Assembly: GCA_951406725.2 (NCBI GenBank)
Contig: OX597814.1
Coordinates: 205,034,001-205,098,000 of the forward strand
Reading direction: 5' to 3'
Length of the DNA stretch: 64,000 nt
Source: Octopus vulgaris
Taxonomy: Eukaryota
Shown here: positions 1 through 64,000 of the stretch, in pieces
How positions within the stretch are numbered: the first letter of the stretch is position 1
How the letters are laid out: each line of letters opens with the position of its first letter
Notes under the pieces: generated by a model
The model's database searches: none
Seen by the model: the letters and a program-made list of their open reading frames with translations, nothing else
Told to the model about the DNA's origin: nothing
Program-made: the position numbers and the translations under genes

Positions 1-38
1 CAATGAAGATGATGAAAGTAAAAAAGATATATTTTTTT

Positions 39-790
39 ATCTTTTACTCGTTTCAATCATTGGACTGTGGCCATGCTGGGGCACTGCCTCGAAAGGTTTA
101 GTTGAACAAATTGACCTGAGCCCTTCTGCTTTTTTAAGCCTGGGTCTTCTATCAGTTTGAATCGCTAAGTTGTAGGGCTGGGGTGACAGACATAAACACA
201 CACATAAACGTGTGTGTATATATATTCTTTTACTTGTTTCAGTCATTTGACTGTAGCCACGCTGGAGCACTGCCTTTAGTCGAACAAATCTGCCCAAGGA
301 CTTATTCTTTGTAAGCTTAGCACTTATTCTATTGTTCACTTTTGCTGACCCGCTAAGTTACGAGTATGTAAACACACCAATATTGGTTGTCAGCGATGGG
401 GGGGGGACAAAAACAGACACACAAGTATATACATATACATATATATATATTATCATCATCATCATCATCATCATCGTTTAGCGTCCGCTTTCCATGCTAG
501 CATGGGTTGGACGGTTCAACTGGGGTCTGTGAAGCTGGAAGGCTTCGTCAGGCCCAGTCAGACCTGGCAGTGTTTCTACGGCTGGATGCTCTTCCTAACG
601 CCAACCACTCCGTATATATACATACACACACAACGGGATTCTTCTAGTTTCTGTCGATCAAATCCACTCGCAAGGGTTTGGTCAGCCTGAAGATATAGTA
701 GAAGACACTTGCCCAAGGTGCCATACAAAGGGACTGAACCTGGAACCATGTGGTTGGGAAGCAAGCTTCTTACTGCAAAGCCACTCTGTG
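39..790 (-). mobile_element. tRNA-derived SINE (family A) with a duplicated tail segment, interrupted by an RTE 3' tail at ~452-611
   Basis: Head (reverse complement of ...tggttccaggttcagtccc...) lies at 630-790. Tail blocks lie at 39-215 and 225-430. All match the intact copies at 17631, 20895 and 61133. Confidence 0.8.
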
Positions 791-838
<48 letters not shown>

Positions 839-2303
839 CATACTTTAATGTATGTTTTCCAAGGTAGCATGGGTTAGACACTTTGACAGTAGCTGGTAAG
901 GCCTGGTCCTTAAAAAGCACTATTTGGGTGTGGCCGATGCCAGTGCTGCCTGACTGGCACTTGTGCCAAATTTTCTGCACTTTTCAATGTATTGACATCT
1001 GCAACAAGTCTAAGTGCAGTTAATTCAAGAAGTGTTATATGTTAGTCATCATCATCATCATCAAGATGTCTGTTTTCTATACTGGCATAAGTTAGATGGT
1101 TTTTCTGGAATTGGTAAGCCGGAGAGCTGCACCAGGTTCCAGTTTGAATTTGACTTGGTTTCTACAACTGGATGCACGTCCTAATGCCATGCAACAGGTG
1201 CTACCCATTTTTGCCAGCTGAATGGACTGGGGCAATGGGAAATAAGAGCACAGTACACAACCAGGAATAAAGCTATGAACCGAATACCCAAACCCCTAAA
1301 CCACATGCCTCCGTGGCCCATCTAGCCAACATGCATTGGGTTCAGTTCCTGGTCTAAGCAATACATTGTGTTCTTGAGCATGGTACTTCACTTGACATTG
1401 CTCCAGTACACTTAGTTAGATTTGAATACCAACTCATAGATGGTGTAGCCTTCTCTCACCTCCATCTTTCACACCCTCAAAGTGCCACCAAGTGACGATT
1501 TGGGAGCATCTAGAAGGTACTTGCGTCTGATCCTAACAACATCGGCACCTAAAACTATTGGTAAACCATGGCAACTCCTACCATATCGTTTTCCCTGGTG
1601 TGAGATAGCTAGGCTTGTTTCATTTTTCTTGGGACTACATCATACAATATGTTCTTTCTAAAAGCTGGAATGGTTTGAGGAATACTTGACTGCTATATCT
1701 AGCAAGCAGAGCAACCACATAGGGAGCTTCCCCCTCATTATTTCATGGAAATGGTTGGAATTGTAAGGAATTGGTTTAAGTATAATTCAGATGGTTCTAT
1801 GTAAATGAGGGACATGTCTGATAAGAAGAAGAGTATCTGGACCTGGCACAGTAAGGAAAACTGGTGGGCATCCATTGGGGTCCTTACTGCATGTCAGAAG
1901 GGGACAGCTTAGTCAAAGCTGATCTTCAGCATAACAACAACAGCAACTAAAACAACAAACCTTTGACTCACTGATGTTCTTTATTCCAGTGTCATGTTGT
2001 TCCATCCTCCTCCTGTGTTTTGGTTTCAGTTTTTGGCAAGTTCAGAGGAGAGAGTAAGTTGATTGCATCTGCCTCAGTGCTCAACTGGTCCTTATTTCAT
2101 TGACCCTGAAAGAATAAAAGGCAAAGTCAACTCTAGCAGAATTGGAACTTAGAATGCAAAGATGGTGCAGGAATGGCTGCTTACCGACCACACGATTCCA
2201 GGTTCAGTCCCACTGTATGGCACCTTGGGCAAGAGTCTTCTCCTATAGCTTTGGGCTGACCAAAGCCTTATGGAAACTGAAAGAAGCCTGTTGTGTATGT
2301 ATG

Positions 2304-2336
<33 letters not shown>

Positions 2337-2798
2337 ATGTTTGTCTCTCCAACATCGCTTGACAACTGATGTTGGTGTGTTTACATACCCCGTTACTTAG
2401 CAGTTTAGCAAATGAGACTGATAGAATAAGCTTAAAAAGTTCTGGGGTCGATTTGCTCGATAAAAGGCCGTGCTCCAGCATGGCCGCAGTCAAATGTCTG
2501 AAGCAAATAAAAGAAAATGGATGAAACGCTGCTAGACATTTTGCTTGGCATGCTAATGGTTTTACCAGCTCCCTAACTTCAACCCCTCCTGTATGTTTTA
2601 CCACTACAACCATGGTCTCTGCTCCTCTAGAATTACCATCTAAACACTGTCTCTATCCATACTAATCTGGGACACCCACTTCTCATCCTGTCATCACTCC
2701 ACCATCTTCCGCTAATGTGCCTGATTCCCGGAACTGCTACGCAACAGTTTGGTCGGACCTGTCTGTCCAGATCTCCATATCTTTAGAAATAAACATCA

Positions 2799-3200
2799 GA
2801 AGTGGCTGTGTGGTAAGTAGCTTGCCAACCAACCACATGGTTCTGGGTTCAGTCCCACTGCGTGGCACCTTGGGCAAGTGTCTTCTACTATAGCCTCGGG
2901 TCGACCAAAGCTTTGTGAATGGATTTGGTAGACGAAAACTGAAAGAAGCCCGTTGTATATATGTATGTATATATATATATGTGTGCATGTATGTTTGTGT
3001 GTTTGTCCCCCTTGCATTGCTTGACAACCGATGCTGGTGTGTTTATGTCCCCATCACTTAGCGGTTCGGCAAAAAGAGACCGATAGAATAAGTACTGGGC
3101 TTACAAAGAATAAGTCCCGGGGTCGAGTTGCTCGACTAAAGGCGGTGCTCCAGCATGGCCGCAGTCAAATGACTGAAACGAGTAAAAGAGAGAGAGAGAG
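2799..3200 (+). mobile_element. tRNA-derived SINE family A
   Basis: A-box-like gtggctgtgtggtaag and B-box-like ggttcagtccc, a central TA/TG microsatellite, and a tail ending gactgaaacgagtaaaagag. Confidence 0.85.
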
Positions 3201-3274
3201 TAACCACACCAACATCATCAATGTGTCCCTTCTTCCAATATAGGAAGGTTTGTTGATGCATGCACATTGTTCTT

Positions 3275-3598
3275 TAAAGGAGCACTCCGTTGGTTACGAT
3301 GACGAGGGTCCCAGCTGGTACGATCAACGGAACAGCTGGCTCATGAAATTAATGTACAAGTGGCTGAGCACTCCATAGACATGTGTACCCTTAACATAGT
3401 TCTCAAGGAGATTCAGCGTGACACAGTGTGTGACAAGGCTGGCCCTTTCAAATACAGGTTCTACTCATTTTTGCCAGCTGAGCGGACTGGAGCAACATGA
3501 AATAAAGTGTCTTGCTCAAGGACACAACGTTTCGCCGAGAATTGAACTCACAACCTTACGATTGTCAGCTGAATGCCTTAACCGCTAAGCTACAAGCC
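3275..3598 (-). mobile_element. tRNA-derived SINE (family C, CORE-like)
   Basis: Reverse complement reads tagcttagcggttaagg...gagttcaattc (A/B boxes), then tgtgtccttgagcaagacacttta. Related pieces occur at ~1195-1310, 36215-36380 and 37270-37610. Confidence 0.65.
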
Positions 3599-3599
3599 T

Positions 3600-4018
3600 T
3601 TACCTTGGATCGTAGGGCGACCTGTTGTGCTTGAGGTGACCTATTGAGTCAAGTACATCAACATCAAAATAAATATCAAAAGGAAATGGTAGTTGTGATA
3701 CCTCTGCCGGTGGCACGTAAAAAGCACCATCCAAATGTGGCTGATGCCAGCACCGCCTTGACTGGCTTCTGTGCCAGTGACATGTAAAAAACACCAACCG
3801 ATTGTGGCCGTTGCCAGCCTCCCCTGGCACCTGTGCCAGTGGCACGTAAAAGACACCCACTACACTCACGGAGTGGTTGGCGTTAGGAAAGGCATCCAGC
3901 TGTAGAAACACTGCCAGATCAGACTGGAGCATCCTCTTGGCTTCCCAGACCCCGGTCGAACCATCCAACCCATGCTAGCATGGAAAACGGACGTAAAACG
4001 ATGATGATGATGATGATA
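3600..4018 (+). mobile_element. 5'-truncated RTE LINE 3' tail ending in (GAT)n
   Basis: Matches the 3' UTR of the RTE at 30100-30385. Confidence 0.85.
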
Positions 4019-4356
4019 ATATATATATATGTAATGAAGAGGCCCGAAAATCTAACAATGATCTGTTGGTAGGAGTTATCGAATATAACTGATGATGATG
4101 ATGATTCTTGCAGAGTAAGTCTTCGTGTTGAAATGTGTGTAACTCAAAGGCAAAGTTTCAAACAACAGGATTTATTTCCGTTACATTTAAAATTATGAAA
4201 CAACCACATCGGATCGATGAAAATCAACAAATAATTTTAACTGTATGCATTTGCTGACAATCTGCTTAAACCTTATGAAATTCCTAGTGAGGAAAGGGTA
4301 TGTGACAGATGTGATAGAAAGGGTCATCTGTAAATGTGGTAGGTATGACAATTAAA

Positions 4357-4750
4357 TCTCTCTATGTATAAAGCTGAAGTTGTCTGTGTATGGCAGGTTT
4401 GGTATCCTTCAACTAACACTATCTTCTCTGAGACACTGCAGCGCAAGTTGACCAAAATTGAGAGTATGATAGAAGAAGGCTTGCTCTTCCTTCCGTAGAA
4501 GAAAAAATTCAAATCGGACCATGTTAACACCAAACATTATTAATATCAAAAAGGTGCTTGTTTTTTCTATGAAATCCTTATTTTTTATGATTTTTTTTAC
4601 TGCTGTGTCGCCATTTTTCGGTGTATTTCAACCAGGAAAATGTTCACTTAAAGAGAATAACAAGCTACATAATGCAAAGTTTTTACTTTTCAAAAATTCC
4701 AATTCTAAAGGGTCGAAACAAACCCAAGCAACACCGGGCGATACTGCTAG
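4357..4750 (+). mobile_element. Non-autonomous Helitron
   Basis: 5' TC after A, subterminal hairpin (cccaagcaacaccggg), and 3' CTAG followed by T. A near-identical copy lies at 25031-25420. Confidence 0.75.
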
Positions 4751-5791
4751 TAGATTAATAAAGTGTGAATAGACGAATGTCAGCGTGTAACAAATGAGGG
4801 AGGGAGAAAGGAGAGATGCTTACAATAGTTTTCATTTGATCCAGTGACATCATTTCTTGTTCAGCCCCCAAACCGTCTGCAACAGGCTGTCATGATCACA
4901 CGCAGGGAACTGACCTCTTTGGCTGGTCAGCTGTTCAAATTCATAAGTCTGCAGCTATAGAAAGATGGACAAACCTTAACTAAATATTCAGGTTAGATCT
5001 GGTTCATCTGAACTCAATTTCAGCAAGCTGCTCATTAAAATCTCATTGGTCATTGTTTCAATTGACAGGACTTTACTGGTGAAACATAAAAGGCACCCAG
5101 TACACTCTTTGAAGTGGTCAGTGTTAGGAAGGGTACCCAGCCATAGAAACCAAGCCAAAACAGAGAAATGGGGCCTGGTGCAGCTTTCTGGCTTACCAGT
5201 TCCAGTCAAACCATTTAACTCCTGCCAATATGGTAAATGGATGTTAAGTGATGATAATGATGATGTATCTCAGAAACAATAAGTTGGCTGAAGCAGGTGT
5301 AACATAGGTGTAACTTTGTTTCACCTATGTTCTGAGTTCCAGTTATCCTCTGTAGGTGCAGATGTGGTTGTGTGGTTAAAGGTTTGCTTCCCAACCACAT
5401 GGTTCCAGGTTCAGTCCCACCTTGCATGGCATCCTCCAATACATAACGTACAGGGTGACGGTGCTAAATAGTGATGCATATAAATACAAGCCTGTTAGCA
5501 GTTCAAGTGTGCTTGAGGCATATTCAGATCCATAGGAATGTCATGGAGAGAATTTCTTGCAGTAGGCAGATAGGTGTAAGGTCACCAAGTCCGTTCACAG
5601 CACTCCCTAATCACTCTGAAATGCATCTATTCAATGGTCTGGTTAGGGAATGTTGTAAACTGAGTCATGAATTTACACCTATTTGTCTACACAAAGAAAT
5701 TTTCTTTGGTGACTAGCAGACAGGAGGTAACACACAAGAGAAGATCATGACCTCTACACATCAAACTCTTTTCATTTATCATTCAACTTAT

Positions 5792-7445
<1,654 letters not shown>

Positions 7446-7460
7446 TTATTATATAGAAGG

Positions 7461-7511
7461 AGCTTCTACAGGACTAGTACTGTTTCATTCAAGAGAAATC
7501 TTCAGGAAGCT
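7461..7511 (-). ncRNA. Minimal type I hammerhead ribozyme motif
   Basis: Exact reverse complement of 13271-13321. Confidence 0.7.
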
Positions 7512-8495
7512 ATTTAACAAGAATTGTATTAGCATTTATACATTTAGGCAGGTTTAAAGGAGTGGTGGTGGGGGACTTTTTGGGGGTAGGCATAGCGCAA
7601 AATATCATACTTGGGGGAGTGGTCAAGGAGTCAGTGGTAAGTTAGATGAAAGAATAGATAAATAAAAAAATAAAATAAAAAAATAAAAAAATAAAAAATA
7701 AAAAAATATATAAAAAAATATAAAAAATAAAAAATAAAATAAAAAAATAAAATAAAATAAAAAATAAAAAAATAAAAAAATAAATAAAAAATATAAAAAA
7801 TATATATAAAAAAATATATATAAAAAAAATATATATATAAAAAAATATATATATAAAATATATATATATACAAAAATATATATATAAAAAAAGGGGGATA
7901 GAGTTATAGGTAAATAAGGAGATTCTCACTTATACCTATACACACATGTATACGTATCTACACACACATACATACATACACATATATATATACACACACA
8001 TATACATATATACATATATATACATACATATACATACCTACACATACACACATACATACATACAAATATACATATACATATATATATATACAATCCAATA
8101 CAGGCCCATTCCCTAATTTTAATTTTATTATCTTCATTTATTTCTTTTGTTATCTTTGATCGCTAGGGCTAAGAATCCTGGCAATGGCTGCAGTCCATTT
8201 GTCTGTCTACTAGAAGGCAAGTACTCATTCCCGCACGCACACTCATTAGCACGTACATTCACCCATTCGTACACTCATACACATACACGTACGCGCGCGT
8301 TTTATATTCATACATACAAACATCTACATACGTTCACGTATATACACATACGTACTCGTACCTACAGATTCGTGTCTACACTTTAGGAGGCTAGACTATA
8401 CATATACACCAATAAATATACATATATATATATATATATATATACCCGCATATACATACACACACACATATATACTCCTACATACAGATACATAC

Positions 8496-8539
<44 letters not shown>

Positions 8540-9052
8540 ATATATATATACATATATATATACACATACATACATATACACACACATACATACACATATA
8601 TATACATACACAAACATATATACACACATATATATATACACATACACACATACACACATACATACGTATACATACATACATACATCCATACATCCATACT
8701 TACATGCATTTATACGCATACACACACCCATCTATATATATGCATATATATATATATATATATATACACACTCACACATACATATACAAATCCACGCACA
8801 CACATACACATACATACACGTATACGCATACACGCACATACACATATACATGCGTACCCATACACGTGCACACACGCACGCGCATCCATATATATACACA
8901 CACACACATATATATACACACGTGTGCAAGCATACATACATACTCATACGCGCACACATACTTACAAATACATATATGCACACACTTACACACATATATA
9001 TACATACACATATACATGCATACATACATATATGCATACATACACACACGCA

Positions 9053-9103
<51 letters not shown>

Positions 9104-9418
9104 ATACATACATAGATACACATACGCATACATACACATACACATACATACACACATATATACACATATATATATACACATACACACACACACACATACA
9201 CATACATATATACACACATACATACATATACATACACACACACACATACATATATACATATACACTGATACACATACCCATACTTACACATGCATATACT
9301 TATATCACTACATACTCACATATATAAACATATATACATATACACACATACATATATACATGTACATACACATACGTATGCATATATATACATATACATA
9401 TATATACACACATATATA

Positions 9419-9450
<32 letters not shown>

Positions 9451-9719
9451 TACACACATATACATGTATACATACGCAAAAATGATACACATATATACAC
9501 ATACACACACACAGACAGATGCATATACATACATATATATATATAAACTACATATCTATATAAATACATACATAATACACATATACACACACATATATAT
9601 ACATTCATGCATATACATATACTAGTATACACATACATACACACACACGCGCACACATACATATGCACACACACATATATACAAATACATACATACATAA
9701 ACACATACACACACATATA

Positions 9720-9763
<44 letters not shown>

Positions 9764-10127
9764 CACGTACACATATACATATGTATATATATATCAACAA
9801 GGGAGGGTAAAGTTAATTAGTTATTAATCAATTTCATCAAGTGTTCAGTATGTAAAGGGACCATTATTATTTTGAGTAAACAATGTTAGAGGGAAAAAAT
9901 TCTCTAAGTAGTGGAAGAGGCTAAAAAACTTTATTGGCTGCTATTTCTAGAAAGTTTAGTATGTGGCAAAGTAATTTATTTTATCTTCCTAATCCCTAAT
10001 TATATAATATTTTATACATACATACACATACATAAGCACATACATTTACACATACATATGCATATACATATATACACATATACATACAAACACATATACA
10101 CATATACACACACACACACATACAATC

Positions 10128-10182
<55 letters not shown>

Positions 10183-10581
10183 AATATATATACATATATA
10201 TTTTTACATGCATACATACACACACACACACACATGCGTATATTCCTACTGTACCCATGCATTTCTATACAAATATACATACATACATACGATACACATA
10301 TACAAGCGTGCACATATAATATGTGAAAGGTCTTAGGAGAAAAGGTAATCGGGGGTGCTAGGGGAACAGTGGGGTTGGGGGGGCTGTTCCCCTAGCACCC
10401 CCGATTACCTTTTCTCCTAAGACCTTTCACATATTATATGTGCACGCTTGTATATGTGTATCGTATGTATGTATGTATATTTGTATAGAAATGCATGGGT
10501 ACAGTAGGAATATACGCATGTATTATGTGTGTGTGTGTGTATGTATGCATGTAAAAAAAATATATATGTATATATATTTGC

Positions 10582-10619
<38 letters not shown>

Positions 10620-10989
10620 GTATGTGCTTGTATGTGTGTGTGTGTGTATATGTGTATATGTGTTTGTATGTATATGTGTATATATGTATATGCATATGTA
10701 TGTGTAAATGTATGTGCTTATGTATGTGTATGTATGTATAAAATATTATATAATTAGGGATTAGGAAGATAAAATAAATTACTTTGCCACATACTAAACT
10801 TTCTAGAAATAGCAGCCAATAAAGTTTTTTAGCCTCTTCCACTACTTAGAGAATTTTTTCCCTCTAACATTGTTTACTCAAAATAATAATGGTCCCTTTA
10901 CATACTGAACACTTGATGAAATTGATTAATAACTAATTAACTTTACCCTCCCTTGTTGATATATATATACATATGTATATGTGTACGTG

Positions 10990-11040
<51 letters not shown>

Positions 11041-11294
11041 ATGTGTGTATGTATGTATGTATTTGTATATATGTGTGTGTATATGTATGTGTGCGAGTGT
11101 GTGTGTATGTATGTGTATACTAGTATATGTATATGCATGAATGTATATATATGTGTGTGTATATGTGTATTATGTATGTATTTATATAGATATGTAGTTT
11201 ATATATATATATGTATGTATATGCATCTGTCTGTGTGTGTGTATGTGTATATATGTGTATCATTTTTGCGTATGTATACATGTATATGTGTGTA

Positions 11295-11337
<43 letters not shown>

Positions 11338-11542
11338 GTGTATATATATGTATATGTATATATATGCATACGTATGTGTATGTACATGTATATATGTATG
11401 TGTGTATATGTATATATGTTTATATATGTGAGTATGTAGTGATATAAGTATATGCATGTGTAAGTATGGGTATGTGTATCAGTGTATATGTATATATGTA
11501 TGTGTGTGTGTATGTATATGTATGTATGTGTGTATATATGTA

Positions 11543-11585
<43 letters not shown>

Positions 11586-11664
11586 ATATATGTGTGTATG
11601 TATGTGTATGTGTATGTATGCGTATGTGTATCTATGTATGTATATATATATGTATATGTATATA

Positions 11665-11697
<33 letters not shown>

Positions 11698-12250
11698 GAG
11701 TGCGTGTGTGTATGTATGCATATATGTATGTATGCATGTATATGTGTATGTATATATATGTGTGTAAGTGTGTGCATATATGTATTTGTAAGTATGTGTG
11801 CACGTATGAGTATGTATGTATGCTTGCACACGTGTGTATATATGTGTGTGTGTGTATATATATGGATGCGCGTGCGTGTGTGCACGTGTATGGGTACGCA
11901 TGTATATGTGTATGTGCGTGTATGCGTATACGTGTATGTATGTATGTGTGTGCGTGGATTTGTATATGTATGTGTGAGTGTGTATATATATATATATATA
12001 TATATATGCATATATATAGATGGGTGTGTGTATGCGTATAAATGCATGTAAGTATGGATGTATGGATGTATGTATGTATGTATACGTATGTATGTGTGTA
12101 TGTGTGTATGTGTATATATATATGTGTGTATATATGTTTGTGTATGTATATATATGTGTATGTATGTGTATGTGTATGTATGTGTGTGTATATGTATGTG
12201 TGTATGTGTATGTATGTGTATATATATATGTATATATATATATATATATA

Positions 12251-12290
<40 letters not shown>

Positions 12291-13270
12291 TACGTATCTG
12301 TATGTAGGAGTATATATGTGTGTGTGTATATGCGGGTATATATATATATATATATATATGTATATTTATTGGTGTATATGTATAGTCTAGCCTCCTAAAG
12401 TGTAGACACGAATCTGTAGGTACGAGTACGTATGTGTATATACGTGAACGTATGTAGATGTTTGTATGTATGAATATAAACGCGCGCGTACGTGTATGTG
12501 TATGAGTGTACGAATGGGTGAATGTACGTGCTAATGAGTGTGCGTGCGGGAATGAGTACTTGCCTTCTAGTAGACAGACAAATGGACTGCAGCCATTGCC
12601 AGGATTCTTAGCCCTAGCGATCAAAGATAACAAAAGAAATAAATGAAGATAATAAAATTAAAATTAGGGAATGGGCCTGTATTGGATTGTATATATATAT
12701 ATGTATATGTATATTTGTATGTATGTATGTGTGTATGTGTAGGTATGTATATGTATGTATATATATGTATATATGTATATGTGTGTGTATATATATATGT
12801 GTATGTATGTATGTGTGTGTAGATACGTATACATGTGTGTATAGGTATAAGTGAGAATCTCCTTATTTACCTATAACTCTATCCCCCCTTTTTTTATATA
12901 TATATTTTTGTATATATATATATTTTATATATATATTTTTTTATATATATATTTTTTTTATATATATTTTTTTATATATATTTTTTATATTTTTTATTTA
13001 TTTTTTTATTTTTTATTTTTTTATTTTATTTTATTTTTTTATTTTTTATTTTTTATTTTTTATTTTTTTTATATATTTTTTTATTTTTTATTTTTTTATT
13101 TTTTTATTTTATTTTTTTATTTATCTATTCTTTCATCTAACTTACCACTGACTCCTTGACCACTCCCCCAAGTATGATATTTTGCGCTATGCCTACCCCC
13201 AAAAAGTCCCCCACCACCACTCCTTTAAACCTGCCTAAATGTATAAATGCTAATACAATTCTTGTTAAAT

Positions 13271-13321
13271 AGCTTCCTGAAGATTTCTCTTGAATGAAAC
13301 AGTACTAGTCCTGTAGAAGCT
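13271..13321 (+). ncRNA. Minimal type I hammerhead ribozyme motif
   Basis: Sequence parses as AGCUUC-CUGAAGA-uUUCucuuGAAu-GAAA-CAG-uACUAGUc-CUG-UA-GAAGCU. It has a 6-bp helix I, both core boxes, a GUA cleavage triplet and a palindromic loop III. Helix II is weak. Confidence 0.7.
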
Positions 13322-13404
13322 CCTTCTATATAATAAATTAATTTTACTCTGCTATGTATTGAGTACCTTACTTACTGTGGTTAACCCCGAATCAACCCGG
13401 GACC

Positions 13405-13455
<51 letters not shown>

Positions 13456-13859
13456 ATATATATATATATATTTGTGTGTGTGTGAGGCTGACATTAAAAG
13501 TATTTAAAGTTCCACCCTTGTTCTATGTATTTCTTTGTACCATGTTCCTATCAAATGATATTACAGCCTTCTGAAGGAGTCAACCTTTAGATGTCTCCAC
13601 GACCCTGATTCAAGCAGCCATGTAAAGTATGCTACATAGATGGCTGATTTAATTTTTGAAATAGTTAAAAGTGTCTTTAAATTTGAAATCCCTTTCTTTG
13701 TATCCAGAGCAGTCGTTATAGCAGTCACTTTTACGGCATGTGAGTTACATGTCTTGACAAGCAGAAATAGTACAGCATCAATATGGCTGTTATGCTGGCA
13801 AGTTGGCTTGGGAAAATACCTCAATACCTGGAATATTGATTGTCCTGATACCTAACACC

Positions 13860-14576
13860 CATCATCATCATCATCTTTTAACGTCCGTTTTCCATGCTGA
13901 CATGGGTTGGACGGTTTGACTGGGGACTGGCAAGCTAGGAGGCCACACCAGGCTCCAATCTGATCCGGCAAAGTTTTTACAGCTGGATGCCCTTCCTAAA
14001 GCCAACCACTCCGAGAGTGTAGTGGGTGCCTTTAACGTCCCACCAGCACAGGGAGCCAGTGAGGTGGCTCTGGCAGTGACCCACGCATGAAGGGTGCTTA
14101 TTGCATACCATCAGCATAGAAGCCAATCAGGCAGCACTGGCATCGGCCACAACTGCAATTTCTATTTGATTGTGATTTACTGGACTCGTGCCGGTGGCAC
14201 ATAAAAAGCACCATCCAAACGTGGCCGATGTCAGCGCTGTCTCGACTGGCTCCTGTGCCAGTGGCACATAAAAAGCACCATCTGAATGTGGCCGATGCCA
14301 GCGCTGCCTTGGCTGGCTTCCGTTCCAGTGGCACGTTAAAAGCACCACCCGATCGTGGCCGATACCAGACTCCCCTGGCACCTGTGCAGGTGGCACGTAA
14401 AAAGCACTCACTACACTCGCGGAGTAGATGGCGTTAGGAAGGGCATCCAGCTGTAGAAACACTGCAAGATTAGACTGGAGCCTGGTGCAACCCCTGGCTT
14501 CCCAGACCCTGGTCGAACCATCCAACCCGTGCTAGCGCGGAAAACGGACGTTAAACGATGATGATGATGATGATGA
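13860..14576. mobile_element. Two RTE 3' tails in inverted, tails-outward orientation
   Basis: A (CAT)n-led minus copy at 13860-~14100 joins a plus copy ending in (GAT)n at 14576. Confidence 0.8.
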
Positions 14577-15163
14577 ATAAGTCTCCTCAAGCATAGAATG
14601 TCACCCAATGATTCACAGATACTTTTTTAGTGGGCTGGTTATGTGACACTGGTGTAGGCTATGGCTGTGATCTCACTTTACTTGCTGGGTCTTCTCAATC
14701 ACAGCATATCTCCAGAGGTCTCAGTCTTTCATCATTGCCTCTGTGAGGCCCAAAGTTCAAAGATCATTCTTCAAATATGCACCCAAGTTGCTAGAAATTG
14801 TTTAACTTTTCAGTTCAGCATTAGTGTAAAAACTATACTTCCCACGTGTTGATAGGCACCATTGTCCTGTCCATTAAGCTAATATTCCTTCAGTTCCAGA
14901 TGTTACAGTGCCATTAAGATTTTGACCCTCTAGCTTTCATTATCATTGGTCATATTTTCTGACATCATACTTCAAAGATATGTGAACTTGTTCTCAGTAT
15001 AATGACCTTGATCATTCATAATTAAGTTCAAATTAACATTTGAGCTCAAAATAATGTTATGCTCAAAGTACTGTTAAAATCAGTTTAATGTTAAGCTCAA
15101 GGCAGAGTGAGTGAGTGAGTGAGTGAGTGAGTGAGGGAGGGAGGGAGGCAGGCAGGCAGGCAG

Positions 15164-15224
<61 letters not shown>

Positions 15225-15226
<2 letters not shown>

Positions 15227-16060
15227 CAGTTGCCATAGTAAAACTGAGTTTCGGATGCCAGGGCAGAATTCTACTCAGGCATCTCGTCAGTTATTAAGAC
15301 AAAAAAAATTGTTATGAAAATGACCATTGAATGAAGGGAAATTACTATGAAGATAACCGTTATTAAGACAAGCAAAAGAGCTATGAGAATGACCGTTAAG
15401 TAAAGGGAAGTTACCCGAATAAGGAGAAAGTAAAAATACTCAAAGAAGGTGAACCCATGCTCATAGAATCCACATATGCACACATGTACTTACATACACA
15501 TGCATGCACGAACACCATATGTGGATTCTATGTGTGTCGGTTTACCGTCTTCGAGTAGTTTTCACTGTCTCCCTATTCGGGTAACTTCCCTTTATTTAAC
15601 GGTCATTCTCATAGCTCTTTTGTTTGTATTAATAACTATCATCATCATCATTTAACGTCCGTTTTCCATGGTTGGACAGTTCAACTGGGGTCTGGGAAGC
15701 CAGGAGGCTGCGCCAGGCCCAGTCTTATCTGGCAGTGTTTCTACAGCTGAATGCCCTTCCTAACGCCAACCACTCCGAGAGTGTAGTGGGTGCTTTCTAT
15801 GTGCCACCTGCACAGGTGCCAGATGAGGCTGGCAAACGGCCTCTTCGTAGTAATTTCCTTTTATTTAACAGTCATTTTCATAGCTTTTTTGTTTGTCTTA
15901 ATAACTGACAAGGTGCCAGAGCAGACTTCTGCCCTGACATCCGAAACTCTGAGTTTTATAATGGCAACCAACTTATTGTCACATATTATATTATAGATAA
16001 ATTCCTCTATTTACGTAATACCGAGGTCTTATTCATTCTTTTGTTGTCATATTATTATTA
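15225..16060. mobile_element. Head-to-head inverted pair of PLE-like termini with hammerhead-like motifs; right arm interrupted by an RTE tail (15638-15840)
   Basis: 15225-15478 is the reverse complement of 15516-15637 plus 15841-15975. CUGACGA...GAAA lies at 15238-15294 (-) and CUGACAA...GAAA at 15901-15959 (+). Confidence 0.75.
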
Positions 16061-16470
16061 TTATTAATATATATATATATATAAATAGAAATATTAAAAT
16101 TTCTAAGTCTCTCTAAAAGAGACTACAGCAGCAGTACTGGATATTCATAGTTATCGCCAATCTAATATGGCAGTCCAGAAATATAGGACGTTTGCTGCTG
16201 CTGATTAGCTCGAAGAGGCCATTGCCTCTAGCTAGCTATGTGACACATGAACCTGTGTCCATTATAACCTTCGAACAGGGGAGGTCGGCCACTTCCCCTT
16301 GCTGGTCAGGCATCTGCAGACTAGTTTCAGGGTATTTCTAAGTCTCTCTAAAGGAGATTGGAGCTGCCTCCTAGCTTGCCAGTCCCCAGTCAAACCATCC
16401 AACCCATGCCAGCATGGAAAATGGACGTTAAACGATGATGATGATAATTATTATTATTATTATTATTATT

Positions 16471-16685
16471 AAGATAGTAAGCTGGCAGAATCCTTAGCAT
16501 GCTGGGCAAAATGCTTAGCAACATTTCGTCTGTAATTATTTTCTGAGTTCAGACTCCACTGTGGTTCATTTTGCTTTTCATCCATTCAAGGCTGATAAAA
16601 TTAGTACCAGCTGAGCACTGGGGGTTGATGGAATTGACTTACCCCCAAACGTGCTGGCCTTGTGTCAATAATTCAAAACCAATAT
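16471..16685 (+). mobile_element. tRNA-derived SINE family B
   Basis: Reads gctggcagaa...ttagca...ctgagttca... and matches the copies at 33453, 40449 and 44025. Confidence 0.75.
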
Positions 16686-17630
16686 ATTCAACACATAATT
16701 GATCTTGTTCATTTGTTATAGATTACGTCAAGGGGTTATCTTAATTCTATGTGTGCGTGTGGTTTTGGTCAGGCTTGGGGAGGGGTTCACTCGGCATTTC
16801 ACTTCTTAGAACCAAGTACTTTTTTGGTGTGGTTCAACAAGCAGTTAATGATTATAAATGATAAATTTACTGCCAAACAAATACCTGATAAATTAAGTCT
16901 GCCTCTACCCAGCCATGCTTATCACTGAATAATCTCAAATTACTGCCTTGTCAAGTTTTATATTTATCAAAGCTAAATTCATGCTAATCAAGTTTTGGGA
17001 TTAAAGGTCTCCTCAGTTGTTGCTATGCAGGATTCAAATCAAGGCACCATTTTGCCACATTAAATAGGTGAAAGGGTGACAGTATTGTGGTCATTGATAT
17101 TAAATAAGTCATGGCAACACCTAATATCAAACAATGGCAGATCTCCAAGATTTATAGGTGACGACATTGTATTAATTATCAGAAAATTTGAATTAGGTTT
17201 CCATTTACATTTCCTTTCAGTTGTGCATGTGGAGATGAAAGTGAGTGTCATACTTGTTTAATGTTCTAATTAATTAACAAAATCTTGGGAATTGCTTACT
17301 GAAGTTGAAATTTTTGCTGCTCTGTTTCACACAGACACAAACACACGGGTGTTTTAGGAATGCCAAGGTAAAGTGATCCTTTTTTTCTACTCAATGTAAA
17401 AGTAAAAATATATTCTGGTATTGCTTATTACACAAATTAATAAAGTAGAATTAGAGAGAGAGGGGGGGGGGGGCAGTGTATGCATGTGGAAACACACACA
17501 AATGCATTTCCAAGCATACACACACACATAAATATGTATGTATATACATACATACAAAACTAGATACACATATACAAACATATATATATGTATACAGACA
17601 TATGTACGTTTATGAGACAAAAATGCATAT

Positions 17631-18028
17631 AGGCGCAGGAGTGGCTGTGTGGTAAGTAGCTTGTTTACCAACCACATGGTTCTGGGTTCAGTCCCACAGT
17701 GTGGCATCTTGGGCAAGTGTCTTCTGCTATAGCCTCAGGCTGACCAAAGCCTTGTGAGTGGATTTGGTAGACGGAAACTGAAAGAAGCCCGTCGTATATA
17801 TGTATATATATATATATGCGTGTGTGTGTTTGTATATCTGTATTTGTCCCCCTAGCATTGCTTGACAACCGATGCTGGTGTGTTTATGTCCCCGTTACTT
17901 AGCGGTTTGGCAAAAGAGACCGATAAAATAAGTACTGGGCATACAAAAGAATAAGTCCCGGGGTCGAGTTGCTCGATTAAAGGCAGTGCTCCAGCACGGC
18001 TGCAGTCAAAAGAGTAAAGAGAAAAGAG
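17631..18028 (+). mobile_element. tRNA-derived SINE family A, full length
   Basis: Starts aggcgcaggagtggctgtgtggtaag, contains the central microsatellite and ends in an (agagtaa)n-like tail. Confidence 0.9.
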
Positions 18029-18059
18029 AATATATATTCATACACACAAATGTTTATTA

Positions 18060-18316
18060 TTCGGTTGGAGCATAATTATTGCGGCCTTTTTTTTAAAAAA
18101 AAAATTTTATTCAACAAAATCAATAATAATATTTAACAAAAACATCTTTAAATGGTGGTCTGACTGTCTGCCAAGCAAATGGGAAGCAGTAATTGAAGCA
18201 GATGGCGAATATTCTCTGGAATAATCATTTAAAGATGTTTTTGTTACAGGTTGTTATTGTTTTTTGCTGAATAAAATTAGTTGAAAATAAGTTGCAATAA
18301 TTATACACCAACCCAA
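18060..18316 (+). mobile_element. mariner-derived MITE
   Basis: TIRs ttcggttggagcataattattgc and gcaataattatacaccaacccaa, flanked by TA. The internal remnant LPSKWEAVIEADGEY resembles the mariner transposase C-terminus. A second copy lies at 59948-60221. Confidence 0.8.
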
Positions 18317-18359
18317 TATAATGTATGCATATATCAGTGTTAATTTCTATGCATATATA

Positions 18360-19142
18360 TCATTATCATCGTTTAACGTCTGCTTTCCATGCTAGCATGG
18401 GTTGGACGACTTTGACTGAGGGCTGGCGAACCAGATGGCTGCACCAGGCTCCAATCTTGATTTGGCAGATTTTCTACAGCTGGATGCCCTTCCTAACGCC
18501 AACCACTCTGCGAGTGTAGTGGGTGCTTTTTATGTGCCACCGGCACAGGTGCCAGGGGGGGCTGGCATCGGCCACGATCGGTTGGTGCTTTTTAATGTGC
18601 CACCGGCACAGAAGCCAGCCAAGGCGGCGCTGGCATCGGTCACGTTCGGATGGTGCTTTTTATGTGCCACCGGCACAGAAGCCAGTCAAGGCGGCGCTGG
18701 CATAGGCCACGTTCAGATGGAGCTTTTTATGTGCCACCGGCACAGGTATCACAACTACTATTTCCATTGATATTTATTTCAATGTTCATGTACTTGACCC
18801 AATAGGTCTCCTCAAGCACAGCGGGATGTTCTGGAATCCAAGGTACTTTGAATGGGCAGGGGCTATGCGGAACTGGTGCAGGAAGCAGCTCGGGTCTTTG
18901 CAGTCACAGCATATCTCCAGAGATCTCGGTCCTTCGCCATTGCCTCTGTGAGGCCCAATGCTCTGAGGTCATGCTTGACTACCTCATCCCATGTCTTCCT
19001 GGGTCTACCTCTCCCGGTGCTCTAGGCACCCTACTAGCATGGGCACAAGTGCCAGTAAGGCGACGCTGGTAACAATTACGCTCGAATGGTGCCCTGTAAG
19101 TGCCACCAGCACGGAAGCCGGTTGGCTGCTCTGTCAATGATC
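18360..19142 (-). mobile_element. RTE LINE 3' fragment (end of ORF plus modular 3' UTR)
   Basis: Contains the tail consensus and tcttcctgggtctacctctccc, the reverse complement of a GRGRPRKTW-coding segment. Confidence 0.8.
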
Positions 19143-19707
19143 ATATATATATATATAAAAAAAATAATATTAGGGAATATTATTCCAAACTTACAGGGAA
19201 AAATTTAATTTAGTAATACTAAATCAAATTTACTTAATCATTGGTATATGTTTTAATCTTATATTTATTTTTTTTCTATATGGTATAATTTAATTATTTC
19301 ATTGTTGAATTGATAAAAGGTGCTTTGTTTTCTAATTTATATATTTCCTTTCCAGTGTTGGGCCTCATGGAGGCAATGACCAAGACCCTTGGTATTATGT
19401 TGTGCTTGAGAAGACGACCTATCAAGCTGACCAAAATCGTAGTCTTGTCATGCAAATTAGCAGCCACGCCGGTGGCTTGTAAAAGAACCGTGATGTCATG
19501 CAAATGGCACCTGTGCTAGTGGCACATAAAAGAACTCTTTGAGCAGTTGGTGTTAGGAAGGGCATCCGGCTTTAGAAACCATGCCAAATCAGATTGGAGT
19601 CTGGTGCAACCTTCCAGCTCTGGTCAAACCGTCCAACTCATGCCAGCATGGACAACGGACGGTAGATGATGATGATATGTATATATATATATACATATGA
19701 ATATACA

Positions 19708-20030
19708 TTCTTTTATTTGTTTTAGTCATTTGACTGCGACCATGCTGGAGCACCACCTTTAGTCGAGCAAATTGACCCCAGGACTTATTTTTTGTAAGCC
19801 TAGTACTTATTCTATCGGTCTCTTTTGCTGAACCACTAAGTTACGGGGATGTAAACAATCCACCATTGATAGTCAAGCGATGTTGGTGGGGATAAACACA
19901 GTCACACAAACACATACATAAATACATACACACATATATATATATATGCCATGGGCTTCTTTCAGTTTCTATTTATCAAATCCGCTCACAAGTCTTTGGT
20001 TGGCCCGAGGCTCTAGTAGATGACACCTGC
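19708..20030 (-). mobile_element. SINE family A (head truncated)
   Basis: Reverse-complement match to the family A body and tail. Confidence 0.8.
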
Positions 20031-20488
20031 ACATATAGGTGTGTTTGACTTGATTTTGTGGAACTCTTTTTGCTCCTGGACTCCAACCTACCATGGTTTT
20101 TATGAAATGAACTTTTTTGATGTACTCTTTCATTTGAGGGGAGTAAGAAAATTTTTTTAATTGATTAATATTTTATTTTATTCAGGTTTATAGTATTATG
20201 GCACGCTTTAAAATTTTTAGTCGAATGTATATACCTTTTTGATAGGCTGTTCTATATATCTGCATTTTTATTCACATATATAGTTTTACGTTCTGTGTTT
20301 TTTATATATGTATATTTTATATGTTTAAGAACCATCGTAATAGTTATATATGATCAAATGTTTGGAGGTATGGTGTATATAAAATCGTTGGCTCGAGTTT
20401 AATGTTGTTCTATGATGAATATATATATGTGTATATATATACACATATCTTTATTCTTGTCGCACTGCCTTCTGTGCATATATATATA

Positions 20489-20884
20489 CTAGCAGTATCG
20501 CCCGGCGTTGCTCGGGTTTGTAAGGGAAATAACTATATAAGCATTTTTAGAGATGTAAAGTATAATAGCCATCTCAATATGGCTAACCACAAAGGGGGGG
20601 TGTTACTGTAGCTTTTTACGTTCTGAGATTTAATAATAAATTTTTAGAGAGTTACTTCCCTTATATATGCCAAAAATGCATTAAAAATGGGAAAAATTGA
20701 TGGTAAAATTTTTTTTAAATCGTAGACTCATCGTAGACGCATGTTAATACCCAGAAGGGCTCGATATGAATCATGACTATAAGATACCCGGTTTTGGTTA
20801 AACTGCACCGCAAAATGTGTGAGTAGTTAGGAATCTAAATCGTAGGAGACAGACAACACACAACCTCACTTTTATATATATAGA
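20489..20884 (-). mobile_element. Non-autonomous Helitron
   Basis: Reverse complement begins TCTATATATA and ends cccgagcaacgccggg-cgatactgCTAG, the same 3' end as the elements at 4357 and 25031. Confidence 0.75.
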
Positions 20885-20894
20885 TATATAACAT

Positions 20895-21320
20895 AGGCGC
20901 AGGAGTGGCTGTGTGGTAAGTAGCTTGCTAACCAACCACATGGTTCCGGGTTCAGTCCCACTGTGTGGCATCTTGGGCAAGTGTCTTCTGCTATAGCCCC
21001 AGGCCGACCAATGCCTTGTGAGTGGATTTGGTAGACGGAAACTGAAAGAAGCCCGTCGTATATATGTATATATATAAGTGTGTGTGTATATGTTTGTGTG
21101 TCTGTGTTTGTCCCCCTAGCATTGCTTGACAACCGATGCTGGTGTGTTTACGTCCCCGTACCACTTAGCGGTTCGGCAAAAGAGACCGATAGAATAAGTA
21201 CTGGGCTTACAAAGAATAAGTTCCGGGGTCGATTTGCTCGACTAAAGGCGGTGCTCCAGCATGGCCGCTGTCAAATGACTGAAACAAGTAAAAGAGTAAA
21301 AGAGTAAAAGAGTAAGAGTA
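20895..21320 (+). mobile_element. tRNA-derived SINE family A, full length
   Basis: Complete head, central microsatellite and (aaagagt)n tail. Confidence 0.9.
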
Positions 21321-21816
21321 ACATCATCATCATCATCATCACCATTATTTAACATCCATGTTCTATCCTGGCATGGGTCAGATGGTTTGATAGGATCCAT
21401 GTTCTATGGGTCAGATGGTTAGACAGGATCCAAAGGGTCTGCAGACTGCATTCAGTTCCAGTGTTTGCTGGGCATGGTGTCTACATCTGGGTGCCCTTCC
21501 TAATGCCAACTACTTCAGTGTGTAGTGGGTGTTTTTTTTACATGGCACCAGCACTGGTGTGGTTGCCAAGCAGCTTGCAAGACTACAAACCCTGAGGAGA
21601 AAGCTTTACACTAACAGATGAAGGGTCACAGTACAAGAGGAGGGATCAGATTAGACTAGTTTTTTTTTTTTTGTGTTGTTGTTGTAGTAGAAGAAACATG
21701 ACTCTTCACAAAAAGAACTTTGTGAGATTGTTCATTTGTTAATTTCTTTTTACAGGCAAGAGAAAAAATTAACGAACTGTTAATTAGAAAAGTCTTCCTA
21801 TTAAGAATTCGACGAG

Positions 21817-22272
21817 ATGATAGAAATGGAAGCGAAGAACAGAACAGTGAAAACTCCAGCATTTAAGGAGGATTTATTTCAAAATGAAATTAATTTATTG
21901 GACAGTTCTGGGAAAATTCATGTCCGAAACCTACCATATTATTTTGAGACGTTTAGTCAGCAACGTCCAGTGGTTTTAAACACATCTAGTGACCAACTAG
22001 TGTCAGGGTATCAGGATGGAACTAAACCTTCCAGATTGGCTGGTCCTTCTGGCTTACATATGAAGGCTTTGAAAGCAAAATCAGCAGGCCCAACAAGGAG
22101 GAGTGGGGAGTCATATTACAGTCAATTGGATTATTCTGGGGTTTCTGAAAGAAACAACCAGAACAAAGATACAATACCTGCCACCAGCAGAAGTGAATGT
22201 ACAGCATCAACACCACAGAAACAGTCAAGTTATGACACATTTTTAAACTATCTTGTGTGGAAAATGGGTCAT
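21817..22272 (+). CDS. Candidate first coding exon of an uncharacterised host gene (exon starts at 21756)
   Basis: Acceptor ttctttttacAG ends at 21755 and the first ATG is at 21817. There are 152 open codons of non-repetitive sequence, followed by a GTAAGT donor at 22273 (phase 0). Confidence 0.55.
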
Positions 22273-22877
22273 GTAAGTATACCATCAACAACAGCTGTTG
22301 AATTTTGAAACATGCTAATTCTGAATATGTAAATTTTGAATATTCTAATTTTAAATAGGTAAATTTTAAATATATTGATTTTAAATATGCTAATTTTCCA
22401 CATCTATTCAAGTATTGTATTGTTTATTTACTTAGTGATTCTCACACCTCTATTTCAGTAAGTACAATAAAGTTTATGCTTCATTGAAGAAGTCTAATAA
22501 GTCTGAAATATGTCCAGGGTTGTCTCCCTTTCATATAAGACGTGATGAAATAAAACCAGTGACTGAGTTAATGTCTGTTTCTTGTGACATAATTAATTCT
22601 AATTAGAATTCTGATAATCTCCAAGCTAAGTATTCTAAAAATAATTTAGCTACAATTAACAATGCATAATTAAAATATTTTAGATCACTTTTCCTGTAAC
22701 TGAGTATTGGTAATAACTATATGTACTGATTCTTTTAGTTTTTTTTCTTTAGTGACCTACAAGGTCTTCATTTACTCATGCTATTTTGTCTTCAGTAATT
22801 CCAAATTAAGTGAACAAGGAAAACCTGTTAGAAATAACAGCCAAATTTCCATGAAGTTACATCTTAGAAAGGGAAGG

Positions 22878-22880
22878 ATC

Positions 22881-22912
<32 letters not shown>

Positions 22913-23640
22913 TTAACGTCCGCTTTTCATGCCAGCATGGGTTGGACGATTTTGACTGAGGGCTGGCGAACCAGATGGCTGCACCAGGCTTCAATCTTGT
23001 TCTGGCAGAGTTTCTACAGTTGGATGCCCTTCCTAATGCCAACCAGTCCAAGAGTGTAGTGGGTGCTTTTTATGTGCCACCGGCATGGGAGCCAGTCAGG
23101 CAATACTGGCAATGACCTCGCTCGAATCTTTTTACACATGCCACCGGAACAGGTGCCAGTAAGGCGACATTGGTAATGATCACGCTCGAATGGTGCCCTT
23201 CTACGTGCCACCGGCATGGAAGCCGGTTGGCTGCTCTGGCAACGATCACGCTCAGATGGTGCTCTTGACACCCTACTAGCACGGGCACAAGTGCCAGTAA
23301 GGCGACGCTGGTAATGATCATGCTCGAATGGTGCCTTTTATGTGTCACTGGCATGGAAGCCGGTTAGCCACTCTGTCAACGATCACACTCGTATGGTGCT
23401 CTTTGCACCCTGCTAGCATGGATGCCAGTCATCGAATTGCTTAATGTCTGTTCTCTATGCTGGCATGGGTTGGACGACTTGACCAGAGCTGGCAAATCAG
23501 AAGACTGTGCCAAGTTCTATTGTTTGTTGTGGTATGGTTTCTATGGCTGATGCCCTTTCTAATGCCAACCACTTTACAGAATATGCTGGGTGCTTTTTTT
23601 TGTGGCACTGGTTCTAGCAGAGTCCCCAAGTAACTTAAAA
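22878..23640 (-). mobile_element. RTE 3' tails (two tandem copies)
   Basis: (CAT)n followed by tttaacgtccgc...atgccagcatgggttggacg, with repeated gtgccaccggca modules. Confidence 0.85.
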
Positions 23641-24213
23641 GACATGACCAAGTCCTTTCAGCTGGTGCAGAGTAATATTAAGGGCGTGGCTCTGTGCCAG
23701 TTGAGAGGATAAAAGAGTAATAGGGGGAGGGAGGGAGAAAGAGAGAGAGAGAGAGGTGTCTTACTGTAGAAGAGATACATGGATATTCCAGTTGGAGAGG
23801 AATGGGGAAGGGGACTGAATGGGAAAAGCAGAGACAGACGGAGTGGGAGAGATGGTGGTGGATGTGTGTCAAGAGACATACCCACAAGGCACAATGGGGT
23901 GGATATAGGTGAAGTGATTCAGGGAACTGGGCTGAGTGAATGGGCAGATGGAAGAGAGATGACTGTAGGAATTGAAGTTGAGATATATAGGAATGACCCA
24001 GGGGGAGCTGGGGCTTATGTTAGATATCTATTCCTAGATATAGAAATACATAGAATGGAAAACCAAAGTGCTATAACTATATCCCTTTCCTCATTTTAAG
24101 ATCTACATTTCAGACAGTTCATTAAGTCAGACTGTTTATTGAGGCAGATCTGCTACAGCTGGGTGCCTTTCCTGTCACCAACCCTCACCTGTTTTCCAAC
24201 TAAGATAATATTT

Positions 24214-24403
24214 AGGGAGAGTTTACGAAAAAAAAAACAAAAGACGAAGACAGGTGGTGTACAAAACAAAGATGTATTAGTATAACACTCAGGAATAGAA
24301 AAAGTCTTTTACATTTCGAGCCTACGCTCTTCTACAGAAAGGGACACAGAAAAAACAAGGAGAGGAAAAAATGTGTGTAGTGGCTAACGATCTATCATGG
24401 CGA
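24214..24403 (-). mobile_element. Short dispersed repeat, probably a PLE terminus with a variant hammerhead-like motif
   Basis: A second copy lies at 50025-50175. Reverse complement contains cttt-CTGTAGA-a-gagcgtaggctc-GAAA-(c/t)gta-aaag. Confidence 0.5.
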
Positions 24404-25030
24404 CTGATAATATTTACTGATAATAATTACCCATGGTGAGGTATGTTTTTCATGCAAGACAGGAAATGGAGGGCTGTGCTTGCATGATAATGTTGACACT
24501 CATTTACAGCTATCAGGAGAAGCCAAGCCAAGGAGACAGTAACACACACACATTTACATACATCATCATAACCATTCAGTGTCCATTTTCCATGCTGGTA
24601 TGTGTTGGACGGTTTGATAGGAGTTGGCAAATGAGAAGACTGCGACAATCTCTGTTTGCTTTGGCATAGCTTCTAAGATGGAATGCTCTTCCTAATGCCA
24701 GCCGCTTGACAGAGTGTACTGGGTACTTGCTACATGGCACCAACAGCAAGGAACTCAGCAAGACAGAGACCTCTCAACTGAGGTAGGAATAGTTTGGAGT
24801 GTGGTGGCAGAGCACCAAGTGATGAGGAATTAGAAGAGTATTAATAGTGTCTTACGAAGGAGATACACAGCTATCTTTGTTGGAGAGGGAGGGGGAAAGA
24901 GAGGGAGAGAGAGAGAGAGAGAAAGAAAGAGAGAGAGGGGGAGAGAAAGAGAAAAGATGGTGAAGCTGTAACGGGGTTGGGGGTACACTCAAGTTACAGG
25001 GAGGTGTGTGTGTGTATATATGTATACATA

Positions 25031-25420
25031 TGTATATATAAAGCTGAAGTTGTCTGTGTATGGCAGGTTTGGTAGCCTTCAACTAACACTATCTCCTCCG
25101 AGACCCTTCGGTGCAAGTTGACCAAAATTGAGAGTATGATAGAAGAAGGCTTGCTCTTCCTTCCATAGAAGAAAAAATTCAAATCGGACCATGTTAACAC
25201 CAAAGATTATTTACATCAAAAGGGTGCTTTTTTTTCTATGAAAATCCCTATTTTTTAACGATTTTTTTACTGTTGTGTTGCCATTTTTCGGTGTATTTCA
25301 ACCAGAAAAATGTTCACTTAAAGAGAATAACAAGCTACATAATGCAAAATTTTTACTTTTCAAAAATTCCAATTCTAAAGGGTCAAAACAAACCCGAGAA
25401 ATGCTGGGCGATACTGCTAG
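25031..25420 (+). mobile_element. Non-autonomous Helitron
   Basis: Near-identical to 4357-4750 and ends ctgCTAG|T. Confidence 0.75.
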
Positions 25421-25745
25421 TATATTTATAAAAGTGAAGTGGAACCAAGAATTGGGTAGGCTGAATGGGTGGGTGGGTTTGTGAGATTGTGAAAGGAGAG
25501 TGGGAAGTGGAAGGGAGAGAATGTAGTGAGTGGATACAAATAGAAAAAGGCAGTTTTAGAAGGATATGTTGCAGGGAAAAGATTCAACAGAGATACATTG
25601 TGAGCAGGTAGGTTCACAGGGATGCAAAGGAGAGTGGGAAATAGAAGGGAGGGAGGGGAATTTAACGAGTGGTGAACTTGGATGAGGGTTTGGGGAAGGT
25701 GTTAGGAAGATTGGTTGTTAGGGATGTGCATGGACATGGACATAT

Positions 25746-25965
25746 TCTTTTTACTCTTTTACATGCTTCACTCATTTGACTGTGGCCATGCTGGAGCACT
25801 GCATTTAGGCAAGCAAACGGACCCCAGGACATATTCTTTGTAAGCCTAGTACTTATTCTATCGGTCTCTTTTGCCGAACCGCTAAGTTACAGGGATGTAA
25901 ACACACCACCATCAGTTGTCAAGCTATGTTGGGGGTACAAACAGACACACACACATACGCATATA
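25746..25965 (-). mobile_element. SINE family A, 3' half (the 5' half lies at 30393-30565)
   Basis: The tail half ends in the central microsatellite, and the matching head half follows the RTE tail. Confidence 0.7.
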
Positions 25966-26156
25966 TATCATCATCATCATTGTTTAATGTCCGCTTTCCA
26001 CACTAGCATGGATTGGACGATTTGACTGAGGTCTGGCAAACCAGATGGCTGCACTAAGTTCCAGTCTGATGTGGCAGAGTTTCTACAGCTGGGTGCCCTT
26101 CCTAATGCCAACCACTCTGAGAATGTAGTGTGTGTATATATATATATATATATATA

Positions 26157-26958
26157 TCTATATATAAACGGCAGTTTGTCTGTCTGTGTGTTTGTGTGTC
26201 TGTCAGGTTGTACCCTCACCCTGACCACGGCTTTCAACCGATTCTGATGAAACTTGACACACACATAGCCCAATGTCATAATTCAAAACTAACGCAGCGA
26301 AAATTTTGAAAAGTTCTCCTAGTTCTGAAAAAAAATCGATAAATTCGACATGGGTCGAGAATCTAAGCCTTTTATATGCAACACATTTTCTACAGACTAT
26401 CTAGGGGACGCAACTCGACCTTTTTAACTCTCGGAACACGTGGGGTAAGTATCCCAAAATGTATAAAATGTACAAAAACGGCAAAAAAGCGGGCAGCAAT
26501 GTGAGTGACAACAACGAAAAAGTCAAAAGTGACCAAACTGAACAAACGAATAAAAAATGTTTTTTGATGCACACGACAAAAGCGGTTTATAATAAACCAA
26601 GAGTTTGCAAGTAGCGTCCGAGGACCCTTAGGGTACGTCAAAAATTTAAGGTAAAACGTTTGGGGTGGTAGTTATAAAGAAAGTGTAAACAAAAAAAGTA
26701 TTCGAATAACTTGCGGCTGCAGCAGCTATTAGCAGAAGTGGCGGTGTTGAGGGTAAAGTCTCGAATGTAATTTCTTCCTGGTAGGAATTGGTTGGGTTGA
26801 ATTATCGATAGCTGTTTGATAGTTATTTGGGAGTGAAGAGAAGACATTGCAACCTACACATGCGCCTTCGTTCCCTAGAGGGAAAGGACTAGATTGGGAT
26901 TAGTCGTTGCATACTAGGGGCTCTTACATACCCGGGCAACGCCGGGCTATGCTGCTAG
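26157..26958 (+). mobile_element. Non-autonomous Helitron (second family)
   Basis: A|TCTATATATAAA start, cccgggcaacgccggg hairpin and CTAG|T end. Confidence 0.75.
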
Positions 26959-26980
26959 TATATATATATATAGATAGATA

Positions 26981-29900
26981 GATAAAGTAATTGAGGTAAT
27001 CAGAGTATGTGACAGAATACTTAAGATTAGATTAGTGCTTCATCATAGTTTAGCAACCATTATATCAGCCTATGCTCCTCAGTCGGGGCTACCCGATGGA
27101 CAGAAAGACCGATTCTATGACACTCTACTGCAGACTACCTCGTTGACGAACGACAGAGACCTTATCTTTGTGGCTGGTGACTTCAATGGTCACGTTGGAC
27201 GACATGCTGGGGGCTTCCATGGCGTATATGGAGGCTATGGCTATGGCTCTCAAAACGAGGAGGGAACCAGGCTGCTGGAGTTCTGCGATGCAAATAATCT
27301 TATGATTTGCAACACTAACTTCAGGAAACCTACCAGCCACCTAGTCACTTACCGATCGGGCCAACATACCAGCCAAATTGACTACATCCTTGCAAGGCAA
27401 AGGGAGAGATGGCTGCTTATAAATGCCAAAACCTTCCCAGGTGAAGAATGTACCCCACAACATAGACTGGTAGTTAGTGACTTTAGGATCAGGACTAGGA
27501 GGACAACCAGAAGACGACCAATATGGAGAAGAAGGATCTGGAAGCTTAAAGATCCTGCAAATGGACAGAGATTTAGAGACATATTACTTGAAGCCTCTGA
27601 CGAAGTAGAAGGGGATAGAGCATCACAGGGGGTAGAAGACAGCTGGACGTTTCTAAGGGACAACCTGCTGAGAGCCACTGACCAGATCTGTGGCTGGTGC
27701 AAAGTCCCCTCTCGACCTAGAATAACGTGGTGGTGGAACAATATTGTAGACAGGGCTATTAGAGAAAAGAGACAGGCTTGGAAGGTCTGGAAAAATGGGG
27801 GTAGCAGGGAATTGTATCAGACTGCCAAAAGAGAAGCTAAAGACAGGTTTATTTAGCCAGAGGGGAAGCAGATAAGAAAAAATTTGCCAATGTTCTGCGC
27901 CGTGAGGACCAAAGACTGGAGGTGTTTCGCGTTGCAAGACAGTGTGTGAGAGAGAATCGTGATGTGGTAGGAGAGAAGTGTGTTCGCATGGAAGATGGTT
28001 CACTTGCGCTAAATGAGGATGCAAAGAGAGAGGTTTGGAGATGCCACTATGAAAGGTTGCTGAATAAAGAAAATGAATGGGATAAAGAGAGTCTGCCGAA
28101 TGTTGACCCAACAGAGGGACCAGCTATCCGAGTTGATAGTTCCGTGGTAGCTAAGGCAATTAGAAGCATGAAGACAGGAAAAGCCCCAGGCCCATCAGGA
28201 ATCACTGCAGAGATGCTCAAAATGTCTGGTAGTGTCGGCTATAGCCTAGTCACCCATATAGTTAATCAGGTGATACACAAAGGAGTCATACCCAATGACT
28301 GGTGTAGCAGCATAATAGTCAACTGCTACAAAGGTAAAGGTGACACCCTAGATACAAATAACTACAGAGGTATCAAGCTGTTGGATCAGGTGATGAAGGT
28401 TACGGAGAGGGTCATAGCCCAACTAATTAGAGAGAGAGTTAGTTTAGATGAGATGCAGTTTGGGTTTGTGCCAGGGAAAAGTACTACTGATGCTATATTC
28501 CTGGTAAGGCAGCTGCAGGAGAAATACCTAGCCAAAGATAAGCCCCTGTACCTGGCTTTTGTTGACATGGAGAAAGCCTTCGACAGGGTCCCCCGATCCC
28601 TTATCTTGGTGGGCAATGAGGAAACTAGGGATAGATGAATGGTTAGTGAGAGCTGTGCGGGCCATGTATAGGGACGCTGCTAGTAGGGTGAGGGTTGGAA
28701 ACGAGTACAGTGAAGAATTCCGGGTAGAGGTAGGGGTCCACCAAGGCTCAGTACTCAGCCCCCTCCTATTTATCATAGTCCTCCAGGCAATAACGGAGGA
28801 ATTCAAGACAGGATGCCCTTGGGAGCTCCTCTATGCTGATGACCTTGCTCTAATTGCTGAGTCGCTATCAGAACTGGAGGAGAAGTTTCAGGTGTGGAAA
28901 CAAGGATTAGAATCGAAGGGCCTCAGAGTCAATCTAGCTAAAACCAAAGTCGTAATCAGTAGGAAGGTAGACAAATCACAAACGCCTTCAGGTAGATGGC
29001 CCTGCTCGATCTGTAGAAAAGGTGTAGGTAGAAACTCTATAAGATGCACCAAGTGTAAGCTATGGACACATAAGAGGTGCAGCAATGTCAAAGGAAGGCT
29101 AACTAGGAAGATGGTTTTTGTATGTGGCAGATGCTCAGGAACAATAAACACTGAAAATGCTCTGAGACCAACTTCCGTCACTTTCCAGGGAGAAAAACTA
29201 GAAATAGTTGATAGTTTCCGTTACCTAGGTGACCAAGTCAGCAGCGGGGGCGGGTGTGCTGAAAGTGTAACTGCTAGAGTAAGAATAGCTTGGGCAAAGT
29301 TCAGAGAGCTCTTACCTCTGCTGGTGACAAAAGGCCTCTCGCACAGAGTGAAAGGCAGACTGTATGATGCGTGTGTACGAACAGCCATGCTACATGGCAG
29401 TGAAACATGGGCCGTGACTGCTGAGGATATGCGTAAGCTCGCAAGAAATGAAGCCAGTATGCTCCGATGGATGTGTAATGTCAGTGTTCATAATCGACAG
29501 AGTGTAAGTACCTTGAGAGAAAAGCTGGACCTAAGAAGCATCAGTTGTGGTGTGCAAGAGAGACGTTTGCGCTGGTATGGTCATGTGGCGAGAATGGATG
29601 AAGATAGTTGTGTGAAAAAGTGCCACACCCTAGCGGTTGAGGGAACCTGTGGAAGAGGCAGACCCAGGAAAACCTGGGACGAGGTGGTGAAGCACGACCT
29701 TCGAACTTTAGGTCTCACTGAGGAAATGACTAGAGACCGAGTCCTCTGGAAGTGTGCTGTGCGCGAGAAGACCCGGCAGGACAAGTGAGTCCATAACCCG
29801 TGGCCTTCTACTTGGGATGGAGCCAGCCTACGTATGCATACCTTCCCTTCTTGGGACACAAAACTCTACTTGTGAAGACCTGTTGAGGCAAGTGAGGATC

Positions 29901-30385
29901 AGAATCGAAATCGATCAATGGAAATTGCAGATGTGTTACCAGTGCCGGTGGCATGTCGAAACTCTACTTGTGAAGACCCGTTGAGGCAAGTGAGGATCAG
30001 AATGGAAATCGATCAATGGAAATTGCAGATGTGTTACCAGTGCCGGTGGCATGTAAGAGAACCTTCCGTTTCGCGACCGTTGCCAGCACCGCCCCGTTTC
30101 GTGTCCGTTGCCAGCCTCGCCTGGCCCTTGTGCCGGTGGCACATAAAAAGCACCATCCGTTCGTGGCCGTTTGCCAGCTCTGTCTGGCACCTGTGCGGGT
30201 GGCACGTAAAAAGCACCCACTACACTCACGGAGTGGTTGGCGTTAGGAAGGGCATCCAGCCGTAGAAACACTGCCAGATTTGACTGGGCCTGATGAAGCC
30301 TTCTGGCTTCACAGACCCCAGTAGAACCGTCCAACCCATGCTAGCATGGAAAACGGACGCTAAACGACGATGATGATGATGATGA
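26981..30385 (+). mobile_element. RTE-clade LINE, 5'-truncated: APE endonuclease, reverse transcriptase, 3' UTR and (GAT)n tail
   Basis: APE motifs are AYAPQ, GDFNGH, SQIDYIL and QHRLV. RT motifs are KAPGPSG, NYRGIKLL, QFGF, DMEKAFDRV, QGSVLSP, LYADD and FRYLG. There are only two single-base frameshifts (~27840, ~28605), and the stop is at 29788. Confidence 0.95.
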
Positions 30386-30392
30386 TATACAC

Positions 30393-30565
30393 ATATACAT
30401 ATGACGAGCTTCTTTCAGTTTCCGTCTACCAAATCCACTCACAAGGCTTTGGTCGGCCCGAGGCTATAGTAGAAGACACTTGCCCAAGGTGCCACGTAGT
30501 GTGAATGAACCAGGAACCATGTGGTTGGTAAGCAAGCTACTTACCACACAGCCACTCCTACGCCT
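30393..30565 (-). mobile_element. SINE family A, 5' half
   Basis: Reverse complement of the aggcgtaggagtggctgtgtggtaag head. Confidence 0.8.
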
Positions 30566-30569
30566 GCAT

Positions 30570-31060
30570 GACCCCTATTTTACTTAGCTGGATGGGTCTT
30601 CTCAAGTATAGCAAATTACCAATCATCTCAAGCCTTTATCATCTCCTTCGTGAGGTTCAACATCTGAAGATCATTTCTCACCACTGCGCCCCACATCTTC
30701 CTGGTGTCTCCTCTTTCATGGGGTTCCTCCACATTTAGAGATTGGCCCTTTTTAACGCAGCTGTCATCAACCATACACATCAAACCAGCACAGTTTCCTC
30801 TCTCTGGCACATGCCATCTGATGCCTCTTAGACCCAATTTCTCCACTTTGTTGTACATGTACAGCCAGTAGAGCATGCTGGCTTCTTTTCTTTCAAGTCA
30901 TTGCATGTCCCCTGCATTCATAGCCCATGTTTCACTTCCATGTAACAGAGCTGTTCATACGCAAGCAGTGTATGATCTGCTTTTCAACAAAGAGAGGCTC
31001 TTTGCTATCAACTAAGTTTATGGCTCTCTGAACTTTGCCCAGCTGGTTCTTATTCCAGCA
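30570..31060 (-). pseudogene. Older degenerate RTE ORF 3' fragment
   Basis: DDSCVKKGQSLNVE...RKMWGAVVRNDLQMLNLTKEM resembles the C-terminus of ORF 28559-29788. Confidence 0.8.
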
Positions 31061-31072
31061 ACAATGCTTTTA

Positions 31073-31770
31073 CACACACACACACAAACACACACTGATA
31101 CATACACAAACACAGACGCACACACACATTCTCACATACAGACGCACACAGACACACACACACACAAACATGCATGCATGCACACACACACCGATACATA
31201 CACAAACAGACATACACAGATGCACACACACACACACTCACATACAGATGCACACAGACACACACACATACATGCATACATGCACACACACACACCGATA
31301 CATACACAAACAGACACATACACAGATGCACACACACACACACTCACATACAGACGCACACAGACACACACACATACATGCATGCATGCATGCACACACA
31401 CCGATACATACACAAACAGACACATACACAGACGCACACACACACACACTCACATATAGACACACACAGACACAGACACACACACATGCATGCATGCATG
31501 CACACACACTGATACATACACAAACAGACACATACACAGATGCACACACACACACTCACATACAGATGCACACAGACACACACACATGCATGCACACACA
31601 CTGATACATACACAAACAGACACATACACAGACGCACACACACACACATATAGACGCACACAGACACAGACACATACATGCATGCACACACACCGATACA
31701 TACACAAACACAGACACACACACAGACAGACACACACACACACACACACACAAGCACATATTTACACATG
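31073..31770. repeat. CA-rich minisatellite (~75-80 bp higher-order unit)
   Basis: The anchor gatacatacacaaacagaca recurs through the region. Confidence 0.85.
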
Positions 31771-32310
31771 TATTACATGCATCATCATAATCATCATGAT
31801 CATAACCATTCAGTGTCCACTTTCCATGATGGCATGGGTCGGAGGGTTTAACAGAAGCTGGCAAGTTAGAAGACTGTGTCAACCTCTGTCTGCTTTCGCA
31901 TGGTTTCTCTTGGGTGGACAGAAAGTTTCCTGAAAGCCCCCTAACTCCCTGCAGTGTGGTCTCACTTCCTTCTGCAGTCCCAATCAGACTTCAGCCTTGC
32001 AGGCTGCATGGCAACCTCATTGCTGTTCGTACCACAGAATATGCACCCACTGTGCTCAGCAAAGTGACTGGTTAGGGGTTAGGGGTCAGGAATGGAATTA
32101 CACCAAAGAAGAGATAGACCAATTAAGCACATGTCTGGCGGCAGGTGAATGTTAATTGTTAGCAAAGACACAGAAGTTCGTTTTGCAACTGCGATATACA
32201 AACAGAGCCTTTGATATGATTGGAGAGTATATTATGGTCACAAAGAGAAATACTCTGTCCTTGCTACAAATTTGTGTGTGTGTGTGTGTGTGTGTGTACA
32301 CATATATATC

Positions 32311-32463
32311 ATGGCTGTGTTGTAAGAAACTTGCTTCCCAACCACATGGTTCTCAGTTCAGTCCTACAGCATGGCACCTTGGGCCAGTGCCTTCTACTAT
32401 AGCCTCGGGCCAGCCAAAGCCTTGTGAGTGGATTTGGTAGACAGAAACTGAAAGAAGCCTGTC

Positions 32464-32509
<46 letters not shown>

Positions 32510-32718
32510 AATTGTGTATGTGTGTATGTTTGTCTCCCGCCATCGCTTGACAACTGACGTTGGTGTGTTTATGTCCCTGTAACTTAGCAGTTCTGCAAAA
32601 GAGACTGATAGAATAAGTACTAGGCTTACAAAGAATAACTGTCAATTTGTTCGACTAAAGGTCGTGCTCCAGAATGGCCACAGTCAAGTGACTGAAACAA
32701 GTAAAAGAATAAAAGAAT
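32311..32718 (+). mobile_element. SINE family A
   Basis: Head, central microsatellite and tail are all present. Confidence 0.85.
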
Positions 32719-32720
32719 AT

Positions 32721-33108
32721 ATCATCATCATCATCATCGTTTACCGTCCGCTTTCCGTGCTGGCATGGGTTGGACGGTTCAACCGGGGTCTGGGAAGCCA
32801 GGAGGCTGCACCAGCCTCCAGTCTGATCTGGCAGGGTTTCTACAGCTGGATGCCCTTCCTAACGCCAACCACTCCGAGAGTGTAGTGGGTGCTTTTACGT
32901 GCCACTGGCATGGGGGCCAGTCAGGCAGTACTGGCAACAACCTCGCTTGAATCTTTTACACATGCCACCGGCACAGGTGCCAGTAAGGCGATGCTGGTAA
33001 CAATCACACTCGAATGGTGTCTTTTACGTGCCACCGGCATGGAGGCCAGATAGCCGCTCTGGCAATGATCACGCTTGGATGGTGCTCTTAATACCCTGCT
33101 AGCACGGG
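32721..33108 (-). mobile_element. RTE 3' tail
   Basis: Matches the tail consensus. Confidence 0.85.
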
Positions 33109-33452
33109 GCTCGACGATAGTTAAAATATTATGTCAAGAAGTCGAGACCCTGATACAGAGCCAGTTACAGGTTCATTTTGTATGTGAAGTTGTGGCTGTG
33201 ATGCTGCTGCCTGGGTCACTTGGTACAGGAGTTCGTGCAGGTTGTATATTCGCTGTTGATCCATAGTGAAAAAATTCATGGACAGTGAACTGTTGGAACC
33301 TGGGTGAAGTGCTTGCTGAGCTGTGTACATAGAGAGAGGATGTTGATGTTAAGGACATGATGGTGGCGACGAAGAAGGAGGTTTCTGCAATGCTGTTGGA
33401 CAAAGTTGGTAAGTCTTAATGTAGCTGCTGTGGCGGTGGTATTGTCACTCAT

Positions 33453-33685
33453 AAGGCGGCGAGCTGGCAGAAACGTTAGAACGCTGGGCGAAATGCTTAG
33501 CAGTATTTCGTCTGCCATTACGTTCTGAGTTCAAATTCCACCAAGGTCGACTTTGCCTTTCATCCTTTCGGGGTCGATCAAATAGTCACCAGTTACGCAC
33601 TGGGGTTGATATAATCGACTTAATCCGTTTGTCTGTCCTTGTTTGTCTCCTCTATGTTTAGCCCCTTGTGGGTAGTAAAGAAATA
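33453..33685 (+). mobile_element. tRNA-derived SINE family B with a 14-bp target-site duplication
   Basis: TSD ggtattgtcactca occurs at 33438-33451 and 33686-33699. Confidence 0.9.
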
Positions 33686-34073
33686 GGTATTGTCACTCAC
33701 ATTGTCACTGGAACTGGCTGTGTCTTTGTGGTCAGTGCTAGACCTTAAAAGGTCTGGAACCAAAGACACCAGAATGAGGAAAAGCTGAGTTTTTATAAGG
33801 AGCTGTAGGCTAAAACAGGGTAGTAAACAGGCTGTCCCACGTGATCCTATTTAGAGCCTCTGACTGGTTACCCACAGCAAGTTAGTACAATTGAGCAAGA
33901 GACAAAATGTGTCGATACCAACCAATCAAAGAAGTAGATACAACGTGATCCAAATAGCGGCCAAAGGCTAGCTGTTCCCTGGTATATTCGAATGCACATA
34001 TATTTAATAAATGGGAGGGGGTGGGAATTTCACCTGAATCTACGCTACATATGGAACAAGTTATAAATAATGG

Positions 34074-34545
34074 TCATCATCATCGTTTAATGTCCATTTT
34101 CCATGCTGGCATGGCTTGGACGATTTGACTGAGGTCTGGCAAACCAGATGGCTGTACCAGACTCCAATCTGATCTGGCAGAGTTTCTACAGCTGGATGCC
34201 CTTCTTAGCACCAACCACTCCAAGAGTGTAGTGGGTGCTTTTATGTGCCACCAGCACGAGGGCCAGTCAGGCGGTACTGGTAACGGCCACGCTCAAATGG
34301 TGCTTTTTATGTGCCACCTGCACAGTAGCCAGTCCAGTGGCACTGGCAACGACCTTGCTCGAATGTTTTTTCACATGCCACCAGCACACGTGCAAGTAGG
34401 CAACGCAGGTAACGATCACACTCGAATGGTGTTTTTTAACATGCCATTGGCTTGGAGGCCAGCTTGTTGCCCTGGCCCCGATCTTACTGGTATGGTTCTC
34501 TTAGTGCTCCACGAGCACGGATGCAAGTCATCGAATTCGATTTCG
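34074..34545 (-). mobile_element. RTE 3' tail
   Basis: Matches the tail consensus. Confidence 0.8.
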
Positions 34546-35350
34546 ATATTACATATTTTTCCTTACAGCTGTTTCCAGTAGTCACTGTAGGCAGATTACT
34601 GATAGGGTTTACTCAGTTGGTCTATTGATCAATTGAAGAAAACTGGACGACCTAAGAAAATTAATTACTACTTTCATCAGAACCATTTCTGGTTATAACA
34701 AGCAGAATACTGAAGGAATGGCTTTTGTATGAGGAAGGGGGAGGGGGTGGAGAAGAAGATGGAAAGATGCAAGTAGAATAAAGAAGAGAGGAAGACAAGT
34801 TACAAAGGGATGGAAGGAGGTAAGGGGATGGTATAAGAGTCACTTACAAGAAGTGGGGGGGCATTTTATTTATTTCTTTATTGCCCACAAGGGGCTAACT
34901 ATAGAAGGGACAAACAAGGACAGACAAAGGGATTAAGTCGATTACATCTACCCCAGTGCGTAACTGGTACTTAATTTATCGACCCCGAAAGGATGAAAGG
35001 CAAAGTTGACCTTGGCGGAATTTGAACTCAGGGCAAAATTTGGACGAGGGATGGTCCTGAAATATTAGTGTTTGTAGCCAGGTGAACAGACATGAACCAT
35101 ATTAGCATTGTATGTAGGTGAGTTGTCCTCCAGGTATTGTGTGCATGTGTATGTAACACCTGATGGTTCCAATTGGAGATAACTGTCAGTCATTACATGT
35201 GACGGACAGTTATGTCGTTAAGTGGATGGTTTGTAATGCTGAAAATAACCATGGCAACAATCGCACACCTGTTTCAAACTGTAATTAACTGTTTTCAATT
35301 TCGTTTTACCTTGCTGTTAAAATATGTGATGTCTGGTTTCTATGTTACAG

Positions 35351-35383
35351 AGACCAGAGTTACAGAAAAATGCCAGGCAATTG
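35351..35383 (+). CDS. Candidate micro-exon (RPELQKNARQL)
   Basis: tttctatgttacAG, 33 nt, then GTAAGT; phase 0-0. Confidence 0.5.
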
Positions 35384-35459
35384 GTAAGTTGTAATATGTC
35401 ACAAAGCTTTTTATTAGAATTCCTCCCCCCTCCTCTTCATCCTCCTCCTCCTCTTTGTT

Positions 35460-35770
35460 GCCATCATCATCATTGTCGTCATTATCATCATTGTCATCAT
35501 CATCATCATCGTTGTCGTCATCATTATCATCATCGTTGTCATCGTCATCATCATCATCATTTTTGTCATCATTGTTATCATCATCGTCATCATCGTTGTC
35601 ATCATCATTATCATTGTTGTCATCATCATTGTTGTCATCATCGTTATTATCATCATCGTTATTATCATCATCGTTGTCGTCATCATCATCATTGTCGTCG
35701 TCGTTATTATCATCATCGTCGTCGTCGTCATCGTTATTATCATCATCGTTGTCGTCATCATCATCATCGT
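35460..35770. repeat. Imperfect (TCA/TCG/TTG)n trinucleotide repeat
   Basis: Seen directly in the sequence. Confidence 0.95.
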
Positions 35771-35953
35771 TCAATATTTCGTTTCCTTACCTTATATGGC
35801 ATGTTTCTCAATTGAGAATTAATTTGATGTTCCAAACTATAATTTAAAATCTGACCAAAAAGAAAATAACTTCATTTAATCTATAAAAATTAAATCTATA
35901 AAATTTAGATTTTATAAAACGAATGTCTTTAGAATACATTTCAACATTTTCAG

Positions 35954-36120
35954 ATTGTGCTGAAAAGCGAACCGGATCTTCCAACCTTTGTTTATCCTAA
36001 AGACTTACATCCCAAAATATTTTGGCGAGATGTCAGGCAGCCCTTGGACCGAATGTCTCGTAAATCTCTAAGATCAGATTATGGCCAGAGGAATTTTTTA
36101 CGCTCTCAGAATTCAAAGAG
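35954..36120 (+). CDS. Candidate internal exon (IVLKSEPDLPTFVYPKDLHPKIFWRDVRQPLDRMSRKSLRSDYGQRNFLRSQNSK)
   Basis: catttcaacattttcAG, 167 nt open in phase 0, then GTAACT; phase 2 out. Confidence 0.55.
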
Positions 36121-36489
36121 GTAACTTGTTATTCTTTGATGTGTACTCGTTTTATCAGACTCTTTTGCCAAACCACTAAGTTACAGGGATGTAAACATAC
36201 CAACACTGGTGTACTACGGCACTCCATCAATTACGATGAGGGTTCCTGTTGATCCAACCAACGGAATAGCCAGCTCATGAAATTAATGAGTAAGTGGCTG
36301 AGCATTCCACAGACACATGTACCTTTAATGTAGTTCTCGGGGAGATTCAGTGTGACACAGAGTGCGACAAGGCTGGCCCTTTGAAATATAGGTACAACAG
36401 AAACAGGAAGAAAGAGTGAGAGAAAGTTGTGGTGAAAGAGTACAGCAGTAACACAAAGAAAGACCCTTCATTAGTTGTCAGCTATCTAT

Positions 36490-36714
36490 CTATTTCTTTA
36501 TTGCCCACAGGGGGCTAAACATAGAGGAGACAAACAAGGACAAAGGGATTATGTCGATTACATCGACCCCAGTACGCAACTGGTACTTTATTTATCGACC
36601 CCGAAAGGATGAAAGGCAAAGTCGACCTCGGCGGAATTTGAACTCAGAACGTAGCGGCAGACGAAATACCACTAAGCATTTTGCCCGGCAGGCTAACGAT
36701 TCTGCCAGCTCGCC
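36490..36714 (-). mobile_element. SINE family B
   Basis: Reverse-complement match, flanked by a gtcagct(a/g)tctatcta duplication. Confidence 0.85.
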
Positions 36715-36852
36715 TGTCAGCTGTCTATCTACTCTTCATTTCGAGCATTCAATGACAATACGAGTCTTCGAAGACAGTTGCTCCCATACGTGCCAAAATA
36801 AAATTTGGGATTTATGGAGGGTCAATGGTTTGGATTTATGGAGATAAATGTA

Positions 36853-36894
<42 letters not shown>

Positions 36895-38889
36895 TGAGTG
36901 GGTGTGAGTGGGTGTATGCACCCCACCTTTTTTTTTCTGTATGTAAGCACATAGAAAAAAATAAATAAATAAACAGATCAACATAGAGACGGATAGGTAC
37001 ATAGGCTATAAGAACAGACACATATGGAGACACGGATCCACACAAATAAAGATGCACATCCATACATACAAACATGGTACATAGTTGCATAACACACATG
37101 CACACACAGACATGCACACACAAGGAGACAGAGGAGCATACATATACAAACACATGCTCACACACACATAGAAAATACACAAACACGGACATGCATGCAC
37201 ATAAATATGCAGGATACGTACATATAGATGCACACACATACATACATATATACATATGCATGATGATGATGACCCCCCCCCTTCGGTCAGATACTGACCA
37301 TGGGTTTGCACCTAGAGAGTTACCCTCTGAGGCACAAGTCTGGGCAAGGTTGTTTTATGGAAGACCAGCAGTCGCCCATGCATACCGGCCTCCCCTCTCC
37401 ACGTCACCAGTGTTATCCAAGGGAAAGGCAAGGGGGCCGATACAGCTTGGCACCTGTGACGTCGCAACTCATTTCTACAGCTGAGTTAACTGGAGCAACG
37501 TGAAATAAAGTGCCTTGCTCAAGAACACAACACGCAGCCCGGTCCGGGATTCGAGTTCAGAACCTCACGATCATAAGCTCGACGCTCTAACCACTGAGCC
37601 ACGTGCCTTCATATGCATACACACACATATATATACATACATATGCCATGCGCCTTCATATGCATACACACACATATATATACATACATATGCCACGCGC
37701 CATACATATGCATACACACACACACATATATATACATACATATGCAAACACACATATAAATACATACGTACATGCATGCATGTATAGGCACACACACAAA
37801 AATACACAAACACGGACAGGCAAGCACATAAATATGCAGTATACGCACATATAGATGCACACACATACATACACATGCAAACACACACATACGTATATGC
37901 ATGTATAGGCACACACACACACACACACACACGCACACTGACCCACACACATGTGCACAAACAAACAAAAAGGAACGCAGTGTAAATAACGGACAGAGTC
38001 AAGACTATTGAAAATGTTGCAAGACGCAACGAAAATTTTAGGAAAATAAAAATAAGAAAAAAAGTGGAAATTTTACTGGTGAGTATGTTACATTATAAGG
38101 CACAAAATGAAAATGAATATACTTCAACACACAAACTCACATAAAGAATCTTGCAAACCCAATCCAAAAACGAAATATATATATATATAACATTTACAAT
38201 ATGAATTACAATGAGAAAGATATGGTATACAATTTTTTTGTGCAGGGGTTTCCTTGAGATATGAAATTATTTTAAGGGTTATGCAAGGGCAAAAAGGTTG
38301 AGAAATACTGATTTAGAGGAATGAGCTTAACAAAGGAGCCTATATATTGATGTTTGATCAACTGGAAATAGCAACCAAGTCTTCCTCAAAACTCATTATC
38401 TTATGAAACTGAAGGATGCATTAGAGTGTAAGTCTAGATTGTTCTGCATAAAAGATGGGATAGTCACATTTGGTTTGTCTTTGATCATTGTACTGTAGGA
38501 TCTGGACTGACTTGTGACTTAGCATCAAACACATAGAACAATACATGAGACAATCCTAGATTCTCTATATCTGATAAAAGATGGGAGAGTCACATTTGGA
38601 ATGTTTTTGATCACAGTTTTGTAGAATCAGGGCTGACCTCATATAAACAACAGGGAAAGACGCAATGGATAATAAAGTCCCAGATACTCTGTTTGGATGA
38701 AAGAGGGGATGGTCTCAGTTGGAACGTCTTTAAAGTTTTACTGGACCAGCTGACTTAACACTAACCAACAACATCCAAGAGATTTCAGTTTTGTCTTGTT
38801 TTGATTCTGAGATTGGTTAATACGGGAAAGAAAGCAGTTTCCATAATTTAATCAAATGCATATGAACACACCAAGAGATCTTGTCAGGA

Positions 38890-39175
38890 ATGTGTCCCAT
38901 ATATTTAAAGAATACTTGTGAATATGCCAAGTCCCTCAGCCCCCTTTAATAATATATTCCATGCCAAAATTATTCTTCAGCCCTCTTCACTAATATATGG
39001 CATACATTTACAGAACAGTTGTGAAGAAGCCAAGTTCTTCAGCCCCCTTCACTAATATGTTCCATGCCAAGTTCTTCAGCCCCCTTCACTAATATGTTCC
39101 ATGCCAAGTTTTTCAGCCCCCTTCACTAATATGTCCCATACATTTACAGAACAGTCGTGCCAAGTTCTCCAGCAC
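38890..39175 (+). repeat. Tandem array of ~37-bp units (gccaagttcttcagcccccttcactaatatgttccat) that includes repeated splice-acceptor copies
   Basis: About six units, with acceptor-like AGs ending at 38910, 39013 and 39149. Confidence 0.85.
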
Positions 39176-39229
39176 CTACTTTGGCCACAGATAAAAGTAT
39201 GGATTTAGAAACCAACCAAATTCTGAAAG
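39150..39229 (+). CDS. Candidate internal exon (TVVPSSPAPTLATDKSMDLETNQILK)
   Basis: Branch-point-like CTAAT, catacatttacAG, 80 nt open, then GTAAGA. Phase 2 in and phase 1 out match the neighbouring exons. Confidence 0.55.
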
Positions 39230-39459
39230 GTAAGAGCTTTTAGCTTATGTTACCAAAGTGATTATTGTTGTTGTAATAACTTCAAAGGTGTAATGACTAT
39301 AAGTGCAACATTTAGTACACAGAAGAGTTTGGTATTGAGAGATGTTCTACCAGTGGGGCTGGGAATACTGGGGCTGGTGGAGGCTAAATCACAAACCACA
39401 GAGAATTCCTGACAAACATTTATTGAATAAAACAGCCATCTACATATCATATACATGTA

Positions 39460-40026
39460 CACTTGCGTCGGAAATTAATTAGCACTTCTCAAATTTCTAC
39501 ATTTTCTTAATTTAATTAACTTATTATTAGAAACGAACTCGTTTTTAATCAAAAATTTATTAAAACATATCCCAGCACACCACATAATTGTTATTAATCG
39601 TGAAATTTAGTCAATATCTTGTTGCTCCTCCTTTGGCAGCAATGACAGCTGCTACGCGGGTCGGCATGCTGTCTATGAGTGCCTGCAGGTACTATGCAGG
39701 GATGGCCCCTCATGCAGCAAGAAGTGCCCCAAACAGCTTGTGTCGGTTCCTGTATTGCTGCACATTCAAATCCCTACCCAATCGACTCCAGAGGTTCTCA
39801 ATAGGGTTCAGGTCAGTGAAGGGGGCTGAAGAACTTGGCACGTACTCCTCGCCACCAAAGAGGTATCCCGTACTATCTCAACGTACTTTGCTGCGTTGAT
39901 GTTGCCTTCGACGGCATAGAGCCGCCCAACACCACTGTAGCTGAACGCCCCTCACACCATCAGACCACCCCCACCATGCTTCATGGTGAGCAAATCAAGG
40001 GTGCTAATTAATTTCTGACGGTAGTG
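39460..40026 (-). mobile_element. Internally deleted Tc1-family transposon
   Basis: TA-flanked TIRs cacttgcgtcggaaattaattagcac and gtgctaattaatttctgacggtagtg. Transposase remnants are TMKHGGGGLMV*G, DLNPIENLWS and SMPTRVAAVIAAKGGATRY*. Confidence 0.9.
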
Positions 40027-40448
40027 TATATACACTGTTGATAGTCCAGTTATTGCAGTATTTGTCTTGAAGTAACATCTCTTAAGGATTTAATGTCTTA
40101 AAAACAATAAATATCAGAGAGAGATGAAAATTTGTCCCAGTGGTGGCCAGCAAAAGTGCAAAATGCATTTCAGCCTCTTTTGAAGGCCTTTTCATTGGCA
40201 CATATTCACATTTCAAGGGGTTCCTTGAAACGTGATTTATTTTTAAAGGTTACACGAGGGTGAAAAGGTCGAGAAACTCTGGTATACAGTGGCAGGATCT
40301 GCTTCCATTTCTTAAGACATCAGTAGAATAATACAGTTGATAGGAGAGGAATGGCAGCATAAGTGATGGGGTAATGAGATGTGGAGTTAAAGGTTGACCA
40401 TGGGGCAGAGTGAGAGATAGATACAAGTAAAAGGAATGAATATTGAAT

Positions 40449-41056
40449 AAGGTGGTGAGCTGGCAGAAACGTTAGCACGGCGGGCGAAATTCTTAGCGGT
40501 ATTTCGTCTGCCATTACGTTCTGAGTTCAAATTCTGCCGAGGTCGACTTTGCCTTTCATCCTTTCAGGGTCGATAAATTAAGTACCAGTTATGCACTGGG
40601 GTTGATATAATCGACTTAATTCATTTGTCTGTCCTTGTTTGTCCTCTCTGTATTTAGCCTCTTGTGGGTAGTAAAGAAATAGGTATTTCACCAGCTTTTA
40701 TGTTCTGAGTTCAAATTCTGCTGAGGTCGACTTTGCCTTTCATCCTTTCAGGGTCGATAAATTAAGTACCAGTTATGCACTGGGGTCGATATAATCGACT
40801 TAATACATTTGTCTGTCCTTGTTTGTCCCCTCTGTGTTTAGCCCCTTGTGGATAGTAAAGAGATAGAAATAGGTATTTCCTCTGCTGCTATGTTCTGAGT
40901 TCAAATTCCGCCGGGGTCAACTTTGCCTTTCATCCTTTCAGGGTCGATAAATTAAGTACCAGTTACACACTGGGGTCGATATAATCGACTTAATCCATTT
41001 GTCTGTCCTTGCTTGTCCTCTCTGTGTTTAGCCCCTTGTGGGTAGTAAAGAAATAG
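40449..41056 (+). mobile_element. SINE family B with its body repeated three times in tandem
   Basis: gttctgagttcaaattc...gtaaagaaatag starts at ~40518, ~40702 and ~40892. Confidence 0.9.
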
Positions 41057-41178
41057 GAATGAATATTGATGGCAAGGGTGAAGAATGGACTATCAACAGG
41101 AAGTGGTTTGGGAGAGAGATGTCACTTCAATTATATATGTACTTGCAATTATACATGTAAATAATTCAATATCAACAG

Positions 41179-41229
41179 AACATTCTGGAACTGGTTCAAG
41201 TGAGGACAAAGAACAGAAACGTAAATCTC
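41179..41229 (+). CDS. Candidate internal exon (EHSGTGSSEDKEQKRKS)
   Basis: atcaacAG, 51 nt open in phase 1, then GTGAGT. Confidence 0.45.
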
Positions 41230-41349
41230 GTGAGTTGGATAACTTTTTTTTTTATTCACACTTTATATTTTCAAGATTGTTTGACATTGATTTGCTACCA
41301 TTGCTGGAAAGGACAGAATGGAATTTTAATATTTGAATATAATTACTAA

Positions 41350-41769
41350 CATGGCTATGTGGTAAGGAGTTTGCTTCCCAAACCACATGGTACCAGGTTC
41401 AGTCCTACTGTGTGGCACCTTGAGCAAGTGTCTTCTTATATAGCCTTGGGCTGACCAAAACCTTGTGAGTGGATTTGGTAGACGGAAAATGAAAGATAGC
41501 CAGTGGCATGCATGCATGTGTGTGTGTGTGTGTGTGTATGTGTGTTTGCATCTGTGTTTCTACCCCTCACCCTCCACTGCTTAACAACTGGTGTTGGTTT
41601 ATTTACATCCCCGTAACTTAGTAGTTTGGCAAAAGAAGCTGATAGAATAAGCACCAGGCTTAAAAAGAAAATAAGTGATTGATTTGTTTGACTAAAAATT
41701 CTTCAAGGCAGTGCCCCAGCATGGCCACAGACTAATGACTGAAACAAGTAAAAGATAAAAAATAAAAGA
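41350..41769 (+). mobile_element. SINE family A (older subfamily)
   Basis: Head and tail match family A. Confidence 0.8.
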
Positions 41770-41944
41770 TGATATCACAGTAAAAATTATAATATTTGCT
41801 TATTATAATTGCTATTAATTACTATAATGAAAGTGGATTAACAAAATTGGTCGAAAGGCAAACTAAAAAATGTCTTGCAAGTATTTAATTGTTGCCCTTT
41901 TGTTTTATTATCCTTGTTTATTTCCATGCTAGAATGGGTTAGAC

Positions 41945-42904
41945 TAGGGGTCACCAAACCTATTTCATGGCAGGCCAGATAACAGAGAGAATGATGAGCA
42001 TGGGCTGCATAACCGTTTTCTTCAATACAATACTCTTTACTCTCTTTTTACTCTTTTTACTTGTTTCAGTCATTTGACTGCGGCCATGCTGGAGCACCAC
42101 CTTTAGTCGAGCAACTCGACCCCGGGACTTATTCTTTTAGTAAGCCCAGTACTTATTTTATCGGTCTCTTTTTGCCGAACTGCTAAGTGACGGGGACATA
42201 AACACACCAGCATTGGTTGTCAAGCAATGCTAGGGGGACAAACACAGACACACAAACATACACACACATACATATATATATATACATATATACGACAGGC
42301 TTCTTTCAGTTTCCGTCTACCAAATCCACTCACAAGGCATTGGTCGGCCCGAGGCTATAACAGAAGACACTTGCCCAAGATGCCACGCAGTGGGACTGAA
42401 CCCGGAACCATGTGGTTGGTTAGCAAGCTACTTACCACACAGCCACTCCTGCGCCTATGCAGTGAATACACAAAGAATAAAGACAGCCAACATCTTTTAT
42501 TTCCCCAAAAGTCATCAAAGAAGGTGACATTGGCTATAAGATAGTTATATCACACCCAGTGCACACATATCTGAATCTCAAAAACTAAGCCGCAAAAAGG
42601 TTTGGTGGGATTTGTGAAACTGGTGTGTTTAGCTTTTAAGATATTATCAATATTTGCTTTGAATTGCTGCATCCAACCAAGAGAAATGCTTCCAAATGTT
42701 CATCAGTCAACCTCGTTCGATGTGCTGACTTTGAATTCTTCATTTTTGAAAATGTTTGCTCACAGACATAAGTTGTTCCAAACACTGATGCCATACCAGA
42801 GGCAAATGCAGGTATTTACACAAAAGGTACAGAGCGGTGGTGGGCCGGATGAACTGACCTCAAGGGCTGGATCTGTCCTGCAGGCCATAGTTTGGTGACA
42901 CCTG
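41945..42904 (-). mobile_element. Deleted hAT (Charlie/Buster-like) transposon containing a SINE A insertion (42030-42456)
   Basis: TIRs taggggtcaccaaac and gtttggtgacacctg, with an 8-bp TSD ggttagac/ggttaaac. A dimerisation-domain remnant ASVFGTTYVCEQTFSKMKNSKSAHRTRLTDEHLEAFL lies at ~42670-42792. Confidence 0.88.
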
Positions 42905-43948
42905 GGTTAAACAAATACGTTGTATTAAGGTTTTGTTTTGCAGATGGATGCCCTTCCTGTCATTAATCCTTCCCTGTTTTTCAAGTAAAGGAAATTTTAT
43001 TCTTGTTGTTCCTGAAAGTACAGTGTTAAATGTCATTCGTTGATAGGGAAATAACAACACATGACACTGTTCCTTGCTCAGCTCATCATAGAAGATAAAC
43101 ATCACCACCACACACACGCATGTGCACGCACACACATGTATACACACACACACACACATGTACCAAAAGTTTCCTGTAATCTCAAACTACTGAAGATATC
43201 TGGCCAAGGCAGCCCACAGTGGTTTAGACAGTTGAAAAAGAGAGGGATAGAGTAGAAAGGATGTAGGGGTTCGTTGAGTTAAGGTGCCCAGGATTTTCCA
43301 AAAGTATAAGGGTGGAGGTGCGAGAGAAAGGAGAAATAAATTAGGATGAGAGGAGCAAATGGAGGCAGGGGTTGTTGAGGGAAGCCAGAGGGGGAAAGGG
43401 GGAAATGTGAGGGTGCCATTGGGGTGGAGAAACTGTAGGGAGGGGACAGAGAGAGAAGAAAATGAGGGATAGGTTGATGGGGCAATGAGTGAGTGCAGTG
43501 AGGGCAAAGAGGGGAAATTATGGTGGGGGACAGAGTTGAATGGGAATGTAGAGAAAGCATCTCAGATGGGGAGGCCATGGAGGGAAGATGGTGAGAAAAA
43601 AGGCGAAGAGGAACAGTTAGTGAATGTGGAGAGAGTGATAAGGGGAAGAAAGATTGGAGGGTACCCTAAAGGTGTAGGGTGGGCAGAAAGATAAAACGGA
43701 AGGGAAGGTGTTAGGTGGCAGCAGAGGTAACAGTGGAGAATGTGATGGCTGGGAGTAAAGTAAGGTGAGATAGGGGTGGGTGGGTGAGAAAGAGAAAGGA
43801 GACATGTAGGGGGTGGGGGTAGATGTGAGGCCATAAAGTCAAAGTCAAGGGGTGAGGATGTATGGGGATGGGCGGTAAGGTGGGTTTAAGAGGAGATAAA
43901 TATATATACACAAATACATATGCATGTGTTTGTGTGCATGTGTGTGCA

Positions 43949-43980
<32 letters not shown>

Positions 43981-44024
43981 CACAGTTCTGTATAGATGTA
44001 TGTATTTGATTATTTTGCTTAGGC

Positions 44025-44245
44025 AAGGCAGTGAGCTGACAGAATCGTAAGGATGCTAGGTAAGATGCTTGGCAGCATTTTGCTCATCTTCATGTTCTGA
44101 GTTCAAATTCCGCCGAGGTTGACTTTGCCGTTTATCCTTTTGGAGTTCGATAAACTAAGCACCAGTCGAGCACTGGGATCGATGTAATTGACTTACCCCT
44201 CCCCCGAAATTACCGGCCTTGTGCCAAAATGTGAAATCAATATCT
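44025..44245 (+). mobile_element. SINE family B
   Basis: Reads aaggcagtgagctgacagaatc...gttctgagttcaaattccgccgagg. Confidence 0.8.
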
Positions 44246-44254
44246 TGCTTAGAC

Positions 44255-46258
44255 AGTGCAAGGCAAATAACCCAGTGTAGAACTCAATACGTGTATGTTA
44301 CAGTGCACTTATAAACTATGTTTTTAGTGAGACAACGGTAATCCAAAGGACAGGAGGTTGGGTGTCTGAAGCTGCATAGGTTTGTAGGGGGTGTTCTGGA
44401 TGAGCTTGGGAAGGGATTGTTATTTAGTGACAAATCAGTGTTTGGTTAATTATTATAGTTGGAGTTAAAGCTATCAATTGTTAAGGGGTTGAGGGTGGCG
44501 TTGTTGGGTTGTATGGTATGATAATTATTGTGTCCGGTGGTATCCTCCGTGGTATTCTCTATTATGGCAGGAGGTGTATTTGGCTGTTGTGGTAAATTTA
44601 AGGGTCAGGTGTTACCAGTGGTACTATAGTTGTAGTTATGAGGGTTTGTTTTGTTATGGGGGTCAGTTGGTGTATTGAGTTTATATGTATGGAACTGGGT
44701 GCTATGTTGAATAATTTACTAGGGTAGGGGTTAGCTGTTTGTGGGTTTCAAAGTTTCTTGCTGTTAAGATATCGGATAACTCTCACAATGTTGTTGGTGG
44801 TGGTGGTGGTGGAGTAGGAGAATTTTATAGATTGGGGGTTAAATATTTTGCTAAGGGGGTTAGATTTAGGGAAGAGTTTTGCAAGTAGGTGAAAAAGAAT
44901 TTTGGGTACTGAAGTCTGGACGTTAAGGGTAAAGGTGGTGTGGAACCACATGTCTCAGGTTCTAGTTCATTTAATCTGACTGGTGAAGGCTACTTGGGCA
45001 GAGATAGGGTTTTGGAGGTTTATGTTGGTGTCTGTTTTGTGGGTTGTGGTGTATGTAGAATTAGTGGTTATCTAGTAGGGGTTTGTTTGATAGGTCAATT
45101 GCTACTCCAATGTTTGGGTGGGCATTGGAGGGGTGGGGTAGGAGAAGCTTAGGTCTATCATATGTGGGTTGGGAACTGGTTTTGCTCTGGGTTTAGTTGA
45201 GAGAAGGAGGTCCCACATGGGGATGTATTCAGTTGAATGTTTATATCTGGTATGTTGTAGGGCACAATTGTGGCATTCAGCATATTCATCATCATCATCA
45301 TCATCATCATCGTTTAGCATCCGCTTTCCATGCTAGCATGGGTTGGACGGGTCAACTGGGGTCTGTGAAGCTGGAAGGCTTCGTCAGGCCCAGTCAGATC
45401 TGGCAGTGTTTCTACGGCTGGATGCCCTTCCTAACGCCAACCACTCCGCGAGTGTAGTGGGTGTTTTTTACGTGCCACCTGCACAGGTGCCAGACAGAGC
45501 TGGCGAACGGCCACGAACGGATGGTGCTTTTACGTGTCACCGGCACGGGGCCAGGCGATGCTGGCAACGAACACGGATGGATGGTGCTTTTACGTGCCAC
45601 CGACACGGGGCCAGACAGAGCTGGCAACCGGCCACGAACGGACGGTGCTTTTACGTGTCACCGGCACGGGGCCAGCCGAGGCTGGCAACGGACGCGAACG
45701 GATGGTGCTTTTACGTGCCACCGACACGGTTGCCAGACAGAGCTGGCAAACGGCCACGAGCGGACGGTGCTTTTACGTGTCACCGGCACGGGGGCCAGCC
45801 GAGGCTGGCAATATTGTTCAAATAAATCTTGATTACTAGATGAGGAGGAGATCCAGTAGGACATGCTTTCTATAATAGATTTTAGGATGGAATGGGGGTG
45901 GTTGGAGAAGTTCACATAGTGGAGGTTTTCTCCAGGTTTGTGGTATGGATAGGTTTGGTTTTGTAACCGCAGGGTAACATCTAAGAAATTAACAGTTTTG
46001 ATGTTGTTACAGAAAGAGATGCTGAGGCCAACGTTTTTAAAGAAGCTTCTAAATCTTTTTTAGTTTGTTCAACCACTAGAATTTCAGACAGTGAACAGAG
46101 TACCATCTCTGTGTAGACCACCAGAAATTTTGTGAAATTGCTCATGGATACCATTAAGAAGGTTGAGTCCAACGAGTCAGTAACTTAGGCAGAGTTATTG
46201 GCTCCCATAGGGATGTCAAAAAAATTGGGCATATTTTTGCGGATCCACAATTTCCCAT
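44255..46258 (-). pseudogene. Decayed Penelope-like element ORF (RT plus GIY-YIG start), interrupted by an RTE tail at 45287-45810
   Basis: Remnants include MGNCGSAKIC, GLHRDG, NFLDVTL...YHKPGENLHYVNFSNHPHSILKSI, WF...LFPKSNPLSKIFNPQSIKFSYS and CLTKNIVYKCTV. Confidence 0.85.
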
Positions 46259-46260
46259 CG

Positions 46261-46311
<51 letters not shown>

Positions 46312-47114
46312 TATATATATTATTTGCGTATGTATACACATAAACACACATACAGATAAATGTACACATATACATATTCACAAACAGGCACATACATATA
46401 CACATATATACACACAGGTACACACACACACAAACATACGTACATGCACATACATAAATATATATATGTATATATCTACATAGTACCCCTTCCTCCCCCC
46501 AAAATCATATGCACATACATATCATACATATATACATATATATATATACATATAAAGTGATAAACAAATTAATAAAAGGAGGGGAAATCATCGTCATCAT
46601 CATCATCACCATCATCGTCGTTTAACGTCTGCTTTCCATGCTGGCATGGGTTGGACCAGTTTGACAGAGGATTGGCAGACCAGAAGCCTGTACCAGGCTC
46701 CACTCTGATCTGGCAAGGCTTCTACCATGTGTACATATATCTTGGTGTGTGTGTGTGTGTCTGTGTGATTGTGAACTGGGTTCGAGTGTGTGTGTCTTTT
46801 GGTATCTGTGGGTGCCTCAGAATGCAGGCATATGTACATATAAACATATATTTCCATTAACACATCTAATTACATTTTGGACATATACTTTTCTTACATT
46901 TATATTGACTTCTCTCATTGTTGATACTATTCCCTATATGGGCACCAATGTAATTCTTTCCAAATTAATTGCAATTCATATTTGAGGCTCTGGTGTAGCT
47001 ATAAGGTGTTATTCAGGCACCCAACTATGAGTGCATTGCATCCAGTAGCAGAAACAGCAGTCAGCTAATGAAGTTCATAAGATAATCATTTATTATTTTG
47101 TCATCTCACTTTTC

Positions 47115-47405
47115 TCATGTATGTACGTTTATATGTATGTGTGCATGTGTGTATGTATAGATGTATGTGTGTATATGTGCGTGTGTATATATGTGTGTAT
47201 ATGTGCGTGTGTATATATATGTGTGTATGTGCGTGTGTATATATGTGTGTATATATGTGCGTGTGTATATATGTGTGTATATGTGCGTGTGTATATATAT
47301 GTGTGTATATGTGCGTGTGTATATATATGTGTGTATATGTGCGTGTGTATATATATGTGTGTATGTGTGCGTGTGTATATATATGTGTGTATATGTGCGT
47401 GTGTG

Positions 47406-47436
<31 letters not shown>

Positions 47437-47906
47437 ATGTGGGTATATATGTGTGAGTATGTGGGTAGATATTTGTGTGTGTGTGTATATATATATACAC
47501 ACACACACACACGAGTATATGTATCGATTCGCACACACACACGTATATAAACCATGACTTCCCCAGACATTTCATGTTGTTGCTGTTGTTTATTCCCAAG
47601 TTGGCTCTGATCAAGTAAATCAACGATTAATGAAGCTTTTGCTGTTATTTCCAGCATATTGAATGACCTCTCTCCATACTCCCACACAACGTCCCTCATT
47701 ATACAAGTGTATACATACATATATATATATACATATATATATATACACACATGTACATACACACACACACAGATATATACATACACACACAGATATATAC
47801 ATACATATATATACACATACACACACACATACACACACACACATACATACACACACACATATATACACACACATATATACACACACACATATACACACAC
47901 ACACAT

Positions 47907-47939
<33 letters not shown>

Positions 47940-48022
47940 TATACACACACACATATATACACATACACATATACATATACACACACACATATACATATAC
48001 ACATACACACACACATATATAT

Positions 48023-48055
<33 letters not shown>

Positions 48056-48095
48056 TATATACACATACACACACACACACACACATACATACATT
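47115..48095. repeat. TG/TA minisatellite (47115-47520) and CA/TA microsatellite (47710-48095)
   Basis: Seen directly in the sequence. Confidence 0.9.
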
Positions 48096-48494
48096 CATAT
48101 TTCTGTATTACACATATTCTATATTTAGTAGGTTGCAATCCTATATGTTAATATAGTATTAAGTGATATGATGATAGCCAACTCTGAAAACAGATGGAAT
48201 CACCAAAGTTAGGTGAAACATAGTATTGTTGTTAATTTGCACACCTACAGGAAGTGTCTTGAAGCGGTGTCATGTTACCACTGTTCCAATTCTATGGTGA
48301 GGACTGCTGTACTTAATTCTCTGTCGATCTTCAACTAAACTATAAAATTTTTGTTACATGAGAATGTTTTCAATGAAGTTTTGTTAGACATAGCTGTGTG
48401 GTTAAGAAGTTTGCTTGCCAACCTCTTGGTTTTGAGTTCAGTCCCATTGTATGGCACTGTAGCAAGCATCTTTTACTATAGCTGCCCATAAGTC

Positions 48495-48590
48495 ACACGC
48501 AGACGAATGCTCAACACCGCCTCACATGGTTTAAAGAGTGCGAAAACTGGAATATTGGACAGTGGAAAACCGTTGTGTAGAGTGATGAAT
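48495..48590 (+). pseudogene. Tc1 transposase fragment
   Basis: NAQHRLTWFKECENWNIGQWKTVV*SDE resembles the RLxWA...WKxVLWSDE motif. Confidence 0.65.
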
Positions 48591-48882
48591 GTCAAATGTA
48601 ATTTTAAATTAAATTAAAAGAATTTTTGAAAATTAAACCATTAAATAGATTAAGGATTAAAATTTAAAACTAAAAATGATAAAATTAGAATTAAAACAAA
48701 TTAAAAAATTAAAATAAAAGAATTTTAGAAAATATAAAAAAGGTAATAATAAAACAATAATAAATAAAATAAAGTTAAATTAAAAATTTTTTAAAGTTTA
48801 AAAAATATTTTAAATATATATATATATACATGCTCACACATACTCATACATACACATGTATATATGTACACACACACATGCA

Positions 48883-48942
<60 letters not shown>

Positions 48943-49310
48943 AATTAGATAAGCTCTTTGGCATCATACCCATCTCAATCATTGTCTCTGACTATAGTGT
49001 TAAAGTTATCTAAGGAACTTGCTGAAGGATTTATTATCAAAATACAATGTATCACTAATTCCTGTCTATGGTCAGTTAGGTTATTCTCTGATGTAAGTAT
49101 TTAGACGGACTCATCTAGGCAGGAATCCTATCTCGTTCTTTCTATTTCATATGGTTTTGCTCGACTCGGGATCAACCATTTTAACTCGTATTTAGTTTTG
49201 TTTTCCTTAAGTTGCCATATTTGCTTGTGAAGTGATGTTGCATTTATGAAGTATTTTGCTTGGATTGATTATCCCTCACTAATAATTCCGTTTTATATAA
49301 ATATATATAT

Positions 49311-49620
49311 ATGAAATTGAAAAATAGTCAACAAGAAGGAGTACGGTTAGATAGCTATTTAAAAAAAACTACACGTTTCGATACAACATAGGTCCACATA
49401 TGCACATGTGTTAGCATCGAAGTCAAAGCTTTACTAATGGGGTCTGCAATTTATTTATTACCTGAGGAGATACAACTTGATTCCATTATACAGGTAAACC
49501 GTTGCTTACTTTAAATTCTGTGTGTATTTGGATCTATGTTGTAGCGAAACATGTGTAGCATTCATTAAATAGCTTTCTAACTGTACCCCTTCTTGTCGAC
49601 TATTTTTTCAATTTTATTTT
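49311..49620. mobile_element. Head-to-head inverted PLE-like termini with a hammerhead-like motif (49458-49561, +)
   Basis: 49313-49400 is the reverse complement of 49520-49616. The motif reads CUGAGGA-gauacaac...guuguagc-GAAAC-augu-GUA. Confidence 0.65.
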
Positions 49621-49732
49621 CACACACGATGAATGCCTATGCCTAGACTTGAAAGTATACTGTCATACTACCGGCTCTTTGGTAATTCTAAGGGTGAAAG
49701 AGCTCTATTTTGTACTCTACTATGTTCTCAAT

Positions 49733-50010
49733 GGATGCCAGCACCGCCTTGGCTGGCTTCCGTGCCACTGGCACGTTAAAAGCTCCAACCGATCTTGACC
49801 GATGCCGGACCACCCCTGGCACCTGTGCAGGTGGCACGTAAAAAGCACCCACTACACTCGCAGACTGGTTGGCATTAGGAAGGGCATCCAGCCGTAGAAA
49901 CTCTGCCAGATCAGACTGGAGCAGCCCCTGGCTTCCCAGACCCCGGTCGAACCGTCCAACCCGTGCTAGCACGGAAAACAGACGTTAAACGATGATGATG
50001 ATGATGATGA
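49733..50010 (+). mobile_element. RTE 3' tail
   Basis: Matches the consensus and ends in (GAT)n. Confidence 0.85.
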
Positions 50011-50289
50011 TATATATATATATTGGGAGAGTTTACGAAAAAAACAAAAGATGAAGGCAGGTGGTGTACAAAACAAACAGATATATTTGTATAATGCTCA
50101 GGAATAGAAAAAGTCTTTTACGTTTCAAGCCTACGCTCTTCTACAGAAAGGGACACAGAAAAAATAAGGAGAGAAACAATATATGTAAGGTGTATTTAAC
50201 TGTTATCCAAAAGGTTCTGCCCCAAAGTGATCAAAATAAGTGACTTCTATTATGCAGTATTGGTGAAACAAGCCCACTTATGAATAGCC

Positions 50290-50765
50290 CTCATTCATTG
50301 GACATTAAACTTTGCTTACAAAGACCTGTTGAGGCAAGTGAAATCAAAATCGCTGACATGGCCGATGACAGTACTGCCTGATTGGCACTCATGCCAGTGG
50401 GATGTTAAAAGCACCATCTGAGCATGATCATTGCCAGGGCCGCTGATTGGCTCCCGTGCCAGTGGCATGTAAAAGGCACCATTTGATCGTGATCGTTGCC
50501 AGTGTTGCCTAACTGGCACATGAAAAACAACATTCAAGCGTGGTCATTGACAGTGCCACCGGACTGGCCCTCGTGCCAGTGGCAGATAAAAGCACCCACT
50601 ACACTCTTGGAGTGGTTGGTGTTAAGAGGGGCATCCAGCTGTAGAAACTTTGCTAGATCAGATTGGAGCCAGGTGCAGCCTTCTTGCTTGCCAGCCCTCA
50701 ATCAAAGCATCCAACCCATGCCAGCATGGAAAGCAGACGAAAACAACGACGATGATGATGATATG
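50290..50765 (+). mobile_element. RTE 3' UTR/tail
   Basis: Includes aagacctgttgaggcaagtg, as at 29876. Confidence 0.85.
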
Positions 50766-52064
50766 ATGAACAGTTGACAGGATTTTAGGTTGTTTTAAAG
50801 TCATCTTGGCTTTAGGCTCCATCCATCATCCAGTTCACCACCACCGCCACCATCTCGTCCTTGGCTACTTTTAGCAGACTCTACTCTGTTACAAGGATTT
50901 AGATCAGGTGTCTCTGGTTTGATGATACCTTCTGCCCCTCCTTCCTTCTTACCAGTCTTGCACATCCTATGAAGTGTCATAGGCACTGACTGCCTTCCCT
51001 GAGTTCATCATCATCATTTAACATCTATTTTTCTATGCTGGTATGGATTGGATGGCTTAACAGCAGCTGGCAAGGCTAGGAGCTGCTCCAGGTTCCATTG
51101 TCTGTTTTGGCACGGTTTCTACAGCTGGATGCCCTTCCTAATACCAACCTCTTTACAGAGTGTACTGGGTGCTTTTTATGAGACACAAGCATTGGTGCTT
51201 ATTTGATAAAAAAAACAAAACAAAACAAACCACTTTCACACCTGATAAACATTGTATAGTAATCCCTATTTTGCTGAGCTTCTTCTCAGCTAATTAACAG
51301 GAACTAATAAATACCTTATTGGTTCTATAATCATTATAGTAATCACTGCTCTCTACTAATTAACAAGAATTAGCAAATGACAAATTGGTTTTATATTTAA
51401 TATAGTAATCACTATTTTGCTGAGCTCCTGTAATATTGGTATTACTATTATTATTATTATTATTTGCTGAACCTGATAGTTATATCCTCAGCTCACACCA
51501 TATCATATTATTTCTAAAGTATAAAGCAGATGTGTTATAAGATACAGCAGCTGTGAGTCTATATTGAGTAACAGGCTAATGTTGGGGATAAAATGCTGCA
51601 ACACACAATGGAATGCTGGTTCCTGTTAGTCTCAGCTGTGAAGGAGTTAAATGTGAAACGTCTTTTATTTCTGTTTTACATTTCTGAAGGCATCTTGTTG
51701 TTTGTAGGTGTTCAGCAGTTAATGTTGCTTAAGAGGTTCTTGGGGAGTGTGACTTTAAATAAAACCATGTAAAACAAAACCAGTCTTACCCTTGGCTCAA
51801 TCATATAAGTAAGATTTATACAATAATCTATTCTAACTTATAAAAACATCAACAAACTTTTAAATAAAAACTTAAAAACATTTTCAATTATCAAATATTG
51901 AAATAAATCCTTTCGTTATTATATTTCTATTGAAATATACTTCCATTATTTCAATTAATTTTGAAAATAACGAAGGATTTACTAAAGTAATTTTCTCGTA
52001 ATTAAGCTGACATTTTGAACATAAACTGACATCAAATTTTGATGAAAGGTGTTAATTTCAGTCA

Positions 52065-52428
52065 CAAAATCGAAATCGATCAAAATCAATAGAAATTGTA
52101 GTTGTGATACCAGTGCTGGTGGCACATAAGAGAACCATCCAAATGTGGCCGTTGCCAGCGCCGCCCCGACTGGCCTCCGTACCAGTGGCACGTAAAAAGC
52201 ACCAACTGATCGTGGCCGTTGCCAGCCTTCCCTGGCACCTGTGCCAGTGGCACGTAAAAAGCACCCACTACACTCATGGAGTGGTTGGCATTAGGAAGGG
52301 CATCCAGCTGTAGAAACACTGCCAGATCAGACTGGGCCTGGTGCAGCCTCCTGGCTTCCCAGACCCCAGTTGAACCGTCCAACCCATGCTAGCAAGGAAA
52401 GCGGACGTTAAACGATTATGATGATGAA
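52065..52428 (+). mobile_element. RTE 3' tail
   Basis: Matches the consensus. Confidence 0.85.
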
Positions 52429-52799
52429 TGTAGATTTGTATCTTACAACCAAAAGCAGGTCTTAGGCTTTTTATCATCAAAAAAGGTTAAGAAAGATTAA
52501 TAAAAACCAGTAAAATAATTATTTAATAAACAGACACGTTCAAGGTTTCTAATGTCTGTTTTTTTTGTTTGTTTGTTTCTGTAATTTCTTGTGATAGATG
52601 TATCCACTCTAATTATAGTGTTTAATTATTATAGTGTTAATTATTAATAAATAAACTGTTTATTTCTCAGCTTTTGTCTTTTGATGAGTTTTCTTTCATG
52701 AAAATGATCAAAGTTTTAATTAAAACCTGGAAAACCCCAGCCAGAATCGTTTGTTGTTAGAATTCATGGTGATTCCACATTTTCACTGTTATCATGTTC

Positions 52800-53520
52800 A
52801 TCTTCAGCGCCATGTTGCTTCATATCTTAAGAAGTCTCCATTAGCCATTTCTTCACCAGGAGATTCAATAAATTCCACCAAATTTTCTCAATTCATTTCC
52901 TTGATTTCTGCATGGTACATTCATTACAACAAACATCAGATAAACATTTTCTATTATTGACTTCTTGAAATCCAGGAAGTTGTGGGTCAGTCTGGGTGGC
53001 TTTAATTCAGACAATACCCACTGTAGTTATTCCCACCCATCACCAGACTGCAGTTAAATTTTCTCTCACATTAAAATTCCTTTACAAAAATAGTTTTGGT
53101 TTTACCATTTCAGAACAATGTCATTTGCTTAGATTCACCATAAAACTCAGGCTTTGAATGTAGTAACAACTCACCTCCTGGTTCCTAAGTCCAATCCAAC
53201 CGGTTGTGTTTCGGTGGCCCAAAAGCTAACACTAACTGTCAGGTCGTCCATGCTAGGTGAGTCAACTGAAGCATTGTCCACAAGAAGCTTTATTTCTGTT
53301 GGCCTTTTGCACATGACATTAAATGGAGATTCTAATAAAATGGGACAAATAGATAAATAACTGTGGAGATGGAATAAATGTGCAAATTGAAACAATGCAG
53401 CTGAACAAGAAACTGTTATACACAGACTGCCAGATGCAAAGAGTAGCAACTTCTGCCAATGTTTATTCCTTGATTTATGCCTGTTGCAATGACAGCTAAA
53501 TGTGCTCTGTGCCCAACTGC
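52800..53520 (-). pseudogene. Decayed Tigger/pogo transposase, DDE and C-terminal part
   Basis: IKLLVDNAS..SPSMDDL..VSF...QP, VVTTFKA, VKEF and LVEFIESPGEEMANGD resemble DDE_1 family motifs. Confidence 0.65.
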
Positions 53521-53524
53521 TGTG

Positions 53525-53825
53525 AAGAGAGAGAGAGGGGGAGGGAAAGAGAGAAAGAAAGAGAGAAAAAGAGAAAGTGAGAGAGAGAAAGAAAGAGAGA
53601 AAGAGAGAAAGAGAGAGAGAGGGGGAGAGAAAGAGAGAAAGAAGAGAAAGAAAGAGAGAGAGAAAGAGAGAGAAAGAAAGAAAGAAAGAGAGAGAGAGAA
53701 AGAGAGAGAAAGAGAAAGAAAGAGAGAGAAAGAAAGAGAGAGAAAGAAAGAGAGAGAAAGAAAGAGAGAGAGAGAAAGAAAGAGAGAGAAAGAGAAAGAA
53801 AGAGAGAAAAAAGAAAGAGAGAGAG

Positions 53826-53856
<31 letters not shown>

Positions 53857-53925
53857 AAGAGAGAGAAAGAGAGAGAAAGAGAGAGAAAGAGAAAGAAAGA
53901 GAGAGAAAGAAAGAGAGAGAAAGAA

Positions 53926-53964
<39 letters not shown>

Positions 53965-54019
53965 AAGAAAGAGAGAAAAAAGAAAGAGAGAAAAAAAGAA
54001 AGAGAGAGAGAGAGAGAGA
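53525..54019. repeat. Polypurine (GA/GAAA)n tract, ~495 bp
   Basis: Seen directly in the sequence. Confidence 0.97.
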
Positions 54020-54029
54020 ATATTTAGGA

Positions 54030-55400
54030 ATGAAATTAGTAGTATTACAGAAATTCAATGATGGCCAACAAGTTGTAGGTATTGGAAGAGATCTCAATCT
54101 GCAACCAATGAATGCATGAACAAGTCATAGTAATGCCAAAAAATGTACACTTTGTTCTCAAAGAATAACATTTTTAGCTGCTGCAAAATAACCAACAATT
54201 AGAAGAGAACCAAGTGGGAAATATACAAAGACTTTTAATTTGGAGGAAATAAACCAACGTATCACACCATGTTCACAACTTGACAAATAAAAGTCCACTG
54301 TTTGTTTGATAACCTAAAGAAAACACACAGTTCTAGTGGCAAGTCATGGTTGGTTTGAGTGCTTCAAAGCTCACTGAAGATTATAAATAACACACAGATA
54401 ACAAGTGAGTCTGAGCGAGTCTGGAAGTTCTGACAAAGAAGCTTTACTGAAAAATATTGACAAAAGAGAATACAATCTGCAATTAATTTTTAATGTAAAT
54501 GAGGCAGACATGTTTTGTAAATGGATGCCAAACAGAACTTGCATTTCAAAAGAAGTCCAAAACCAGAGTTGGGTTTGTGGTTGCTAGAAGTTGCCTGACT
54601 TTTCTATGTGATGGTCATGCTTTGGATTGTCCGAAACTCAAAGCATTGGTTGTTTATCATTCTAAGAGACCAGTAACCATAAAAGGATAGCTTAAATCCC
54701 AGCTTTCTGTTATATGGTGATCATCATCATCATCGTTTAACGTCTGCTTTCCATGTTAGCATGGGTTGGACGGTTTGACTGAGGGCTGGCGAACCAGATG
54801 GCTGCACCAGGCTCCAATCTTGATTTGGCAGAGTTTCTACAGCTGTATGCCCTTCCTAATGCCAACCACTCCGAGAGTGTAGTGGGTGTTTTTACATGCC
54901 ACCGGCACGGGGGCCAGTTAGGTGGTACTGGCAACGACCTCACTTGAATCTTTTTACAAATGCCACCAGCACAGGTGCCAGTAAGGCGACGTTGGTAACG
55001 ATCACGCTCAAATGGTGCCCTTTTATGTGCCACTGGCACGGAAGCCAGTTGGCTGCTCTGGCAACGATCACGCTCAGATGGTGCTCTTGGCACCCTACTA
55101 GCACGGGCAGAAGTGCCAGTAAGGCGACGCTGGTGATGATCACACTCGAATGATGCCTTTTATGTGCCACTGGCATGGAAGCTGGTTAGTTGCACTGTCA
55201 ACGATCATATGAAAAAAAAGGCAATGCACCACCAAAAGAATGTTGCAAGTGTGGTCTAAATTTGTTTTTCTTCTCAGACCTGACAGATAATGTTCAAATA
55301 GCATTTGGACCATCAAACACTTTATGGTGAATCTTTAAGCAAATGATTCTGTTCTGAGATGGTGAAACCAAATCTATTTTCTGTAAAGGAATTTTAGGTT
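54030..55400 (+). pseudogene. Decayed Tigger/pogo transposase, interrupted by an RTE tail at 54719-55207
   Basis: Remnants are KLVVLQKFNDGQQVVGIGRDLNL (CENP-B-like HTH), ASHGWFECFK and QLIFNVNEADMFCKWMPNRTCISKE (compare FNxDETGLFWKxMP). Confidence 0.8.
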
Positions 55401-55926
55401 TGTATGTTAAGTGTTTGTTAGGGATCCTGTGTATGGAGGTTGATAGGTAACTGAATGTTTGCTCTCTCTCAGTCTGTAGCTTTTTGTAGGCTGCAGACGT
55501 TTCTACATCTCTCCAGGTGTTTAAATGTGTTCAGACATTTACTTTAGTTCTAGGTTTTCAGTTTGACAAAGAAAATCAGCTTCTGTAGATGTAAATGCTC
55601 TGTAAAATATTAAGGAGCCATGAAACCCCCTCACGTGTACGTCCTGTGATGTTTAGGTTTATTCAGAGGTTCAGACTTTATCAGATATTATCTTTTATCT
55701 TTTACTTGTTTTAGTCATAAGACTGTGGCCATGCTGGGGCAACACCTTCAAGAATTCTTTTTTTTTTTCAGTTGAATGAATTCATCCCAGTACTTATCTT
55801 CCTTTAAGTCTGGGAATTTTTCTATTGGTGCCTTTTACCAAATTGCTATGGTACAAGGATGTAAACACACCAACAGCAGTGTTGAGGGACAAAATAAAGG
55901 CACAAAGACACACAACATATATGTAT

Positions 55927-55969
<43 letters not shown>

Positions 55970-56044
55970 CATACATATATATACACACATACATACATAT
56001 ACATACATGCACACATATACATACATATACACACATATACACAC

Positions 56045-56075
<31 letters not shown>

Positions 56076-56652
56076 TTTCATCATTATCATCATCATCATT
56101 TGGCATCCCTTTTCCAGGGGTTAGACAGTTTGACTGGAACTGGTAAGCTGAAGAGCTGCTCCAGGCCCCCCAGTTTGTTTTAGTTTGGTTTCTACGGTCA
56201 GATGCCATTCCTAACACTGACCACTCCATGGAGTGTAGTGGGTGCCCTTTATGTATCACCGGCACTGACCACAACAACAATTTCACATGTCTTCTCAAGT
56301 ACAGCAAATCACCAAAGGCTTTGGTCAGTTGTCATTGCCTCCATGGGACTCAACATCTAAAGGTCATGCTTCCCCACCTTGTCCCATGTCTTCCTGGGTC
56401 TGCCTCTCCCACAGGTTCCCTCCATAGTTAGAGATCAGCACTTGTTTATTCAGCTGTCCTCGTCCATAAGCATCACATGGCCATACCAACACAGTCTGCC
56501 GCTACTTTGTGAGTTCAAATTCCACCGAGGTCGACTTTGCCTTTTATCCTTTCGAGGTCGATAAATTAAGTACCAGTTACGCACTGGGGTCGATGTAATC
56601 AACTTAATCCTTTTGTCTGTCCCCTCTATGTTTAGCCCCTTATTGGTAGTAA

Positions 56653-56937
56653 AGAAATATATATATTATATATGCCAGCCTCGCCTGGCCCCCGTGCCGG
56701 TGGCACGTAAAAGCACCATCCGTTTGTGGCAGTTTGCCAGCTCCGTCAGGCACCTGTGCGGGTGGCACGTAAAAAGCACCCACTACACTCATGGAGTGGT
56801 TGGCGTTAGGAAGGGCATCCAGCCGTAGAAACACTACCAGATCTGACTGGGCCTGATGCAGCCTTCCAGCTTCACAGGCCCCAGTTGAACCGTCCAACCC
56901 ATGCTAGCATGGAAAACAGACGCTAAATGATGATGAT
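56653..56937 (+). mobile_element. RTE 3' tail
   Basis: Matches the consensus. Confidence 0.85.
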
Positions 56938-57069
56938 ATTTAAATAGATGTTAAAATAGCCTCATAAAGGGATAAAAATGTCCAATGAATTGCTGGTTTG
57001 CTGCCTATTTTTTTTGTGGATAGTAATATCCCTAAAATAAGAGGTTTAAGTATTCAGAAAATGGAGAAA

Positions 57070-57503
57070 TAGCATTAATATAATTTATTAACGGCAACAA
57101 TTCAACATGTTCTCTTAAAGCTGTTTCAATTTTGCTCAAAGAATTAAATTCCAGGAATTAAAATAATTTATTGGACAATATCTCGTCAGAGGAGTAAAAT
57201 AGACATAGCATTGGGTTATTAGATGTTATACTTCTGATGAGATTTTGCCCAATAAAATATTTTAATTACTGGAATTTAATTCATCATCATCATCTCATCG
57301 TTTAATATCCGTTTTCCATGCTGGCATGGGTTGGATGGTTTGACTGGGGGCTGGCAAACCAGAAGGCCTCACCATCAACCATGTTCGGCTGGTGCTTTTT
57401 ACATGCCACTGGCACGGGGAGCCAGTCAGGCATCCTTTAGGTATAATCGAAACTGCTGTAAGAGAACATTGAATTTTTGCAGTTAATAAATTATATCAAT
57501 GCT
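57070..57503. mobile_element. Head-to-head inverted PLE-like termini, each with hammerhead core boxes; right arm interrupted by an RTE tail (57282-~57440)
   Basis: Left (-) reads CUGACGA...GAAACAGCUUUA-AGAG at 57112-57193. Right (+) has CUGAUGA at 57234 and GAAACUGCUGUA-AGAG at 57449. Confidence 0.72.
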
Positions 57504-57904
57504 ACTTTTACTCTTTGACTTGTTTCAGTCATTTGACTGCGGCCATGCTGGAGCAACGCCTTTAATCGAGCAACTCGACCCCGGGACTTATTCTTTTGTA
57601 AGCCTAGTACTTATTTTATCGGTCTCTTTTGCCGAACCACTAAGTTATGGGGACATAAACACACCAGCATCGGTTGTCAAGCAATGCTAGGGGGACAAAT
57701 ACAGACACACAAACACACACACGCATATATATATATACATATATACGACGGGCTTCTTTCAGTTTCCGTCTACCAAATCCACTCACAAGGCTTTGGTCTG
57801 CCCGAGGCTATAGTAGAAGACACTTGCCCAAGGTGCCACGCAGTGGGACTGAACCCGGAACCATGTGGTTGGTAGACAAGCTACTTACCACACAGCCACT
57901 CCTG
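57504..57904 (-). mobile_element. SINE family A
   Basis: Near-full-length reverse-complement match. Confidence 0.9.
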
Positions 57905-58351
57905 TACATTTTCTGAATTTTAGTTTGTGTGTGTGTGTGTGTGTATATTTTACTGGGGAAGGCTGGTTTATGGGGTTACCCCGGGTTTTCTGTGCTTAAA
58001 GGGTTTAACTTTATGGCGTATCGTCATACCCCAAAACCTGTTGAGAGGAAACCCAGGATAAACCCATAAATTGGAGTGTGCTCCTTCTCTGAATTTATGT
58101 TTTCTAAAAACAATATCTATCTATCTGGTGGACGTGTCTGAAAGGATTAGAGACAAACACTTTCCTCTCTGGTCAATCTCTCATCAACTTCATCAAGTAT
58201 CACTTGAAAAGGAAAGTGAGAGTAGAGAGACAAGTTTTGTCTAGCGAATGTTTAAAAAAAAAAGATGGGTGAATGTAGCAAGGATGGCACGTATGAATGA
58301 CGAAGCCATCTTGAGCATAATCCTATGAACCCGGAAAAATTTAAAACAGAG

Positions 58352-59401
58352 GGATCTTTTCTGTTTGATGGACGGAATTTTCTAGTTAACTAAAAAATTT
58401 GAAACTTCGTATACTGGTAGAATCTGTCAAAAGAAAACATTATTGTAAACAAAATTGTAATTTGTAACTTAAACGTAGTTTAATTTTACGAATTTTAACC
58501 AATGAAATCTCAGCATCTTCGAATTTTAACCAATGAAATCCCAGCATTGCTGCGTAATTGATATTGATAAAGAAATATAGCAGACACACGACACACTCTC
58601 TCTCTCTCAAACACATGCATATACATTTGCACAAGCACATAGTAATATATAAGCGTACACACACATACAAACGGACATATACATACACACACAAGCATAC
58701 ATACACGTTCGTGAGTTGCCCCTTGCCGTAACAAATTTACACAAAAAGTAAATAAACCAGAAGGGGTGGGGGTCAATGTTTCATCGTTTCGGGGTCGATA
58801 AATTAAGTACCAATTACGCACTGTTGTCGAGGATTTTTTCCCCAATTTATATCACAGTTTCCGACAAGCTGGGGGCATCCTTTTATGAAAAAATATTTCA
58901 CAAATTTTTACAAATGGCCCCAGCATGGCCACAGCTCGTGAGCTGAAACTAGAGAAAATAAAAATAATACGACTCACACTCCACGCGTAAACTCTAGACC
59001 GATTTAGGCATATTATTGTTTTGTTTTCGTTGTTTCTGGCCCTTCAAAACCATGAGAGAAGCCTTTTCAGTAAAAAAAAAATAAAGAAAATATTCAAAAA
59101 ATATCGTTAATATTTTTATTGGGCGACGAAATTCATCGATTTAAGAGATATAGCTGTTATTTCTAGCACATGTAAAAGACAGAAGACATAAGAGAGAGAA
59201 AGGATGAATAAGACGTGTGTGTGTGTGAGTTTTTAGACGCAGCAAATAATTTTAGCTTGAATGCTGTGATTTCATTGGTTAAAAGTTACGAATTACAATT
59301 TTGTTTACAATCATGTTTTCTTTTGACACATTCTACAAGTATACGAAGTTTCAAATTGTTTAGTTAACTAGAAAATTCCGTCCATCAAACAGAAAAGATC
59401 C
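58352..59401. mobile_element. Non-autonomous DNA transposon with long TIRs (Merlin- or Mutator-like)
   Basis: TIRs of about 125 bp or more begin GGATCTTTTCTGTTTGATGGACGG. There is a perfect 8-bp TSD aaacagag at 58344-58351 and 59402-59409. Confidence 0.85.
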
Positions 59402-59694
59402 AAACAGAGAGTTACTTACTTGCAAATAAATGTGTTAACATGTGACATTATTGACCGCAGTTACCGTGGTCTTTTCTGTAGGCTTTTCTTTCCCCCTTTA
59501 CACCATGACATTTCTGAGATACACGATCCCTATTGATCGTGTTTTTTCTTTTTTTTTACGATCCCTTTTGATCAAAAACCTACCCCCTCCTTTTTTTTCT
59601 CCCCCAAAAGAAAAGCTCTACTTTGTAATTGTCCCCTGTGTTCAGCCTTGTGTGGCTAATAAAAAAAACATATATATATATATATATATATATA

Positions 59695-59870
59695 TTGGTA
59701 AAAACGGTAAGATAACAAAAGAAAGAAAGAGACCTCAATATTATGTAAATAGAGGAAATTTATCTGTAAATTAATATGTTACCATTATGCAATGGCCAAG
59801 ATAAAACTTTAAGTTTCGGATGCCGAAGTGGCAATCCACAACACCATCTGGCCAGATAACCGAAGAGATG
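59695..59870 (-). mobile_element. PLE-like terminus of the same family as 15.9-16.05 kb, with a decayed hammerhead core
   Basis: Shares ggcatccGAAAct...gttttat and ttcctctatttac.taata..gaggtct with the 15.9 kb copy. Confidence 0.55.
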
Positions 59871-59947
59871 GTGTTGTGGATTTCCACTTGGATAATGGTA
59901 CCATTGAATAATGGTAACATTAATTTACAGATATATATATATATATA

Positions 59948-60221
59948 TAAGGTAGGTGTATAATTATTGCAGCTTTTTTTCTTCAACAAAAACAATAACA
60001 ACATGTAACAAAAACATCTTTAAATGATGATTCCGGATCATATTCACCATCTACTTCAGTTACTGCTTCCCATTTGCTTGGCAGACGATCAGACCATCAT
60101 TTAAAGATGTGAATTTTTAATTATTTTCTGAGATTTTACAAAAACAACAAAAATATTAAAAAAAATTTTTTTTTTTATTGTTATTGTTGAAAAAAACCGC
60201 AATAATTATGCACCAACCCTA
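59948..60221 (-). mobile_element. mariner-derived MITE
   Basis: Inverted copy of 18060-18316, with TIRs in a TA context. Confidence 0.8.
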
Positions 60222-60289
60222 TATATTATATATATATATATATTGCTGGCATCGTTTCTGTCTCGGGAGACAATGGAGTTGCGCATAAA

Positions 60290-60865
60290 ATACTCTAATC
60301 CGGCTTTTACATTTCATGTCTGGGACAATAATAAGCTGACCAAGACCACAAAAATGAAGATTTACCAGGCATGTGTACTTAGCACTGTACTGTATGGAAG
60401 TGAGACTTGGACGCCATACACATGCCAATAGTGTCACCTAAATATCTTTCACCTGCGCTGCCTCCGGAAAATCCTTGGCATCAAATGGCAGAATCATGTC
60501 CCCAACAAAGATGTCCTCAAGCAAGCAGGAATACCAAGCATGTTTGCACTCCTCACACAAAGACGTACGAGATGGCTTGGACATGTTAGCCGTATGGAAG
60601 ATGGCAGAATCCCCAAGGACATACTCTACGGAGAGCTTGCTAGAGGCTCTAGGTCTGTGGGAAGACGGTTCTTACGATTTAAGGATGTTTGCAAAAGGGA
60701 AATCAATATTAGCAACTGGGAAGCAGTTGCCAGCAACCGTGGAGATTGGCGACATACCGTAAAAGAGGGAACACAAAGGAGTGACAGAGAGAGAAAGAAA
60801 TGGAAAGACAAGAAAAGACGTCAACAAGAATCTATAACATTACAACCAGCCAGGCAAAGTCCTCG
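60290..60865 (+). pseudogene. RTE/BovB-like LINE ORF 3' fragment
   Basis: Translates as KIYQACVLSTVLYGSETW...LRKILGIKWQNHVPN...RWLGHVSRMEDGRIPKDILYGEL. Confidence 0.85.
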
Positions 60866-60866
60866 C

Positions 60867-60921
<55 letters not shown>

Positions 60922-60923
<2 letters not shown>

Positions 60924-61125
60924 CTGCTTCCCAGTTGCTAATATTGATGTTGCAGGCCTTCATGTCCCTTTTGCAAACATCCTTAAATCGTAAGAACGGT
61001 CTTCCCACAGACCTAGTGCCCCTAGCAAGCTCTCCGTAGAGTATGTCTTTGGGGATTCTGCCGTCTTCCATACGGCTAACATGTCCAAGCCATCTCATAC
61101 GTCTTTGTGGGAGAAGTGCAAACAT
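60922..61125 (-). pseudogene. Inverted second copy of the BovB-like fragment
   Basis: Translates as MFALLPQRRMRWLGHVSRMEDGRIPKDILYGEL...KRDMKACNINISNWEAV. Confidence 0.85.
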
Positions 61126-61132
61126 TATATAT

Positions 61133-61546
61133 AGGCGCAGGAGTGGCCGTGAGGTAAGTAGCTTGCTTACCAGCCACATGGTTCCGGGTTCAGTCCCACT
61201 GCGTGGCACCTCGGGCAAGTGCCTTCTACTATAGCCTCGGGCCGACCAAAGCCTTGTGAGTGGATTTGGTAGACGGAAACTGAAAGAAGCCCGTCGTATA
61301 TATTTATATATATATGCATGTGTGTGTTTGTTTGTGTGTCTGTGTTTGTCCGCCCAACATTGCTTGGCAACCGATGCTGGGGTGTTTATGTCCCCGTCAG
61401 TTAGCGGTTCGGCAAAATAGACCGATATAATGGGTGCTGGGCTTACAAAGAATAAGTCCCGGGGTCGACGATTTGCTTGACTAAAGGCGGTGCTCCAGCA
61501 TGGCCGCAGTCAAATGACTGAAACAAGTAAAAGAGTAAAAGAGTAA
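61133..61546 (+). mobile_element. SINE family A, full length
   Basis: Head, microsatellite and (aaagagt)n tail are all present. Confidence 0.9.
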
Positions 61547-62289
61547 ACGCATACATATATAACAAACTTTGGTTGTAGAACAAACAACAAATTTAAGGTC
61601 ATCCACTTAACATATCACATCTCGAACATTTAATCACAGATAAAGAAACAGAATGCTTTTTCTTATACATAGAATACGGATGCATAAAATCTCAGAAGAT
61701 GAAACAATATTTCATTAGACAAGCATATAAAAAAATGTGAGTACAGTCTGTCGCAATATAAGAAATTAAAACTTAATACTTCAGTGTCTAAGATAAATTT
61801 TTTTTAGCAGTAGAACACCTAGAATAATGAATATATAAGAATATGTATATATAAGAAACATAAATATATAAGGTATAGATAAAAGTTCATCGATTAAGAA
61901 TTTTTTTACGATTAAAAGTTATAAAAGTTCATCGATTAAGAATTTTTTTACGATTAAAAGTTACTCTTTAAGATAAGGAGAAACCTATTAAGAAAAGCCA
62001 GTGTCCAAGCAAATATAAAGAAACCATATTTACAGTCCCTATGGCCAGTTCAGGGGTTCATCAATGTAGTTAATGTACGAGGGGGGGGCAAACACCACAT
62101 AACAAGACGAGACTTCTTTGGGAAAAATCGATTGTAACATTGCATGGTTTCTTATTTAAGGGGTCATGCTCAGACCAGTCCAAATATTCGAAATTTTTTT
62201 TAAATCAAAAAAAAAAAAAAAAAAAGAAAAGAAAATTATACAAATAGCCGTATTAAAGTAAAGCCAGCCTCGTCGGTTTCAATTCCCTG

Positions 62290-63120
62290 TAAAGACTAAA
62301 TGATTTAATTACTTCGACAGTTTATTCCTATACACTTTTAAGAAGGTAGACGAAAATTTATGGATGCAAAAAGGGATCACATCAGTAAATTTATTCAAGA
62401 TGTTTGGTTCAAAAACATTTAAGGATGGTAAGGGATTCCCTTATACACAGCTTATATTTCCTTTGAAGTTAGGGGTTCTAGAAACGATGGACCATTCTAG
62501 ATAATAATTCTTGTTATTCCTCTTCAAATCATGTACATGGGATGCAAGTGTGGTTGAATTACAGAATTACACTACTTATCCTTAGAAAACGAACTCATAT
62601 GAGATCTCTATATCTAGCTTTAAAATCTACCATACTACCTATATAAAATTCATTTAATTTATCTTCGTCCATAACTAATATATTCGACGTTAGTAACCGG
62701 ACAGGAACGATCCAAGGGGCATAATTCGGAGTTTCTACAATTACATTTCTTCCCAGGGCTTTTTCTAGTTTTATCTTTATTTTTACATTTACTTTTTGTA
62801 TCATCAGTTCTCGCCAGGTTTCCTTCTTTCATTTCGTCAGATCTTCCCTTACTACTCGGGTTCGATAAACCCGGTGAAAGCAAGCTGCTTGTACCATTTA
62901 TTATTCACAGGTCTGGGGTTACCCTCAGAGGAACATCCCCAGCAAGTTTGCTTATATTAATAGATGCAATAATCGAGGCGAAATTAGGCATTACAGAGTA
63001 AGAGAACTTGATAGTTGACTTGTTACAAATACTATAGTATTTGTGATTCCTTGGGAAGTTCTCCTTCAAAATTCTAAAAAACATTTTTGGTAAGTTCCTT
63101 ACTCTAAGGAACTTACCATT
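62290..63120 (-). pseudogene. Decayed Penelope-like element, C-terminal linker plus GIY-YIG endonuclease
   Basis: Remnants are ILKENFPRNHKYYSICNKSTIKFSYSVMPN, KCNCRNSELCPLDRSC, FYIGSMVDFKARY and STTLASHVHDLK. Confidence 0.85.
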
Positions 63121-63121
63121 T

Positions 63122-64000
63122 TAGACTGTCGTGCCCTGTCCGGATTTGTGGTTGAGCAAGTTGGAGAGGCAAATCTTTCGCTTTTTGTGGAAGGGCTTCC
63201 CTCCTCTTGTAAGATGTTCTATTTGCTGCCAGAAACCGTTAAAGGGTGGGTTGGGGATGCCTTGGCTAATGATGCGCAGACATGGCTCTACCTGGATGGT
63301 AAGCGGGTGTGGTCTCCGCTCACTAGACAGATTTTCCCCGGCTTTACCGGCTTTGGTGATAGAGAAAACTGGTTTCATCGCAGAGTGCTGCAAAGCACTT
63401 CTCCAGTTCCGCAGTACAGGCAATGCCAGCGGTTTCGGTACCACCACAGCGTTCTATAGCAGGTTGGTAGAGGCTGGAAATGACAATGACTTGGGGAGGA
63501 CCCTGAGTCTTGATGATAACCATCCTTAAATGATTTTGAACCAAACATCTTGAATAAATTTACTGATGTGATCCCTTTTTGCATCCATAAATTTTCGTCT
63601 ACCTTCTTAAAAGTGTATAGGAATAAACTGTCGAAGTAATTAAATAAACTCACCAGACATGGCCATCCTGGGCCGTCGGCCTGCCTAAGATGTGAGCGGG
63701 ACGTGGAAACCGTCCTGCACGCTATTGTGCAGTGTCCTGGCGTTTTAGAAGTGTGGGTTTACGCGGAACACCTGTTGACAGATGTGAGAAGAGTACAGCT
63801 ATCAGCTGAATCGATTCTAAAAAATCAACCCACCGGACTTCCTTACGGATGAAGGTAAGAACTGTTTTCTCATAGTAGTAGCAATTGCGAAAGAGATGAT
63901 TTGAAAGTCGAGGATGAAAGGTTTTGTGACAGACTGCTTCATATCTGAACCCGCCTTGGTAAAGGTTTTTACGTTTCACCTGAAAAGAAAGGTGGGGCTG
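63122..64000 (+). pseudogene. L1/Tx1-clade LINE ORF2 C-terminal fragment, interrupted at ~63520-63645
   Basis: Translates as LERQIFRFLWKG...PLKGGLGMP, followed by the CCHC zinc knuckle CLRCERDVETVLHAIVQCP. Confidence 0.8.

What the first reader, a model, noticed from the sequence alone, without database searches (positions are those of the whole stretch)
7444..57503. Recurrent architecture: four different families form head-to-head inverted pairs with hammerhead motifs pointing outward
Seen: the same layout (3' end, 5' truncation, short spacer, 5' truncation, 3' end) occurs at 7.4-13.3, 15.2-16.0, 49.3-49.6 and 57.1-57.5 kb in sequences that otherwise appear unrelated. In three cases one arm abuts a (TA)n, (CA)n or (TG)n tract. 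Known: PLEs can insert with inverted terminal copies. Inference: this is a systematic mode of mobilising short ribozyme-terminated RNAs, for example two cDNAs primed from both ends of a break at a microsatellite. It may represent an uncatalogued class of fold-back, ribozyme-bearing non-autonomous elements at high density.
Basis: partly seen in the sequence, partly recalled or inferred. Interest (0 to 1): 0.75.

Follow-up and report, generated by a model that had tools for sequence, protein, structure and literature searches.

The report
Head-to-head Hydra-type Penelope retrotransposon insertions
The four back-to-back repeats are real, but they are the truncated ends of four protein-coding Penelope-type jumping genes inserted in an already described head-to-head form; nearly every pair joins one longer and one shorter end, which likely records copying from both sides of a cut in a TA repeat.

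Summary
All four head-to-head pairs are real and far above chance. In three old families an inverted partner lies 5' of the copy in 39 of 88 loci and 3' of it in 1 of 88; in the young family 33 of 38 loci are pairs. They are not a non-autonomous class: each family's ends are joined elsewhere in the genome to a Penelope-like (PLE) ORF. Family 1 has an intact 713-aa ORF with the Hydra-clade motifs. Arms do not end at the ribozyme cut site but at two family-specific points, about 20-110 and 90-215 nt beyond it. The inverted 5'-truncated copy, one-sided tail, (TA)n target and hammerhead are all in print (PMC8557442, PMC3846280). Measured here: 65 of 68 pairs combine one tailed and one tail-less arm, either arm can be the longer (13:10), and the arms share their variants. 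Best mechanism, inferred: two target-primed cDNAs from both ends of a cut (TA)n, one per start site (about 0.6); fold-back copying is the rival (about 0.3). The scan noted this footprint before in this and other genomes.

The parts
6563..7443 (.). (TG)n/(TA)n array; (TA)n directly abuts the short end of pair 1
7444..10383 (-). Family 1 left arm: 3' UTR/pLTR of a young Hydra-clade PLE, tail-less end at 7444, truncated about 45 nt after the ORF stop codon; its last 14 nt (10370-10383) form the apparent spacer
7460..7511 (-). type I hammerhead motif, family 1 (core at 7505)
10384..13337 (+). Family 1 right arm up to the short-end position
13271..13321 (+). type I hammerhead motif (core 13277, predicted cut after 13315); centroid fold gives the three-helix junction, z -0.27
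13338..13407 (+). 70-nt PLE tail, on this arm only; in full elements it runs on towards the ORF start
13408..13471 (.). (TA)n target tract, right end of pair 1
15165..15224 (.). (CA)30 abutting the short end of pair 2
15225..15516 (-). Family 2 left arm, tail-less; hammerhead core at 15290
15517..16067 (+). Family 2 right arm with tail, followed by (TA)n; core at 15905 mutated
15638..15841 (.). later insertion of an abundant SINE-like repeat into the right arm of pair 2
49310..49406 (-). Family 3 left arm, tail-less, next to (TA)n; holds only the 3' half of the hammerhead
49406..49735 (+). Family 3 right arm with hammerhead (core 49462) and tail; a SINE-like repeat and then (TA)n follow
56938..57234 (-). 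Family 4 left arm with tail; hammerhead core at 57189
57233..57927 (+). Family 4 right arm, tail-less, split by two later repeat insertions (57283-57431, about 57508-57906), ending at (TG)n

Best explanation
The four pairs are head-to-head insertions of four ORF-bearing, Hydra-type Penelope-like retrotransposon families, each pair likely made by two reverse-transcription events primed from the two ends of a cut in a (TA)n tract. Shown: family identity, ORF linkage, microsatellite target, variable 5' truncation, two fixed 3' end positions, one tailed plus one tail-less arm, shared variants between arms. Inferred: the element's endonuclease cuts both strands; its RT (predicted to be a dimer in a Poseidon element) starts one cDNA at the distal and one at the proximal start site of the same RNA, or of RNAs from the same source locus; both stop early and their ends are joined; host repair fills in. 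The hammerhead is carried along in the pLTR and does not define the ends. Sites 2-4 are old, decayed products of the same process.
For: ORF linkage. Family 1: intact ORF at L158 with IRWRS, DKT, CNCHDKTTC (CxCx5C), CDLC, CMH and no CCHH (diagnostics), in pLTR-tail-ORF-UTR-pLTR units and tandems. Family 2: 8 of 30 loci have collinear upstream ORF remnants. Family 3: L093 and L096/L169. Family 4: L225, L226. Tail rule: 33 of 33 family-1 pairs and 32 of 35 pairs in families 2-4 (Fisher p 6e-7) are long plus short. Both ends lie in (TA)>=4 in 33 of 33. Among 23 asymmetric pairs the tailed arm reaches further 5' in 13 and the tail-less arm in 10; a single fold-back copy would always make the tailed arm the longer. 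Arms share subfamily variants: 42 concordant, 8 discordant, fraction 0.84 against 0.12 in shuffles. In vitro, a Poseidon PLE cleaves and extends both strands and starts RT at two internal sites that bound the tail, without needing ribozyme cleavage (PMC11167929).
Against: Near-perfect palindromes are in excess (7 of 30 against 1.8 expected, P 0.0012), and arm lengths correlate (rho 0.49; 0.36, p 0.09, for asymmetric pairs only), as fold-back predicts. 24 locus-private variants are in both arms against 23 in one arm, which fits copying of one arm from the other as well as a shared template. One of 33 pairs has a 29-nt inverted duplication of its flank (L028). No pair has arms from clearly different source loci. 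The in vitro data are from another PLE clade. No empty site or TSD could be read. The loci are the top-scoring hits, not a random sample, and family-1 index arms were chosen with 4 nt of tail in the query.
Confidence: 0.6

Rival explanations
1. Same elements, different mechanism: one cDNA (or an antisense RNA, as proposed in PMC3846280) folds back and is copied into a hairpin; the copy is cut or anneals to the target at the proximal AT-rich site, and later asymmetric deletions at the palindrome centre produce unequal arms.
For: Excess of near-perfect palindromes with 7-42 nt loops; shared private variants, 24 against 23; one inverted flank duplication; published self-priming model; the tail was attributed to endonuclease resolution in PMC8557442.
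Against: In 10 of 23 asymmetric pairs the tail-less arm extends further 5', which needs a second event each time; middles of 180-3400 nt in most pairs; both tail borders are RT start sites in vitro in a Poseidon element.
Confidence: 0.3
2. One reading: an uncatalogued class of non-autonomous, ribozyme-terminated fold-back elements made from short self-cleaved RNAs.
For: Arms at sites 2-4 are short (100-350 nt) and non-coding; each family has a hammerhead; short copies dominate the top hits; ORF linkage of families 3 and 4 rests on few, decayed loci.
Against: All four families link to PLE ORFs; 5' ends vary; no arm ends at the cut site; some partner arms have no ribozyme; only 2 of 88 loci showed an upstream same-strand hit within 1.5 kb, so no tandem retrozyme units.
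Confidence: 0.05
3. The arms are TIRs of DNA transposons or fold-back elements, or site 1 is an assembly artefact.
For: Site 1 arms are about 99% identical; no contig of 4 public runs bridged its junction (inconclusive).
Against: Arms are ORF-linked retroelement ends of variable length with unequal outer ends and no internal body; site 1 arms differ at 26 aligned positions and many microsatellite lengths and obey the family's tail rule; sites 2-4 arms are only 84-86% identical. A TIR element with an 8-bp TSD in the same window (58351-59401) looks quite different.
Confidence: 0.03

Closest known systems
Hydra clade of C-terminal EN+ Penelope-like elements (Craig et al. 2021, PMC8557442), e.g. 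Hydra-1_Obim, Penelope-13_HM
   Same: RWK-like, DKT, CxCx5C, CxxC and CxH motifs, no CCHH, (TA)n target, hammerheads with a short helix III and a U-U or bulged base of helix II as in the paper's File S2, inverted 5'-truncated copy
   Different: Family 1 unit is about 5.2 kb with a 2.9-kb microsatellite-rich 3' UTR (listed Hydra families are 1.1-3.0 kb); tails are 70-140 nt, not 30-40; the hammerheads of families 1-4 differ by eye from the Hydra-1_Obim row, so these appear to be other families
EN+ Penelope elements of Adineta vaga (Arkhipova et al. 2013, PMC3846280)
   Same: head-to-head inverted pLTRs, palindromic junctions, tail on one of the inverted pLTRs
   Different: there: few copies, 8-10 bp TSDs and a self-priming model; here: hundreds to thousands of candidate copies, any TSD hidden in (TA)n, either arm longer
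Poseidon_Ac in vitro system (Frangieh et al. 2024, PMC11167929)
   Same: two start sites bounding the tail, both strands cut and extended, ribozyme cleavage not needed
   Different: other clade; the two parts read do not explain inverted pairs or report one-long-one-short coupling
Animal non-LTR retrozymes (bioRxiv 10.64898/2026.07.22.740005; part 1 of 5 read)
   Same: type I hammerhead, PLE-related
   Different: retrozymes are non-coding tandem units; these four families are ORF-linked and not tandem short units
L1 twin priming (recalled, not from a call)
   Same: two primers from one break yield an inverted 5' part
   Different: in L1 the two pieces copy different parts of the RNA; here both arms copy the same 3' region

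Membership tests
EN+ Penelope-like element | single ORF with RT and GIY-YIG endonuclease | tested here: met
   713-aa ORF at L158. Pfam did not hit the two family-1 fragments, but BLASTP aligns 467 columns through RT and endonuclease to a Pfam RVT_1 + GIY-YIG PLE at 21% identity, E 2e-4, and 2 of the 120 listed homologs carry PF01541. Families 2-4 show decayed remnants at about 28-47% identity to it.
EN+ Penelope-like element | pLTR / partial tandem organisation | tested here: met
   family 1: L138, L140, L147, L153, L156; family 4: L226; not shown for families 2 and 3
EN+ Penelope-like element | inverted 5'-truncated copy at the 5' end | tested here: met
EN+ Penelope-like element | optional tail at one end | tested here: met
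   65 of 68 pairs
EN+ Penelope-like element | type I hammerhead in the pLTR | tested here: met
   core and helices I-III in all four family sequences. Single aged copies mostly fold no better than shuffles; cleavage untested.
EN+ Penelope-like element | target-site duplication | tested here: inconclusive
   both ends lie in (TA)n; direct matches beyond the tract were only in low-complexity or tandem flanks among 33 pairs; no empty site available
Hydra clade | RWK and DKT motifs | tested here: met
   family 1: IRWRS (RWR, not RWK) and SDKTK; family 2 SDKTK
Hydra clade | CxCx5C linker, no CCHH, CxxC and CxH near the C-terminus | tested here: met
   family 1 complete; CxCx5C also in families 2 and 4; family 3 too decayed in the linker
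Hydra clade | (TA)n insertion preference | tested here: met
   33 of 33 pairs; microsatellite next to 70 of 88 old 3' ends against 574 of 4500 random positions
Hydra clade | placement in the RT phylogeny with reference Hydra elements | not tested
   reference proteins were not held as loci
non-LTR retrozyme | non-coding tandem units, each with a hammerhead | tested here: not met
   ORF-linked; no tandem short units in 88 loci
non-LTR retrozyme | circular RNA and self-cleavage | not testable with these tools
   no run on record as RNA was listed
TIR DNA transposon / MITE | fixed symmetric termini, internal body, defined TSD | tested here: not met
   unequal outer ends, no body, variable arm length

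The most novel reading that the evidence does not exclude
Hydra-type PLE integration is a concerted, asymmetric double priming: one RNP uses each of two start sites on the same RNA exactly once, one per end of the cut (TA)n, so that the inverted pair with one tail is the normal product rather than an occasional one. Family 1, with an intact ORF and hundreds of near-identical copies, would be a direct test system. I found the one-sided tail in print only as 'often' or 'optionally', and no paper with this coupling or model (searches).
Probability: 0.5. Interest if true: 0.6.

Novelty: new member of a known kind. Interest (0 to 1): 0.33.

Why it matters
As a discovery of a new element class it does not stand: the structure is the published signature of Penelope-like elements. 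Its value is as data on an open question, how PLEs form inverted insertions, which PMC8557442 and PMC11167929 call unresolved. The near-strict one-long-one-short rule across four unrelated families of very different age, the 13:10 split of the longer arm and the shared variants constrain the models. Family 1 is a young Hydra-clade family with an intact ORF, suited to an in vitro test. It also warns annotators that such pairs mimic MITEs or fold-back elements.

Tried and rejected
Rfam scan: no hammerhead among the 150 listed of 170 matches, nearly all microsatellite-driven miRNA hits. The repeat finder was swamped by microsatellites. My structure-aware hammerhead scans found nothing at strict settings. 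At relaxed settings there were 5 hits against 0.24 in shuffles; three are arms of sites 2 and 4, and the family-1 and site-3 motifs were missed, so I relied on family sequences. Pfam gave no RT or endonuclease hit for family 1. The 819-aa ORF in L047 first looked like the family-1 ORF but is a different PLE inserted at the junction of that pair. Laying contigs of 4 public runs on the site-1 junction: none bridged it; inconclusive. No RNA holder listed. ADAR barcode test: no A>G excess among shared private variants (1 of 24). The lead of twin hairpins behind both start sites: family 1 has small hairpins 6-8 nt behind each end, but they are weak (-3.7 and -4.8 kcal/mol), unlike in sequence and untested against shuffles. 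Empty orthologous sites: no related genome is held, and the 880-bp microsatellite left of site 1 blocks short contigs. One search was noisy because (TA)n stayed in the family sequence; it was repeated trimmed. Rows dropped: L063 and L100 (same pair as L059 and L081); L023; L023, L030 and L047 from the arm-length test. Supplements of the bioRxiv preprint were not seen, and of PMC8557442's supplement only term searches and part 2 of 59; catalogued families matching these four could be in Repbase or Dfam, which are not searchable here.
Full report
Observation. Self-comparison and alignment confirm four divergent pairs. Site 1 is a 5.9-kb near-perfect palindrome (2888 matches, 26 mismatches); sites 2-4 have arms 84-86% identical, and later SINE-like insertions interrupt the right arms at sites 2 and 4. 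The families are unrelated in DNA.

Hammerheads. All four family sequences contain CUGANGA, helix II, GAAAC, a short helix III and helix I. The forms match the Hydra-clade motifs listed in File S2 of PMC8557442 and the minimal PLE hammerheads of PMC4209133 (passages). In the window only site 1 has two intact motifs; the others are decayed, split or half missing. Rfam listed none. The predicted cut lies 22 nt before the short end and 92 nt before the long end in family 1; in families 2-4 the long ends lie about 95-215 nt beyond it. The arms are therefore not ribozyme-terminated. Activity was not tested.

Families in the genome. The genome is 2.8 Gb; an earlier scan note calls it octopus, which I did not test. 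First-look candidates were 935, 2068, 357 and 317, of which 40 were scored each. For family 1 I fetched 37 loci covering 39 of the 40 hits; the fortieth is the window's own. 33 of 38 loci have a divergent partner within 9.5 kb, all 33 with the tail on exactly one arm and (TA)n at both ends. For families 2-4 I used the 30 returned loci each, minus two duplicates: an inverted partner lies on the 5' side in 39 of 88 and on the 3' side in 1 of 88. Of 35 pairs at 50 bits or more, 32 are long+short, 2 short+short and 1 long+long (Fisher p 6e-7). These are best hits, not random samples, and partners beyond 1.5 kb are missed.

Autonomy. Longer family-1 arms run into an ORF. Full units read pLTR, tail, ORF, 2.9-kb 3' UTR, pLTR, occur in 5.2-kb tandems and are often preceded by an inverted truncated copy. 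L158 holds an uninterrupted 713-aa ORF with the Hydra-clade diagnostics given in PMC8557442 (passages): RWR, DKT, CxCx5C, CxxC, CxH, no CCHH. It has 1080 homologs at E 1e-20 or better among 7993 scored candidates. Site 1 is that element's 3' UTR, cut about 45 nt after the stop codon. Family 2 has collinear upstream ORF remnants in 8 of 30 loci, family 3 in 2 of 30 (extended). Family 4 had 1 of 30 there, but L225 and L226 show ORF, UTR and end in line. The non-autonomous reading fails.

Mechanism. Shown: target, two end classes, their pairing, variable truncation. In 30 measurable family-1 pairs, 7 are near-symmetric (1.8 expected, P 0.0012); of the other 23 the tailed arm is longer in 13 and the tail-less arm in 10. 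The arms of a pair share subfamily variants (42 concordant, 8 discordant, 3 of these at the terminal base; 0.84 against 0.12 in shuffles) and half of the private ones (24 shared, 23 single). Established elsewhere: a Poseidon PLE protein cuts and extends both strands, starts at two internal sites bounding the tail, needs no ribozyme cleavage and is predicted to dimerise (PMC11167929, parts 1-2 of 4 read). Inferred: each end of the cut primes one cDNA, one from each site, on the same RNA or same-source RNAs, and the truncated ends are joined (0.6). The fold-back model of PMC3846280 (passages and Discussion read) explains the symmetric class and the shared variants, but it needs a fixed stop and secondary deletions for the 10 reversed pairs (0.3). 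That long palindromes lose their centres asymmetrically is recalled, not from a call. My data do not separate the two models decisively.

Comparison. Head-to-head inverted copies, the one-sided tail, (TA)n bias and pLTR hammerheads are all published for PLEs. The Hydra table lists an octopus family and an entry with an attached inverted copy. It works like, and by all tested features is, an EN+ PLE; family 1 meets the tested Hydra motifs, and no tree was built. It is not a retrozyme or a TIR element. Seven literature searches gave no paper stating the strict long/short coupling or a double-priming model for PLEs; subscription papers are not covered. The scan has noted the same footprint in this and other genomes; those notes are not independent support.

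Verdict. Real, systematic and explained: new families of a known kind, with a useful quantitative constraint on an unresolved mechanism. Interest 0.33.

Noticed in passing
window 58351-59401: About 1.05-kb element with 119-bp terminal inverted repeats (96%) and an 8-bp direct repeat on both sides; looks like a non-autonomous hAT-type DNA transposon (family name recalled).
   Followed up: partly
window 60250-61125: LINE-like 3' fragment ending at (AT)26, followed by an inverted 88% copy of part of it (60922-61125): a convergent arrangement around a TA tract, unlike the four pairs.
   Followed up: no
window 62303-63096 (-) and 63519-63645 (+): Decayed Hydra-like ORF end whose last 127 bp recur inverted at 99% identity about 1.1 kb away, inside other sequence; possibly a fifth pair or a recent local duplication.
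   Followed up: partly
window 44296-44951, 45808-46262, 49041-49244 (all -): Further decayed Hydra-like ORF fragments, so the window holds PLE remains beyond the four pairs.
   Followed up: partly
window 34564-34680 (-): Another hammerhead-like motif with the same helix III as family 4 and a longer loop II.
   Followed up: no
L021, L138-L161: 27 of 28 family-1 arms in the first sample have six C's at one run between RT and endonuclease, which breaks the frame; four copies have seven and are in frame there. It could be a dead subfamily moved in trans, frameshifting or homopolymer error; the sample was chosen by likeness to a six-C copy.
   Followed up: partly
L047:4315-6640 (-): A second PLE with an intact-looking ORF (Pfam RVT_1 and GIY-YIG) sits at the junction of a family-1 pair; other PLE ORFs flank L019, L022, L037 and L041.
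   Followed up: partly
L028 (G000:C2:47544269-47554268): A family-1 pair whose two flanks beyond (TA)n are inverted copies over 29 nt.
   Followed up: partly
window 10384-13337: Family 1 carries a 2.9-kb 3' UTR made mostly of (TA)/(TG) microsatellite, so an active element spreads its own target sequence.
   Followed up: no
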